Shown piece after piece: positions 1 to 64,000 of a stretch of DNA of 64,000 bases; within the stretch, counting starts at the first letter, position 1; the number at the start of each line of letters is the position of its first letter. Source of the DNA: an uncultured delta proteobacterium. Lineage in GTDB: Bacteria > Myxococcota_A > UBA9160 > SZUA-336. The stretch is from contig CAVPRM010000002.1 of NCBI GenBank assembly GCA_963707945.1, positions 17,819 through 81,818 of the forward strand, in the 5' to 3' direction. A program made the translations under genes and the position numbers. The notes under the pieces were generated by a model. The model saw only the letters and a program-made list of their open reading frames with translations, was not told where the DNA came from and did no database searches.

Positions 1-1293
1 GTGCTGGTGGGCATATGCGGGCTTGCGCTCATCGCGTTCTCGGCGACCACGTTCTCGGAAGACACACCGTTTCCTGGCGTGGCGGCGTTGGTGCCGTCGC
101 TCGGTGCCGTGCTGGTCATCTGGCAGGGGCAGCAGGTCGGCATGCAGCGGCTGATTGGAAACCGGCCGACGGCATGGTTTGGGCGCATCTCCTATTCGAC
201 CTACTTGATCCATTGGCCGATCATCGTGTTCTGGTGCTACCTGTCCATCGAGCCGCTCTCACTCGTAGACAAGGTGATACTGTTCCTGCTGAGCGTCGCC
301 GGAGGACAGCTCCTGCACTCTCTGGTCGAGCAGCGTTTTCGGCACGAGCGTGGCGAGGAGCCGCAGCGCACCCCCAGGTTTCTCGTCGGTATCGCCGGTG
401 TCGTGGCGGGGGTCGGCGTTCTCTGTTTCGCGGTGGTAGCCACCGACGGATTGCCGCGCCGTCTGGCGCTCGTCCCCGAAGTAGCGCGCTACAGAAGCGA
501 GAGCCAGTTCCCGTTTCTCCGTGACTATGGAGACGGGATACTGCACCTCGGATCGCGAGGATCAGCCCGAGTTTTGGTCTTCGGCGATTCAATGATGCAG
601 AACTATATTCCTGCGCTTCTGCAGATAGACGGCATACGGCAGGCCGAGATCGACATCGTGTCTCGTGGTGGGTGTGTGCTGGCGAAGAGCGCTGTCCTCG
701 TCCAATTCGGTTCTACGGATCAGTATTGCCGCGAGCTGCGGGATCACCTCTATCAGATGACCGGTCCGTACGACATGGTCATTTGGGGACAGAATTGGAT
801 GAGCTATGGCGACTCCCTGCATTGGGAGAACGAACGCGGGAAACGGACACGCGCATTCACCGGGTCCGCAGAGATTGGCGGCTGGCGCATCGGCATCGAG
901 CGGACGCTGGAGCATTTCGCGCCCCGCGCCAGGACGATCGTCGTGATCGGTCCGCCCGTCACCGTGGAGAACGTCAATCCGATTCTGTCGCGCATCGGAC
1001 CACTGACCGACATTTCTAGGATACCTGTGCAGTTTGCGTCGATGCGGGAGGTGTCCACCAGCCAGCGCGAGGCGCTCGACAGCGGCATCCGCGGTCTCGT
1101 CGCCAACAGGGCGAACACTCTGTACATCGATCCGCGCTCGGTTGTCTGCGGCGACGGTGAGCAATGTGAGCTGTGGGGCGGTGAGTTCAGCTACTACATG
1201 GACAGTCTGCACAACACCGCCGCGGCAACGCCCATGCTGCGCGCGGGGCTCGAGCGCGCGGGGCTCGGGATGCGGCGGGGCACCACCGACTGA
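1..1293 (+). CDS. OafA-like O-acyltransferase (Acyl_transf_3 + SGNH domain), 5'-truncated by window edge
   Basis: TM segments with FPGVAALVP and GRISYSTYLIHWP motifs; C-terminal SGNH motifs FGDS and DSLH. Confidence 0.88.
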   Translation: MLVGICGLALIAFSATTFSEDTPFPGVAALVPSLGAVLVIWQGQQVGMQRLIGNRPTAWFGRISYSTYLIHWPIIVFWCYLSIEPLSLVDKVILFLLSVAGGQLLHSLVEQRFRHERGEEPQRTPRFLVGIAGVVAGVGVLCFAVVATDGLPRRLALVPEVARYRSESQFPFLRDYGDGILHLGSRGSARVLVFGDSMMQNYIPALLQIDGIRQAEIDIVSRGGCVLAKSAVLVQFGSTDQYCRELRDHLYQMTGPYDMVIWGQNWMSYGDSLHWENERGKRTRAFTGSAEIGGWRIGIERTLEHFAPRARTIVVIGPPVTVENVNPILSRIGPLTDISRIPVQFASMREVSTSQREALDSGIRGLVANRANTLYIDPRSVVCGDGEQCELWGGEFSYYMDSLHNTAAATPMLRAGLERAGLGMRRGTTD

Positions 1294-1364
1294 TGCTGGA
1301 TTTTGCGGCGGCGCCACGTTCGAGGAAACGGGGCAGGTCGACATCATCCGCGGATGAGTCTCGT

Positions 1365-1583
1365 CTCCAGCTGCACTTCACGCCGAGCGCGCCACATACC
1401 GCAGCACGCGTGAGCTCAAGCGCGCGATCCACGACTACCTCGAGCGCAACAACCGGGCGCCGAAGCCCTTCATCTGGACCAAGAGCGCCGAGCAGTTCCT
1501 CGACATCCTCGCGCGATGCTGCCAGCGAACCCTCTCGTCCATGCACCCGATGTACTCAACCGACCTTCAGGTTCGGAATACTA
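1365..1583 (+). mobile_element. IS630-family transposase relic (3' fragment, internally deleted)
   Basis: QLHFTP (from 1368), then in another frame from 1391 ATYRSTRELKRAIHDYLERNNRAPKPFIWTKSAEQFLDILARCCQRT, resembling IS630 C-termini; CTAG near 1580. Confidence 0.75.
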
Positions 1584-1713
1584 GGTGTCGTTTCTCAAAC
1601 GGTGTTCACTCGGGATTCTCTGAGAGAATTGGAAGGGACCAGACCAACAATTCCTTTGGCGAGATCCGCGGATCGGGCTTCACCGTAACGCACGGACGAC
1701 GCTTGGACCGCCA

Positions 1714-3219
1714 TCAAGGGGACCAGACGCCCAGCCGCGTCAGCAGCAATCGAAGAGCCGGTAGGTAGGCTCCGTCGACGGAGATCAGGCCGACGAGGGT
1801 TCGCACCGAGTAGGCGCTGCTCAAGACGGCCGCCAGAACGCCGATCCCCGTCGCCATGGACGGTGGAAAGATGCAGTAGCTCAAGAACACCAGTGCGATC
1901 GAAGAAACAAAGACGGAGCCAGTTCTCGTGTTCTCGCGAGACGGCGCAAATCCACTCAGCCGTCGAACCAGTAGACAAATCAGAATACCGTGAAGCAGAT
2001 ATGAACCAAAGAACGCGATGCCAGCGCCTGCCAGCCCGAAATGATTCACGCACAACCAAGTGAGTGAGACATTGCTTACCGTCCAGGCTAGATCCGATCC
2101 GAAGAACAGCACTTGCCTGTTCATTGCCACGATGATGAAGCCCATCGGCCAGATGATCACTCTCAACGCGACTCCAAGGCATATCCAACGCAACGGCTCT
2201 ACGGCCTCGCCGAACTTCGCGCTGTAAAAGAGCGAGATCACCAAGGGTGCGAATGCAAGGGTGGCGATCACTCCGGGACCCGCGAGCAGCAGGCTGATGT
2301 GCGTCTGTTCGTTCACCAAGCGGTTGCACTCGGAGTGGTCGTCGGCGACTGCGACCAAGCGAGGGTAGAAGTCTGTTCCCATCGCGTTGAGAATGAATCC
2401 GACATAGAGTCCGCCAAGGGTCCAAGCAGACTGGTACAAGCCCGCCGCCTCGAGCCCGGCATGTCGGACGACAATCAGCCGAGCAGCGTATGCGGCGCCC
2501 ATCGTCGAGAATCCACTCGCCATGAACGCGAAACCCAGCTTCAGCAGTGACGCCGCTTCCTGCCAGGCCTCGGAGCGCGTCAACTCGGCAGGCTGGACTC
2601 GTACCCGCCGAGCGAACCATGTCGCGGTTGCGAGGGCTACTGCGGCGCTGAGCAAGAGAGAGGGCGCCACTCCATCCGCGCCCAGCGCATACACCAAGCC
2701 TATGCTACCCGCGGTCCCGAATAGCGCTCCGACGACGCTCAATTTTGCAAGGTCTGAGATTCGCCGCAGCCCCTGCAGCGACGCGCCGCGAGCCCCTGCC
2801 ATGACTTGAAGTAACAGAGCGACCGACAGCAGTGCCACTGCACTGCCGTGGAGATCGTTGCCGAACGTCCACGCGGACACCTGCCTGCGAAGGGCGATCA
2901 ATGCGGCCGCCCCTGCGACTCCTAGTACCATCGCTGTTCGTTGCATCACTGCAAGCGTCCGCGCGATCCGGGCGCAGTCTCCTGATCCCGCAGCCGCCGC
3001 AATTTGCCGCACACCGCTACTGCTGACACCCATGCCCGCGATGTTCTGAGAAAGGTCGAGTATTGACCCGTACAGGCTGACCAACCCGAACCCCGCTGGC
3101 CCCAACAGCACGGCGATCACCTTGGTGCGGACAATGCCGATCGCGATGTTTAGGCCGGATGCGGCCCCGATCACCGCCGACGACTTCAGAATGTTCCGGT
3201 AACTGCGGCTACCCGACAC
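1714..3219 (-). CDS. wzx: O-antigen/polysaccharide flippase
   Basis: 501 aa polytopic MOP-family protein; RTKVIAVLLGPAGFG, DFYPRL motifs. Confidence 0.88.
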   Translation of the reverse strand: MSGSRSYRNILKSSAVIGAASGLNIAIGIVRTKVIAVLLGPAGFGLVSLYGSILDLSQNIAGMGVSSSGVRQIAAAAGSGDCARIARTLAVMQRTAMVLGVAGAAALIALRRQVSAWTFGNDLHGSAVALLSVALLLQVMAGARGASLQGLRRISDLAKLSVVGALFGTAGSIGLVYALGADGVAPSLLLSAAVALATATWFARRVRVQPAELTRSEAWQEAASLLKLGFAFMASGFSTMGAAYAARLIVVRHAGLEAAGLYQSAWTLGGLYVGFILNAMGTDFYPRLVAVADDHSECNRLVNEQTHISLLLAGPGVIATLAFAPLVISLFYSAKFGEAVEPLRWICLGVALRVIIWPMGFIIVAMNRQVLFFGSDLAWTVSNVSLTWLCVNHFGLAGAGIAFFGSYLLHGILICLLVRRLSGFAPSRENTRTGSVFVSSIALVFLSYCIFPPSMATGIGVLAAVLSSAYSVRTLVGLISVDGAYLPALRLLLTRLGVWSP

Positions 3220-3354
3220 GTCTCGTGTCCCTACCTCGCAAACGATCCGTCTCGAAAGACGAGAACTCGGCGAAGACTGCTGCGTGGTGTCCCCCAGAGC
3301 TCGTGCCCAGCGGCGACGTCCCCGACGCGAATGCGCGGCGAGAGTCCTCGTCGG

Positions 3355-4347
3355 CTATTGGAATCTCGACGGCTCGGCCGCCCGACGACGGGCGGCCCGC
3401 CCATGCCGTGCCTGCTGCAAAAGCTCGGACCTGCCGAGAACTTCCTTGACCCGATGCCACGCCGCCCGAGCAACGTCGGCTGCGCGCTCTCGAGCGCCGC
3501 GACGGAACTCGGTTCGACTACGGAAGAGGTCGTAGAAGCGGGCGTTGTCGCGGTCTGCAGCGGGCTTCCACGGCTTCATGCTCGTCACGAAGTGAACGAT
3601 CGCAGGACGATCGCCGGGCGCGAAGCTCGAGAGCTTCACCTCCAGGTGACTCTGGAAGTTCCAATGCGGATCGAGAGATTTCCAGTACCCGTCGCAGGCG
3701 ACGTTCAGCGCGTCTTGGTCTGAAAAGGGTGATCTCGGGTTAGTAGACAAGTACGAGAGCGCTCGCTCGGATACTCGTTCGGTGCGCCAAGCGTTCAGGT
3801 CGATGAGCAACACGCCGGCGTTGAAGTAGTTCTGAACTCGAGGAACCCCATCCAGCCCGGGACTATGACTCTTGATCTGTGAGTCCAACGCGTCGACGAC
3901 TGCGCCGACTATGCGCCCCTCAAGATCCGCGTCACTCAGCATGCGGAGGCTGTTGAGTACCAAGATGTCGGCGTCCAAATAGAGAACTCGCGATACGCTC
4001 TGCGAAAATACCTGTGGAACCAGGATCCTCGCGAACGTCATGGGCGAGATATACGTCATGGTTCCGAAGTGCTGGAACGCAGAAAGGTCCACCTCTATCC
4101 AGCGAATCGAGATCGACTCATCCGGAAGAGATTTCACAACGTTGGCCCGCAGCTCTTCGGAGAACCCCTTCACCATGACGTGAACGTCTAGGGGCCACGC
4201 GTCCGCGTTTGAATCTGCCATGGATCTGAGGGCAGTGGCGAGCTGAGCCGCGTACCCGCCATCGCAAGCCAGAACCACAGGGCACAACGGCCGAATTGGA
4301 GGCGGCGCCAAAGGATTCCCCTCAATGACGGAGTTGACCAACCGCAT
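3355..4347 (-). CDS. Glycosyltransferase family 8
   Basis: RVLYLDAD, YFNAGVLLIDL, DQDALN, IVHF..KPW motifs. Confidence 0.92.
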   Translation of the reverse strand: MRLVNSVIEGNPLAPPPIRPLCPVVLACDGGYAAQLATALRSMADSNADAWPLDVHVMVKGFSEELRANVVKSLPDESISIRWIEVDLSAFQHFGTMTYISPMTFARILVPQVFSQSVSRVLYLDADILVLNSLRMLSDADLEGRIVGAVVDALDSQIKSHSPGLDGVPRVQNYFNAGVLLIDLNAWRTERVSERALSYLSTNPRSPFSDQDALNVACDGYWKSLDPHWNFQSHLEVKLSSFAPGDRPAIVHFVTSMKPWKPAADRDNARFYDLFRSRTEFRRGARERAADVARAAWHRVKEVLGRSELLQQARHGRAARRRAAEPSRFQ

Positions 4348-4468
4348 CTTCTCGCTTTCTCGAAGGGCCCGCCCACGTGCGGGCTAAGCCTCGACAGACC
4401 GGTCCGTCAGCCACGCCGTCCGCCGAACGGCGGAAGCGGCGCCTCACGATCCTCTCGTGGCGCTGATT

Positions 4469-6196
4469 TCACCGGTACTCCTCGTACGCGCTGCGAGGCT
4501 CGTCGACGAGCTTCAACCAGCGAGCAGCCCGTCGACTGAGACGACTTAGGATCGCCCCTCGAAACAGGGAGGCCGTCTTCCCGAACACATAGAGATCCCA
4601 TGGGGCTGGGATCCGAGGCAATATGTAGTGGCACAGCGCCTTGAGCAGTGGAATTGGGATCGATCGACCAGCGCGCGTGTGTTTCGCCGTATGACAGGCT
4701 TGGAGCACACCGGTGCTCAACTTTGGCTTGAGCCGCTGCGCGTAGGCTTGGCTCAGCGAAGCCTCGAGGGCCTCCCCGTATCCCCAGCTCCACTTCGGCA
4801 AGTACCTAGACCAATACTCGTAGACAGCCCTTGGAGTCGAGATCATGGGCAAGGGAGAGTAGATGGCGTGCATCGTCGGCAGCGCCCGAGTTGCGGTCTC
4901 AAGATAACTTCGCCAGCCCAACCCTGTGTGGTGCCTTCGCACTTCTCTCTGGAGCGCTGCACCCAGTTCATTTCGCTCGGAGTCCTCTTGCGCCAATCGA
5001 ATCACCGAGTAGGCGTAGTCAGGTACGGACGTCGGGCGGGTCAACAGAGAATCGAGAGCTACTCCATCGGATCCGTATGGTGGCGGACACTCGGCGGGGC
5101 TGAGAACCGCCGGCAAACCACGCAAACCCGCCTCCAGCAGCGCAGTCGTAGTGCCGAACGGGAAGCCCTCGAGAAAGATGTCAGACGCTATGTGCAGCGC
5201 TGCAAGCTCATCTTGCGACACGCGCCCCAACGTTCGAATGCGATTGCCCGTAGATCTCCCGGCGTCTGCCCATCGACGGTCGCCTGCAAAACCAACGACA
5301 AGCAAGATCGCTCGAGGAACGTTTTCCAGGACGCTCTGGCAAGTCCTTACGAAGTCCAGGCCTTCTACGGCGACATACTTGAACCACGATCCAACGGTCA
5401 ATAGGACCACTGCATCGGAGGGAAGACCAAGACGATCACGCACTGTTCTAGCTTCAAGCGTTCTGCCGGACCCGTCCGACAATGGAATAGGCAAGGTGCA
5501 GAATCGTCGTGTGCCGCGATGCGAAGCTGCCCAGACACCCTCCAAGTCCGATCCGCGGCAGTTGAGAACTAGATCCGCGATCGAAGTGCCGACCCAGAAG
5601 GTGTGAGCGGCATGGTTGACGATCATGACGGGAGGGCCACCGGGAACCCCGAACGCGATGGAAGCGACGACTTCCGCGGGATTGACGTGAAGGGCCACCT
5701 GCGACGCGGTCTGATACGCCAACTCTCTCAGCCAAACAGCCTTGGCTATTGGAGACAAGTCCGCAGCAGCACAGTGGACTACTCCGCCTCGCGCAGAGAC
5801 TGCTTTGGCAAGGGGCTCTGGGATGGGTGTGCTTTGACTCAGCAATGCGACAGAGTGTCGCCGACCGCTTTCGTCACCCAGAATCCAGCGAGTGACCATC
5901 GCAGTATGGCCACCGGCCCGAAGTGCCTCGCTAAGAACGTGAAGGCAGGTGTCTTCGGGCTTGTCACAGCGAGAACCGTTGAATCGTGTCGGTAGCTTCT
6001 CGGCAACACGCAGAAGACTCGCCTCGAGTCTGGGACTGCACAGCGTGCGGTTCTGTCGGGACAAAACGCTCGCGGCGATGCCTGCGTAGCGCGTTGCAGA
6101 CTCTAGGTCACCCTGGCCATATGACTCAGCGGTCAGGTCGACGAGCCAATCAGCAACAGAGTCGGCGTAGTCCAGAGCCGCGTCTACGTCGCTCAT
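4469..6196 (-). CDS. Putative GT-B (GT4-like) glycosyltransferase
   Basis: GGHT; DIFLEGFPFGTTTALLEAGLRGLP C-terminal GT-B motif; 575 aa. Confidence 0.7.
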   Translation of the reverse strand: MSDVDAALDYADSVADWLVDLTAESYGQGDLESATRYAGIAASVLSRQNRTLCSPRLEASLLRVAEKLPTRFNGSRCDKPEDTCLHVLSEALRAGGHTAMVTRWILGDESGRRHSVALLSQSTPIPEPLAKAVSARGGVVHCAAADLSPIAKAVWLRELAYQTASQVALHVNPAEVVASIAFGVPGGPPVMIVNHAAHTFWVGTSIADLVLNCRGSDLEGVWAASHRGTRRFCTLPIPLSDGSGRTLEARTVRDRLGLPSDAVVLLTVGSWFKYVAVEGLDFVRTCQSVLENVPRAILLVVGFAGDRRWADAGRSTGNRIRTLGRVSQDELAALHIASDIFLEGFPFGTTTALLEAGLRGLPAVLSPAECPPPYGSDGVALDSLLTRPTSVPDYAYSVIRLAQEDSERNELGAALQREVRRHHTGLGWRSYLETATRALPTMHAIYSPLPMISTPRAVYEYWSRYLPKWSWGYGEALEASLSQAYAQRLKPKLSTGVLQACHTAKHTRAGRSIPIPLLKALCHYILPRIPAPWDLYVFGKTASLFRGAILSRLSRRAARWLKLVDEPRSAYEEYR

Positions 6197-6199
6197 CTC

Positions 6200-7366
6200 T
6201 CAGGTCGATCTCCCGCTCTGTTGTATGCAGGTGCGTCGCAAGCCTTCCGCCACATGCAGCTGCTCTTCTAGTGTGATTGCGGGAAAAAGGGGAAGTATCA
6301 CGCTCCGCTCCTGTGCCTCTTCCGAGACCGGCAGCGAGACTGGTCTGTGCGGGCAAGCGTATGCAGCCTCGCGATGGCTGCACATGATGCCGCGGCGCGT
6401 GGCGATGCCGTCGTCGAGCATCTGCTGCATGACCGCGCGCTGGTCGCAGCGGTCGGGCAGGCGCACGCAGAAGCTCTGCCAGTTGCTGCGCGCCCAGTCG
6501 GGCTCGTGCGGCAGCACGAGGCCGGGGATCGTCGCCGAGCAGCTCGCGGTAGCGCTCGGCCATCGCGCGGCGCGCCGGGACGATCTCGGGCAGGCGCTTC
6601 AGCTGCTCGCGGCCGACGGCGGCCTGGATGTCGGTCATGCGGTAGTTGTAGCCGACGATCGGGTACGCCTCGAAGATCACCTGGCTCGCGCCGTGGCGGA
6701 CCGTGTCGGGCACGCTCATGCCGTGCTGGCGCAGCAGCCGGAACTTGCGCGTCCCACTCGGCGTTGGCCGTCGTGATCATGCCGCCGTCGCCGGTGCTGA
6801 TCACCTTGCGCGGATGGAACGAGAAGCAGGCGACGTCGCCGTGCGGCCCGCCGATCCTCTCCCAGCGCCCGTCGCCACGAGGATCTCGCTGCCGATCGCG
6901 CAGGCGGCGTCCTCGATCACCGGCAGCGCCGCGCGCGCGCGCGACCGCGAGGATCGCCGCCAGGTCGCAGGGCATGCCCATCTGGTGCACGCACAGGATC
7001 GCGCGCGTGCGCGGCGTGATCGCGCGCCTCGATCAGCGTCGGGATCGATGTTGAAGGTGTCGGGCTCGATGTCGACGAACACCGGCGTCGCGCCGCAGTA
7101 GCGGACGGCGTTCGCGGTGGCGATGAAGGAATGGCTGACGGTGATGACCTCGTCGCCCGGGCCGACGCCGACCGCGAGCAGCGCCAGGTGCAGCGCCGTC
7201 GTGCAGTTCGACACCGCGCAGGCGTGCGGCGCGCCGACGAACGTCGGCGAACTCGCGCTCGAAGGCGGCCACCTCCGGGCCCTGGCGTGATCCAGCCGCA
7301 CAGGATGACGCGGCGCGCGGCCTCGGCCTCGCGCTCGCCCATCACCGGCTTGGTGATCGGGATCAT
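6200..7366 (-). CDS. DegT/DnrJ/EryC1/StrS sugar aminotransferase (several frameshifts)
   Basis: MIPITKP, NCTTALHLAL, EDAACAIGS, FSFHPRK, GYNYRMTDIQAA spread over several frames. Confidence 0.88.
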
Positions 7367-8348
7367 GCCGTCGCCCTGACCGCGCGCGGCCTGCCACCAG
7401 CGCACGAGCCGACGCGAGTCCCTCCTCGAGGCCGACCTGCGCCTCGGAAGCCGAGCATGCGCTCGGCCTTGCTCGTGTCGGCGAGGCGCCGCGACACCGG
7501 GTTCACCTTGCGCTCCGGCCCGTACTCGGGCGCGAGCTTCGAGCCCATCACGCGCAGCAGCGCCGCGGCGAGCTCGTTCAGGCTCGTCTCGACGCCGCTC
7601 GCCACGTTGAAGACCTCGTCGGTGACGTCGGACTGGAGCGCCAGGATGTTCGCGCGCGCGACGTCCTCGATGTAGACGAAGTCCATCGTCTGGTTGCCGT
7701 CGCCGAGGATGAGCGGCGGCTGTGCCGGCGGCGATGCGCTCCATCCAGCGGATCAGCACCTCGGTGTACTTGCCGTGGATGTCCATGCGCGGGCCGTAGA
7801 CGTTGAAGTAGCGCAGCGCGACGTAGGGCAGGCCGTACATGTCGTTGAACGAGCGCAGCAGGCCCTCGAGCATGATCTTGCTCGCGCCGTACCAGGTGCG
7901 GTTGTTGTAGGGGTGGTGGTCCTCGCGCGTCGGGAACGACGTCGGCCAGGCCGTAGATCGAGGCGCGACGACGCGGCCACGACCTTCTTCACGCCGCGCG
8001 GCCTGCGCCGCCTCGAGCACGTTGAAGCTGCCGTCGCACATCACCTCGAGCGCCTCGCGCGGCTCGGCCGCGCAGGCGGTGATGCGCAGCGTCGCCATGT
8101 GGATCACGGCGTCCATGCCCTGCGTGACCTTGTGCACCGTGGCGGCGATCGCGGATGTCGCCGCGCACGAGCGTCGACGCGCGGGTCGCTGCAGCGCGTC
8201 GCTCGACGTTGGCGAGCGTGCCGCGCTCGAGGTTGTCGAGGATGACGATGCGCTCGGGCCGGTGCTCGCGCAGCAGCAGGTCGATGGTGGTCGAGCCGAC
8301 CAGGCCGCAGCCGCCGGTGACGAGGATGCTTGCGCCGTCGATGTTCAT
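7363..8348 (-). CDS. NAD-dependent nucleotide-sugar epimerase/dehydratase (frameshifted)
   Basis: VTGGCGLVG, YGASK, LRYFNVYGPR, DFVYIEDVARAN across frames. Confidence 0.88.
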
Positions 8349-8367
8349 CTTCGCTCTTCTCCCTGGA

Positions 8368-9022
8368 TCAGATCGGCCGGGCGGGGTTGCCCGCGACCCG
8401 CGCTCCGGGCGGGACGTCGCGGATCACGTTGCTGCCCAGGCCGACCAGCGCCTGGTCGCCGATGCGCACGCCGTTCATGATGCTCGTGCCGCTGCCGACG
8501 TAGCAGTTCTGCCGATCGCCGTGCCGCCCGCGATCGTCACGTTGGACCCGACGAGGCTCCAGTCGCCGATCACGACGTCGTGGTGGATCACGGTGTTCGG
8601 CAGCACGCACACGTGGTCGCCGATCACCGCGTTGCTGGTCACGACGACGCCGGCCATGAGGAGCACGTTGCGCCCGAGCACCGCGAGCGGCGAGACCGAG
8701 CGCGCGCGGGTGAACGACGCGCGCGAAGCGCTCCGGCGTCGATGCCCAGCCCCTCGATCAGCTGCGGCGCGGTCCGGGTACGACGTCGGGCTCCCGGGCA
8801 CCGCGAGCACGCTCGCGTCGCGGCATGCGCGCGAAGCGCGTCGCGCGCCGAACACGGGGTGGCCGTGCGTCGACGCGTGCCCTGCTTCTCGGGCGTGTCG
8901 TCGACGAAGCCCGACGCAGCGTCCAGGCGTCGCCCAGGCAGTCGAGCGCCTCGAGCGCCGTTCCCGTTGCACGGAAAGATCAAGCAGCGGCCTGGCGGTC
9001 GCGCGACGGCGCGATCGCTCAT
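8368..9022 (-). CDS. NeuD/PglD-like sugar acetyltransferase (frameshifted)
   Basis: GFVDD N-domain, hexapeptide repeats, terminal VAGNPAR. Confidence 0.8.
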
Positions 9023-10137
9023 GCCACGCGCGCGGCGCAGCTCGCGCACCGCGCTCGCGCACCGTCTCGCTCTGCTGCGGGCGTGAGCTCCGGGAACATC
9101 GGCAGCGACAGCACCTCGGCGGCCGCGCGCTCCGCGTGCGGGAAGTCGCCGCGCTCGGTAGCCCAGGTCCGCGAACGCCGGCAGCAGGTGCACCGGGATC
9201 GGGTAGTGGATGCCGGTCTGGATGCCCGCGCGCCTGCAGCGCCTCCTGCCACGCCTGCCGCTTCGGCGTGCGGATCGCGTAGATGTGGTAGACGTGGCGG
9301 GCGTGGGGCAGCGCGGCCGGCGTCGCGACGCCGCTGCCCGTCGAGCAGCTGGTCGTAGCGCGCGGCGGCCGCGCGGCGCGCCTCGGTCCAGCTTCTCGAG
9401 ATGGCGCAGCTTCACGCGCAGCACCGCGCCCTGGATGCCCTCCAGCCGGTAGTTGTAGCCCTTGAGCACGTGCTGGTACTTCTTCTCCGCGCCCCAGTCG
9501 CGCAGCATGCGGATCGTCCGCGCGTAGTCGGCATTGTCGGTCGACGACCATGCCGCCTTCGCCGTAGGCGCCGAGGTTCTTGCCCGGGTAGAAGCTGAAG
9601 CAGCCCATGTCGCCGATGCTGCCCGCGCGCCGGCCCTTGTACTCGGCGCCGTGCGCCTGCGCCGCGTCCTCGATGACGAGCAGCCCGTGCTTGCGCGGCG
9701 ATCTCCAGGATCGGATCCATGTCGGCCGGCTGGCCGTAGCAGGTGCACCGGCAGGATCGCCTTGGTCCGCGGCGTGATCGCCGCCTCGACGCCGCGCCGG
9801 GTCCATGGTGAAGGTCTCGGGATCGATGTCGACGAAGACCGGCGTCGCGCCCGTGTAGTGGATCGCCGACACCGTCGCGACGAAGGTGAACGGAACCGTG
9901 ATCACCTCGTCGCCCGGGCCGACGCCGGCCGCGAGCAGCGCGAGGTGCAGCGCGCTCGTGCCGCGTGTTGACGCCGATGCCGTGCGTCGCGCCGCAGTAG
10001 GCGGCGAACTCCTCCTCGAACGCCGCGACCTCGCTGCCGAGCGTGAACTGGCAGGACTCCAGCACGCCCTGGATGGCCGCGTTCGACCTCGGCCTTGATG
10101 CTCGGTACTGCGCCTTGAGATCGACGAACGGAATCAC
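9019..10137 (-). CDS. DegT-family aminotransferase, WbpE-like (frameshifted)
   Basis: [40 protein letters not shown]. Confidence 0.88.
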
Positions 10138-11168
10138 GCTTCGTTCCTCTTGCGTCTGGATGTAGACGGTTTCGCCGCGGCCTCGCATCGAGCTCGTCGC
10201 CGCCTCGATCAGCTCGACGACGCGCAGGCCGAGCTCGCCGTCGGTCTGCGGGCGTCTTGCCGTTCTCGATGCAGTCGACGAAGTGCTCGCCCTCGACGCC
10301 GCAGCGCCTCGGTGCCGTCGAGCTTCGGCGCCCACATGTCGCCGGTGCGGTAGCCGACGCGCATCTCGTGGATCTGCTTCGGGTCGTCGGTGAAGCTGAC
10401 GCCCTTGTCGTAGACCTTGACCTTCTCGCTCGGCTCGAGGTCGTCGTAGGTGATCATCTTCTTGCTGCCGCCGATCAGGATCTGGCGCACCTTCACCGGC
10501 GCGAGCCAGCTCACGTTGATGTGCGCGATCGTGCCCGAGTCGTAGAACAGCGTGATGTAGGCGAGGTTCTCGGGCGTGCCCGGGAAGTGATTGATGCCGC
10601 TCGCCGACACCGCGACCGGGTGCTCGTCCGAGCAGGTAGTCGAGGATCGAGAAGTCGTGCACCGCCAGGTCGGAGATCACGCTGACGTCGCGCTGGAACA
10701 GCCCGAGGTTGACGCGGATCGAGTCGTAGTAGTAGATCCGGCCGAGGTCGCCGCTCGCGGATGATCTCGCCCATCTTGCGCACCGCGCCGGTGTAGATGA
10801 AGGTGTGATCGACGAGCAGCACGCGCTTGCGCCTCTCGGCCTCGTCGACGAGCTTGCGCGCCTGGAGCGAGCGTCTCGGTCATCGGCTTCTCGAGCCACA
10901 GGTGCTTGCCGGCCTTGAGCGCCGCCATGCCGAGCTCGAAGTGGGTGCTGACCGGCGTGGCGACGGCGATCGCGTCGATCGTCGGGTCCTCGAGCAGGTC
11001 CTGGAAGCGGGTCGTGCCGCGCACCGCCGGGTAGCGCTTCTGCACGATCTCGAGCTTCTTCGGGTCGAGGTCCGCGACCGCCGCGACCTGGGTGTTCTCG
11101 CCTTCGGCGAAGTTGCGGACCAGGTTCGGCCCCCAGTACCCGTAGCCGATGACACCGATCTTGATCAC
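10134..11168 (-). CDS. Gfo/Idh/MocA oxidoreductase, WbpB-like (frameshifted)
   Basis: [35 protein letters not shown]. Confidence 0.85.
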
Positions 11169-11675
11169 CGCTTCGCTCCAATCCTGCTCTTGGGTTCTGC
11201 CCCTCGCGTATCGCCCGTGACGCGCGCCGGCACGCCCGCGACGATGGCGAAGTCCGGAACGTCCTTGGTCACCACCGCGCCCGCGCCGACCAGCGCGCCC
11301 TCGCCGATCGTCGACGCCCGCCAGGATCGTGGCGTTGGAGCCGATCGATGCCCGGCGCTTGACCCGCGTCTCCACCAGCGTCCAGTCCGCCTCGGTCTGG
11401 AGGCTGCCGTCGCTGTTGGTCGCCCTGCGGGTAGACGGTCGTTGGTGAACATCACGCCGTGGCCGATGAACACCTCGTCCTCGATCGCGACGCCTTCGCA
11501 GATGAAGGTGTGCGAGGAGATCTTGCAGCGCGCGCCGACGGTTGCGTTCTTCTGGATCTCGACGAAGGTGCCGATGCTTCGTGTCGTCGCCGATCGTGCA
11601 GCCGTACAGATTCACCAGCGACGGGTGGTAGATCTGGACGTTCTTTCCGAGCCGCACGGAATCAGCGATCGGCAT
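11165..11675 (-). CDS. Hexapeptide N-acyltransferase, WbpD-like (frameshifted)
   Basis: [38 protein letters not shown]. Confidence 0.85.
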
Positions 11676-11725
11676 TGGGGTTCCTCGATCTCCGCGGGGG
11701 GCATCCCCCGGGCGCCGGGTCGCGC

Positions 11726-11741
11726 TGCAAGAACCGCTCCA
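11726..11741 (-). promoter_or_regulatory. sigma54 -24/-12 promoter, sugar-biosynthesis operon
   Basis: TGGAGCGGTTCTTGCA, GG-N10-GC. Confidence 0.6.
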
Positions 11742-12015
11742 CGCGCCGATTGCCGCGCGCCGCACGGCCCGTGGATCGCCGTCCAAGTGTACCCAGTATG
11801 CGCGAACGCAGGTCTGCTGCAACTGACCGGCAGGGCAGACGCAAACAGCCGGGAACTGCGAGCAGCCGCTCGCGGGGCCCGAGTTCCTGGGGGAGGGAGG
11901 CTCGCCCCGCAAAAGTGCACTCAGACCGGTCAGAATACGCCCTACACTCCACCTCCTCGACCAAGGCAATCCGCTTCGCGACCCAGCACGTGAACCGAGG
12001 GAGCGCAGTGATCGC

Positions 12016-12031
12016 CGGCACACGCGTTGCT
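12016..12031 (+). promoter_or_regulatory. sigma54 -24/-12 promoter, wzc operon
   Basis: CGGCACACGCGTTGCT. Confidence 0.7.
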
Positions 12032-12077
12032 AGTATCGGGCGGCTCGGGACCTCGCAGCCGTAGGGGTTAGTGATTC

Positions 12078-14275
12078 ATGCAGGGTGAAGGTCCGTACGA
12101 CCACGAGGGTGGCGCCTCCGAGGAGCAGGAGGGCTTCGATCTCCGCTCCGCGCTGGCGATCCTGCGGCGCAGGCGAGCCGTCATCCTGCTCGTGGCCCTG
12201 CCGCTGCTGATTCCCGCCTCGCTCCTCCCGTTCGTGCTGCCGAAGTCCTACGAGGCGACCGCAACGGTCGAGTTCGAGAAGCGCGCACCGGTTCTGGAAA
12301 TCGGTCCCGACGTGATGGCGGACGGAGTCAGCGACCGCTCCGGCGCGGCCCTCGAGGCCTCCGTGGTCACGCTGGTCAACTCGGAGGCCGTGCTCGGGCG
12401 CGTGCTCGATGCCATGCCCCCCGGGAGCGAGGGGAGCCTGACGCTGAAGAGCCTTGCGAAGCAGCTGTTGGGTGAGGCGACTCCGACCCCGGCTCAGAAG
12501 CGCCAGGTGCAGCTCGTATGTGATGCGCAGCGCGCTGCGCGTGCAGCTCGAGGGCGCGGGCGACTACGCGCTCATCACCGCGAAGGCGCCCAAGCCCGGG
12601 CAGGCGGCCGCGCTCGCGAACGCGGTGGCCGATTCGTACGTGCGGCAGATGTCGGAGAAGCGCGAGGCCGCCGCGCGCCGGGCCGTCACCTGGCTCGACC
12701 AGCAGATCTACGAGCTGCGCAGTCAGACGTCGGAGAAGGAGCAGGCCGCGAGCGACCTGATCTCCCAGGGGCTGAACCCCCGGATGTTCGACACCAGCGC
12801 CAACGGGAAGGGGAACTCCGCGCTCGCCCAGCTCGAGGACCAGATCCGCGACACGCGGGTCGACCTCGTCGCCGCCACGCAACGGCTCGCCGAGATCTCT
12901 CCCGCGGGGACGGACCAGAACGGGGACTCGGAGGAAGTCGCCGCGCGCGCCCGCCTGCAGAAGCAGCTCGAGGAGGAAGCGGCGAACCTCGAGGCCGCGC
13001 GTCTGAAGTACACCCCGACGCACCCCGAGGTGCGTCGGCTCGAGGAGACGGTCGCGAGCCTGGCCGCGCGCGTCGGCCCGCCGGACGCCGGGCGGGGCAA
13101 CGTCGACCTGACGGCGGACATGGCCGAGTACCAGAGCCTGAGGCGCGAGAAGAGCAAGCTGCAGGCGAAGCTCGCGGTGCTCGAGAAGAGCCGCGACGAC
13201 CAGATCCCACAAGGCCAGAAGTCGGACGCCTACGGGCGCTATCGCCGGCTCCAGAGCGAGCTCGCCGTCGACCGCGAGATGCTCGGGCTGCTCCTGTCGC
13301 GCCGCAACGAGACGATGGTCGCCTCGGCCAAGCAGGACACCGGCGCGCGCGTTCTGGATGCGGCGGTCGCGCCTCTCGATCCGGCGGGCCTGGGGCGAAC
13401 AAAGGTGCTGGGGCTGGCCTGGCTCGCGGCGATCGCGGCCGGATTCGGCGTCGCGGCGGCTGTTGGAGCTCTTGGATCGGCGGCTCCGCGATCCGGACCA
13501 CATCTCGCGCGTGCTGGGTATGCCTGCCCTGTGCGCACTGCCGGTTCTGCCCGTGGACGAGGCCGTCCCCGAGCGGCAGGGCGGCTTGCCCCCGGGCTCG
13601 ATCGGCTCCGAGCGCTACCGCTCGCTGCGCACGGCTCTGGTCTTCGCCATGCGCATCCGCAAGGTGCACACGCTGCTCGTCACCAGCGCCGTCCCGGGGG
13701 AAGGCAAGACGACCACCTGCGCGAACCTGGCGGCGACGTTCGCCAGAATGGGGAAGAAGGTCGTGCTGATCGACGCCGACATGCGGCGGCCGCGCCTGCA
13801 TCGGGTCTTCGGCGTCGCGCGCACGCCCGGCCTTGCCGAGGTCCTGGCCAACAAGGCCCGACTCTCGGAGGCGCTGCTGCGGCCGAAGGGCGAGGAGTTC
13901 GATCTCCTGCCGGCGGGCGCGCTGCCCGACAATCCGACCGACCTCCTGGCGTCGGGTGCATGGACGGATCTGATCGGCGAGCTCAAGCTGGACTACGAGT
14001 TCGTCGTCATCGACTCCCCGGTCGTCCTCGCGGTCCCCGACTCCCTGCTGCTGGCTGCGGATGCAGACGGCCTTCTGCTCGTGCACAAGCCCGGGAGCCT
14101 CGAGCGGCGCGGACTGGTCCAGCTGCGCGACGATCTCCGCAGGGCCGGCGCGCGCTCTCTCGGCGTAGTCTTCAATCAGGTCGATCGAGCTGATCGCGAT
14201 CTCTATCCGGTCTATCTCGAGTCACCGTATCTGCGGACGAGCGACGGCAAGCGCCAGCGCCGGAAAGCCGTCTGA
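12078..14275 (+). CDS. wzc: Wzc/GumC-type polysaccharide co-polymerase with BY-kinase (frameshifts near 12520 and 13460)
   Basis: Wzz-like N-terminus, coiled coil with YTPTHPEV, Walker A PGEGKTT, DADMRRP, IDSP, C-terminal tyrosines. Confidence 0.85.
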
Positions 14276-14291
14276 GGACGCGAGACGCAGG

Positions 14292-15323
14292 ATGGCGAGG
14301 TGGGGCGATCCGGGAAGGCGTGGGCAGGAGACGCGAATCCTGCTGCTCGGAACGGGCAATCGCGCCCAGCGCATCGCGGCGCAGATCGAGAGCCCGCAGC
14401 GGCGCCCGCTGCGGGTGATCGGCTTTCTCGACGACGACCCGTCGGAGGACGACCGGCGCAAGCTGGGTCAGCGCTACCTCGGACGGCTGGATCACCTGGG
14501 CGACGTCGCGGCGCGGGAGTGCGTGGATCGCGTGATCTTCGGGCTCCCGCGCAGCTATCTGGCCCAGGATGTGATTGCCAACGCGATCGGCCTCTGCGAG
14601 TCGCTCGGCGTCGACTTCTCGATTCCGGTCGACCTGTTCGACACGCGCGTGGCTCGCATCGCGCAAGATGAGCTGGGCGGCTTGCGGGCAATCTCGTTCT
14701 CGGTGCAGGGCGGACGGCCGGCGTGGCAGTTCGCGCTGAAGCGGACGATCGACGTCGTGGGCGCGCTCGCAGCGCTCGTCATCAGTCTGCCGGTGTGGCT
14801 GTTCGTGTCTCTGGCCATCAAGCTCGATTCGCAGGGCCCGGTCTTCTTCGTCCAGTCGCGCTGCGGCCAGTACGGCAAGATCTTCCCCTTCCTGAAGTTT
14901 CGCACCATGACGACGGACGCCGAGAGACGGAAGGCGGAGCTGCGGGCGCTCAACGAGAAATCGGGGCCGGTGTTCAAGATCGAGCGCGATCCGCGCGTGA
15001 CGCGGGTCGGCCGAGTCCTGCGCAAGTACTCGATCGACGAGCTTCCGCAGCTCGTGAACGTGCTCGTCGGGCACATGAGCCTCGTCGGACCGCGCCCGCC
15101 CGTCCCCGGCGAGGTCGATCAGTACGAGATCGACCACCGCGGGCGGCTCGGCATGCGCCCGGGGATCACCTGTCTTTGGCAGGTCTCGGGCCGCAACGAG
15201 ATCGAGTTCGAGGACTGGGTGAAGCTCGACATCGAGTACGTCGAGCGTTGGTCGCTCCTGCTCGATCTGCAGATCCTGCTCGCGACGTTCCCGGCGGTGA
15301 TCTCCGGGCGCGGCGCCAGCTGA
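14292..15323 (+). CDS. Priming undecaprenyl-phosphate sugar phosphotransferase (WcaJ-like)
   Basis: GFLDD Rossmann-like part; KFRTM, DELPQLVNVL, MSLVGPRP, PGITCLWQV. Confidence 0.92.
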   Translation: MARWGDPGRRGQETRILLLGTGNRAQRIAAQIESPQRRPLRVIGFLDDDPSEDDRRKLGQRYLGRLDHLGDVAARECVDRVIFGLPRSYLAQDVIANAIGLCESLGVDFSIPVDLFDTRVARIAQDELGGLRAISFSVQGGRPAWQFALKRTIDVVGALAALVISLPVWLFVSLAIKLDSQGPVFFVQSRCGQYGKIFPFLKFRTMTTDAERRKAELRALNEKSGPVFKIERDPRVTRVGRVLRKYSIDELPQLVNVLVGHMSLVGPRPPVPGEVDQYEIDHRGRLGMRPGITCLWQVSGRNEIEFEDWVKLDIEYVERWSLLLDLQILLATFPAVISGRGAS

Positions 15324-15333
15324 TAGCACAGGA

Positions 15334-16044
15334 GTGTGTATGACCAGGGGTGAGGGGATGCGCGTGGTGTTCGTGCTCGCGTTGGCGGCGACCTGCATGG
15401 CCTGCCAGACGACCTCGGGCGGGAATCCGGGCCAGCCGTCGCTGCAGGCCGAGTACCGGATCGCGCCGCCGGATACCCTGACCGTGACGGTGCGACCCGA
15501 GCCGGAGATCGCGCGCGAGATCGTCGTGCGGCCCGACGGGCGCATCTCGTTCGACTTGATCGGCGACGTCGAGGTGCGCGGCCGTACGATCGGCGAGGTG
15601 CGCACCGAGATGACCCGGCGGCTGAAGGAGTTCATCGTGCAGCCGGACGTCACGGTGGAGCTCAAGAAGTCCGAGAGCCGCATCTTCTACGTCTTCGGGG
15701 AAGTGAGGCGGCCCGGCGCCTACCCGCTGATCGGCGACGTCACCGCGGTCTACGCGCTCGGCATGGCGGGCGGCAGTACGATCCTCTCCTCCGAGAACAG
15801 CTCGACCCTGGTGCGTCCATCCCCCGAGGGGAGGCTCACGTACCCGATCTACTTCGAGTCGATCACCCGCAAGGGCGAGGGCGGGACCAACTACATGCTG
15901 CAGCCGGGCGACGTGGTCTACGTGCCGCCCTCGATCTCGGGCTCCATCGGTTACGCGATCCTGAACTTCTTCTTCCCGGTGCAAGCCATTTTGGGCCTGG
16001 GCGGATCGCAGGGGATCACCGTCATGACCGGCGGCGCACTCTAG
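15334..16044 (+). CDS. wza: Polysaccharide export lipoprotein
   Basis: Signal peptide with Cys; YRIAPPD, VRPDGRIS, VFGEVRRPGAY, LQPGDVVYVP; start may be 15340 or 15358. Confidence 0.88.
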   Translation: MCMTRGEGMRVVFVLALAATCMACQTTSGGNPGQPSLQAEYRIAPPDTLTVTVRPEPEIAREIVVRPDGRISFDLIGDVEVRGRTIGEVRTEMTRRLKEFIVQPDVTVELKKSESRIFYVFGEVRRPGAYPLIGDVTAVYALGMAGGSTILSSENSSTLVRPSPEGRLTYPIYFESITRKGEGGTNYMLQPGDVVYVPPSISGSIGYAILNFFFPVQAILGLGGSQGITVMTGGAL

Positions 16045-16054
16045 GGTACCCGAC

Positions 16055-17653
16055 TCAGAGCGGGGGCAGAGGCGCCTTCAAGAGCGTGTCGCGCGGCTCG
16101 GTGTTCGTCTCCGGGAAGTCGACCGTGTAGTGCAGGCCGCGGCTCTCGTGCCGCTCCGACGCGGAGCGCACGATCAGCTCGGCGACGGTCACGAGGTTGC
16201 GCAGCTCGACCAGGTCCGGCGTGACGACCACGTTCCAGTAGTACTCGCGGATCTCGCGGGCGAGGTTGACGATGCGCCGGCGCGCGCGGTCCAGCCGCTT
16301 GTCGCTGCGCACGATCCCGACGTAGTTCCACATGAGCCGCCGGATCTCGTCCCAGTTCGCGTTGACGAGCACGGTCTCGGTCGGGTCGACGGCGCGGCCG
16401 GGATCCCACTCGGGGAAGGACGGCGGCTCGGCGATCCCGGCCGCCAGCCGCGCGGTGCACTCCGCGGCTGCGGCGCGCGCGAACACCACGCCCTCGAGCA
16501 GCGAGTTCGAGGCCAGCCGGTTCGCGCCGTGCAGGCCGGTGCAGGCGACCTCGCCGGCGGCGAACAGGTTCGGGATGTCGCTCTCGCCGCGCAGGTCGGT
16601 GCGCACGCCGCCACAGCAGTAGTGCGCGGCCGGGACGACCGGCAGCGGCTGCTTGGTCAGGTCGAAGCCGTAGCGCAGGCAGCGCTCGTAGATGTTCGGG
16701 AAGCGCGCGCGCGCGAACACCGGATCGAGCGCGGTGCAGTCCAGGTACACGCAGTCGTCGCCCGAGCGCTTCAGCTCGAAGTCGATCGAGCGGGCGACCA
16801 CGTCGCGCGGCGCCAGGTCGGCGCGCGGATCGTAGCGGCGCATGAACGCCTCGCCGCTCCGGTTGCGCAGCACCGCGCCCTCGCCGCGCACCGCTTCGCT
16901 GATCAGGAACGAGCGCGCGTCGGGATGGTAGAGGCAGGTCGGGTGGAACTGGATGAACTCCATGTTCGCGATCGTGGCGCCCGCGCGGAACGCCATCGCG
17001 ACGCCGTCGCCCGAGGCGATGTCCGGGTTGCTCGTGTACAGGTACGTCTTGCCGCAGCCGCCCGTGGCGAGCAGCACGATGCGCGCGCGGACGCTCTCGA
17101 CCGCGCCCGTCTCGGGATCGAGCACGTAGGCGCCGCACACGCGTGACGGGCCGGGCAGGCCGAGCTTCGCCGTGGTGACCAGGTCGACGCTGATCCGATT
17201 CGAGAGCAGGGCGATGCGCGGGTTCGCCTCGCAGCGCTCGACCAGGACGCGCTCGATCTCCTGGCCGGTGAAGTCGGCGGCGTGCAGGACGCGCCGCTGG
17301 GAGTGGCCGCCCTCGCGGCCGAGGTCGTAGCCGGGCGCCGATTCGCTCTTGTCGAAGCGCACGCCCAGGTCGATCAGGCTGTTGGCTGCGTCCGGGCCCT
17401 GCTCGACCACGAAGCGCACGGCCGCCTCGTCGCACAGCCCGGCGCCAGCGACCAGGGTGTCGCGGATGTGGTCCTCGAACGAGTCCTCGGGCCCGAGCAC
17501 CGCGGCGATGCCGCCCTGGGCGTAGTTCGTGGCCGACTCGGCGGTGCCCTTTTTCGTCACCACCACCACCGAGCCGTGCTCGGCAGCGCGCAGCGCGAAC
17601 GAGAGGCCCGCGATCCCGCTGCCGATCACCAGGAAGTCGCAGGCGCTCGCCAC
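16055..17653 (-). CDS. nadB: L-aspartate oxidase
   Basis: GSGIAG, YAQGGIA, EGGHS, QFHPT, LAPRDVVAR, GLHGANRLASNSLLE, ESRGLH. Confidence 0.97.
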   Translation of the reverse strand: MASACDFLVIGSGIAGLSFALRAAEHGSVVVVTKKGTAESATNYAQGGIAAVLGPEDSFEDHIRDTLVAGAGLCDEAAVRFVVEQGPDAANSLIDLGVRFDKSESAPGYDLGREGGHSQRRVLHAADFTGQEIERVLVERCEANPRIALLSNRISVDLVTTAKLGLPGPSRVCGAYVLDPETGAVESVRARIVLLATGGCGKTYLYTSNPDIASGDGVAMAFRAGATIANMEFIQFHPTCLYHPDARSFLISEAVRGEGAVLRNRSGEAFMRRYDPRADLAPRDVVARSIDFELKRSGDDCVYLDCTALDPVFARARFPNIYERCLRYGFDLTKQPLPVVPAAHYCCGGVRTDLRGESDIPNLFAAGEVACTGLHGANRLASNSLLEGVVFARAAAAECTARLAAGIAEPPSFPEWDPGRAVDPTETVLVNANWDEIRRLMWNYVGIVRSDKRLDRARRRIVNLAREIREYYWNVVVTPDLVELRNLVTVAELIVRSASERHESRGLHYTVDFPETNTEPRDTLLKAPLPPL

Positions 17654-17746
17654 GGCGCGAGTTTAGACCGGCATCTCAATTACGTCCTGCGTCTCGCCGA
17701 TGGACGTGTGGGGAAATGCGCGCCTCGGGGGCGCGGCAGGGGTGGA

Positions 17747-18358
17747 ATGGGCGTTTCCGGCGAGCGCACGCGCAGGGCGATCTGGCTTCTGGCCACGCTC
17801 GCGCTCTTTGCTCTCCCGTGCGCAGCGGATGCGCAGATCTTCGTCTATCGCGACGAATACGGCCGCACCTACTTCACCGACACGCCCCAGCACGAGGGCT
17901 ACGAGCGCTACAAGCCCAAGGGCACCGTCCGCCACCGGCCCGGCGTGACGCCGCAGCTGCACGCCAAGACCTTCGACATCGCGATCAAGCGCGCGTCGGT
18001 CCAGCACGGGGTGTCGGCGGCGCTGGTCAAGGCGATCATCGCGGCCGAGTCCGGCTTCGATCCGGAGGCGATGTCGGACAAGGGCGCGCGCGGCCTCATG
18101 CAGCTCATGCCGGACACCGCGCGCGAGCTCGGGGTGGACGACGCGCTGGACCCGTGGCAGAACATCGATGGGGGGACGCGGTATCTGTGCGCGATGATCG
18201 ATCGCTTCCCGGGCGAGATCGAGCTCGCGCTCGCGGCTTACAACGCCGGGCCGCAGAAGGTCGCGCAGTTCCAGGGCGTCCCACCGTACAAGGAGACCCG
18301 CAGCTACGTGAAGCGCGTCCTCTCCTACTACAAGAAATACCATGCAGATTTCCGCTGA
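17747..18358 (+). CDS. Secreted lytic transglycosylase (SLT) with small N-terminal domain
   Basis: AES catalytic motif, GARGLMQLMP, AAYNAGP, PPYKET; signal peptide. Confidence 0.9.
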   Translation: MGVSGERTRRAIWLLATLALFALPCAADAQIFVYRDEYGRTYFTDTPQHEGYERYKPKGTVRHRPGVTPQLHAKTFDIAIKRASVQHGVSAALVKAIIAAESGFDPEAMSDKGARGLMQLMPDTARELGVDDALDPWQNIDGGTRYLCAMIDRFPGEIELALAAYNAGPQKVAQFQGVPPYKETRSYVKRVLSYYKKYHADFR

Positions 18359-18383
18359 GAAAACTCCCACTCTAGGCGGCGTC

Positions 18384-18947
18384 ATGGCCGAGACGTTCTG
18401 GACGCTGCCGAACGCGATCACGGTCTCGCGCATCGCGCTGACGCCGTTCCTGTTCGCGCTGCCGTGGCTCGACGAGCAGTGGTGGAGCACGGTCATGGGC
18501 ATCGCGTTCCTGGCCGTCTCGCTGACCGACCTGGTCGACGGCTACCTGGCGCGGCTCAACAACCAGGAGAGCCGGATCGGGAAGCTCCTCGACCCGCTCG
18601 CGGACAAGCTGCTCGTGATGACCGCGTTCGTGATGCTGGTCGGCACGGCCCGAGTCCCGCACTGGGCGCTCCCGCTGGTGGTCGCGATCCTGGCGCGCGA
18701 GCTGGTGGTGACCGGCCTGCGCGGGATCGCCGGCTCCCAGGGCGTGGTGATCGCGGCGTCGAGCCTGGGCAAGTGGAAGACCGGCTTCCAGATCGCGGCG
18801 ATCACCGCGCTACTCATCCACTGGCCGTTCCTGGGCCTGCCCGCGCACGAGGTGGGCCTGGTCCTGCTCGTGATCGCCACCGCGCTGACGGTGCTCTCGG
18901 GGTACCAGTACCTGCGCGGGTACTTCGGCAGCGCCGGCGCCACTTGA
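18384..18947 (+). CDS. pgsA: CDP-diacylglycerol--glycerol-3-phosphate 3-phosphatidyltransferase
   Basis: LPNAITVSR, TDLVDGYLAR, GKLLDPLADK, GKWKT; followed by tRNA-Gly as in many bacteria. Confidence 0.93.
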   Translation: MAETFWTLPNAITVSRIALTPFLFALPWLDEQWWSTVMGIAFLAVSLTDLVDGYLARLNNQESRIGKLLDPLADKLLVMTAFVMLVGTARVPHWALPLVVAILARELVVTGLRGIAGSQGVVIAASSLGKWKTGFQIAAITALLIHWPFLGLPAHEVGLVLLVIATALTVLSGYQYLRGYFGSAGAT

Positions 18948-18985
18948 CGGCCCCGAGCAGGGGCCCCATAAAGTCGCCGGTTCGA

Positions 18986-19061
18986 GCACGAGTAGCTCAG
19001 TTGGTAGAGCTCCACGTTGCCAACGTGGAAGTCGCCGGTTCGAGTCCGGTCTCGTGCTCCA
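18986..19061 (+). tRNA. tRNA-Gly(GCC)
   Basis: Acceptor GCACGAG/CTCGTGC, D arm, anticodon arm CCACG-TTGCCAA-CGTGG, GGTTCGA T loop, discriminator U, encoded CCA. Confidence 0.96.
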
Positions 19062-19242
19062 ATCTTTCCGCAGGTCGCCTGCGGGCGTTGGGATCGAAGG
19101 CGGCGGCGAACGCGAGCCAGACGCGCCCGCGGCGCCGGTTGTGGACGTAGTAGAGCCAGCCGCGGCCCTCGAGCCAGAGCGCCAGGCGGTGCGACGCATA
19201 TGGCGCCGCGGCCGCCCCGAGTCCCCAGAGCGCGAGCTTCAC
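18997..19242 (-). CDS. Small hypothetical protein whose 3' end runs antisense into tRNA-Gly
   Basis: GTG overlaps stop of upstream protease (GTGA); hydrophobic N-terminus, HRLALWLEGRGWLYY. Confidence 0.45.
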   Translation of the reverse strand: MKLALWGLGAAAAPYASHRLALWLEGRGWLYYVHNRRRGRVWLAFAAAFDPNARRRPAERLEHETGLEPATSTLATWSSTN

Positions 19243-19889
19243 GGGACCGCCACGAGCTGGTCGAGCCAGCCCCGCAGCACGCCGAGCGGCCAGCCGATCA
19301 CGGAGACGCCGAACAGTGTCGGCGCCGCGACGAGCGCGATCAGGAACAGCGGGCCGAGCCGCGCGTAGACGTCCCAGGCGGGACGGAGCGCGTCGGGCAC
19401 GAGCGCCGCCGCGATCCGGCTGCCGTCGAGCGGGACGATTGGAAAGAGGTTGAAGAGCCCGAGCGCCGCGTTGACCAGCGCGACGACGTAGAGGAGCTGC
19501 ACGGACAGCGCGTGGCCCGCGACGGCGTCCGGCGAGAACCGCGCGATCGCGGCGAGCAGGCCGATCGCGCCCGCCGAGAGCACGAAGTTGGAGAACGGAC
19601 CGGCCGCGGCGGTGAATGCGATCCCCTTCGCCAGGCTCATCACGCTCGGGTCGAAGCGGCGCGGGTCGATCGGCACCGGCCGCGCCCAGCCGAACGGGAC
19701 GCCGAGCAGGGGCAGGAGCACGGTCCCGATCGGGTCGATGTGCGCGAGCGGATTCAGGGTCATCCGGCCCTGACGCGCGGCGGTGTCGTCGCCGAGCCGG
19801 AATGCGGCGCGGGCATGAGCCCACTCGTGAACCGACAGCGAGAGCCAGACCGGGACGAGCAGGAACACGCGGCCGAGCAGGTCCGACAT
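19239..19889 (-). CDS. Site-2 protease family (M50) membrane metalloprotease
   Basis: HEWAH, AAAGP, FNLFPIVPLDG. Confidence 0.93.
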   Translation of the reverse strand: MSDLLGRVFLLVPVWLSLSVHEWAHARAAFRLGDDTAARQGRMTLNPLAHIDPIGTVLLPLLGVPFGWARPVPIDPRRFDPSVMSLAKGIAFTAAAGPFSNFVLSAGAIGLLAAIARFSPDAVAGHALSVQLLYVVALVNAALGLFNLFPIVPLDGSRIAAALVPDALRPAWDVYARLGPLFLIALVAAPTLFGVSVIGWPLGVLRGWLDQLVAVP

Positions 19890-19968
19890 CGCCTGACTCT
19901 AGCCGCTGGAACTTTGTAGATCACGGCAGCCGCCCCGGGCAAGATCGGTCGGGTCCGCCGGCCTTCCG

Positions 19969-19984
19969 TGGCATGGCGCTTGCT
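19969..19984 (+). promoter_or_regulatory. sigma54 -24/-12 promoter
   Basis: TGGCATGGCGCTTGCT. Confidence 0.75.
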
Positions 19985-19996
19985 CCGCGTGCTCAC

Positions 19997-21130
19997 ATGT
20001 CTCGCGAGAACCGACGCGCGTCGAAGCGCGGCCCGGCCAAGGTGCGCTACGCCGTGGTCGGCCTCGGGCACATCGCCCAGGTCGCGGTGCTTCCCGCGTT
20101 CGCGCACGCGCGCCGGAACTCCGAGCTCGTGGCGCTCGTCTCCGACGATCCGAAGAAGCTCGAGAGGCTGTGTCGCCGGCGCGGGATCCCTCACTGCGCG
20201 CACTACAGCCAGTACGAGGACCTGCTCGAGACGGGCGAGGTCGACGCGGTCTACATCGCGCTCCCGAACCACCTGCACCGCGAGTACGCGATGCGCGCGG
20301 CAGTCGCCGGCGTGCACGTCCTGTGCGAGAAGCCGCTCGCCTGCAGCGTCGCGGAGTGCGAGCAGATCATCGACGCCGCGGAGGACGGCGGCGTCAAGCT
20401 GATGACCGCCTACCGCCTGCACTTCGACCCCGCCAACCTGCGCGCGCGGGAGCTCGTGCGCAGGGGCGCGATCGGCGAGGCGCGCTACTTCACATCGCAG
20501 TTCTCCATGCAGGTGGTCGAGGGCAACGTCCGGCTCGATCGCCAGGCCGGGGGCGGACCGCTCTTCGACATCGGCATCTACTGCATCAACGCCGCGCGCG
20601 CGATCTTCAGCGCGGAGCCGCTCGAGGTCAGCGCGCTGCGCGCGAACGGCTCCGATCCGCGCTTTCGCGAGGTCGACGAGATGGTCGCCGCGACGCTCCG
20701 CTTCCCGGGCGAGCGCCTGGCTGAGTTCGTGGTCAGCTTCGGCGCTTCCGACGTCTCGTCGTACCGCGTGGTCGGCACCAAGGGCGACCTCCTCGTCGAG
20801 CCCGCGTACGACTACGCCGCCGCGCTCGCGCACCGGCTCACGGTGAAGGGAAAGACGCGGATCCGCCGCTTCGAGCGCACGGACCAGTTTGCCGCCGAGC
20901 TCCTGCACTTCTCGGACTGCGTGCTGCGCGACCGCGAGCCCGAGCCGTCGGGGCTCGAGGGTCTGATCGATGTCGCGGTGATCGAGGCGCTTCAGGAGTC
21001 GGCGGACATCGGTGCGCCGGTATCGTTCGCGCGGCCGCGGCGCTCGCGCCGTCCCGGAATCGAGCTCGCGACCCGGCGCCCGCCGGTGCGCAAACCGCAA
21101 CCCGTACACGCCAAAGAGAGCTCGCGCTAG
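19997..21130 (+). CDS. Gfo/Idh/MocA (glucose-fructose oxidoreductase-like) oxidoreductase
   Basis: YAVVGLGHI, LPNHLH, VLCEKP, GGGPLFDIGIY. Confidence 0.9.
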   Translation: MSRENRRASKRGPAKVRYAVVGLGHIAQVAVLPAFAHARRNSELVALVSDDPKKLERLCRRRGIPHCAHYSQYEDLLETGEVDAVYIALPNHLHREYAMRAAVAGVHVLCEKPLACSVAECEQIIDAAEDGGVKLMTAYRLHFDPANLRARELVRRGAIGEARYFTSQFSMQVVEGNVRLDRQAGGGPLFDIGIYCINAARAIFSAEPLEVSALRANGSDPRFREVDEMVAATLRFPGERLAEFVVSFGASDVSSYRVVGTKGDLLVEPAYDYAAALAHRLTVKGKTRIRRFERTDQFAAELLHFSDCVLRDREPEPSGLEGLIDVAVIEALQESADIGAPVSFARPRRSRRPGIELATRRPPVRKPQPVHAKESSR

Positions 21131-21151
21131 CCGCGAGCAAGGAGGAGCGAG

Positions 21152-21424
21152 ATGAACTTCCAGGAGATCGTGGACCACCTGCCGCCCCAGAAGGACCTCG
21201 TGCGAATGGCGCGCTTCGTCGCCTCGCTGCGCAGGCCCGCCCGCTCGGAGCTGATGCTCTTCGGGATCGCGGGCCTCTTGATCGGGGCAGGCGTTGCGCT
21301 CTTGTTCGCGCCCTCGCGCGGAAGCGAGCTGCGCGGCGCGATCGGGGAGCGCCTCGAAGAGTACTGGCGCACGGCGAACGAGTCGGTCAAGGCGAACGGC
21401 CATGCAGCCGCCGACGAGCGCTAG
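21152..21424 (+). CDS. YtxH-domain small membrane protein
   Basis: GAGVALLFAPSRGSELR; GGAGG RBS. Confidence 0.75.
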   Translation: MNFQEIVDHLPPQKDLVRMARFVASLRRPARSELMLFGIAGLLIGAGVALLFAPSRGSELRGAIGERLEEYWRTANESVKANGHAAADER

Positions 21425-21431
21425 GGGCACC

Positions 21432-21767
21432 GTGGCAGCCCCGCTGGCGAACGGCTCGTTCGTATCGGGCCTGTTTCGCGTCTTCGAAGCAGGCGAGCGT
21501 CTGCTCGTCGAGCAGGCCGAGCTGTTCCGGCTCGACTCGCGCGAGAAGCTGGGCTCGTTCGCGGCGCGCTTCGGGCTCGGCGCGCTCGGCGTGCTCTGCC
21601 TGCTCACCGCGTGGCTGGGGCTGCTGGCCGCGGCGGTCGTCCAGTTCGATCAGACGCTCACGCTCGGCGGACGACTGGCCCTGGCCGCATTGGCGCAGCT
21701 CGCGCTCGGCATCGCTCTGATCGCCGCAGCGCGCAGGAACATCAAGGGAGAAGGCAATGCATCATGA
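21432..21767 (+). CDS. YqjE/holin-X-like two-TM protein
   Basis: EQAELFRLD helix then two TM segments; typical context. Confidence 0.6.
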   Translation: MAAPLANGSFVSGLFRVFEAGERLLVEQAELFRLDSREKLGSFAARFGLGALGVLCLLTAWLGLLAAAVVQFDQTLTLGGRLALAALAQLALGIALIAAARRNIKGEGNAS

Positions 21768-21999
21768 AGCGGAACGCGAACGGCTCGAGAGCAACATCGA
21801 GCAGCACAAGAGCGAGCTGCGCCGCGCGCTGCGCGACCTGGGCATCTCGGCGCTGATCGCGATGAACCTGCCGCGCCGCATCCTGCGCAGACCGGTGCCT
21901 TGGGCGATCGCGGGGGTCGGCGTGGCGGCGTTCCTGTACGTTCGGGCACGGCGCCGGCGAGCGCAGGCGCCGTGGCACCTGCGCTCGCGGGGTCACTAG
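21757..21999 (+). CDS. DUF3618-like small protein
   Basis: Coiled coil LESNIEQHKSEL, C-terminal TM and basic tail; overlaps upstream stop. Confidence 0.55.
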   Translation: MHHEAERERLESNIEQHKSELRRALRDLGISALIAMNLPRRILRRPVPWAIAGVGVAAFLYVRARRRRAQAPWHLRSRGH

Positions 22000-22358
22000 G
22001 ACGAGGCCGCCTCGCTCCGGCGCGTGCGCTCGCGCTCGAGCGAGGTCGGTCGCGAGTGCTCCTTCCGGTACTCGCGAGCGCGCGTCGCGAGCTCGCTCGC
22101 ACGCTTCTGCAGGCGCTTGGCTCCCTTGCGCGTGTTCGCACGGAGCTCCTGGCCGCTCGTCGGCGCCAGGTAGAGAGCCGTGATCGCGCCGAAGCCGAGC
22201 AGCGCCAGCGCGCCGAGCACGCGCGGCGTGCGCGACGGACGCCGCGCGGACCAGGTGATGCTGGGCACGATCGCGCGCAGCAAGCCGTACACGTCGCCGC
22301 CGAGCTCCGAGGCGGAGCGCGGCCGGACGTTTCGCGGGCGAATGTTCTGGAGGGTCAT
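21996..22358 (-). CDS. YtxH-domain protein
   Basis: GAITALYLAPTSGQELR; GGAG RBS. Confidence 0.65.
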   Translation of the reverse strand: MTLQNIRPRNVRPRSASELGGDVYGLLRAIVPSITWSARRPSRTPRVLGALALLGFGAITALYLAPTSGQELRANTRKGAKRLQKRASELATRAREYRKEHSRPTSLERERTRRSEAASS

Positions 22359-22367
22359 CGAGGTCTC

Positions 22368-22583
22368 CTAACCGTTCGTGCGGCCGCGGCCGCGGTCGTC
22401 TTCCAGCGCGTCGAGCGTGTCGTCGATCTTCTGCTCGACCGCCTTCTTCACCTTGTGGGCCTTGTCCTTCACCACGCCGATCGCGTGATCACGCTTGCCT
22501 TCGCGCTCGAGGCTCTTGTTGCCCACGGCGCGACCAATCGCTTCCTTCGCTCGACCCTTCGCTTTGTCCACTTGTCCGGCCAT
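22368..22583 (-). CDS. CsbD-family general stress protein
   Basis: DKAKGRAKEAIGRAVGNKSLEREGK. Confidence 0.85.
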   Translation of the reverse strand: MAGQVDKAKGRAKEAIGRAVGNKSLEREGKRDHAIGVVKDKAHKVKKAVEQKIDDTLDALEDDRGRGRTNG

Positions 22584-22620
22584 CTCTGAATTCCTTTCGA
22601 GGTTTGGCAGCGCGGGACAA

Positions 22621-22636
22621 CGCAAGCGTCGTGCCA
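22621..22636 (-). promoter_or_regulatory. sigma54 -24/-12 promoter (csbD-like gene)
   Basis: TGGCACGACGCTTGCG. Confidence 0.78.
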
Positions 22637-22769
22637 CGCTCGCGCACCCGCGCCGTCGCCGAGACGCGCCGGGAGTGCTCGTTTCTACACAGCGCCCGGC
22701 CCGCTCGGGCAGAGCGCATGCAAATCCCGGGATTCGAAGGAGGAGGAGACCCCGGGCCGCTAGCCGCCT

Positions 22770-23048
22770 TCAGCGCGCGCTGCGTCTCGCCGCGTGAAGG
22801 TGATCCACGGCGCCGGTCTCGCCCGAGCGCGAGGCGCAGTGCGCGCAGCAGTACGTCATGTCACCGCTCTCGATGCCGTGTCCGATGATGCGGGTGCCGC
22901 AGTCGTCGCAGAGCGGCGCGAGCAGTTGGATCGCGCACTCGAAGCTGTCGAAGACGTGGGTCACGTCCTCCATCACGACGAGGAACGCCTTCGCGTAGTC
23001 GTTGCCGCAGACCTCGCAGGTCTTGTTGTTCCGGTTCATCGAGTCCAT
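22770..23048 (-). CDS. Cys-rich prokaryotic metallothionein-like protein
   Basis: CEVCGNDY, FDSFECAI, CDDCG..IIGHG, YCCAHC; AAGGAG RBS. Confidence 0.8.
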   Translation of the reverse strand: MDSMNRNNKTCEVCGNDYAKAFLVVMEDVTHVFDSFECAIQLLAPLCDDCGTRIIGHGIESGDMTYCCAHCASRSGETGAVDHLHAARRSAR

Positions 23049-23071
23049 CGGAGTCTCCTTCCTGGCAGGGG

Positions 23072-25223
23072 TCAGCTCGACAGGGAGACGACCAGATCCA
23101 GGTCGCCCGTCTGGCGCAACACGCGCAGGTCGACGTGGTCGCCCTCGCGCTCGCACAAGAGATCGATCGAATTGCCGTCGACTGCGAGCTCGCGGATCAC
23201 GAGCCAGTCGACGAACGAGGGCAGGGTGGGCCGCACGAGCCGGATCTGGCGTCTGCGCGCGTCGACCGAGAGACCCAGCACCGACTGCAGCAGCAGGAAC
23301 ACGCTCGCGGCCGACCAGGCCTGGGGCGAGCACGCGACCGGATAGGCCGTGGGCCCCTCCCCGGGCACGCGGGTGAAGCCGCACAGGAGCTCGGGCATGC
23401 GCGCATCGTCGAAATGGCGGCTCGCGTCGAAAGCTGCCGAGAGGATGCGGTTCACGCCCGCGATCGCGCCGAACCGGGCCAGGCCGTGCGCGACCAGAGC
23501 GTTGTCGTGCGGCCAGACCGAGCCGTTGTGGTACGACATCGGGTTGAAGCGCCTCGACGACGCTCCGAGCGTCCGTACGCCCCAGCCAGAGAAGAGATCG
23601 TCGGAGAGCAGCGTCTCGCCGACCAGCGCCGCGTGGTCGCGAGTGGCGATGCCGGCGAAGAGCGCGTGGCCGGCGTTCGAGCTGCGCACCCGGCAGGGAC
23701 GCTTCGCCCCGTCGAGCGCGAGCGCGTAGGTGTCGAGCTCGGGACACCAGAAGGCGTCGAGGAAGCGCGCGCGCAGGCGCTTGGCATCCTCCTCGAGCCC
23801 CTCGGCGCCGGAGGCGTCCCCGAGCCGCCGCAGGCAGCGCGCGAGCCCGAGCTTGGCGCCGTACACGTAGGCCTGCACCTCGCACAGCGCGATCGGTCCG
23901 CTCGCGAGCGAGCCGTCGGCGTGCGCGATCGAGTCGTGCGAGTCCTTCCACCCCTGGTTTGCGAGGCCGGTCGAGCGAGCGCTGCAGGTACTCGACGAAG
24001 CCGTCGCCGTCGGGATCGCCGGGGCCGTCGAGCCAGGCGAGCGCGCGCTCGAAGTTCGGCCAGAGCTCGCGCATGAGGTCGTCGTCGCCGGTGCGGTCGT
24101 GGTAGGCCCCGGCGAGGAGGAGGAACAGCGGGGTCGTGTCGACGCTGCCGTAGTAGCGCGCGAACGGCACTTCTCCGAGCGCGGCCATCTCGCCGCTGCG
24201 CATCTCGTGAACGATCTTGCCCGGCTCGGCGTCCTCGGCCGCATCGTGGCGATTCGACTGAGTCGCGGCCAGGAAGCGCAGCACGCCGCGCGTGAGCGCG
24301 GGGTCGAGCCAGAGCACCGAGTACGCCGCGATCAGCGCGTCGCGACCGAACGGCGTTCCGAACCAGGGCACCCCCGCGTAGGGGAACGGACCGGAGCGGG
24401 TCTCCGCGGTCAGCATCGAGAGGTCGGCGGCCGAGCGGCGGATCCAGGCGTCGAACGCGGGGTTCGACGAGCCGATGAACAGCGCCGAGGGGGGCTCGCG
24501 GCGCGGGGCGCGCGCCAGCGCGAACGCCCCGGAGCGGGTGCGCTGCTCGCCGCCGCGCAGCTCGCAGTCGACCACGAGCGAGAGCGCGCTGCGCTCGCCG
24601 GGCACGAGCTCGAGCTGGAACTGCGCGAAGTCCGGTCCGAGCGCGATGGGCGCGGGCTCGAAGGCGAGCCGGGTGTGCCGCGAGACCCGATCCAGCCCCA
24701 GGTAGGAGAGCTCGACGAAGTCGCGGCCGACGAGCGGTGTCGCCACGGTCCCGCGCTTCTCGCGCCGCGCGCCGCGCACCTCGAAGACGTCGGCGAAGTC
24801 CGCGGCGAAGCCGAACTCGAGCTCGACCGAGATCGGCTCCGGCGCGTAGCTGCGCAGCGCGAACTCCATCCGGCAGCCGCCGTCGAGCAGCTCGATCGAG
24901 CGGTGCAGGTAGACGCTCTCGCGCGGCAGGCGCAGGACCTCCCCGTCGCGCACGTCGGAATTCGTCGAGTGGATCGAAAGCCCTTCGTTCCCGCCGCGCG
25001 TTCCGGACGAGAGCAACAGAGGTCGCCTCCGCGCGAGCCGGACGCGCAGAGCCGACAGGAAGCGCGTGCCGTCGAAGAACAGGCCGTGCCGGCCGGTCGC
25101 AGTGGGGCGCAGGTCGCCGTGGCGATCGAACAGCGCGAAGCTGTCGCCGCGGGCGAGCACCAGGCCGCGAAAGTCGTCCCCCTCCTCGGCGAGGATCGGA
25201 AAACCGGTCTGCTCGGGGGTCAT
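23072..25223 (-). CDS. Amylo-alpha-1,6-glucosidase / glycogen-debranching family glycoside hydrolase (frameshift near 23975)
   Basis: ADFADVFEVRG, AGVPWF..FGRD, EPGKIVHE, YYGSVDTT, NQGWKDS, YHNGSVWPHD, YPVACSPQAW. Confidence 0.9.
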
Positions 25224-26257
25224 GCCAGGAATCGCTCGTACACGGCCGCGTAGTCGCGCGCCATCCGCTCGGCGGTGAAGCGGCGCTCGAACTCGGCGCG
25301 GCAGCGGCGGCGGTCGAGCTCGCCGATGCGCTCCACGGCCCGCACCGCCTCGTCGATCTCCGTGCAGAGGTAGCCCGAGACGCCGTCCTCGAGGACCTCG
25401 GGCACCGAGCCGTGCGGCCAGGCGATCACCGGAGTTCCGCAGGCGAGCGCCTCGATCATGATCAGCCCGAACGGCTCGGGCCAGTCGATCGGGAACAGCA
25501 CTGCGGCGGCGTTGCCGAGGAAGTCGTTCTTCTCGCCGTCGCCGAGCTCGCCGACGTACTCCACCAGCGGGTGGTCGAAGAGCGGCTGGATCTCGCGCTC
25601 GTAGTAGGCGCGATCGGCCGCGTCGATCTTGGCGGCGATGCGCAGCGGGCGGCCGGCGCGGACGGCGATCTCGATGGCGCGGTCGACCCGCTTCTCGGGC
25701 GAGATGCGGCCGAGGAACGCGAGGTAGCCGTCGCCGGCCGTCCCGGAAGCGGTACAGGTCCGGCGGCAGGCCGTGGTGGATCGTCGCCTGCCAGCGCGCG
25801 CCGCGGCAGCGGCCGCGCGCTGGTGGTCGGAGATCGAGATCACGCGCTGCTCGGGGTATTCGCGGAAGACCGGAACGAGCGAGGGCAGGTCCAGACGCCC
25901 GTGCAGGGTCGTCACGACCGGGCAACGCACGCGCCGCGCGAACGGGAACGCGAGGTAGTCCACGTGGGCGTGGATCACGTCGAACTCGTGCGCCCGCGAA
26001 AACGCCTCCTCGAGCATCACCAGGTGCGCCGCGATCGGATCGGGCGCGCCCGGATCGAGCCGCAGCGCTCGCGGCGCACACGGCACGAGCTCGGCCTTCG
26101 TCTGCGAGTCGCCCGAGGCGAACAACACCAGCTCGTGTCCGGCGGCGACCAGCGCCTCGGTCAGCCACGAGACCACCCGTTCGGTCCCGCCGTAGCCGGA
26201 CGGGGGCACCGACTCGTACAGCGGGGAGATCTGCGCGATCCGCATGCGCTGCATCAC
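25220..26257 (-). CDS. GT4 glycosyltransferase
   Basis: VPPSGYGGTERVV, FLGRISPEK, WPEPFGLIMIEALACGTP; compensating indels near 25740-25815. Confidence 0.92.
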   Translation of the reverse strand: MMQRMRIAQISPLYESVPPSGYGGTERVVSWLTEALVAAGHELVLFASGDSQTKAELVPCAPRALRLDPGAPDPIAAHLVMLEEAFSRAHEFDVIHAHVDYLAFPFARRVRCPVVTTLHGRLDLPSLVPVFREYPEQRVISISDHQRAAAAAARAGRRRSTTACRRTCTASGTAGDGYLAFLGRISPEKRVDRAIEIAVRAGRPLRIAAKIDAADRAYYEREIQPLFDHPLVEYVGELGDGEKNDFLGNAAAVLFPIDWPEPFGLIMIEALACGTPVIAWPHGSVPEVLEDGVSGYLCTEIDEAVRAVERIGELDRRRCRAEFERRFTAERMARDYAAVYERFLA

Positions 26258-26979
26258 TTGTCCTCCGGGAACTCGAACACGCGGTAGGGCGCGCCGAGCA
26301 CCGGCTGCGCCACGTTGCGCACGGCGACACCGCCGTGGGTCACGCCTTCCTCGCAGCCGAAGTGCGCGTGGCCGTGGAGCGCGAGGTCGGCGCCGGCCGC
26401 GTCGATCGCGTGGCCGAGCTCCTCGCAGCCCAGGAAGGGGTACAGCTCCCGGCGCTCGCCCATCAGCGTGTCGGGCACCGGCGCGTAGTGGAGCAGGGCG
26501 ATGCGCACGTCCGAGTCGAGCGCCGCGAGCGCCGCACAGAGCCGCTCCGACATGCTCCGGGTGCGCGCGGTGAAGGCCTTCATCTCCGGCTCGCCGAAGT
26601 CCGAGGCGCGCGCGTTCGCGAAGCCGCCGCCGAAGCCGGTCGTCCCGGCGATCCCCACGCTGCGCCCGCCGATCGACAGACGCACGTGGCTGCCCTCGAG
26701 CACGCAGACTTCCGCGCGTTCGAGGATCCGCCGCACGTCGTCCTCTTCGCCCGCGTCGAGGTCGTGGTTGCCGAGCACCGCGACGATCGGCAGCGGGACG
26801 TCCGCCAGCGCGCCCGCCAGGAAGCGCGCCTGCGCGCCCGTGCCGTTCTGGGTCAGATCGCCCGCGAGCAGCAGGAGGTCGGCGTCGTCGGCTAGCCCCG
26901 CGAACGCGTCGCGCCAGGCGCCGGCGCGCTCGTCGTCGACGTGAAGATCGCCCGTCGCGGCCACGCGCAGCCCCCTCAC
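26254..26979 (-). CDS. Calcineurin-like metallophosphoesterase
   Basis: GDLH, AGDLT, LGNHD, LHYAP, HGHAH. Confidence 0.9.
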   Translation of the reverse strand: MRGLRVAATGDLHVDDERAGAWRDAFAGLADDADLLLLAGDLTQNGTGAQARFLAGALADVPLPIVAVLGNHDLDAGEEDDVRRILERAEVCVLEGSHVRLSIGGRSVGIAGTTGFGGGFANARASDFGEPEMKAFTARTRSMSERLCAALAALDSDVRIALLHYAPVPDTLMGERRELYPFLGCEELGHAIDAAGADLALHGHAHFGCEEGVTHGGVAVRNVAQPVLGAPYRVFEFPEDK

Positions 26980-27602
26980 TCGAACAGCACCCGATTGGCG
27001 AGCTTGCGCAGCGCCACGCTCGGGACCCAGAGGTCGCAGGAGCTCGCGTACACCAGCAGCGCGAGGACCCGCCGCGGCGCGCGATCGGCCCGCGCGAGCA
27101 GGTAGTCCCAATCGAGGTCGCGCCGAGGGATCAGCGCCAGCGCGTCGTGCCAGTGCCGCGGCGTCTCCTCGTCGTGGACGATCGACTTGATCACGATCAG
27201 GTCCTCGGGCGGGATCACGCGCACCTCGCAGCCCAGCACGGTCTCCCTCCGCGCGCGGCGCAGCATCTCGCGATCGAGGTAGATGTCGCCGACCGTCTTG
27301 AACAACAGGTCGAGCAGGATCTCGCTGTGGAAGGCCTTGAAGAGCCATGCCGGGTTGGTCTTCTCCGTCTTGAACCCGACCTTCTCGAGCACCTCGAGCG
27401 CGTGCGGCGCCGACTCGGGCGCGACGAACAGGTCGATGTCGCTCGAGCAGCGCGGCCGGCCGAGCGCCGCGGAGGCGAGCCCGCCGATCAGGACGTAGGG
27501 GACCTCGGCGAGCTCGAAGGCATGTACGGCGCGCCGGAACACGGCGGCGAGGGCCTCGAGATCGCCCGTCGACCCTTCGTGTATGCAGGCACCGGGCAGC
27601 AT
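26976..27602 (-). CDS. Pol-beta superfamily nucleotidyltransferase of unknown function
   Basis: IGGLA..GRPR.SSDIDL motif; PPEDLIVIK; LDWDYL. Confidence 0.82.
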   Translation of the reverse strand: MLPGACIHEGSTGDLEALAAVFRRAVHAFELAEVPYVLIGGLASAALGRPRCSSDIDLFVAPESAPHALEVLEKVGFKTEKTNPAWLFKAFHSEILLDLLFKTVGDIYLDREMLRRARRETVLGCEVRVIPPEDLIVIKSIVHDEETPRHWHDALALIPRRDLDWDYLLARADRAPRRVLALLVYASSCDLWVPSVALRKLANRVLFE

Positions 27603-27614
27603 GACGCAAGGACG

Positions 27615-27630
27615 AGCAAGCCCCGTGCCG
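27615..27630 (-). promoter_or_regulatory. sigma54 -24/-12 promoter (nucleotidyltransferase operon)
   Basis: CGGCACGGGGCTTGCT. Confidence 0.72.
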
Positions 27631-27660
27631 CCACCGCCGGCAATGCGCTTTGTACAACCG

Positions 27661-28725
27661 TCACTTGAACTCGGCGGGCGCCGTGAACGCAATGCCCGAC
27701 TGATGCTCCGCGAGCACCTCGACCACGGCCAGGTAGAGGTCTTCGGCGATCGCGAAGTACTCGTCGAGCGAGCGGGTCATCACGTAGGCCGAGATCTCGA
27801 GGTTGATCGAGTACGCGCCGAAGCCCACCACCCGCACGCGCGCGCTGTCGCGCTCGATCTCCGTGCGCTTCGCGAGCAGCTCGCGGAGCGAGGCCAGGAT
27901 CGCGCGGAGCCGGTCGGGCGGAGTGTTCGAGCGCAGCGCCAAGGTCGGGTGGAACCAGATCTTGTCGCGCAGCCCGAAGTTCTCGAGCTGCAGATTCGCG
28001 AATTCGGCGTTGGGCACCGTCACCAGCGTGCGGTCGGGAGTGCGCACCCGGGTCGAGCGCAGGCCGATCTCCTCGACCTCGCCGAAGCGCTCGCCGAAGC
28101 GGCAGAACTGCCCGACCCGCACCGGCCGATCGAGGTAGAGCGTGACGCCGCCGAACAGGTTCTCGATGGACTTCTGCGCGGCGAGCGCGATCGCGATGCC
28201 ACCCAGCCCGACGCCGGCGAGCAGCGCCGTCACGTGCACTCCCGCGTTGTCCAGCACCATGATCGCCGCGATGCCGAGCGCGGCGATCTTCGCGGCGCGG
28301 TGCGCGAGCGCGAGCGTCGAGCTCGCCTGACCCTGGCCGCGCCGCTGGAAGCGGTGTCGGTAGTCGTCGGCCAGCAGGTCGAGCAGGCGCAGCACCTGCC
28401 AGAACCCGGCGATCACGAGCAGCGTGCTCTCGAGCGTCGCGAACAGCGCGGTGCTCGCCTTCGACAGCTCGATCGGCCTGCGCGCGAGCGAGAAGAAGAG
28501 CGCGAACAGCGCGAGCCGCAGAGGCCCGGCGGCGGTGCGCAGCAGGCGGTCGTCGAAGGTCGCCGGCGTGCGCCGGGTCATCGCGCCGAGCGCGCGCAGC
28601 ACGAGCAGCGACACGAGCCACGCGCCGGCGACCGCGAGCGCAAGGGCCGCGAACATGCCGAGCCATTCGGCCAGGTCGAGACGCGCGAGCGCCGCTTGCG
28701 CCTGCGCTAGGACGGGGACGGGCAT
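27661..28725 (-). CDS. MscS-family mechanosensitive channel
   Basis: GLGGIAIALAAQ, GEVEEIGLRST, VPNAEF. Confidence 0.93.
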   Translation of the reverse strand: MPVPVLAQAQAALARLDLAEWLGMFAALALAVAGAWLVSLLVLRALGAMTRRTPATFDDRLLRTAAGPLRLALFALFFSLARRPIELSKASTALFATLESTLLVIAGFWQVLRLLDLLADDYRHRFQRRGQGQASSTLALAHRAAKIAALGIAAIMVLDNAGVHVTALLAGVGLGGIAIALAAQKSIENLFGGVTLYLDRPVRVGQFCRFGERFGEVEEIGLRSTRVRTPDRTLVTVPNAEFANLQLENFGLRDKIWFHPTLALRSNTPPDRLRAILASLRELLAKRTEIERDSARVRVVGFGAYSINLEISAYVMTRSLDEYFAIAEDLYLAVVEVLAEHQSGIAFTAPAEFK

Positions 28726-28738
28726 CGCGGAGCCGTCG

Positions 28739-28770
28739 TGCAAGCCCCGGGCCGGGGCACGCCTCTTGCT
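28739..28770. promoter_or_regulatory. Abutting divergent sigma54 promoters (mscS minus, PLD plus)
   Basis: 28739-28754(-) CGGCCCGGGGCTTGCA; 28755-28770(+) GGGCACGCCTCTTGCT. Confidence 0.65.
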
Positions 28771-28784
28771 CCCTGTATCCGCGC

Positions 28785-30275
28785 ATGCAGGCCGCGCAAC
28801 ACGCCGTACCGGGACGAACCTGCTGGCGCACCGAGCGCGCGGGCCGAGTCGCGTTCCTCGTCGATGGCGCCCGCTACTTCGCCGCGCTCGCGCAGGCGCT
28901 CGAGCGGGTCGAGCGCAGCGTCCTGATCGTCGGCTGGGACTTCCACGGCCGCACGCGGCTTCGCCCGGACTCGCCGGTCGACGACCTCCCGGACGAGCTC
29001 GGGCCGCGGCTCGACGCGCTCGTGCGTCGGCGCCCGGAGCTCGAGGTCCGCGTGCTCGAGTGGGACTATTCGCTGCTCTACGCGCTCGAGCGCCGCTTCG
29101 CGTCGTGGCTCGACACGGCGTGGTCTCGCCACGAGCGCTTTCAATTGCGGCTCGACGACCAGCACCCTTTTGGCGCGAGCCAGCACCAGAAGCTGGTCGT
29201 GCTGGACGACGCGCTCGCCTTCACCGGTGGGCTCGACCTGACGCTGCGCCGCTGGGACACGTCCGAGCACCACTGTGACGACCCGCGCCGCGTCGCTCCC
29301 GACGGCCGTCCGTACGACCCGTTCCACGACGTGCAGATCGCCGTCGACGGCGCGGCGGCGCGCGCGCTCGGCGAGCTGGCCCGCGAGCGCTGGCGCCGTG
29401 CGACGGGCGAGGTGCTCGCCCCGGTTCGACCCGGCCCCGACCCGTGGCCCGACGCTCTCGAGCCCGACGCGGGCGACGCGCCCATCGCGATCGCGCGCAC
29501 CGAGCCCGCGCTCGACTCAGCGCCCCCGGTGCGCGAGGTGCAAGCGCTGCTGCGCGCGGCGATCGCCGGTGCGCGTCGCTCCATCTACATCGAGAGCCAG
29601 TACTTCACCGCGCCGTGCGCGGCCGAGGCGCTGCGCGCGCGGCTCGGCGAACGCGATGGCCCCGAGATCGTCCTGGTGCTGCCCGCGCGCTGCTCGGGCT
29701 GGATCGAGCAGAACACCATGGGCCGCTTGCGCGTCGACCTGGTGCGCTCGCTGCGCGAGGCGGACCGCTTCAAGCGCCTGCGCGTGCTGGCCCCTCTGGC
29801 CACCGGCGGCGCGCCGATCAACGTCCACTCGAAGCTCTGCATCGTCGACCGCACCTTTCTCAAGATCGGCTCGGCGAACCTGTCGGCGCGCTCGATGGCC
29901 ATGGATAGCGAGTGCGACCTCGTGCTCGAGAGCGGCGATCGGCCGGACTTGCGCAGGGCGATCGGCGGACTGCGCACCCGGCTCCTGGCGGAGCACCTGG
30001 GCGTTTCCGCGACTCAGTTCGAGGCGGCGCTCCTGCTGGCGCGCGGGTCGCTGGTCGCGGCGATCGACTCGCTCGCGGGCGGCGAGCGAGGGCTCGTGCC
30101 GGTCACCGGCTGCGAGCGGGCCGCAGGAGGCGACTGGATGCGCGCGCTGCCGATCGATCCCGAGGACCCGCTCCCGATCTCGGCCCCCGCCGCCAAGCGG
30201 GGCGGCCTCGCGGCGATCGGGGCGCTGCTGTGCGCCGCGGGCGCGCTCCTGTGGCTGCGCCGCGCCCGCGACTAG
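28785..30275 (+). CDS. Phospholipase D family protein
   Basis: Two HKD motifs: HQKLVVLDD and HSKLCIVD..GSAN; one C-terminal TM. Confidence 0.9.
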   Translation: MQAAQHAVPGRTCWRTERAGRVAFLVDGARYFAALAQALERVERSVLIVGWDFHGRTRLRPDSPVDDLPDELGPRLDALVRRRPELEVRVLEWDYSLLYALERRFASWLDTAWSRHERFQLRLDDQHPFGASQHQKLVVLDDALAFTGGLDLTLRRWDTSEHHCDDPRRVAPDGRPYDPFHDVQIAVDGAAARALGELARERWRRATGEVLAPVRPGPDPWPDALEPDAGDAPIAIARTEPALDSAPPVREVQALLRAAIAGARRSIYIESQYFTAPCAAEALRARLGERDGPEIVLVLPARCSGWIEQNTMGRLRVDLVRSLREADRFKRLRVLAPLATGGAPINVHSKLCIVDRTFLKIGSANLSARSMAMDSECDLVLESGDRPDLRRAIGGLRTRLLAEHLGVSATQFEAALLLARGSLVAAIDSLAGGERGLVPVTGCERAAGGDWMRALPIDPEDPLPISAPAAKRGGLAAIGALLCAAGALLWLRRARD

Positions 30276-31348
30276 TGCTTGCCCACGCTGTGCTCGAGCC
30301 GCGGCTTCAGACCCTCGATGAACGCGTTGTAGAGCGCGCTGCCGAGGGCCGGCCAGAACTCGGGCTGGGGCGTATTCGTCGAGCCCTCGACCGGAATCCG
30401 CGAGGCGACGTCGTCATCGCGGCGGTTGCGGAAGACCTGGAGCACCGCTTCGACGACCGCCTCCCAGGCGGACGAGATCGGGTTCTGCTCGACGATCTCC
30501 GCGTCCCAGCCGAGCACCTCGACGTCCTTGAAGAATGGCTTCAGGTAGCCGTGGAAGGCGCCGTTCTCCGCGAGCAATTCGGCGTACAGGGTCAGCTTGC
30601 CGTGCTCGACGTCGACGCCGGCGTAGGCGCGCAGGAAGTCGTTCCAGGCGCGCAGGTCGGCGCCGCGGATGATCAAGTCGCAATCGAAGGACGGCGCGGG
30701 CGCGTCGGGCTCGACGGCCGAGTGCAGGATGAGAATCCCCGAATCCTCGAATCGGCCGCGCATCTCCACCCGGCCGGCGCGCTTCGCGTTCGTGTGGTTG
30801 GTGTCTTCGAGGTTCCCCGCCACCAGATCGACGTCCGTCAGGTACACGTCGACCTTCGGGTCCGCTTTGAAGTTCCGAAAGTGGATCGACCCGTCCTGCA
30901 CCTCGATTCGATTGAACTTCGCCGGGAAGAGGCCTTTCACGAGCCGCCGCCACTGGCCTTCGCCGGCGACGCCGGTCTGCCGGTCGGCCTCGGTCGGGCC
31001 GGCGACGAAGTTGAGCTGCGGCTGCTCGAGCACCATCTCGCCCACGAACCTCCCGCGCACCAGCTCGTTCCACAGGACGGAGACGTCGATGAGCGGCGCT
31101 TTGAGGAAAGGCACCGGCACGCGGCCCCCGCGCTTGCGCATCTCGACGTCGTGGATCTTGTACGCGCCGCGATAGAGCGCGACGTCGACCTCGCCGACGC
31201 TGCCCTCGTACCTCGGGTTCTTCTCGAGCAAATGGTTGAGGTGGATCCGAATCGCGTTCGGCAGGGCCAGCCGCGCGGAGACGAGGAGAATCGCCAGCGC
31301 GAGCAAAGCGAACATCGAGTTCCGACTGCGGCGCCCGAAGGTGATCAC
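30272..31348 (-). CDS. DUF748/AsmA-like protein
   Basis: N-terminal TM, ALYRGAY, GYLKPFF, LYNAFI; start 31348 (GTG) or 31315 (ATG). Confidence 0.75.
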   Translation of the reverse strand: MITFGRRSRNSMFALLALAILLVSARLALPNAIRIHLNHLLEKNPRYEGSVGEVDVALYRGAYKIHDVEMRKRGGRVPVPFLKAPLIDVSVLWNELVRGRFVGEMVLEQPQLNFVAGPTEADRQTGVAGEGQWRRLVKGLFPAKFNRIEVQDGSIHFRNFKADPKVDVYLTDVDLVAGNLEDTNHTNAKRAGRVEMRGRFEDSGILILHSAVEPDAPAPSFDCDLIIRGADLRAWNDFLRAYAGVDVEHGKLTLYAELLAENGAFHGYLKPFFKDVEVLGWDAEIVEQNPISSAWEAVVEAVLQVFRNRRDDDVASRIPVEGSTNTPQPEFWPALGSALYNAFIEGLKPRLEHSVGKH

Positions 31349-31363
31349 GTTCGAGGTTGGTCC

Positions 31364-31379
31364 AGCAAGAGATATGCCG
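31364..31379 (-). promoter_or_regulatory. sigma54 -24/-12 promoter (DUF748)
   Basis: CGGCATATCTCTTGCT. Confidence 0.7.
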
Positions 31380-31498
31380 CGCGATTTTGTCGTCGGTGTG
31401 CCGGAGTTTTGTAGACGAGTTCCGTCGACGAACGTGATCGCGCGCACTATTGTGGACTCGCGCGCGTGCACACGATGCGACAGCGCGACCCCGCGCGC

Positions 31499-31514
31499 AG
31501 GCACGCGCTCTGCA
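31499..31514 (+). promoter_or_regulatory. sigma54 -24/-12 promoter (sugar-phosphate nucleotidyltransferase)
   Basis: AGGCACGCGCTCTGCA. Confidence 0.55.
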
Positions 31515-31565
31515 CACGAAGCTCTGCGCCCGAAAGCTCGGGCGGGTTGAGACGGAGGCTCGGGG

Positions 31566-32516
31566 ATGCAGCGAGAAACTTGGTCCATCGTTCTTGCGGG
31601 CGGCGAAGGCCGTCGCCTGCGCGCGCTCACGACGCTGCGCTCGGGCGTCACCGTGCCTAAGCAGTTCTGCTCGCTCGCAGGCGGGCCGAGCCTGCTGGCC
31701 GAGACGCTGCAGCGCGCGTTCGGGCTCGGCTCGCGCGAGCGCACCCTGGTGGTCGTGTCCGAGCACCATCGCCCGTTCTGGCGCGACCAGCTTCGCGCGC
31801 TGCCGAGCGAGAACGTGATCGTGCAGCCGCTGGGCCGCGGCACCGCGCCCGGGATCTACCTGCCGCTGCTGTCGATCGCCGCGCGCGACCCCGACGCCGA
31901 GATCGCGGTGCTCCCCTCCGATCACCACGTCGACGACGAGGGCGCCGTTCGCCAGGCGTTTACGGCGGCGCACGAGGTGGCCGGCCGCGATGCGGGCGCG
32001 ATCGTGATGCTCGGCATCACTCCCGACTCGCCCGACACTCAGTACGGCTGGATCGTCCCGCGCGGCGTGCCGGTGGCCGGGGCGAGCCGCATCGAGCTCT
32101 TCGTCGAGAAGCCGGCGCGCGAGGTCGCGCGGCGACTGATGTCCCTGGGCGCGCTCTGGTCGAGCTTCTGGCTCGCGGCCCGCGCGCCCGCGCTGCTCGA
32201 CGCCTTCCGCTCCGCATTGCCGGAGCTCGTGCGCGGGATGCCGGCCGAGATTCCCGGCGACTCGTCGGCAGACGAACGGGCCGAGCGCCTGCGCACGTGC
32301 TACGCGGAGCTCGCGCCCAGGGACTTCTCGCGCGACGTGCTCGAGCAGGTGCCCGAGCGCCTGCGCGTGGTCACGGTTCCGCCGTGCGGCTGGACCGATC
32401 TCGGAACCCCGGACCGGATCGCGACTGCCCTCAGCGGCCGGCTCGCGCGACTCGATTCCGAGTCGTCGAGCCGGCTCCCCGTGCTGTCACAGCGGCTCGA
32501 GTGGGTCGCGCACTAG
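31566..32516 (+). CDS. Mannose-1-phosphate guanylyltransferase-like nucleotidyltransferase
   Basis: LAGGEGRRL, PKQF, PSDH, YGWI, FVEKP, GWTDLG. Confidence 0.88.
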   Translation: MQRETWSIVLAGGEGRRLRALTTLRSGVTVPKQFCSLAGGPSLLAETLQRAFGLGSRERTLVVVSEHHRPFWRDQLRALPSENVIVQPLGRGTAPGIYLPLLSIAARDPDAEIAVLPSDHHVDDEGAVRQAFTAAHEVAGRDAGAIVMLGITPDSPDTQYGWIVPRGVPVAGASRIELFVEKPAREVARRLMSLGALWSSFWLAARAPALLDAFRSALPELVRGMPAEIPGDSSADERAERLRTCYAELAPRDFSRDVLEQVPERLRVVTVPPCGWTDLGTPDRIATALSGRLARLDSESSSRLPVLSQRLEWVAH

Positions 32517-32542
32517 CGCGACCGCCAAGATTCGAATCAGGT

Positions 32543-32917
32543 TCATCGCGAGTTCTCCGGCGCCCCCTCGGGCGAATCTTCAGGCGGGTTGTCTTCCGGC
32601 GACGCACTCGGCGTCGGTGCTCGCGTCGGCGGCGGCGCGCTGACGTCGACCTGGATGTCGTTCGTCACCTCGAGCACGCCGTAGACGTCGTCGGCGAGTT
32701 CGCCGGCGATCTTCCGCTGCGCGGGCGTCTGGACGCGCCCGGTCAGGAAGACGTGGCTCCCGTCGCTGCGCACGTGCACGTCGGTCGACGCGAGGGCGGG
32801 CTCCTTGGCGAGGCGCGCCTTGACGGTCTGGTCGATGTCCGGGGCCGGGACCTCGCGATCGCATGCGAGCGCCAGTCCGGCGGTCGCGGCGAGCGCGAGC
32901 AGGATTCCTCTTCTCAT
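32543..32917 (-). CDS. BON-domain lipoprotein
   Basis: Lipobox LALAC, single BON domain, Pro-rich tail; AAGGAG RBS. Confidence 0.8.
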   Translation of the reverse strand: MRRGILLALAATAGLALACDREVPAPDIDQTVKARLAKEPALASTDVHVRSDGSHVFLTGRVQTPAQRKIAGELADDVYGVLEVTNDIQVDVSAPPPTRAPTPSASPEDNPPEDSPEGAPENSR

Positions 32918-32928
32918 CGATGGCTCCT

Positions 32929-33405
32929 TCATCGCTCGGACGTCTCGGGCGAAGGAATGCGGCCGCGCCACGCGCCCGTCTCGTGGCCGCGCCGTTCGAT
33001 GAACTCCTTGAAGCGCGCGAGGTCGCCGCGCGCGCGGCGGGAGACGACGCCCAGGAAATCGCCGACGTTCTCGACCAGCCCCTCCGGCTCGTACTCGAGC
33101 TCGAGGTGCACGCGCGTGCGTTGGTCGCCCAGCCGATCGAAGGTGACGGAGCCGGCGTTCTTCGCGCCGCTCACGCTGCGCCAGGCGACGCGCATGTCTG
33201 GAATCTGCTCGGTGATCTTGGCCTGCCACTCGACGGTCTTGCCGCCGATCTCGGCCTTCCAGAAGAGGCGGCTCGCGTCGAGCTGGTGCACGGACTCCAC
33301 GCCCTCCATGAAGCGCGGGAACTCCTCGAACTGCGTCCACTGGTTGTAGGCGGTCGAGAGCGGGACCTCGACCTCGACGCTCTCCCGGATCTTGGACCCG
33401 GCCAT
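32929..33405 (-). CDS. SRPBCC (cyclase/dehydrase) family stress protein
   Basis: AYNQWTQFEEFPRFMEGV, FKEFIE.RG.ETGAWRG. Confidence 0.9.
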   Translation of the reverse strand: MAGSKIRESVEVEVPLSTAYNQWTQFEEFPRFMEGVESVHQLDASRLFWKAEIGGKTVEWQAKITEQIPDMRVAWRSVSGAKNAGSVTFDRLGDQRTRVHLELEYEPEGLVENVGDFLGVVSRRARGDLARFKEFIERRGHETGAWRGRIPSPETSER

Positions 33406-33421
33406 GGCGTTCTCCTCTGCT

Positions 33422-35185
33422 TCACTCGGTTGGAGCAAGAACCGAACCAACCCGTGGCGGCGCGAGCGCGACGAAGCGATCCGGCGCGAGCTCGATGCGG
33501 TCGAGCGCGATCGCGCAGTCGTCGCTGGAGGCGAGCTGGATCTCGACCGGAGCGAAGCGCTCGAGGGGGATCGAGACGCGCTCGTGGCCGAAGCTCGCGG
33601 CGATCTGCACGGGGCCGCGCCGCAGCAGGATCCAGCCTTCCTTCTCGCTGCAGCGCACGTCCAGCTCGAGCAGCCGTCCGGCGCCGAGCGCGCGCACGCG
33701 TTTGCGCAGGCGCAGCAGGGAGCGATGCCACTCGAGCATTCGCCGGTGCGCCGGCCGCACGAGCTCGGTCCAGTCGAGCTTCGCCGAGAGGAAGGTGTCG
33801 GGCGCGCACGGATCGAGCGAGTCGTCGTGAGCGTCACCGCAGGTGCCGGTCGCCTGGCGCCGGCCGTGGCGAACGCTGTCGCACAGCCCTCGGTCGCGGT
33901 AGTCGCAGAAGAAGGGGAACGGCGTCCGCGCGCCCCACTCCTCGCCCTGGAACAAGAGCGGGATGCAGGGGCCGCACAGGACGAGCCCCGCCACGACCTG
34001 GAGGCGCTCCGGGGAAAGCAGCGCCGAGAGTCGCTCGCCGCGCGGTCGGTTCCCGATCTGATCGTGGTTCTGCGCGAAGCCGACGAGCTGCGCACCCGAC
34101 AGGCGCGGATCGGCGCGCCCGTGTCGGCGCCGGCGGTGGGGCGAGTAGCGGCCCGCGTAGACGAGGCCGCGCGAGAACGCCTCGACCAGCTCCGCGCAGC
34201 CGCCGAAGTCGGAGTAGTAGCCGTGGCGCTCGCCGGTCGCGAACGCGTGGAGCGCGTGGTGGAAGTCGTCGTTCCAGATCGCGTCGAGGCCGAAGCCTCC
34301 GTCCGCGCGCGGCCGCACGAGCCGCGGGTCGTTCGCGTCGCTCTCGGCGATCAGGAAGAGCGGCCGCCCCAGCCGCAGCGACAGCGTGTCGACCGCAGCG
34401 CGCAGCTCCTCGAGAAAGTGGAGCGGCGAGCGGTCGACGAGCGCGTGGACGGCGTCGAGACGGAGGCCGTCGCCGTGGTAGTCGCGCAGCCAGGCGAGCG
34501 CGCTGTCGATGAACAGGCGGCGCACCTCGTCCGAGTCGGGGCCGTCGAGGTTCGGCGCGCGTCCCCACTGCGTTCCGATCTGTCCCGACAGATAGGGGCC
34601 GAAGCGCGGCAGGAAGTTCCCCTCCGGGCCGAGGTGGTTGTGCACGACGTCGAAGACCACCGCGAGCCCGCGCGCGTGGCACGCGTTCACCAGCTGCTTC
34701 AGCTCTTCGGGGGTGCCGTAGGCGGGGTGGGGCGCGAACGGCGCGACGCCGTCGTAGCCCCAGCCGTGCTCGCCGGAGAACGCGGCGATCGGCATCAGCT
34801 CGACGTGGGTCGCGCCGAGCTCGACCAGGTGATCGAGGCGCTCGATCGCGCCGAGGAACGTGCCCGCGGGCGTGAAGGTGCCGACGTGCAGCTCGTAGAA
34901 CACGGCGCGCGGGAGAGCTTCGGCGGTGAAGCCGTCGTCCTGCCACGGGAATGCGCCGTGGCAGAGCGTCCGCGAGTAGCCGAACACGCCGTCCGGCTGC
35001 CAGCGCGAACGGGGGTCGGGCAGCGGGTAGTCGCCGTCGAGCGAGAATGCGTAGTCGAGATCTCCGTCGTGCGCGTGGTCGCGCCGCCACCAACCGCCGT
35101 CGCCGCGGCGCATCGGGAAGCGGCCGTCGCGGGTGACGAGCTCGACGCGCCCGGCTGCGGGCGCCCAGACTTCGAAGCGGGTCAT
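33422..35185 (-). CDS. treZ: Malto-oligosyltrehalose trehalohydrolase
   Basis: FEVWAP, YELHVGTF, WGYDG, GLRLDAVH, WNDDFHH, QNHDQIGNR. Confidence 0.95.
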   Translation of the reverse strand: MTRFEVWAPAAGRVELVTRDGRFPMRRGDGGWWRRDHAHDGDLDYAFSLDGDYPLPDPRSRWQPDGVFGYSRTLCHGAFPWQDDGFTAEALPRAVFYELHVGTFTPAGTFLGAIERLDHLVELGATHVELMPIAAFSGEHGWGYDGVAPFAPHPAYGTPEELKQLVNACHARGLAVVFDVVHNHLGPEGNFLPRFGPYLSGQIGTQWGRAPNLDGPDSDEVRRLFIDSALAWLRDYHGDGLRLDAVHALVDRSPLHFLEELRAAVDTLSLRLGRPLFLIAESDANDPRLVRPRADGGFGLDAIWNDDFHHALHAFATGERHGYYSDFGGCAELVEAFSRGLVYAGRYSPHRRRRHGRADPRLSGAQLVGFAQNHDQIGNRPRGERLSALLSPERLQVVAGLVLCGPCIPLLFQGEEWGARTPFPFFCDYRDRGLCDSVRHGRRQATGTCGDAHDDSLDPCAPDTFLSAKLDWTELVRPAHRRMLEWHRSLLRLRKRVRALGAGRLLELDVRCSEKEGWILLRRGPVQIAASFGHERVSIPLERFAPVEIQLASSDDCAIALDRIELAPDRFVALAPPRVGSVLAPTE

Positions 35186-37836
35186 GATTCGTCCTCCTCG
35201 CTGGAGAGCAGTGCGACCGGGAAGCGGGCGAACAGCCGCGCCACCGGCACGATTCCGCCCGCGAAGCGCTCGCCGCTGAACACGTCCCGGTTTCGGCCGG
35301 CGGGCAGCTCGAGCTCGGTGTCGCCCCAGCCGTCGAGCCGCAGTCCCAGCCGCGGAACGGCGCAGACGAGTCCCCTGCGGGCGAAGGCGACCACGCGCTC
35401 GGCGGCGACCCCGCGCGCGAACAGAGGGACGTAGCCGCTGCGCGCGCCGAAGCGTTCGGGGTGGCGGCGCCGCTCGGCGAGCGCGCGCTGGATCACGAAC
35501 AGCTTCGGCAGACCCTCGTCGGCGCGCGCGATCACCTGCTCGCAGGTCGCCGCGCGCACCGCGGCCAGCAGCTGGCGGCGCGCCGCGAAGTCGACCGGCC
35601 GGCGGTTGTCGGGGTCGACCAGCGACAGATCCCAGAGCTCGCTGCCCTGGTACAGGTCGGGCACGCCCGGGCTCGCGAGCTTGAGCAGGAGCATCGCCAG
35701 CGAGTTGACCCGCCCGGCGCCGGTGAGCTCGGCGGCGAATCGCTCGAGCTCGAGGCGGAAGCCGCGATCGTCGAAGAGCGCGTCGACGAAGCGCGCGACG
35801 GCGTCCTCGAAGGTGCGGTCGGGTGCGAGCCAGCTCGTGCGCTCCTTGGCTTCGCGCGCCGCCTTCAGCGCGAACGCCGCCGCGCGCTCGCGCGAGATCG
35901 GCCAGGCACCGACGAGGGTCTGGTAGAGCAGGTACTCGAGCTTGGGATCCGGCCCGGCGGCGGAACGGTGGCGGCGGTTCCGTGCGAACCAGCCGCGCAC
36001 CGTGTCGGCCCAGCGCGCGGGGATCTCGGACAGGAGCGCGAGCCGCGCGCGGACGTCCTCGCTGCGCTTGGTGTCGTGCGTCGAGGTCGCCAGCAGGGTG
36101 CGCGGCCAGCGCCGCTGCGCTTCGCCGTTCGCGCCGTGGAAGTCGAGCGGCGACACCGCGAACGCGCCCGGGTCGCAGCCGACCTCGCTCAGCGCCGCGA
36201 GCCGCGGCCAGGCATAGCCGGCGGTGTCCTCGACCCCTTTGGCCATGAGCGCGCTCGAGAGCTGCTGGAAGCGCAGCACGAGCTCCGTCTCCTGGGGGCC
36301 GTGCAGCTGGCGGTACAAGAGCGCACCGAGGAAGTCGAGCAGCGCCGGGTCGAGCTCGGGCGAGCGCTCCTTCGCGGCGCGCAGCGCGCGCGCGACCGTG
36401 TTCTGCGACGCCGGGTCCAGAGCGGTGTCGCGGCCGCGCGCATAGCTGCGGTAGCACGGCCAGGCGACGAGGAGCGCGGCCAGGGCGCCCTCGAGCTCGG
36501 CGCGCGACCAGTCGCGCTGCTCGACGCGCGCGTCGCAGATCTCGGCCAGGAGCTCGCCGAGCCGGCCGAGGTCGGCTGCGAACAGGTCGGCGAGCGCGCG
36601 CTCCTTCCCGTCCGCCGCGGCGTCGCTCCAGCTGCGCGCGTCCCCGGTGAGCTCGGTGTACAGCGCGCCGAGCGCCTCCTCCCCCGCGGGATCGACGAAG
36701 AGGCCGGTCGAGCGCCACAGGAAGTCGTAGCCGGTCGTTCCGGCGATCGGCCAGCTCGCGGGCAGCGCCTCGCCCGTCGCCAGGATCTTCTCGACCACGA
36801 TCCACGCCGCGGGCGCCGACAGGGCGATCCAGTCGAGGTAGCCGCGCGGGTCGCGCAGCCCGTCCAGGTGGTCGATGCGCAGCCCCGCGATCTCGCCGCG
36901 CGCGAGCCGCTCGAGCACGAATCCGTGCGACTCGGCGAACACGCGGCGGTCCTCGACTCGGACGGCGACCAGCTCCGAGACGTCGAAGAAGCGCCGGTAG
37001 TCGAGCTCCCGCGCCGCGCCGCGCCAGTGCGCGAGCCGGTAGTTCTGGCGCTCGAGCAGCGTGTGCATGCGCTCGGGGTCGGCGTTCCAGCGGCCGATCG
37101 CGGCGTCGACCGCCAGCGCGGCCGAGGGATCCTCGCGGCACAGCCGCGCGAGCAGCCCGCGCAGCACCTCCTTGTGCGAGTGACGCCGCTCTACGCTCGC
37201 GGGATCGAGATTCGTCGCGAGGGGCAGCGCGCCGTGCGCGTAGGCGAGGAACTCGAGCAGCGGCGAGCCGGCGCGCTCGGCCGCGTCGCGCAGCAGCTCG
37301 TCGACCGAGCGCGGCGCTATCGGCAGCTTCTGGGTCGCGACCTGCAGGACGAACGAGCCCTCGTCGCGGGCGAGCCGCAGCTCGCCCTCGTTCAGGACGG
37401 AGCCGTAGCGTTCGCCCAGGATCGGCAGCAGGATCCGATCGGCCTGGTGACGCTCCGCGCCGCGCCAGTCGACGTCGAAGAACCCGGACGCGCGGCTCGC
37501 GGGACCGTTCTCGAGCACGTCCCACCACCAGCGGTTCTCGGGCGCACGGGTGGACATGTGGTTGGGGACGACATCGAGCAGGAGCTCGAGCTCGTGCTCG
37601 CGCAGAGCATCGAGCAGGACCCCGAACCCGGCCTCGCCGCCGAGCTCGGCGCTCCAGCGCGAGGGGTCGACCACGTCATAGCCGTGCGCGCTGCCCGGCG
37701 CCGCCTGCAGCAGCGGCGAGCTGTACAGGTGGCTGACGCCGAGCTCGGCGAGGTAGTCGGCGAGCTCGGCGGCCTTCGCGAGGTCGAGCTCGGGCCCGAG
37801 CTGCAGGCGGTAGGTGGCGCGCGGCGCGGTCGCCAC
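35182..37836 (-). CDS. treY: Malto-oligosyltrehalose synthase
   Basis: ATYRLQ, HGYDVVD, RIDHLDGL, KGVEDT, STHDTKRSED, SLVDPDNRRPVD. Confidence 0.96.
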   Translation of the reverse strand: MATAPRATYRLQLGPELDLAKAAELADYLAELGVSHLYSSPLLQAAPGSAHGYDVVDPSRWSAELGGEAGFGVLLDALREHELELLLDVVPNHMSTRAPENRWWWDVLENGPASRASGFFDVDWRGAERHQADRILLPILGERYGSVLNEGELRLARDEGSFVLQVATQKLPIAPRSVDELLRDAAERAGSPLLEFLAYAHGALPLATNLDPASVERRHSHKEVLRGLLARLCREDPSAALAVDAAIGRWNADPERMHTLLERQNYRLAHWRGAARELDYRRFFDVSELVAVRVEDRRVFAESHGFVLERLARGEIAGLRIDHLDGLRDPRGYLDWIALSAPAAWIVVEKILATGEALPASWPIAGTTGYDFLWRSTGLFVDPAGEEALGALYTELTGDARSWSDAAADGKERALADLFAADLGRLGELLAEICDARVEQRDWSRAELEGALAALLVAWPCYRSYARGRDTALDPASQNTVARALRAAKERSPELDPALLDFLGALLYRQLHGPQETELVLRFQQLSSALMAKGVEDTAGYAWPRLAALSEVGCDPGAFAVSPLDFHGANGEAQRRWPRTLLATSTHDTKRSEDVRARLALLSEIPARWADTVRGWFARNRRHRSAAGPDPKLEYLLYQTLVGAWPISRERAAAFALKAAREAKERTSWLAPDRTFEDAVARFVDALFDDRGFRLELERFAAELTGAGRVNSLAMLLLKLASPGVPDLYQGSELWDLSLVDPDNRRPVDFAARRQLLAAVRAATCEQVIARADEGLPKLFVIQRALAERRRHPERFGARSGYVPLFARGVAAERVVAFARRGLVCAVPRLGLRLDGWGDTELELPAGRNRDVFSGERFAGGIVPVARLFARFPVALLSSEEDES

Positions 37837-37839
37837 GGC

Positions 37840-39942
37840 TCAGCTCTCCCGCCGCAGGAGCACGCTCGAGCGCGCCGCGACTTCGAGCCTCGCTCCCGCT
37901 TCGAGACGGAGCGGGCTCGCGACCAGGTCGTCCGCCGTGTCGAGCTCCACCGCCCACGCGCTCCCGAACAGCGCGGGCGGAAGCGCGAAGCGCACCGGCT
38001 CGGGCTGCGCGTTCAAGAGCCAGAAGAAGCTGTCGTCGCAGCACCCGCTCGCCGCGCGCGTCGGGGTGCGGGATCGCCTCGCCGTTCAGGAACACGGCGA
38101 GCGCGCGCGCGCCCGACTGCCAGTCCTCGTCCTTCATCAGCTCGCCGTCCGCGCGGAACCAGGCGATCTCGGGCGCGGGGTCGTGCGTGGGCAGATCGCC
38201 GAACCAGCCGCGGCGCCGAAACACCGGGTGGCTGCGCCGGAGCTCGACGATGCGGCTGGCGAACTCGAGGAGCTCCGCGTCCGCCGCCTCCCAGTCGAGC
38301 CAGGTCGTCTCGTCGTCGAGACAGTAGGCGTTGTTGTTCCCGCGCTGGCTGCGGCCGAGCTCGTCGCCGGCGAGCAGCATCGGCACGCCCTGCGACAGGA
38401 GCAGCGTCGCCAGGAAGTTGCGCTTCTGGCGCGCGCGCAGCGCGAGCACCTCCGGATCGTCGGCTCGGCCCCTCGGCGCCGCAGTTCCAGGAGCGGTTGT
38501 GCGACTCGCCGTCGCGATCGTTCTCGCCGTTGGCCTCGTTGTGCTTGTCGTCGTACGAGACCAGGTCGTGGAGCGTGAAGCCGTCGTGCGCGGTCACGAA
38601 GTTGATGCTCGCGTGCGGGCGGCGGCCGCTCGTGCCGTAGAGATCCGAGCTGCCCGCGATGCGGCAGGCGAGCTCGCCGAGCGCGCCGGTCTCGCCGCGC
38701 CAGTAGTCGCGCACGGCGTCGCGGTACTTGCCGTTCCACTCCGACCAGAGCGGCGGGAAGTTGCCGACCTGGTAGCCGCGCTCGCCGATGTCCCACGGCT
38801 CGGCGATCAGCTTCACCCGGCTCACGACCGGGTCCTGCTGGATCAGGTCGAAGAACACGGCGAGCCGGTCGACGTCGTGCAGCTCGCGCGCCAGCGCCGC
38901 GGCGAGGTCGAAGCGGAAGCCGTCGACCTGCATCTCCTGGACCCAGTAGCGCAGCGAGTCCATGATCAGCTGCAGCACGCACGGGTTGCGCATGTTCAGG
39001 CTGTTGCCCGTGCCGGTGTAGTCGGTGTAGTAGCGCGGGTCGCCGTCGACGAGGCGGTAGTAGCCGGCGTTGTCGAAGCCCTTGAGCGAGAGCATGGGTC
39101 CTGCGTGGTTGCCCTCGGCCGTGTGGTTGTAGACGACGTCGAGGATCACCTCGATGCCGGCCGCGTGGAGCGTCTTCACCAGGTGCTTGAACTCCTGCAC
39201 GACCTGGTGCGGGCGGTCCGCCGCGGCGTAGGCGGCGTGCGGCGCGATGAAGCAGACGGTGTTGTAGCCCCAGTAGTTGCGAGCGGCCGCGGTCGACCAG
39301 GTGCGCGTCGTGCGCGAAGGCGTGGATCGGCATCAGCTCGACCGCCGTCACGCCGAGCTTCTTCAGGTGGGCGATCACGGCGGGGTGCGCGAGGCCCGCG
39401 TAGGTGCCGCGCAGCTCGGGCGGCACCTCCGGGTGGCGCATCGTGAAGCCGCGCACGTGCAGCTCGTAGATCACGGTCTCGTGGAGCGGCGTGCGCGGCG
39501 GGCGGTCGTCGCCCCAATCGAACAGGGTCGAGACGACGACCGACTTGGGCAGCGCGCTCGCGCTGTCGGTCGGGTCGGGCGCGCCGTTCGGATCGCCGTC
39601 GAGCGGGTGCGGGAACAGCGACTGACCCCAGCGGAACTCGCCCTCGAGCGCGCGGGCGTAGGGATCGATCAGGAGCTTGGCGGGATTGCAGCGCTGGCCC
39701 TGGCGCGGAAGCCACGGACCGTGGACCCGATAGCCGTAGCGCTGGCCGGGCTCGACCCCGGGCAGGTAGCCGTGCCACACCGCGCCCGTTCGCTCGGGCA
39801 GGAAGACGCGCGTCTCCACGTCGTCCGCGTCGAAGAGACAGAGCTCGACCGCGTCGGCGATGTCGCTCGTCACCGAGAAGCAGGTGCCGAGCCCGTCGAA
39901 CGTCGCCCCCAAGGGGAAGGGTTGCCCCGGCCAGACTTTCAC
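37840..39942 (-). CDS. glgX: Glycogen debranching enzyme GlgX/TreX (frameshifted)
   Basis: [56 protein letters not shown]. Confidence 0.93.
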
Positions 39943-39955
39943 GTCCGCAGAGCGG

Positions 39956-39971
39956 AGCACGTTGTGTGCCA
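39956..39971 (-). promoter_or_regulatory. sigma54 -24/-12 promoter (glgX-treY-treZ operon)
   Basis: TGGCACACAACGTGCT. Confidence 0.65.
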
Positions 39972-40095
39972 CGCGCGGAGCGCGCTCTTTCTCCCACGGG
40001 TCCGCGCAGACGCGCGGAGCGAGCGCTTTCTACAAGTGCCGCATCCGATCTACACCGGTGACGGGGCGCACGTTCCGCGCGGGACGCAGACGAGC

Positions 40096-40111
40096 CGGCA
40101 CGGTGCCTGCA
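40096..40111 (+). promoter_or_regulatory. sigma54 -24/-12 promoter (AI-2E gene)
   Basis: CGGCACGGTGCCTGCA. Confidence 0.62.
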
Positions 40112-40124
40112 CACCCGACTCAGC

Positions 40125-41847
40125 ATGACGCGTGCCGAGGGGACTCCTGGCATCGCGACCATCGCCGCCGGCGCAGTGGTCGTCGCGGCACTCTACTTCG
40201 CCAAGGACTTCCTGCTGCCGCTCGCACTGGCGGGGCTATTCGCCTTCATGCTGGGTCCGCTGGTGCGCCGGCTCGAAGCCGCGCACGTGCCGCGCGTGCT
40301 CTCGGTCATAGCGATTGCGGTCGCGCTGCTCTCGGCCCTCGCGCTGATCGGCTGGTTCCTCTCGAACGAGGTCACGAGCCTCGTCGCGAGCCTCCCGGAT
40401 TTTCGCGCGAACCTGGTCGAGAAGCTGCGCGCTCTGCGCGGGCCGCTGCGCTCGCTGGCCGACGCGCTGGGCTGGATCGACCGGCTCAGCAAGGAGATCG
40501 ACCCCGCGGCCGCGCACGGTCAGGCGCCCAAGGTCGAGATCGTGGAGTCGCCGACGGCGATGGGCGCGCTCGGTCGCTTCGTGACGCCGCTGCTCGACGT
40601 GCTCGGAACGGCGGGCATCGTGGCCGTGCTCGCGATCTTCATCCTCGTGCAGAGCGATCTTCCCAAGCGGATCTCCGCGCTGTTCGCGCTGCGCGGCTCG
40701 CGCATCTCGCCGCGCGCGCTCGAGGAGGCGGGTCAGCTCGTCAGCGGCTTCCTGGTGCGCCAGGCCATCGTCTGCGCGACTGCAGGGCGTGATCGTGACG
40801 ATCGGCCTCGCGCTGATCGGCGTGCCCGGCGCGCTGCTCTTCGGCTCGCTATCGGCGCTGCTGCGCTCGATCCCTTACTTCGGACCGACGACCGCTGCGG
40901 CGCTCCCCATCCTGTTCTGTCTGGCCGCGTTCCCGGGCTTCGAGATGGCGCTCTGGACCGCCGGCTTCTTCGTCTGCCTGGAGCTCTTCACGAACAACGT
41001 GCTCGATCCGCGCGTCCTGGGGCAGGGCGCCGGCCTGTCGCCGTTTGGTGTCATCCTCTCGGCCACGTTCTGGGCGTGGCTCTGGGGCCCCGTGGGTCTG
41101 TTCGTCGCGATTCCGCTCACGGCTTGCTTGACGGTGGTCGGACGCTACGTGCCGCAACTCGCGTTCGTCCCAGCGCTCCTGGCGCATGATCTGGTGGTGC
41201 CGCCGGCGACCCAGCTCTACGAGCGACTGGTCGCGCGCGAGTCCGAGGACGCGGCGACCTTGCTGCGCCACGCAGTGAAGGACGGCGACCTCGTAGAGCT
41301 CTCGGACGCATTGGTGCTGCCGATGCTGGTCACGCTCGCGGCCGAGCGCGAGGCCGGCCGCTGTACCCGCGCGGACCAGTTGCGTTGTCTGCACCTGTTG
41401 CGCGACTTGCTGGCCGAGCTCGTCGGAGCCGTGCCAGTCCCGGCGAACGGCGCAGCCACCCGGACACTTTCGGTGGAAGAGCTCCGAGGCAGCCTCGTCG
41501 ATCGCTTCGCGCGTGATTGGGTCGCGACGGTCCTCGAGAGATCCGGCTTCGCCGTGGTGACGAGCCCGGAAGTCGCGCCGCTGGTCGTCTTCACCGTGGT
41601 CGGCGCTCGCAGCGTCGAGGACGCACTCCACTCGGCGCGAACCGCCGCGCGGGTCCGTGACCGCGAAGGAGTCGTGATCGCCGCCGTCGGAGATCAGGAC
41701 GGGGTCCAGCGCATCGGCTCGCTAGCGGTCGTGCGCTCGTGCGCAGCGTTGCTCGCCGCGCTCGCGCCTGCGCCGATCGCGCGCAGCGAGCGCCCGAGCG
41801 ACACGTTCGAGGCGGCGGTCGTCGAGCAACGCGCGGCCGCGTCCTGA
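40125..41847 (+). CDS. AI-2E/PerM family transporter with C-terminal soluble extension (frameshift near 40785)
   Basis: LLPLALA..F, LRSIPYFG, FWAWLWGPVGL..AIPLT. Confidence 0.88.
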
Positions 41848-41890
41848 CGATTCTGCAATTCGCGAGAGACTTCCCAAGGAAGGAGAACCG

Positions 41891-42166
41891 ATGCCACGGA
41901 AACCAGAACGCCCCTTGGGCGACGAGGATTTCGACGAGCAGGGCGAAGACTGGCGCGAGCCCGTCGAGGCCGAGACGCCGTCCAAGGTGACGCAGAAAGG
42001 TGACGCCCCACACAAACCAGAGCCCGACGATGAGCTCGACGCCGTGGACGAGGCGTCCCGAGAGTCCATGGACGCGAGCGATCCGCCCGCGCGCAGCGCC
42101 GTAACGCGCACGGGCGACCCCAAGCGCCCATCTGATCCTCGGCCGCGCGACCCCTTCGCGCGCTGA
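41891..42166 (+). CDS. Small acidic, probably disordered hypothetical protein
   Basis: Strong AAGGAG RBS; VDEASRESMDASDPP motif. Confidence 0.7.
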   Translation: MPRKPERPLGDEDFDEQGEDWREPVEAETPSKVTQKGDAPHKPEPDDELDAVDEASRESMDASDPPARSAVTRTGDPKRPSDPRPRDPFAR

Positions 42167-42167
42167 G

Positions 42168-42183
42168 TGGCACGGCCCTTGCT
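42168..42183 (+). promoter_or_regulatory. sigma54 -24/-12 promoter (osmY-like gene)
   Basis: TGGCACGGCCCTTGCT, near-consensus. Confidence 0.8.
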
Positions 42184-42226
42184 CTATCACCCTGCGCGCG
42201 TCGCCATGACGCCACAGGAGACACAG

Positions 42227-43297
42227 ATGAGTTCTTCGAGCACCAGAATCCAGCTTCGCGTCGCGGCTGCCGCGCTCGCGCTGGCGCTCTTTTCCGTGGG
42301 CCCGAGTCGGGCTGCAACGGAAGCGCCCGACGCATGGATCACGACCAAGGTGAAGATGGCGCTGCTGACCGCCGAAAACGTACCGGTCACGGCAATCAAC
42401 GTCGACACGGTGGACGGGCGCGTGACGCTGCACGGTGTCGTCGCAACCGACGCGGAGAAGGCGAATGCCGAGACCGCGGCGCGGTCGATCGACGGCGTGA
42501 GCACAGTGCAGAATTTGCTCCAGGTCGTTCCCGCCAGCCGCAAGGAAGCGGTGAAGGTGGCCGACGCCCAGCTGCAGAAGAACGTCGAAGCCGTGCTGAC
42601 GCGCGACGCGGCGCTCGAGGACAGCTCGGTGAAGGTGGCCTCGGTGCACGACGGCGTCGTGCTGCTCTCGGGCAAGACCACGACCTTGTCCGGCCACCGG
42701 CGTGCGCTCGAAGACGCGCGCGCGGTGCCCGGCGTGAAGCGCGTGTCGAGCGAGATCCAGAGCCCCGATCGACTCGGCGACGCCGAGATCTCGGCCAGCG
42801 GGCCGATCGCGAAGGACGCGTCGATGAAGTCCGCCGCCTATGACGCCTGGATCACCACGGACGCCAAGGCGCGCCTGCTCGCGACGGCCGACGTGCCTGC
42901 GCTCGAGGTGAACGTCGACACCAACCGCGGCGTGGTCACGCTGTTCGGTACGGTTCCGACCGAGACTGCCAAGCGCGCCGCCGAAGCCGAGGTGAAGAAG
43001 ATCGACGGAGTGAAGGCCGTCCAGAACGAGCTGCAGATCGTCTCGAAGTCGATGGCCAAGGCCGTCGAAGCCAAGGACGACGACATCCGCAAGGACGTCG
43101 ACGCGCGCCTCGAGGCCCGGCCCGAGCTGAAGGACGCGAGCATCGACAGCCAGGTCGAGAAGGGCGTCGTGCGCCTGACCGGCTCGGTCACGAGCCAGTC
43201 CGACCGCCTGCTCGCGCTGACCACCACCCGCGCCACCCCCGGTGTCCGCTCGGTGATCGACGCTCTGAAGGTGACCGCGGCCGTCAGCTCCCGGTAG
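42227..43297 (+). CDS. OsmY-like periplasmic protein with four BON domains
   Basis: Signal peptide; DAWITT..K and NVDT..G.VTL.G repeats. Confidence 0.9.
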
Positions 43298-43356
43298 CTG
43301 CCGGTCCGTTTCGTTCCCCGCAACCCCCCCATCCGCAACCCGACCCCCGCAGCAAC

Positions 43357-43395
43357 GTAGTGCCCGAGAGAGCTTCCCCCTCTCTCGGGCACTAC
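43357..43395. terminator. Perfect 16-bp hairpin after the osmY-like gene (terminator or REP-like)
   Basis: GTAGTGCCCGAGAGAG-7 nt-CTCTCTCGGGCACTAC followed by ACCTTT. Confidence 0.65.
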
Positions 43396-43446
43396 ACCTT
43401 TAAGGCTCGGGCGCTTCGGATCGGCTCCGTTTATCATGCCGGCGCC

Positions 43447-44340
43447 GTGAACAACCTCGAGGCGCTCGAAGCGGAGGCGATCTTCATCCTGCGGGAGGTG
43501 GTCGCCGAGTTCCGCAACCCGGTCATGCTCTACTCGATCGGGAAGGACTCGGGGGTGCTCGCGCACCTTGCCCGCAAGGCGTTCGCGCCGGGCAAGCCGC
43601 CGTTCCCGCTGCTGCACGTCGACACGACCTGGAAGTTCCAGGACATGTACGCGTTCCGCGAGCGGTTCGCGCGCGAGTACGGCTTCGAGCTCATCGTCTG
43701 GACCAATCCCGAGGGCAAGGCCAAGAACGTGAACCCGTTCGACTACGGCTCGAGCGTGTACACGAACATCATGAAGACCCAGGGCCTGATCCAGGCGCTC
43801 GAGAAGTACGGCTTCGACGCCGCCTTCGGCGGCGCGCGCCGCGACGAGGAGAAGGCCAGAGCCAAGGAGCGCGTGTACTCCTTTCGGGACCGCAACCACC
43901 AGTGGGACCCGAAGAACCAGCGCCCCGAGCTCTGGAACCTGTACAACGCGCGGGTCCACAAGGGCGAGTCGATCCGCGTCTTCCCGCTCTCGAACTGGAC
44001 CGAGCTCGACATCTGGCTCTACATCCACCGCGAGGGGATCCCGGTCGTGCCGCTCTACTTCGCCAAGGAGCGGCCGATCGTCGAGCGCGACGGCAACCTG
44101 ATCATGGTCGACGACGAGCGCATGCGGCTCAAGCCCGGCGAGAAGCCGGAGCTGCGCAAGGTCCGCTTCCGCACGCTCGGCTGCTACCCGCTCTCGGGCG
44201 CGATCGAGTCCGACGCCGACTCGCTGCCCGCCGTGATCCGCGAGATGCTGCTCGCGCGCGTCTCGGAGCGGCAGGGCCGCGTGATCGACTACGACGAGGA
44301 AGCGTCGATGGAGAAGAAGAAGCGCGAGGGGTACTTCTAG
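43447..44340 (+). CDS. cysD: Sulfate adenylyltransferase subunit 2
   Basis: [41 protein letters not shown]. Confidence 0.97.
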
Positions 44341-44342
44341 CG

Positions 44343-46274
44343 ATGCTGGAGACCCTGGCGCTGCGCGACGTCGAGGCCTACCTCGACCGGCACGAGAACA
44401 AGGAGCTCCTGCGGCTCCTGACCTGCGGCTCCGTCGACGACGGCAAGAGCACGCTGATCGGGCGGCTGCTGCACGACTCGAAGCTGATCTACGAGGACCA
44501 GCTCGCGGCGGTCGCGCGCGACAGCAAGAAGGAAGGGCACGACCGGCGGCGAGATCGACCTGGCGCTGCTGCTCGACGGGCTCAAGGCCGAGCGCGAGCA
44601 GGGCATCACGATCGACGTCGCCTACCGCTACTTCTCGACCGAGAAGCGCAAGTTCATCATCGCCGACTGCCCGGGCCACGAGCAGTACACGCGCAACATG
44701 GCGACCGGCGCGTCGACCGCCGACCTGGCCGTGATCCTGATCGACGCGCGCAAGGGCGTGCTGCCGCAGACCCGCCGGCACAGCTTCATCGTCGCGCTGC
44801 TCGGCATGCGCCACGTGGTGGTCGCGGTCAACAAGATGGACCTCGTCGACTGGTCGCAGGACGTCTTCGACCGGATCCGAGCCGACTACGAGGCGTTCGC
44901 GAGCCGGCTCGATCTGCCCGACATCCACTTCCTCCCGCTGTGCGCGCGCTACGGCGACAACGTGGTCGAGCGCAGCGCGAAGCTGCCCTGGTATCACGGC
45001 GCGCCGCTTGCTCGATCACCTGGAGAACGTGCACGTCGCGTCGGACAGCGCGCTCGCCGATCTGCGCTTCCCGGTGCAGTGGGTGAGCCGGCCCGAACCT
45101 CGACTTCCGCGGCTACGCCGGCACGGTCGCGGCCGGCCGGCTGCGCCCCGGCGACCCGGTGCAGGTGGTGCCCGCGGGCAAGACGAGCCGCGTGCAGCGC
45201 ATCACCACCGCCGACGGCGATCTCGCCGAGGCGAGCGCCCCGATGGCGGTGACGGTGACCCTGGCCGACGAGATCGACGTCTCGCGCGGCGAGATGCTGG
45301 TGACCCCGGGCAGCCTGCCGCGCATCGAGCGCGACTTCGAGGCGATGCTGGTGTGGATGAGCGAGGAGCCGCTCGCCGTGGGCCGCCAGTACTTCGTGAA
45401 GCACACCCACAACCTGGTCGCGGGCTCGATCGCGCAGGTGCGCTACGCGGTCGACGTGAACACGCTCGAGCAGAAGCCGGCGGCCGGGCTCGCGCTGAAC
45501 GAGGTCGGCCGCGTGCAGGTCTCCCTGTCGCGCGCGGTTCCCTTCGACGCGTACGCGCGCAACCGCACCACGGGCGCGTTCGTCGTGATCGACCGGGTCA
45601 CGAACGGCACCGTCGGCGCGGGCATGATCGTTCAGCGCCAGTCGGGGCCCGAGCGCGGCCGCTCGTTCTGGGAGACGGAGCCCGCCAGCGATCTGCTCCG
45701 GCGCAAGACGAGTCCGGTGTCCGCGGAGGAGCGCGCTGACCGCCTGGGCCAGCGCCCCGCGACCCTGCTGCTCACTGGCCTCACCGGCGCGGGCAAGTCG
45801 ACCCTGGCCTACGCGCTCGAGCGGCGGCTCTTCGACGCGGGCCGCGAGGTGATGGTGCTCGACGGCGAGAACCTGCGACTCGGCATCAGCCGCGACCTCG
45901 GCTTCAGCTCGGTCGAGCGCTCCGAGAACGTGCGCCGCGGTGCCGAGGTCGCGAGGTTGGCGAACCAGGCGGGGCTGCTGTGCGTCTGCTCGTTCCTCGC
46001 TCCGAGCCACGACGTGCGCGAGCGGATGCGCGAGATGATCGGCGCCGAGCAGTACCTCGAGGTCTACCTCTCCGCGCCGCTCGAGGTCTGCCGCGCGCGG
46101 TCGCCCGAGCTGTACCGGCGCGCCGAGGCCGGCGAGATCCCGCAGCTCCCGGGCGTGTCGGCGCCGTACGACGTGCCGGCCGCGCCGGACCTGGTCCTGC
46201 CCACGCACGAGATCGACGTGGAGACCTGCGTGGACCGGGTCGTCCAGCTGCTGGAGCGCAAGGGCCGGATTTAG
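44343..46274 (+). CDS. cysNC: Bifunctional sulfate adenylyltransferase subunit 1 / APS kinase (frameshifted)
   Basis: [42 protein letters not shown]; C-terminal [10 protein letters not shown] kinase. Confidence 0.93.
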
Positions 46275-47629
46275 GTCTTCGCGCCCAGCACCTGGTTCAG
46301 GATCCGCTCCGGGTCGTCCCAGCCGGTCTCGTCCTGCAGCTCGCGGCAGCGCTCGAGGATCTGGCCGAACTCGACCCCCGGAGTGAGCCCGCGCGCGATC
46401 AGGTGGCGGCCGAGGACGACGTCGCGCGGCGCGTGGTGCTCGATGGCGAGATCTCGGGCCTTCGCGAGGAACTCGTCGCCCGCGGGAAACTGCTTCTGGA
46501 GGGCTTCCTGGGTCGTGCGGCCGAAGTGGTCGGCGCGCGCGACCCGCACCAGGAGCTCGACCGACGCGCCGGCCGCGTCGAGCTTGCGGGCGAGCCGGCG
46601 GTAGCCCTTCGCGGTCGCGCCGTTCTTCACGAACAGCGCGGGGGCCAGGTGGTGCTCGACCATCGCCGAGACCCGCGCGACCAGCTCGGTCGGCGCGCGC
46701 ATGCGCTCGAGGAAGGCGGCCGCGAGCGGAACGCCGCGCACGTCGTGGCTCGGCGAGCGCACACGCCCGTTCTCGGCAACGGTGGTCGGCGGCTTGCCCA
46801 CGTCGTGGAGCAGGGCGCCGAACATCAGCACCGGATCGTCCGGCCCGCCGTCGCGCAGCCGCGCCGCCTCGTCGATCACCATCTGGTTGTGCACCCAGCA
46901 GTCGCCCTCGGGGTGCCACTCCGGGTCCTGGGGTACACCGACCAGTGCCAGGAGCTCCGGAAAGAAGCGCAGCAGGTCCGTCTCGCGCAGGAACTCGAGC
47001 CCGCGCGACGGGCGCACACCCTTCAAGAGGAGCTTCCGCCACTCCTCGAGCACGCGTTCGCCCGAGAGCTCGGAGAGATCCAACGCGCGGCAAAGCTCGC
47101 GAAGCGCGGAATCCACGCGCATCTCGAAGCGCGCCGCGAACTGCGCGACGCGCAGGCCGCGCAGCGGGTCCTCGGAGAAGTGGGCGGGGTCGGTCGCGCG
47201 CAGCAGGCCGCGCTCCAGGTCCGCGCGGCCGCCGTGGGGGTCGAGGATCTCCTCGGTCAGCGGGTCGAGGCCGATGCTGTTGATGGTGAGGTCGCGGCGG
47301 CGCGCGGCCTCGGCGAAGTCGAGGCCGGGATCGAACGCGATCTCGAAACCCTTGTGCCCGGCGCCCACCTTGCTGTCGCGCCGCGGCAGCGAGAAGTCGA
47401 TCGCGACCCCCTTGATCTGCAGCACGCCGAAGGCGCGCCCGATCGCGATCACCTCGCCGAAGCGTCCGAGCGCCGCCTCGAGCGCGGGCAGGTCGAGGCC
47501 GAACACCTCGACGTCCTGGTCCTTCGACTCCTGGCCGAGCAGCCGGTCGCGCACGCAGCCGCCCACCAGCAACGCCCGCCCGCCCGCCGAGCGGATGGCG
47601 CGCGCGATCTCGACGACCTTCGGATCCAC
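46271..47629 (-). CDS. tRNA nucleotidyltransferase / poly(A) polymerase family with HD domain
   Basis: VGGCVRD, RRDLTIN, EDPLR, HPEGD, LLHDVGK. Confidence 0.9.
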   Translation of the reverse strand: MDPKVVEIARAIRSAGGRALLVGGCVRDRLLGQESKDQDVEVFGLDLPALEAALGRFGEVIAIGRAFGVLQIKGVAIDFSLPRRDSKVGAGHKGFEIAFDPGLDFAEAARRRDLTINSIGLDPLTEEILDPHGGRADLERGLLRATDPAHFSEDPLRGLRVAQFAARFEMRVDSALRELCRALDLSELSGERVLEEWRKLLLKGVRPSRGLEFLRETDLLRFFPELLALVGVPQDPEWHPEGDCWVHNQMVIDEAARLRDGGPDDPVLMFGALLHDVGKPPTTVAENGRVRSPSHDVRGVPLAAAFLERMRAPTELVARVSAMVEHHLAPALFVKNGATAKGYRRLARKLDAAGASVELLVRVARADHFGRTTQEALQKQFPAGDEFLAKARDLAIEHHAPRDVVLGRHLIARGLTPGVEFGQILERCRELQDETGWDDPERILNQVLGAKT

Positions 47630-47640
47630 CGGAACCGGAC

Positions 47641-48687
47641 TCAGCCGCCGATCCGGAACATCTCGACCCGCTCGCGCTCGGCCGCGTCGGCCTGCTCCGC
47701 GCGCTCCTCGGAGTAGCGGTCCTCGCGCGCGCGCCAGATCCCCGCGATCCGCTGGGCCAGCTGCTCGTCCGACTCGCCCGCGCGGAGCGGCGTCTTCAGG
47801 TCGGCGCCGCGGGTCGCGAACAGGCAGGTGTACAGGTGCCCGTCGGCGGAGAGCCGCGCGCGCGTGCAGTCGCCGCAGAACGGCTGCGTGACCGACGCGA
47901 TGATGCCGATCTCGCCCTGGCCGTCGCGGTAGCGGTAGCGGCGCGCGACCTCGCCGCGGTAGCTCGGCTCGAGCGGCTCGAGCGGGAACTGCGCCTCGAT
48001 GCGGTCGCGGATCGCGCGGGCGTCGAGCACCTCGCCGCGGTTCCAGTGGTTCAAGGTGCCGACGTCCATGAACTCGATGAAGCGCACGATCGCGCCGGTG
48101 CCGCGGAAGCGGCGCGCGAGCTCGACGAGCGTGTGGTCGTTCACGCCGCGCTGCACCACGCAGTTGAGCTTCAGGGGCGCGAGCCCGGCGCGCTGCGCGG
48201 CGGCGATCCCCGCCACGACGCGCTCGACCGGGAAGTCGCGTCCGTTCATGCGCCGGAACACCGCGTCGTCGAGCGAGTCGAGGCTCACGGTCACGCGGCG
48301 CAGGCCGGCGTCGGCGAGCGGCTGGGCTTGCTCCTCGAGCAGGTAGCCGTTCGTGGTGAGCGCGAGGTCCGGCGAGCCGGGCAGGGCGGCCAGGCGCGCG
48401 ACCAGGCCGGGGAGCTGCGCGCGGAGCAGCGGCTCGCCGCCAGTCAGGCGCAGCTTGCTCACGCCCAGGCCCGTGAAGATGCGCGCGAGCCGCTCGATCT
48501 CCTCGAACGACAGGATCTCCTGGCGGGGCAGGAACGCGTACTTCTCGCCGTAGATCTCGGCCGGCATGCAGTACGGGCACCGGAAGTTGCAGCGGTCGGT
48601 GACGGAGATGCGCAGGTCGTGCAGCGGCCGCCGCAGCCGATCGGTCGCGCTGGACTGCGCGAGGGGGAGCTCGAAGAACGGGGCCAT
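47641..48687 (-). CDS. moaA: GTP 3',8-cyclase
   Basis: LRISVTDRCNFRCPYC, TGGEP, FCGDC.R, C-terminal IGG. Confidence 0.97.
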   Translation of the reverse strand: MAPFFELPLAQSSATDRLRRPLHDLRISVTDRCNFRCPYCMPAEIYGEKYAFLPRQEILSFEEIERLARIFTGLGVSKLRLTGGEPLLRAQLPGLVARLAALPGSPDLALTTNGYLLEEQAQPLADAGLRRVTVSLDSLDDAVFRRMNGRDFPVERVVAGIAAAQRAGLAPLKLNCVVQRGVNDHTLVELARRFRGTGAIVRFIEFMDVGTLNHWNRGEVLDARAIRDRIEAQFPLEPLEPSYRGEVARRYRYRDGQGEIGIIASVTQPFCGDCTRARLSADGHLYTCLFATRGADLKTPLRAGESDEQLAQRIAGIWRAREDRYSEERAEQADAAERERVEMFRIGG

Positions 48688-48765
48688 CTCTCCGGGGCGA
48701 GCGTAGCACAGGGCCGACGCAGTCCGGCTCGCGAACAGGCTCCGGCTGCGGCACCTCTTGGGTGA

Positions 48766-50757
48766 GTGCAGAGGCACAAGTGGCTCCTCGTGTTCGGCTG
48801 CGCCCTGGCGCTGCGGCTCGCCTATCTGGCCGAGCTGCACGGGAGCCTGCTCTTCACGACACCGCTCGGTGACGCGCGCGCCTATCTCGAGTGGGCGCGC
48901 GCGATCGCGGCCGGCGACTGGCTGGGGCACGACGTCTTCTACCAGGCGCCGCTGTACCCGTACTTCCTGGCGGCCGTCCTCTCGCTGACCGGTTCCGAGC
49001 TGTGGGCGCCGCGGCTGGTCCAGGCGCTGGGCGGGGCGCTCGCTTGCGTGCTGCTGGGCCGGGCGGCCGAGCGCTTCTTCCGGCCCGCGGTCGGGCTCGC
49101 CGCGGGGATCGGCCTCGCGGTGTACGGGCCCGCGGTCTACTTCGACGGCCTGATCCAGAAGCCTGCGCTCGACGCGCTGCTGGTGTCGGCGCTGCTGTTC
49201 GCCCTTTCGGGCGCCGTGTCGCCGGTCGGCGTCGGCCGGGCCGTGGCGGCCGGCGTCCTCCTCGGGCTGCTCGGCCTTTCGCGCGAGAACGCGCTCGCGC
49301 TCGCGCCCGTGGTCGCGGTGTGGCTCGCGACCCTGCCGGGCCCGATGGCGGTGGGGCGCCGCGCCGCGGCGGTGGCGGCGCTCGCCCTCGGAATCGCGCT
49401 GGTGCTGATCCCGGTCGGCGTTCGCAACGCGGCGCTCGGCGGGCGCTTCCTGCTGACCACGGCGCAGCTAGGGCCCAATCTCTGGATCGGCAACCACCCG
49501 GGCGCGAGCGGCCGCTACGAGCCGCTGCGGCCCGGTCGCGGCAGCGCGCGCTTCGAGCGCGAGGACGCGCGCGCTCTCGCCGAAGCGGCGGAGGGCCGGG
49601 CGCTCTCGCCCGCCGAGGTCTCGGACTACTGGCGCGACCGCGCGCTCGGCTTCGCGCGCGAGAATCCCGCCGAGTGGCTCCGCCTGCTCGGCTACAAGGG
49701 AATGTTGACCTGGAATGCGCGCGAGCTGCCCGACACGGAGGGCATCCAGGCGTACGCGCAGGAGTCCTGGCTGCTGCGCGCGCTGTGCTGGCCGTTCCAC
49801 TTCGGTGTGTTGGCGCCGCTCGCGCTGGTGGGCATGGTCGCGGAGCGCCGGGCCTGGCGGCGGCTCTGGCTCCTGCCGGCGCTGGCGCTCGCGCTCGCCG
49901 CGAGCGTCGCCGCGTTCTACGTGTTCGCGCGCTACCGGTATCCGCTCGTGCCGGTGCTGATGCCGCTCGCCGCGGCGGGTGCGCTCGGGCTCCACGGCGC
50001 GGTGCGCACGCGGGCATGGCCGGCGCTCGCGCCGCTCGCCGTGGCCGGCCTCGTGGCGGCGGTCGCCGTGAACTGGCCGCTCGGGCGCGCCGAGAGCCCC
50101 GGGCTCACGCACTACGGAACCGGGGCCGCGCTCCTGGAAGCGGGCCGGCTCGCGGAGGCCCAGACCGAGCTCGAGCGCGCCGTCGCAGACCTTCCCGGAT
50201 TCGCGCCCGCGCAGTCGCGGCTCGGCGACGTGCTGCGCAAGCGCGGCGAGCCGGCGCGCGCGCTCGCCGCCTACGAGCGCGCGCTCGCGCTCGACCCGCA
50301 GCTAGCCGACGCGCACGCGGGCCGCGGGATCGCGCTCGAGGCGCTCGGCCGCGCGAGCGACGCGGAGGCCGAGTACGGCCGCGCGCTCGCGCTCGACCCG
50401 AACCACCCCGACGCGAACAACAACCTGGCGAACCAGCGGATGCAAGGCGAGCGGTACGGCGAAGCGGTGAACCTGTACCAGCGCGCCCGGGCCGCGCGCC
50501 CCGACGATCCCGACATCGCCGCGAATCTAGGTGCGGCTCTCGTCCGCACCGGCGATTTCCAGGGAGCGCTCGCGATGTTCGACGCGGCGCTCGCGCTCGA
50601 CCCGCACCACGCGTCCGCGCAGTACAACCGCGCGCTCACGCTCGCGGCGTTCGGCCGGCGCGACGAGGCGCGCGCCGGGCTCCAGCAGCTCCTCGCCCAG
50701 CAGCCGCCCGACTCGGCCTGGGCCCGCAGGGCCCGCGAGGCGCTCGCCGCCCTGTAA
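48766..50757 (+). CDS. GT-C (PMT/ArnT-like) membrane glycosyltransferase with C-terminal TPRs
   Basis: D..Y..WA, FYQAPLYPYFLA, NLWIGN, RYRYP; TPR repeats. Confidence 0.8.
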   Translation: MQRHKWLLVFGCALALRLAYLAELHGSLLFTTPLGDARAYLEWARAIAAGDWLGHDVFYQAPLYPYFLAAVLSLTGSELWAPRLVQALGGALACVLLGRAAERFFRPAVGLAAGIGLAVYGPAVYFDGLIQKPALDALLVSALLFALSGAVSPVGVGRAVAAGVLLGLLGLSRENALALAPVVAVWLATLPGPMAVGRRAAAVAALALGIALVLIPVGVRNAALGGRFLLTTAQLGPNLWIGNHPGASGRYEPLRPGRGSARFEREDARALAEAAEGRALSPAEVSDYWRDRALGFARENPAEWLRLLGYKGMLTWNARELPDTEGIQAYAQESWLLRALCWPFHFGVLAPLALVGMVAERRAWRRLWLLPALALALAASVAAFYVFARYRYPLVPVLMPLAAAGALGLHGAVRTRAWPALAPLAVAGLVAAVAVNWPLGRAESPGLTHYGTGAALLEAGRLAEAQTELERAVADLPGFAPAQSRLGDVLRKRGEPARALAAYERALALDPQLADAHAGRGIALEALGRASDAEAEYGRALALDPNHPDANNNLANQRMQGERYGEAVNLYQRARAARPDDPDIAANLGAALVRTGDFQGALAMFDAALALDPHHASAQYNRALTLAAFGRRDEARAGLQQLLAQQPPDSAWARRAREALAAL

Positions 50758-50779
50758 GATCGCGGCTCGAGGAGGAACG

Positions 50780-51577
50780 ATGGAGCTTCGCGAGCTGTCG
50801 GACGTGCGCTACGAGATCGACCGCGGCCTGGCCTGGATCACGATCGCCCGGCCGGAGCGCTTCAACGCGTTCCGCGGCCGCACCGTCGACGAGCTGGTGC
50901 GCTGCTTCAAGGCGGCCTGGGCCGACCGCGAGGTCGGCGTCGTGGTGCTGACGGGCGAGGGCGACAAGGCGTTCTGCGCGGGCGGCGACCAGAAGCAGCG
51001 CAACGAGACCGGCGACTACGGGCCGACCGAGACGGGCCTGTTCGAGGTCGAGACACTGCACCGTGTCATCCGCGACATCCCCAAGCCGGTGATCGCCGCA
51101 GTGAACGGGGTCGCGATCGGCGGCGGCCACGTGCTGCACGTGCTCTGCGACCTGACCATCGCCGCCGACCACGCCCGCTTCGGCCAGGCCGGCCCGCGGG
51201 TCGGCTCGTTCGATGCCGGCTTCGGCAGCTCCTACCTGGCGCGCATCCTGGGCGAGAAGCGCGCCCGCGAGGTCTGGTACCTGTGCCGCCAGTACGACGC
51301 CGCCACCATGCAGAGCTGGGGCCTGGTGAACGCCGTGGTGCCTAAGGCCGAGCTGCGCGCCGAGGTGCGCCGCTGGGCCGACGAGATGCTCGCGAAATCG
51401 CCCACGGCGCTGAAGGTCCTCAAGCACTCCTTCAACGCCGACAGCGAGGCCATCGCGGGCATCGGCACGCTGGCCTTCGACTCCCTCGACCTATTCCTCG
51501 AGACCGCCGAAGCCCGCGAAGGCGTCACGGCCTTCAACGAGAAGCGCCTTCCCGACTTCGGGAAGTACCGCCGCTAG
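50780..51577 (+). CDS. MenB/BadI-like crotonase-family enzyme
   Basis: FCAGGDQ, GGGHVLH, GPRVGSFDAG, GEKRAREVWYLC. Confidence 0.8.
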   Translation: MELRELSDVRYEIDRGLAWITIARPERFNAFRGRTVDELVRCFKAAWADREVGVVVLTGEGDKAFCAGGDQKQRNETGDYGPTETGLFEVETLHRVIRDIPKPVIAAVNGVAIGGGHVLHVLCDLTIAADHARFGQAGPRVGSFDAGFGSSYLARILGEKRAREVWYLCRQYDAATMQSWGLVNAVVPKAELRAEVRRWADEMLAKSPTALKVLKHSFNADSEAIAGIGTLAFDSLDLFLETAEAREGVTAFNEKRLPDFGKYRR

Positions 51578-51579
51578 CG

Positions 51580-52410
51580 CTAGCCGTCTCCGTATCGGTC
51601 TGCCCCGTCGAAGCCGGCGCGCACTCCCGCGGCGCGCGCGTCGAAGAACGACCGCGTGGCGGGGTGGGTGAAGATGTAGGCCTCGTCGTTCTCGACCGCA
51701 GCGCGGACCCGGCGGCCGACCCACTCCGGATCGCGGCCGGTGCGCAGCACTTCGCCGAGGTCGGCGCCGCTCGGCGGGACGAACGGCTTCGACTGGCCGA
51801 GCGCGGCGGGGCGGTTGCGCTCGCTGGTCATGATGTTCGTGCTCACCGCGCCGGGGCAGAGCACCGAGCAACCGAGCTGGTAGGCCGGGCCTTCGAGCCG
51901 CAGGGTCTCCGAGATCCCGACCACCGCGTACTTCGTCGCGGTGTAGATCCCCAGCCCCGGCAGCGCGGCGATGCCGGCGACCGAGGCCGTGTTCACCACG
52001 TGCTTCGGCCCGGGCTGCGCCTTCATGCGCGGCAGGAACGCCTGCAGCCCGTTCACGACGCCCTCGAGGTTCACCGACAGCACCCAACGCCAGTCGGTGT
52101 CGCGCTGCTCGTGGAGCGGACCGAAAACGGCGACGCCGGCGTTGTTGCACAGGAGGTGCGCCGCGCCGAGCTCGCGGTACGTGCGCTCGGCAAGCGCCTC
52201 GACGGACCCTCGCTGGGCGACGTCGGTCTGGACGGCGAGCGCGGTCTTCCCGCCGGCCTGGATCTCCGCGGCGACCTTCTCCGCGGCCGGCAGCTCGATG
52301 TCCGACACCACGACCCGCATGCCCGCGTCCGCGAAGGCCAGCGCCATGCCGCGGCCGATGCCGCTCCCGCCGCCCGTCACCACGGCCACTTTCCCGGAAA
52401 GCTCGCGCAT
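51580..52410 (-). CDS. SDR family oxidoreductase
   Basis: TGGGSGIG, NNAG, YTATK. Confidence 0.92.
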   Translation of the reverse strand: MRELSGKVAVVTGGGSGIGRGMALAFADAGMRVVVSDIELPAAEKVAAEIQAGGKTALAVQTDVAQRGSVEALAERTYRELGAAHLLCNNAGVAVFGPLHEQRDTDWRWVLSVNLEGVVNGLQAFLPRMKAQPGPKHVVNTASVAGIAALPGLGIYTATKYAVVGISETLRLEGPAYQLGCSVLCPGAVSTNIMTSERNRPAALGQSKPFVPPSGADLGEVLRTGRDPEWVGRRVRAAVENDEAYIFTHPATRSFFDARAAGVRAGFDGADRYGDG

Positions 52411-52458
52411 CGAAGTCTTCCTCCCTCGCGCGCGATCTTCGCACATACTGTGAGGGCG

Positions 52459-53562
52459 ATGGCCGAGGCCCTGCCCAAGCACACGTTCGCGATGGTGCAG
52501 ACGGGCGTGCGAACGCTCGAGCCGCGCGAGCTCCCGATCCCCGAGATCGACGACGACAGCGCGCTGCTGCGGGTCGAGGTCTGCGGCATCTGCGGCAGCG
52601 ACTACGAGCAGTACGCCGGGGTACTGCGCACGCCGGTGCCGGTGATCCCCGGCCACGAACCGCTCGGTCGGATCGCGAAGCTCGGCGACCGCGCGGGCAG
52701 GCGCTGGGGGGTCGAGGTCGGCGACCGGGTGGCGGTCGAGAACATGATCTCGTGCCGCTTCTGCGCGGCGTGCCTGGGCGGGCGCTCGCACCTGTGCGAG
52801 CGGCGCATGATCTACTCGTACGTGCCGCTCGGCGAGTGGCCCGGCCTGTACGGCGCCTACGCGCAGTACCTCTGGCTGCACCCGAACAGCGTCGTGCACA
52901 AGGTGGACCCGCGGCTGCCGCCCGAGATCGCCGCCATGTTCAACCCGCTCGGCGCCGGCTTCCGCTGGGCGGTGGAGATCCCGAGCCTTCTGCCGGGCGA
53001 GTGCGTCGTCATCCTCGGTCCCGGACAGCGCGGGCTCGCGAGCGTGCTCGCGGCGCGCGCGGCGGGGGCGGGGCAGATCATCGTGACGGGACTCGGCGCG
53101 GACGCGCGCAAGCTCGCGCTCGCGCGCGAGTTCGGCGCCGACGTTGCCATCGACGTCGAGCAGGAGGACGCGAAGAAGCGGATCCGAGAGCTCACGAACG
53201 GGCGCGGCGCGGACGTGGTGCTCGACGTATCGTCCTACGCGCTCGACCCGGTCTCGGCGTCGCTCGACTACGTCGCGACCGGCGGGCGGATCGTGCTGGC
53301 CGGCGTGAAGGGCTGGAAGCCCGTGCCCGAGTTCGTCTCGGACAAGATCGTGATGAAGGAGATCCGCATCTCGGGCGCGATCGGCGTCACCTCGTCGGCC
53401 TACCGCAACGCGATCCGCCTGCTCGAGTCACAGCGCACGCCGATCGCGAAGATGCACACGCACGATTTCCCCCTCGACCAGGCCGAGCTCGCGATCAAGA
53501 CTCTCGCGCGCGAGATCCCGGGCGATGAGTCGATCCACTCCTGCCTCGTCCCCGAGCACTAG
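52459..53562 (+). CDS. Zinc-dependent alcohol dehydrogenase family protein
   Basis: CGICGSD, GHE, CRFCAAC..C, GPGQRG. Confidence 0.92.
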   Translation: MAEALPKHTFAMVQTGVRTLEPRELPIPEIDDDSALLRVEVCGICGSDYEQYAGVLRTPVPVIPGHEPLGRIAKLGDRAGRRWGVEVGDRVAVENMISCRFCAACLGGRSHLCERRMIYSYVPLGEWPGLYGAYAQYLWLHPNSVVHKVDPRLPPEIAAMFNPLGAGFRWAVEIPSLLPGECVVILGPGQRGLASVLAARAAGAGQIIVTGLGADARKLALAREFGADVAIDVEQEDAKKRIRELTNGRGADVVLDVSSYALDPVSASLDYVATGGRIVLAGVKGWKPVPEFVSDKIVMKEIRISGAIGVTSSAYRNAIRLLESQRTPIAKMHTHDFPLDQAELAIKTLAREIPGDESIHSCLVPEH

Positions 53563-53684
53563 ACCCGTAGCGCGCCATTTGTGCCAGCTTCAGCCCCGAG
53601 CCGAGCCGCCCCAGCGCGCGCAGGCGGGCGAACGAGCTTCGCGGCGGGGCGCTTCCGGGAGTCACGCGGGCGGCTCGCTCTCGG

Positions 53685-54350
53685 TCAGCGCTCGGGGTAG
53701 CGGCGCTCTACGGCGTCGCGCAGCGCCGACATCATCTGGATCACGGAGCGCTCGCGGAGCCGGCGCTCGAGGAACTCCGGAACGCTGCGGCCCGCGCTGA
53801 TGCGCGACTGGTAGCGGACCACGGTGGCGCGGCCCTGGTCGACCGCGACGAGCTGCCAGGCGCCCTCGCTCGAGGCGATGTCGTGCGGCTGCTCCAGGTC
53901 GAGGTGCCAGCTCAGCCGGCCGTCGGCGGGGTCGAGCTCGTACACCGTGGTGTGGCGCAGCGGGTACCACATCACACTGTAGTGCTGCGCGACCCAGAGC
54001 GTCGCGCCCTCGCGGCGCTCGACGTGGGTCTCGTTCACGAGCGGCATGAACTCCGGCCAGTGCTCGAAGTCGGTCAGCACGGCCCAGACTTCGCGCGGCG
54101 GCCGGTGCACCAGCGAGGCGCCGCCCTGGCCGGCGACCGGGCTCGCGCCGCTCTCGTCGCGGCCGAGGTCCTGGTGCAGCACCGCGCCGGACTCGAGGGT
54201 CGTCCAGTCGGCGCTCGAGAACAGCGCCTTCGGATCCGGCAGCGGCGCGCGACAGGCGATGCAGGGCGCGCTGCCGACCGGGGGCGTCGCCGGCTCGGGC
54301 GCGAGCGCGATCCCGCACGCTGCGACCCAGAGCAAAACTGGAGCCAGCAT
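53685..54350 (-). CDS. Secreted SRPBCC/START-like protein
   Basis: Signal peptide; VWAVLTDFEHWPEFMP. Confidence 0.7.
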   Translation of the reverse strand: MLAPVLLWVAACGIALAPEPATPPVGSAPCIACRAPLPDPKALFSSADWTTLESGAVLHQDLGRDESGASPVAGQGGASLVHRPPREVWAVLTDFEHWPEFMPLVNETHVERREGATLWVAQHYSVMWYPLRHTTVYELDPADGRLSWHLDLEQPHDIASSEGAWQLVAVDQGRATVVRYQSRISAGRSVPEFLERRLRERSVIQMMSALRDAVERRYPER

Positions 54351-54364
54351 GCGCTCATTCTACC

Positions 54365-55018
54365 CTACGGAACGGCCCGAACGGCGCGCAACAGCGCGTG
54401 CATCGCGCCGTCGCGCGCGCCGTGCCGGCCGAGCTCCGCCACGGTCTGCTCGAGATACTCGCGACACTCCCCGAGCGGACCGCGGGCGTGGGCGAGGAGC
54501 TGCGCCACGCGCTCCGGCGGCAGCCGGCCCGTGTAGCGGGGGTGCGCCCGGTTCACGACGAACGTGACTGCGGTGATCGGGTCGGCGCTCGTAGCGAGGC
54601 GAACCCAGCGGGGCAAGTAGGCGCCCGTCAGCATCTCGCGGTTCCAGAGGACGCCGAGCTCGCTCCTCACCGCCTCCGCGGCGATCCGCAGCGCCACACC
54701 GGCGCAGGCGCCGCCCGGCTGGAGCGCCAGCATCAGCCCGGGCTTCTCCGGCGAGCCGCGTCCGAAGGTGTTCCAGAGGCAGAAGCTGCGGTGCCAGCCG
54801 TGCAGCCGCGCGGGCCGGAGCTCCACGTGGTGGAAGGCGGGATTCCACATGAGCGACCCGTAGCCGAAGACCCAGACGTCCTGGTCCGCGGAGATCTCGG
54901 CGAGGGTGGCTTCGAGCGAAGCGGCGCGAGCCTCGGCGCCCATGATGCCGTGGTCGCGGAACATCTCCGCGATCCGCGCGTCGTTCACGAGGAGGAGCTG
55001 CTCGCGGGTCAGCGCCAT
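54365..55018 (-). CDS. chaC: ChaC-like gamma-glutamylcyclotransferase
   Basis: VWVFGYGSLMW, RGSPEKPGL, REM. Confidence 0.88.
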   Translation of the reverse strand: MALTREQLLLVNDARIAEMFRDHGIMGAEARAASLEATLAEISADQDVWVFGYGSLMWNPAFHHVELRPARLHGWHRSFCLWNTFGRGSPEKPGLMLALQPGGACAGVALRIAAEAVRSELGVLWNREMLTGAYLPRWVRLATSADPITAVTFVVNRAHPRYTGRLPPERVAQLLAHARGPLGECREYLEQTVAELGRHGARDGAMHALLRAVRAVP

Positions 55019-55021
55019 CGG

Positions 55022-55924
55022 CTAGGCGTCCCTCGCCAGCTTCTCGAGCGCGAGCACCAGCGCCTGCGTGCCGCTGCGCGCGTGGCCGTGCGCGGCGAGC
55101 TCGCGGTACAGGCGCTCGGCCAGCACCAGACCCGGCAGCGCGAGGCCCATGCGCTCCGCCTCGCGCAGCGCGAGGCCCATGTCCTTCACGAAGTGCTCGA
55201 CGAAGAAGCCCGGCGCGAAGTCGCGGCGCGCGATCCGCGGGCCCAGGTTCGCGACTCCCCACGAGCCGGCCGCCCCGCTCGACACCGTCTCGATCACCGC
55301 GAGCGGGTCGAGGCCCGCGCGCTGCGCGTAGAGGAGGCCCTCGCAGACCCCGATCATGTTCGACGCGATCAGGATCTGGTTCACGAGCTTGGTCTGCTGG
55401 CCCGAGCCCGCCGGGCCGTGCCAGCGCAGGTTCTTCCCGAAGCAGGCGAGCACCGGCGCGAGCCGGTCGAAGTCCGCGCGCTCGCCGCCGGCCATGACCG
55501 TGAGGGCACCGGCGCGCGCGCCGACGTCGCCGCCCGAGACGGGCGCGTCGAGCATTCCGACGCCGCGCTCGCGCGCCGCGGCCGCGAGCTCGCGCGCGAG
55601 AGCGGGGTCGCTGGTCGTGAGATCCGCGGCAAGCGCGCCCGGGCGCAGCCCCGCGAGCGCGCCTTTCGGCCCGAGCCAGACCTCGCGCACGTCCGCGGGG
55701 AAGCCGACGATCGAGAGGAGCGCGTCCGAGCGCGCGGCGACCTCGGCCGGCGTGTCGGCCCAGACCGCGCCGCGCGCGACGAGCTCGCCGGCCTTGGCGC
55801 GGGTGCGCGAGTGGACCGTGACCGCATAGCCCTTGGCGAGCACGTGGCCGCACATCGCCGCGCCCATGACGCCGGTGCCGATCCAACCGACCCGGGTGCG
55901 GCCCGGCTCCAGCAGGTCACTCAT
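55022..55924 (-). CDS. 3-hydroxyisobutyrate dehydrogenase family oxidoreductase
   Basis: GWIGTGVMG, DAPVSGGD, KLVNQ, KDM. Confidence 0.92.
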   Translation of the reverse strand: MSDLLEPGRTRVGWIGTGVMGAAMCGHVLAKGYAVTVHSRTRAKAGELVARGAVWADTPAEVAARSDALLSIVGFPADVREVWLGPKGALAGLRPGALAADLTTSDPALARELAAAARERGVGMLDAPVSGGDVGARAGALTVMAGGERADFDRLAPVLACFGKNLRWHGPAGSGQQTKLVNQILIASNMIGVCEGLLYAQRAGLDPLAVIETVSSGAAGSWGVANLGPRIARRDFAPGFFVEHFVKDMGLALREAERMGLALPGLVLAERLYRELAAHGHARSGTQALVLALEKLARDA

Positions 55925-55941
55925 CGGTGTAGAGTGCCGCC

Positions 55942-56343
55942 ATGGAAATCCTCTCGATCGTGACCCTGCTCGCGCTGCTCGAGTACGTGCTCATCTTCCT
56001 GCTCGTCGGTCGGGCGCGTGCAAAGTACGGGATCAAGGCCCCGGCAACCAGCGGCCACGAGATCTTCGAGCGCTACTTCAGGGTTCAGCAGAACACGCTG
56101 GAACAGCTGGTGATCTTCCTTCCGGCGCTCTGGATCTTCGGCTGGTCGCTGAGCTACGGGGTGGCCGCGCTGCTCGGGCTCGTGTTCATCGCCGGTCGCG
56201 CGCTCTACCTGCGCGGCTACGTGGCAGCGCCGGAGCAGCGGGCCCTCGGCTTCGGGATCTCGGCCTTCGCGAACCTGGCGCTGGTGCTGGGCGGCCTGGT
56301 GGGCGCGGCGCTGCGGCTCTTCGCCGAGCGCGCCACGAACTAG
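55942..56343 (+). CDS. MAPEG family membrane protein
   Basis: VGRAR.KY, FERYFRVQQNTLE. Confidence 0.92.
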   Translation: MEILSIVTLLALLEYVLIFLLVGRARAKYGIKAPATSGHEIFERYFRVQQNTLEQLVIFLPALWIFGWSLSYGVAALLGLVFIAGRALYLRGYVAAPEQRALGFGISAFANLALVLGGLVGAALRLFAERATN

Positions 56344-57656
56344 ACCAGCGCGTCGACCGTCTCCTTGGCGCAGACCGCCTCGAAGCCCTGGGCGATCCGC
56401 TCGCGGGCGGAGGCGAGCGACGGCGCGAGGCGCTCGACGGGCTGGCCTGGCGCGACCAGGTCCGCGAGCTGCGGCCAGGCCTCGCCGCCGAGCGCGAGCG
56501 TCTCGACGGCGCGGCCCGCGAGCCAGCGCGCGCACGCTTCGACCCGACGCAGAAAGGCGTAATCGCGCAGGAGCGACTCGACGCGCGGCCCGGCGGCGGC
56601 CGCGCGCAGCATCGCCGGAACGGCGGGCAGCGCGTCGCCCGCGAGCTGCAGCCCGCGCTCGAGCAATGCGCCGGCGCCGAGGAAGTCCATGTCCATGATC
56701 CCGCCGCGGCCGGTCTTCAGGGCGAGCTTCTTCGCGTCCTCGCGGCCGCGCTCCGCGACCACGCGGCCGCGCATGTCGGCGAGGTAGCGCCACGGGTTCG
56801 GCGCCTCGCGGGCGATCCGCTCGCGCGCGCTCTCGAGCCCGGCCTGCGCGCGCGCGACGTCGCCCGCCACCGCCCGCGCGCGCAGGAGCGCGACGTGCTC
56901 CCAGGTCGCGGCCTGTTCGATCTGGTAGCGCGCGAAGGCCTCGTGCGTGGTCACGAGCGCGCCCTGCTGACCCGAGGGCCGGAGCCGCGAGTCGACGTGA
57001 TAGGCGTAGCCCGCGCCGGTCATGGTGGTGAGGTTCCCGATCCAGCGCTGGGCGACCCGCGACGGGCGCAGCGCGTCGGGCGCGTCGTCGCGGAACAGGA
57101 AGATCACGTCGAGATCTGAGTGATAGGTGAACTCGCGGCCAGCGAGCTTGCCCATGCCCAGCACCGCGAGGACGCCGGGCACTCCCGGCGCGCGACCCTC
57201 GGCGCCCGCGAGCGCGCGCTCAGAGCAGAGCTCGGCGAGCTGCGACAGGAAGGTCGAGACCGCGTCGAACGACGCGAGCCCGGAGAGGTGCGCGCAGGCG
57301 GCGAACAGCATCTCGTCGCGGCGCAGCAGCCGCAGGCCGTCGAGGAAATCCTCGAGTGCGCTGGCGGGGTCGGGAAGCTCGACCCGCGCCAGCTCGGCCG
57401 CGCGCCGCTCGAGCGTGCCGGGCTCGAGCGCGGCGAGCCGCGCGAACAGGGCGGGGCGCGAGGACAGGTAGCGCGCCGACTCCGGGCTCGCGGCGAGCGC
57501 GCGGGCGACACCGCGCAGTGGCGCGCCGTCGAGCTCGGCCGCGGCTGGATCCGCGCCGCGCCGCTCGACGAGTGGCTCGATCGCCGTCGCCAGCCGCGCG
57601 CGGAGCGGCGAGCCGGCGAGCGAGGCGTCGAGCCGGTTCTCGAGCCGGCTAGGCAT
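56340..57656 (-). CDS. GlnE-like adenylyltransferase module (C-terminal half as separate ORF)
   Basis: [38 protein letters not shown]. Confidence 0.82.
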
Positions 57657-59088
57657 CGGTGCTCGCCAGCAGCAGGTTCTCGAAGTGCGTGCGCACGACC
57701 GCGCGCACGCGGGTCCAGTCGTCGAGCAGCGCGTCGCGCGCGCGCGCGGCCTCGAGCTGCGGGTAGCCGAGCCGCCGCGCCAGGCCGAGCTGCGCCGCCG
57801 CGTCGCGCGGGAACGCCTGGGTCTGGCGCTCCTCGACGAGCTGCACCGCGTGCTCGGCGCGGCGCAGCCACAGGTACGCCTCGCAGAGGTCGCGGGTGAT
57901 CGAGGCGTCGAGCAGGCCGAGCCGCTCGAGTTCGCCCAGCGCGCGCAGCACGTTGCCCGTGCGCAGCGCCGGCTCGCGGCCCCCGAACAGGAGCTGGAAC
58001 GCCTGCACCAGGAACTCCACGTCGCGGATCCCGCCCGGGCCTTCCTTCAGATCCGCCTCGAGGTCTCGGCCCGCCTCGAGCCGCTCGTCCTCGATGCGCC
58101 GCTTCATCGCGCGCACCGAGCCGATCGCGTCGAGGCTCATCGTGCGGCGCCAGACGAAGGGGCGGATGCCGCGCTCGAAGGCCGCCGCGGCCCGCGCGTC
58201 GCCCGCGACGAAGCGCAGCCGGATCAGCATCTGGCGCTCCCACGGCGCGCCGAAGCTCTCGTAGTACGAGAGGGCCGCGTCCACAGAGTTCACGATCATC
58301 CCGGTCGCGCCCTCGGGGCGCAGATCCAGGTCGACCCGGTAGCCGAAGCCATCTTCGCTGGGTACTTCGAGGTGCTTCTTGAAGCAGCGGATGAGCTCGA
58401 CCAGCGGCGCGAGCTCGACCGGGTCGCCGCTCGCCGGCTCCGCGTCGTGGATGAACAGGAGATCGACGTCGCTCGAGAAGTTGAGCTCGCCGCCCCCGAG
58501 CTTGCCGAGCGCGAACAGGGCGGGCGCGGGTGCGCGGGCCTCGCGGGCGGCGGCCGCGAGCGCGGCGGCGAGGCAGCGGTCGGCCAGGCCCGACAGCTCG
58601 GCGAGGCTCGCTTCGAACGGACGCCCGCACAGGTCGCGCGCAGTGACCCGAAGCAGCCCTTTGTACTTTGCGATCCGAATCGAGGTCCAGTCCGGCTCGA
58701 TCGCCGCCTCCTCGGGCGCCGCGGGCGGCGCGCCGGAGAGCTCCTCGCTCCAGTTCGGATGGCGGAGCAGAAGTCGTGCCAGGAAGTCGCTCGCGCCCAT
58801 CACCCGCGCGAGCGTCGGCAAGAGCTCGGGAGCGAGCGCGCGGCCGCGGGTGGCCCGGTAGCGGACCGCCAGCTCGCCCAGACACTCGGCAGCGTTGCCC
58901 GGTCGCGCGGCGCGGAGCAGCACGGGCAGCCACGCCTCGCGGGTCGGCGCGAGATCGGGCTGCGCGGTCGCGGAGACGAGCTGCGCGCCGGCACGGCCCG
59001 GGTCGGCGCAGCCGATCAGCCCGAGCGCCGGCGCCGGCACCTCGCCGCGCACGAGGCCGTCGACCAGCGTGCGGAGGAGCGGGTCCAC
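57649..59088 (-). CDS. GlnE-like adenylyl-removase module (N-terminal half as separate ORF)
   Basis: [42 protein letters not shown]. Confidence 0.85.
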
Positions 59089-60043
59089 TACGCGGTCGTC
59101 GCGCTCCGCTGCTCGCGCTTGAGCTCGGCGGGAAGCGCGAAGCGCATGCCTTCGTCGACGGTGGGCAGCGCCTCGATCCGGGTCGCGCCCAGCCCGCGCA
59201 GCCGCTCGCACACGGCCTGGACGAGCTCCTCGGGAGTGGACGCGCCGGCGGTGACGCCGATCCGTGTCGCGCCGGCGAGCCAGGCGGGATCGATGCCCGC
59301 GGCGTCCTCGACCAGCTCGGCGCGGGCGCCGCGCGTTCGCGCCACCTCGACCAGGCGGTTGGAGTTCGACGAGCTCGGCGCGCCGACCACGATCACGAGC
59401 TGGCTCCGCGCCGCCAGCTCCTTCACCGCGTTCTGGCGGTTCTGGGTCGCGTAGCAGATGTCGTCCTTGCCGGGCACCCGGATCTGCGGGAAGCGCTCGC
59501 GCAGCGCCTCGATGATCTCGCGCGTGTCGTCGACCGAGAGCGTGGTCTGGGTCAGCACCGCGAGCTTGGCCGGGTCGCGCACCTCGAGCCGGGCGACGTC
59601 TTCGACGGTCTCGACCAGGATGCATGCGTCCGGGCGCCTGCCCGAGCGTGCCCTCGACCTCGACGTGGCCGCGGTGCCCGACGAGCACGATCTCGTAGCC
59701 CTCGCGCGCGAAGCGCAGCGCCTCGACGTGGACCTTGGTCACCAGCGGGCAGGTCGCGTCGAGCGTGCGCAGCTTGCGGCGCTCGGCCTCGGCCGCGCAC
59801 CGCGGGCGAGATGCCGTGGGCGCTGAAGACCACCAGGCAGCCTTCGGGAACGTCGGAGAGCTCGTCGGTGAAGATGGCGCCCTTCGCGCGCAGGCTCTCG
59901 ACCACGTGGCGGTTGTGCACGATCTCGTGCCGCACGTACACGGGCCTTCCGTAGATCTCGAGCGCGAGCTCGACGATCTCGATCGCGCGGTCGACCCCCG
60001 CGCAGAAGCCGCGCGGGGTCGCCAGTTCCAGTTCGAAGGGCAT
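59088..60043 (-). CDS. ispH: 4-hydroxy-3-methylbut-2-enyl diphosphate reductase (frameshifted)
   Basis: [50 protein letters not shown]. Confidence 0.95.
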
Positions 60044-60055
60044 CGCCCGCGAATC

Positions 60056-60748
60056 CTAGCTGGCCAGGGCCGCCCGCACACGGGGCACGTTCAGCAGCAG
60101 CGACAGCCCGACGTAGTAGCCCGGCCCCAGGGCCAGGGTGATGTAGAGCCAGGCGAGCGACGGGTTCGGCCGCACCGCGAGCCAGGAGAAGATCAGCACC
60201 CAGAGCGAGAGCACCGCGAGCGAAAGCGGCCGCAGGACCCGGGTGCGGCTCGGGTAGATGTACTTGATCGGCACGAAGATCGCGGCCGCGAGGCCGAGCA
60301 CCCAGGCCAGCACCACTCCGGGCCCCGAGCCCAGCAGGTACAGGTACATGACCGCGACGTTCCAGTACGACGGCCAGCCCAGGAAGAAGTAGTCGTCGGT
60401 CTTCGCCTTGTCTTGGCTGAAGCCGTAGGCGGAGGCGAGCACCGGCACGGCCGCCCAGTACGACCCGGGCAGCATGCCCGCCGCGATCAGGAAGCAGCCC
60501 GGCACCACCACGTAGGTGAAGTAGTCGCAGATGTCGTCGAGGCGGCGGCCGTCGAACCAGGGGATCTGGCGGCGCACGTCGACCAGCCGGGCCAGCGTCC
60601 CGTCGGTCGAGTCGATCACCATGGTCAGCATCATCAGGTACATGGCCAGGTGGAACTGGCCCCGGAAACAGGCCATGACCGCCCACAGCCCGAAGACGGC
60701 GGACGACGCCGTGTACAGGTGCACGAGCCACGCGCTGACGAGCCGCAC
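60056..60748 (-). CDS. pcs: Phosphatidylcholine synthase-like CDP-alcohol phosphatidyltransferase
   Basis: [36 protein letters not shown]. Confidence 0.72.
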
Positions 60749-60784
60749 GGGCACAGCATAGCCGAGGCCGGTATATTGGGACCG

Positions 60785-61330
60785 ATGCCAGAGCGCCACG
60801 AAATTCTGCGGCAGGGGCAGGACTCGTTCCTCACCACGACCGTCGACGCGGTCGTGAACTGGGGCCGGAAGTACTCGTTCTTCCTGTACCCGTTCGTGAC
60901 CGCGTGCTGCGGCATGGAGTTCATGTCGGCCGCGGGTCCGCGCTACGACCTCGACCGCTTCGGCGCCGCGCTGCCGCGCTTCTCGCCGCGGCAGGCGGAC
61001 CTGCTCATGGTGGTCGGCACGATCAGCCACCGCCAGGCGCCGATCCTGAAGAAGGTCTACGACCAGATGGCCGAGCCCAAGTGGGTCGTCGCGTTCGGCG
61101 CGTGCACCTGCTCGGGCGGTCCGTACAACAACTACTCCACGGTGCAGGGCATCGACACGATCGTGCCCGTGGACATCTACATTCCCGGCTGCCCCCCGCG
61201 GCCGGAGGCCGTCCTCGACGGTCTGATCAAGCTCCAAGAGCGGGTCCAGCGCACTCCAGGGTGGAGCGTTCCGCACCACGTGGAGACGGACGACCTCTCG
61301 CTGCCGATCATCGAGAAACCGGTCGCCTGA
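60785..61330 (+). CDS. nuoB: NADH-quinone oxidoreductase subunit B
   Basis: TACCGME, SPRQAD, QMAEPKWV..GAC, PGCPPRPE. Confidence 0.93.
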   Translation: MPERHEILRQGQDSFLTTTVDAVVNWGRKYSFFLYPFVTACCGMEFMSAAGPRYDLDRFGAALPRFSPRQADLLMVVGTISHRQAPILKKVYDQMAEPKWVVAFGACTCSGGPYNNYSTVQGIDTIVPVDIYIPGCPPRPEAVLDGLIKLQERVQRTPGWSVPHHVETDDLSLPIIEKPVA

Positions 61331-61409
61331 CGCGCCTTCCCGTCCACTTCTGCCGCTCAAGGAGCCGGCAAGATCCGTCGAAGAAGAGGACGGGGAAGGA
61401 CTGCGCGCG

Positions 61410-62798
61410 ATGAAGTCGTTCGATCTCGTGGTGATCGGTTCCGGGCCGGGCGGGTACATCTCCGCCATCCGCGCCGCGCAGCTCGGTCTGTCGACCGCGA
61501 TCGTCGAGGAGGCGCCCACGCTCGGCGGCGTCTGCCTGAACTGGGGCTGCATTCCGACCAAGGCCATCCTGTCCTCGGCCGAGATCTACGCCGCCGTGAA
61601 GCACGGCGTCCCGGGGCTCGTGGTCGAGGGCCAGAGCGCGAACTACGGCCAGGTGATCGACGCGAGCCGCAGCGCTGCCGACCGGCTCGCACGCGGCGTG
61701 GCGAGCCTGATGCGGAAGAACAAGATCGAGGTGCTGGCGGGTCGCGCCAGGCTCGCCGCGGGCAAGGAAGTCGTCGTCACGAAGGACGGCGCTTCGGAGT
61801 CGATCGAGGCGCGCAACGTGATCCTCGCGACGGGCTCGACCGAGTTCGTGTTCCCGGGGGTGCAGGTCGACGGCAAGCGCGTGCTGACCAGCCGCGAGGC
61901 GCTCGAGTCGCGCGAGATGCCGAGCGCGATCGTCATCATCGGGGCCGGCGCGGTGGGGCTCGAGTTCGCCTACTCGTACAACGCCTACGGCTCGCAGGTC
62001 ACCGTGATCGAGATGCAGGACCAGATCCTGCCGGGCTTCGACAAGGAGACCGCGGACACGCTGTCGCGCTCGTTCCAGCGCAGCGGAGTGAAGGTGCTGA
62101 CCAAGACCGCGTACAAGAGCCTCGAGGTGAACGGGCAGGGCGTGGTCGTCCACGCGACCGGCGAGAAGGGCGACGTCGAGCTCAAGGCCGACCAGGTGCT
62201 GCTCGCGGTCGGCCGGCGCGCGCTCGTCGCGGACCTCGGCCTCGAGGCGCGCGGCGTCGCCGTCGAGCGCGGCTTCATCAAGGTCGACGCGCACTACCGC
62301 ACCAGCGCCGAGGGCGTCTACGCGATCGGCGACTGCTCGGGTCCGCCTCTGCTCGCGCACAAGGCGTCGCACGAGGGTGTCGCCGCGGTGGAGATCATCG
62401 CGGGGGTGCGCAAGCACGGGATCGACCTGAAGAAGATCCCGGCGTGCATCTACTGCCAGCCGCAGGTCGCGAGCATCGGGCTGTCCGAGGCCGAGGCCAA
62501 GGCGGCGGGGCACGAGGTGAAGGTGGGCAAGGCGCCGTTCGCAGCCTCGGGCAAGGCGGTCGGCACCGGCCACACCGAGGGCTTCGTGAAGATCGTCTCG
62601 GACGCGAAGTACGGCGAGATCCTGGGCGCGCAGATCATCGGCTACGGGGCGACCGAGCTCATCAACGAGATCGCGCTCGCGATGGTGATCGAGTCGACCA
62701 CGACCGAGGTCGGCGAGACCTCGCACGCGCATCCGACGCTCGGCGAGATGCTCATGCAGGCGGCGCTCGCCGCGGAGGGGCGCGCGCTCGACTTCTGA
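61410..62798 (+). CDS. lpdA: Dihydrolipoyl dehydrogenase
   Basis: GSGPGG, GGVCLNWGCIPTK, LAHKA, HAHPTLGE. Confidence 0.96.
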   Translation: MKSFDLVVIGSGPGGYISAIRAAQLGLSTAIVEEAPTLGGVCLNWGCIPTKAILSSAEIYAAVKHGVPGLVVEGQSANYGQVIDASRSAADRLARGVASLMRKNKIEVLAGRARLAAGKEVVVTKDGASESIEARNVILATGSTEFVFPGVQVDGKRVLTSREALESREMPSAIVIIGAGAVGLEFAYSYNAYGSQVTVIEMQDQILPGFDKETADTLSRSFQRSGVKVLTKTAYKSLEVNGQGVVVHATGEKGDVELKADQVLLAVGRRALVADLGLEARGVAVERGFIKVDAHYRTSAEGVYAIGDCSGPPLLAHKASHEGVAAVEIIAGVRKHGIDLKKIPACIYCQPQVASIGLSEAEAKAAGHEVKVGKAPFAASGKAVGTGHTEGFVKIVSDAKYGEILGAQIIGYGATELINEIALAMVIESTTTEVGETSHAHPTLGEMLMQAALAAEGRALDF

Positions 62799-62817
62799 GC
62801 GCGCGCGAAGGCGGACG

Positions 62818-64000
62818 ATGGCGATCTCGGTGGTGATGCCCCAGATGGGCGAGAGCGTGGTCGAGGGCACGGTCGAGCGCTGGCTCGTGCGCGAGGGCGA
62901 GCGGGTCGAGAAGGACCAGATCCTCTGCGAGATCACGACCGACAAGGTCGACGCCGAGGTGGTCGCGCCCGAGTCCGGCGTCGTGACCCGGATCGTCGCG
63001 CCGCAGGGCCAGACCGTGCCGGTGGGCGCGGAGCTCGCGAGCCTGGAGCCGGTCGGCGCTGCGGCGACGACGGCTCCGGCCGCGCCGGCGCCGGCGGCGG
63101 CGACACCGAAACCGGTCACGCCCGCAGCCGCGACCGGGCCGGCCACCGCCGACGCACCGCGCGTTTCGCCGGTGGCGCGCCGCGTCGCCGAGGAGAAGGG
63201 AATCGATCTCGGCTCCGTCGCCGGCTCCGGCGTCGCGGGACGCGTGATGAAGGCCGACGTCACCTCGGCGCGGCCCGCCTCACAGCCCGCGGCGCAGCCT
63301 GCCGCGACGGCCGCCGCGGCCGCGGCGGCGCCGGGCTCGCTCGGCGAGTTCCTCGCGCACATGCGCGTGCCCACGCACCGGATCGCGCCCGAGGACAAGG
63401 TCATTCCGTTCACGGCCATCCGCCGGCGCATCGCCGAGCACATGGTCGTGTCGAAGGTCGTCTCGCCGCACGTCGGCACCGTGGCCGAGGTCGATCTCTC
63501 GAAGCTCTCGAAGCTGCGCGACCGCCACAAGAAGGCGTTCGAGCAGGCGCACGGCTTCGGCCTCTCGTTCCTGCCGTTCGTGGTGGCTGCCACCGTGCGC
63601 GGCCTGCGCGACTTCCCGCGCGTGAACTCGGCGGTGGTCGGCGACGCGATCGTCGAGCGCGCCGGCATCCACGTGGGCGTGGCGGTCGAGACCGAGCGCG
63701 GATTGCTCGTGCCGGTCGTGCGCGACACCGATCGGCTGTCGCTGGTCGGGATCGCCGAGGCCATCAACGAGCTGGCGCTGCGCGCGCGCGACCGCACGAT
63801 CACGGCCGATGAGCTGGCCGGCGGCACCTTCACGGTCAGCAACCCGGGCCGCGAGGGGAATCTCTACGGCTTCGCCGTGATCAACCAGCCTCAGGTGGGA
63901 ATTCTCCGCATGGGCGAGGTGAAGAAGCGCGCGGTGGTGATCGATTCGGCCGGCGAGGACCAGATCGCCATACACCCGATGATGTACCTGGCGCTCTCCT
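62818..64000 (+). CDS. 2-oxoacid dehydrogenase E2 (dihydrolipoamide acyltransferase), 3'-truncated; absent from the supplied ORF track
   Basis: MPQMGESVVEG, lipoyl TDKV, Ala/Pro linker, SPVARR binding domain, GGTFTVSN. Confidence 0.93.
   Translation, partial: MAISVVMPQMGESVVEGTVERWLVREGERVEKDQILCEITTDKVDAEVVAPESGVVTRIVAPQGQTVPVGAELASLEPVGAAATTAPAAPAPAAATPKPVTPAAATGPATADAPRVSPVARRVAEEKGIDLGSVAGSGVAGRVMKADVTSARPASQPAAQPAATAAAAAAAPGSLGEFLAHMRVPTHRIAPEDKVIPFTAIRRRIAEHMVVSKVVSPHVGTVAEVDLSKLSKLRDRHKKAFEQAHGFGLSFLPFVVAATVRGLRDFPRVNSAVVGDAIVERAGIHVGVAVETERGLLVPVVRDTDRLSLVGIAEAINELALRARDRTITADELAGGTFTVSNPGREGNLYGFAVINQPQVGILRMGEVKKRAVVIDSAGEDQIAIHPMMYLALS

Follow-up and report, generated by a model that had tools for sequence, protein, structure and literature searches.

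The window analyzed here, a stretch of 64,000 nucleotides, contains seven genes whose start codons lie directly against a putative sigma-54 promoter motif; below, d is the distance from the −12 C of the motif to the first base of the start codon. On the forward strand, the gene for a Gfo/Idh/MocA oxidoreductase (19997-21130) starts at the ATG at 19997, which follows motif TGGCATGGCGCTTGCT (19969-19984) at d=14 with a spacer of 12 nt lacking a Shine-Dalgarno (SD) sequence. On the reverse strand, the gene for a DUF2204/NTP_transf_5 nucleotidyltransferase (27602-26976) starts at the ATG at 27602, d=14 from motif CGGCACGGGGCTTGCT (27630-27615), and the gene for an MscS channel (28725-27661) starts at the ATG at 28725, d=15 from motif CGGCCCGGGGCTTGCA (28754-28739). 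The neighboring gene for a PLD-family protein (28785-30275, forward strand) has its ATG at 28785, d=16 from motif GGGCACGCCTCTTGCT (28755-28770); the MscS and PLD promoters are arranged back to back, and together they take up the whole of the 59-nt intergenic gap. The gene for a DUF748 membrane protein (31348-30272, reverse strand) starts with a GTG at 31348, d=17 from motif CGGCATATCTCTTGCT (31379-31364). Finally, glgX (39942-38137, reverse strand) starts with a GTG at 39942, d=15 from motif TGGCACACAACGTGCT (39971-39956), and is divergent from the gene for an AI-2E family transporter (40125-41189, forward strand), the ATG of which at 40125 follows motif CGGCACGGTGCCTGCA (40096-40111) at d=15. 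glgX is followed on its strand by two alpha-amylase-family genes (37836-35182 and 35185-33422), which we read as treY and treZ for the synthesis of trehalose from glycogen. All seven motifs are present where the preliminary description had placed them, 14-17 nt before a start codon, and its claim that no SD intervenes holds for all seven spacers (12-15 nt each), none of which contains GGAG, GAGG, or AGGA. Based on an Rfam search, there are no rRNA genes in the window.

The motif had originally been defined as GG-N10-GC, i.e. by the GG and GC doublets that lie 10 nt apart in the sigma-54 consensus and also in the seven sites. This part of the description did not stand: because the bare pattern occurs at 127,144 sites in the genome without an excess of starts 14-17 nt downstream, it is uninformative on its own. 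What did stand is that the seven sites match the fuller consensus TGGCAC-N5-TTGCT with one to three mismatches over the 11 specified positions, those of MscS and AI-2E being weak with three mismatches each. Within the window, 30 sites match with two mismatches or fewer compared with 16.0 ± 3.7 in shuffled sequences, and none of 100 shuffles reached 30.

Genome-wide, 66 sites match TGGCAC-N5-TTGCT with at most one mismatch. Twenty-two of them abut a start codon (one at d=13, 11 at d=14, six at d=15, two at d=16, and two at d=18), 19 are followed by an SD-bearing leader with d=24-66, and none has d=19-23. Of the best sites assignable to a gene start, 22 of 41 are start-abutting. Counting as plausible only the starts of ORFs of at least 80 codons with a GC3 of at least 0.85, and drawing the expectation from offsets 60-200, we found plausible starts at d=13-16 for 16 of the 66 sites versus 2.7 expected (Poisson p=3e-8); the genome-wide distance histogram that had been proposed as a check therefore has a peak at d=13-16 for the full motif. 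The pattern extends beyond this genome, as GGCAC-N5-TTGCT-N11-14-RTG occurs 633 times and is present in 120 of the 121 genomes of the class, and the version with N21-24 occurs 290 times. A reversed-pattern control gave 0-3 occurrences per genome versus 18 for the forward pattern in the genome under study (G000). The share of start-abutting sites among the assignable best sites and the conservation in relatives bear out the idea of a systematic architecture. Two auxiliary approaches were set aside. The base at −1 was considered as a marker of the transcription start site (TSS); however, a C at this position is uninformative because it is similarly common before sigma-54-abutting (18 of 30), sigma-70-type (175 of 298), and SD-led starts (176 of 334). 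A gene caller based on change points in coding potential had a noise of about ±15 codons and failed at divergent genes, and served as a rough check only.

Orthologue N-termini, Pfam offsets, and tblastn alignments all support that the start codons abutted by the motifs are genuine N-termini. For orthologue promoters, the genome was compared with the relatives G001, G011, and G009. In same-genus orthologues, the motif, the spacing, and the N-terminus are kept for six of the seven genes (Gfo, nucleotidyltransferase, MscS, PLD, DUF748, and AI-2E). Specifically, the motif is retained at d=14 for Gfo in G011, at d=14 for PLD in G001 and G011, at d=15 before a GTG start for DUF748 in G001, and at d=15 in G011 and d=14 in G009 for AI-2E. 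The MscS motif and start are retained in G001 (d=15) and G011 (d=17), and the nucleotidyltransferase orthologues in G001 and G011 have the motif at d=14 with the N-terminus conserved from residue 2 (MLPGA or VLPGA). The ORFs stay open for 21-174 codons upstream of the chosen starts; an SD-preceded in-frame alternative start is absent in six of the seven genes, and for PLD there is no other in-frame start codon within 59 codons on either side. Pfam domains begin at the expected offsets, i.e. at residue 4 for Sod_Fe_N, 23 for Cpn60, 4 for Patatin, 10 for CBM_48, and 16 for GFO_IDH_MocA.

For glgX, tblastn alignments with homologues from many phyla begin at residue 1-2, and the start fits the usual GlgX N-terminus as the preliminary description had held. 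The best named relative is from a metagenome-assembled genome (MAG) labelled Myxococcota (70% identity), followed by relatives labelled Acidobacteriota or Thermoanaerobaculia. glgX lacks an SD in the genome under study (d=15) and in the MAGs L002, L003, and L018 (d=14), while in G011, G001, and G009 it has an SD-containing insert of ~10 nt (GGGGGA or GGGGA) that brings d to ~24-26. The N-terminus VKVWPGQP is identical in G011 and G001 despite the insert. In G011, the SD begins 13 nt after the −12 C; therefore, the TSS would be expected no further downstream than about this position. SD-led counterparts also occur close to the seven genes. In the same island, the gene for a CsbD-like stress protein (feature 22368-22636, reverse strand) has a putative sigma-54 promoter TGGCACGACGCTTGCG (22636-22621) and, before the ATG at 22583 (d=39), a short leader of the conventional type containing the SD aaaggaa. 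Similarly, a small ORF and a BON-domain gene (32917-32543) are preceded by a sigma-54-like motif TGGTTCGGTTCTTGCT (33434-33449, reverse strand) that has a GAGGAG SD and an ATG after it, and a perfect sigma-54 consensus TGGCACGGCCCTTGCT (feature 42168-42229, forward strand) is followed by a leader with AGGAGA and an ATG at 42227 (d=45).

We suggest that the seven sites are genuine enhancer-dependent sigma-54 (−24/−12) promoters fused directly to ORFs and giving rise to near-leaderless mRNAs, a reading that we hold to be probable. Sigma-54 dependence, TSS position, and translation mode are what we infer here from the DNA sequence, and a leader of 0-4 nt is deduced from the canonical spacing between −12 and +1. 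According to this model, one or more of ~15 enhancer-binding proteins would activate the sigma-54 RNA polymerase, which would start transcription ~12-15 nt after the −12 C, i.e. right at the ATG or GTG or 1-4 nt ahead of it. The resulting SD-less message would enter a leaderless translation route that may already serve hundreds of genes with sigma-70-type −10 boxes. In the alternative layout (d of at least 24), the same promoters would give a short leader starting roughly at the SD, and orthologous genes could switch between layouts via ~10-nt indels. More tentatively, and with somewhat less than even confidence, we speculate that true leaderless mRNAs are a routine product of the sigma-54 holoenzyme, both in this lineage and in other phyla that have sigma-54, the first nucleotide being the A or G of the start codon, 13-16 nt downstream of the −12 C. 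In this scenario, there would be a direct coupling between activator-gated transcription and SD-independent translation, sigma-54 would function as a general-stress sigma factor, and the ~10-nt indels would move genes between leaderless and SD-led expression with promoter and protein unchanged.

It is unlikely, in our view, that the motifs are real binding sites while productive mRNAs with longer leaders derive from other upstream promoters, the holoenzyme acting as a poised complex, a roadblock, or a minor second promoter. According to a study on PexR, ahpC of Myxococcus xanthus has both a sigma-A and a sigma-54 promoter, with activator sites that overlap (PMC12754779). However, the MscS-PLD gap is filled by the two motifs, which leaves the neighboring gene as the only place for a further promoter. 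Likewise, the occurrence of d=13-18 or at least 24 fits two translation modes from one TSS rather than mere binding, and the SD insert in glgX sits downstream of the motif. If the start-abutting sites are sigma-54 promoters, the existence of two distance classes with nothing at 19-23 nt limits where +1 can lie.

Domains of the corresponding machinery are present in the genome. Sigma54_activat has 15 full-length matches in the genome (each with E of at most 1e-60), plus fragments, and none inside the window. In rpoN, the AID, CBD, and DBD domains are present; one frameshift within the core-binding domain (Sigma54_CBD) splits the gene. We read this frameshift as a probable assembly indel because the assembly has 74.8% completeness with only three contigs, and other genes are split too, among them two activator genes that are fragmented. 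Alternatively, and with a slightly slimmer chance than the longer leaders, rpoN is truly frameshifted and the regulon is decaying in this genome, its promoters being relics kept only by recent ancestry, as could be argued from rpoN being intact in all five relatives checked (G001, G011, G004, G009, and G012). Against this, the other split genes and the low marker completeness in three contigs are typical of indel errors, and the promoters in G000 are as near to consensus as those of the relatives. A coincidental match in a genome of 71% GC, combined with a free choice of start codons, to which the abundance of bare GG-N10-GC without a distance peak and the ORFs open upstream of the chosen starts might point, is highly improbable given the Poisson statistic for the full motif, the reversed-pattern control, and the conservation of motif, spacing, and start in orthologues.

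Start-abutting sigma-54 promoters would operate in a genome in which the leaderless-type architecture appears to be a common mode. Genome-wide, starts following TANNNT peak at 7-10 nt (298, 227, 139, and 105 versus ~46), and starts located 6-12 nt downstream of a TANNNT −10 box are in excess by about 600. A class-wide sigma-70-type signature was considered and rejected, as TANNNT-N6-ATG clearly exceeds the reversed control only in the genus g1 and a few other genera, with a ratio of ~1 in most other families of the class. The suggestion that leaderlessness is a special device favoring translation under stress is not supported, given the ~600 starts of the leaderless type with a TANNNT box already in the genome. 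Rather, because leaderless-type starts are common genome-wide, the sigma-54 promoters may merely follow a local habit; the stress-related gene content bears on what sigma-54 controls and not on translation.

Canonical sigma-54 spacing places +1 ~12 nt after the −12 C; at the start-abutting sites, this spacing would place the start codon at +2 to +5 and not at +1, which counts against fully leaderless messages. Canonical sigma-54 promoters, such as glnAp2 of Escherichia coli and nifH, have the same TGGCAC-N5-TTGC element, and AAA+ activators as well as the domains of rpoN, split in this assembly, are present here too. The sigma-54 promoter of glnA in Xylella fastidiosa has a TSS 35 bp before the ATG (PMC3224663). 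In contrast to the canonical examples, which have leaders with an SD, the distance from the −12 C to the start codon is 13-16 nt here, too short to accommodate an SD.

Previous descriptions of leaderless mRNAs involve sigma-70-family or archaeal promoters; in Actinobacteria, −10 regions lie adjacent to ORFs and give leaderless mRNAs. To our knowledge, Deinococcus-Thermus and Actinobacteria, the bacterial phyla best known for leaderless mRNAs, lack sigma-54. While these phyla use sigma-70-family −10 boxes, the abutting element here resembles a sigma-54 −12 box, and initiation would therefore need an ATP-dependent activator. For Deinococcus-Thermus, one study reports −10 regions adjacent to ORFs and, for a large share of genes, leaderless mRNAs that arise where the promoter element joins the ORF without an SD (PMC12340547), and the TANNNT signature at d=7-10 in our genome is alike. 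In M. xanthus, which also belongs to a GC-rich lineage, sigma-54 and an activator control stress genes, and a leaderless mRNA (at most 5 nt) is proposed in the same loci (PMC12754779); however, in the accessible part of that study, the leaderless pexR transcript is assigned to a sigma-A-type promoter and no sigma-54 leaderless transcript is described. As a further point against the near-leaderless reading, leaderless translation in E. coli and S. meliloti is reported to require a 5′-terminal AUG (PMC3616915), whereas several of the sigma-54-abutting starts are GTG. We found no literature linking sigma-54 promoters to leaderless mRNAs in the sources as far as accessible, and supplementary tables of TSS studies could hold cases. 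In agreement with what had been presumed beforehand, start-abutting sigma-54 promoters without an SD are thus a combination for which we found no description.

Many of the predicted sigma-54 targets are stress or storage genes, including glgX with its trehalose-synthesis neighbors and the genes for MscS, BON, and CsbD proteins; further targets encode an Fe/Mn SOD, a GroEL paralogue, an M48 protease, and an ECF sigma factor. This content overlaps with that of the general stress regulons of sigma-B in Bacillus and sigma-S in E. coli with respect to CsbD, BON/OsmY-like proteins, trehalose synthesis, MscS, SOD, and a chaperone. However, sigma-B and sigma-S differ from sigma-54 in sigma family and activation logic, and the stress response here is predicted. 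It is probable that this bacterium expresses its stress genes from almost leaderless messages; if so, activator-dependent transcription could feed leaderless translation directly and, therefore, these genes would be controlled at the level of transcription alone, with no 5′UTR layer. Moreover, a sigma-54 box 13-16 nt upstream would mark the start codon and allow better calibration of gene starts in GC-rich uncultured lineages, and the system would provide a natural test bed for start-site choice by the sigma-54 polymerase.

A search for dyads as palindromic activator sites yielded only GC-rich noise. By a plain 7-mer count, we found an AT-rich TCTACA(A) element, which in the forms TTTGTAGAAA and TTTCTACAAA precedes the motif by ~53 nt at ~12 promoters, is common to divergent pairs, and is conserved in G001 and G011. 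In the divergent glgX/AI-2E region, two copies (40029-40054) lie between the two promoters, and further copies are present at 19915-19920 (Gfo), 22684-22689 (csbD), and 31410-31415 (DUF748). This element is a candidate activator-binding or DNA-bending site, which would be a further parallel to canonical sigma-54 promoters.

The genome that contains the window comprises 4.93 Mb in three contigs with 71% GC, and the window corresponds to positions 17819-81818 of contig C2. The preliminary description placed seven sigma-54 motifs immediately ahead of start codons here, and all seven are present with exactly the claimed distance between the -12 C and the first base of the start codon (d), i.e., 14 nt for the Gfo and nucleotidyltransferase (NTase) genes, 15 nt for MscS, glgX and AI-2E, 16 nt for PLD, and 17 nt for DUF748. 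As also claimed, no Shine-Dalgarno (SD) sequence intervenes; GGAG, GAGG and AGGA occur in none of the seven spacers. The defining motif GG-N10-GC is uninformative in this genome, with 127,144 occurrences and no enrichment of starts at any offset. Using the full consensus TGGCAC-N5-TTGCT, we found that the seven sites deviate by just one to three mismatches and that the window has 30 matches with at most two mismatches versus 16.0 ± 3.7 in shuffles. The 59-nt gap between the divergent MscS and PLD genes (window 28725-28785) consists solely of two back-to-back sigma-54 motifs with touching -24 ends; this motif pair is kept in G001 and G011, two relatives of the same genus, with motif starts 41 and 50 nt apart.

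In the whole genome, 66 sites have at most one mismatch to the full consensus. Automatic classification, in which the abutting class required a long ORF with high GC3, assigned 22 sites to a start directly downstream (d=13 for one, 14 for 11, 15 for six, 16 for two and 18 for two), 19 to an SD-led class, in which an SD-like sequence accompanies a start at d=24-66, and eight to coding sequence; 17 were left without a class, several of which by eye are SD-led small ORFs. None of these 66 best sites has a start at d=19-23. With a stricter definition of plausible starts, 16 of the 66 sites have one at d=13-16, where offsets 60-200 would predict 2.7 (Poisson p=3e-8). These two distance classes, with no starts in between, are compatible with one transcription start site (TSS) ~12-15 nt past the -12 C; the start codon would then lie either near the 5' end or far enough downstream to accommodate an SD.

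One alternative is that the true starts lie downstream. However, Pfam domain onsets agree with the chosen starts, both in the window (CBM_48 from residue 10 of GlgX; the GFO Rossmann fold from residue 16 of Gfo) and in sigma-54-abutting genes elsewhere in the genome (onset at residue 4 for Sod_Fe_N, 23 for Cpn60 and 4 for Patatin). The glgX start was said to fit the usual N-terminus; consistently, GlgX homologues of many phyla align from residue 1-2. In the fetched G001 and G011 loci, a sigma-54 motif lies 14-17 nt ahead of every start of the four-gene NTase-MscS-PLD-DUF748 block. The spacing d=14 is kept for Gfo in G011; for AI-2E, d is 15 in the G011 orthologue and 14 in that of G009, a further relative. 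Among the seven genes, NTase alone offers a later in-frame start codon with an SD-like tetramer ahead of it; use of this codon is disfavoured because the N-terminus of the G001 and G011 orthologues is conserved from residue 2, with the start codon varying between ATG and GTG.

The glgX promoter provides an estimate of the TSS. In the genome under study, the motif is followed by a 13-nt spacer and then GTG-AAA-GTC-TGG, and d=14 is found at glgX in three MAGs (L002, labelled Myxococcota; L003, Acidobacteriota; L018, Thermoanaerobaculia). In G011, G001 and G009, by contrast, the same promoter is followed by ~10 additional bases with GGGGGA or GGGGA ahead of the start; the N-terminus VKVWPGQP is identical in G011 and G001. 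Therefore, both layouts can be served by one promoter. The SD of G011 glgX starts 13 nt past the -12 C, arguing that the TSS is at or before about that point; by this reasoning, the glgX start codon in our genome must lie within a few bases of the predicted +1. Two other MAGs labelled Thermoanaerobaculia (L004 and L012) have a sigma-54-like motif 44-46 nt upstream of glgX and an SD-like GAGGG. With these added, sigma-54 control of glgX seems not to be confined to one phylum label in either layout.

With 22 of the 66 best sites abutting a start, the layout is systematic. Of 121 genomes sampled from the class, 120 contain the abutting pattern (633 occurrences). With the motif a further 10 nt away from the RTG, the class total is 290, and the corresponding counts within the family are 221 versus 70; a reversed-pattern control gave 0-3 per genome. 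Plausible starts 7, 8, 9 and 10 nt after TANNNT hexamers number 298, 227, 139 and 105 in the genome versus ~46 per offset, an excess of ~600 genes, and 199 of the 525 TANNNT-linked genes at d=7-8 start with GTG. Leaderless-type architecture is thus, at the sequence level, common in this genome, and the sigma-54 promoters would follow a genome-wide habit rather than represent a special device. The proposed benefit of leaderlessness for translation under stress is not supported. The TANNNT habit is strong in the genus and a few other genera and is not class-wide.

Leaders of canonical sigma-54 promoters carry an SD. Xylella fastidiosa glnA, for which passages of PMC3224663 place the TSS 35 bp before the ATG, exemplifies such a leader. 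In the passages concerned, promoter elements adjoining ORFs in Deinococcus-Thermus are sigma-70-type -10 boxes (PMC12340547), and the leaderless pexR of myxobacteria is ascribed to a sigma-A-type promoter beside sigma-54-controlled genes (PMC12754779). A full-text literature search did not find sigma-54 promoters tied to leaderless mRNAs, although supplementary TSS tables may hold cases. Altogether, we consider sigma-54 promoters giving near-leaderless mRNAs to be the best explanation and a probable one.

The Sigma54_activat domain has 15 full-length matches in the genome. There is one rpoN gene (C2, 618.2-620.1 kb; L001 1492-2959, minus strand), which has a single frameshift inside the core-binding domain Sigma54_CBD. 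Because other genes are split too, marker completeness is 74.8% despite only three contigs, and all five relatives checked keep an intact core-binding domain in open frames of 487-1130 aa, we suggest that the split is an assembly indel; this caveat remains. The N-terminal rpoN frame reads through into the PTS_EIIA_2 (ptsN-like) gene that follows it.

About 12 sigma-54 promoters, abutting and SD-led alike, have in common a nearly palindromic AT-rich element, TTTGTAGAAA / TTTCTACAAA, which precedes the TGGCAC box by an almost fixed distance of ~53 nt. It lies in the window at 19915-19920 (Gfo), 22684-22689 (csbD), 31410-31415 (DUF748) and 40029-40054 (the glgX/AI-2E pair), and at ~8 further loci in the genome. 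The hexamer occurs within -130 to -20 of nine of the 66 best sites versus ~1.5 expected from its genome frequency. The element is common to both members of divergent promoter pairs and kept in the G001 and G011 orthologues; it could be a binding site for an activator or a bending protein.

The common theme of the predicted sigma-54 genes appears to be stress and storage. The island at 19-42 kb encodes GlgX beside two alpha-amylase-family proteins, taken here to be TreY and TreZ, a GDE-type debranching enzyme, a BON-domain protein, CsbD (predicted to be sigma-54-driven, with an SD-led start), MscS, PLD, DUF748, a metallophosphatase, two nucleotidyltransferases, a Gfo-type oxidoreductase and an AI-2E transporter. 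Abutting genes elsewhere include those for an Fe/Mn SOD, a GroEL paralogue, an M48 protease, an ECF sigma factor, a patatin and an MFS transporter. The GroEL paralogue (contig C1, 1486720-1488342; L112) has its motif at d=15 and no GroES gene in the 250 nt fetched upstream; the SOD (L118) and ECF sigma factor (L110) genes have the same layout. On the minus strand at window 22770-26330, a 1186-aa open frame matches GDE_N_bis at residues 392-585 only, and a coding-potential scan divides the stretch between several frames, so it may contain a frameshift or represent a gene fusion. The island is closely preceded by a single tRNA gene (window 18986-19058; Rfam 69.5 bits). Window positions 1-8000 have a GC content of 62-65% versus ~71% elsewhere and contain polysaccharide synthesis genes (acyltransferase-SGNH, flippase, GT8, GT1 and epimerase); a Wzz-like gene lies at 12078-13766. 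The region is possibly a horizontally acquired surface-polysaccharide cluster.
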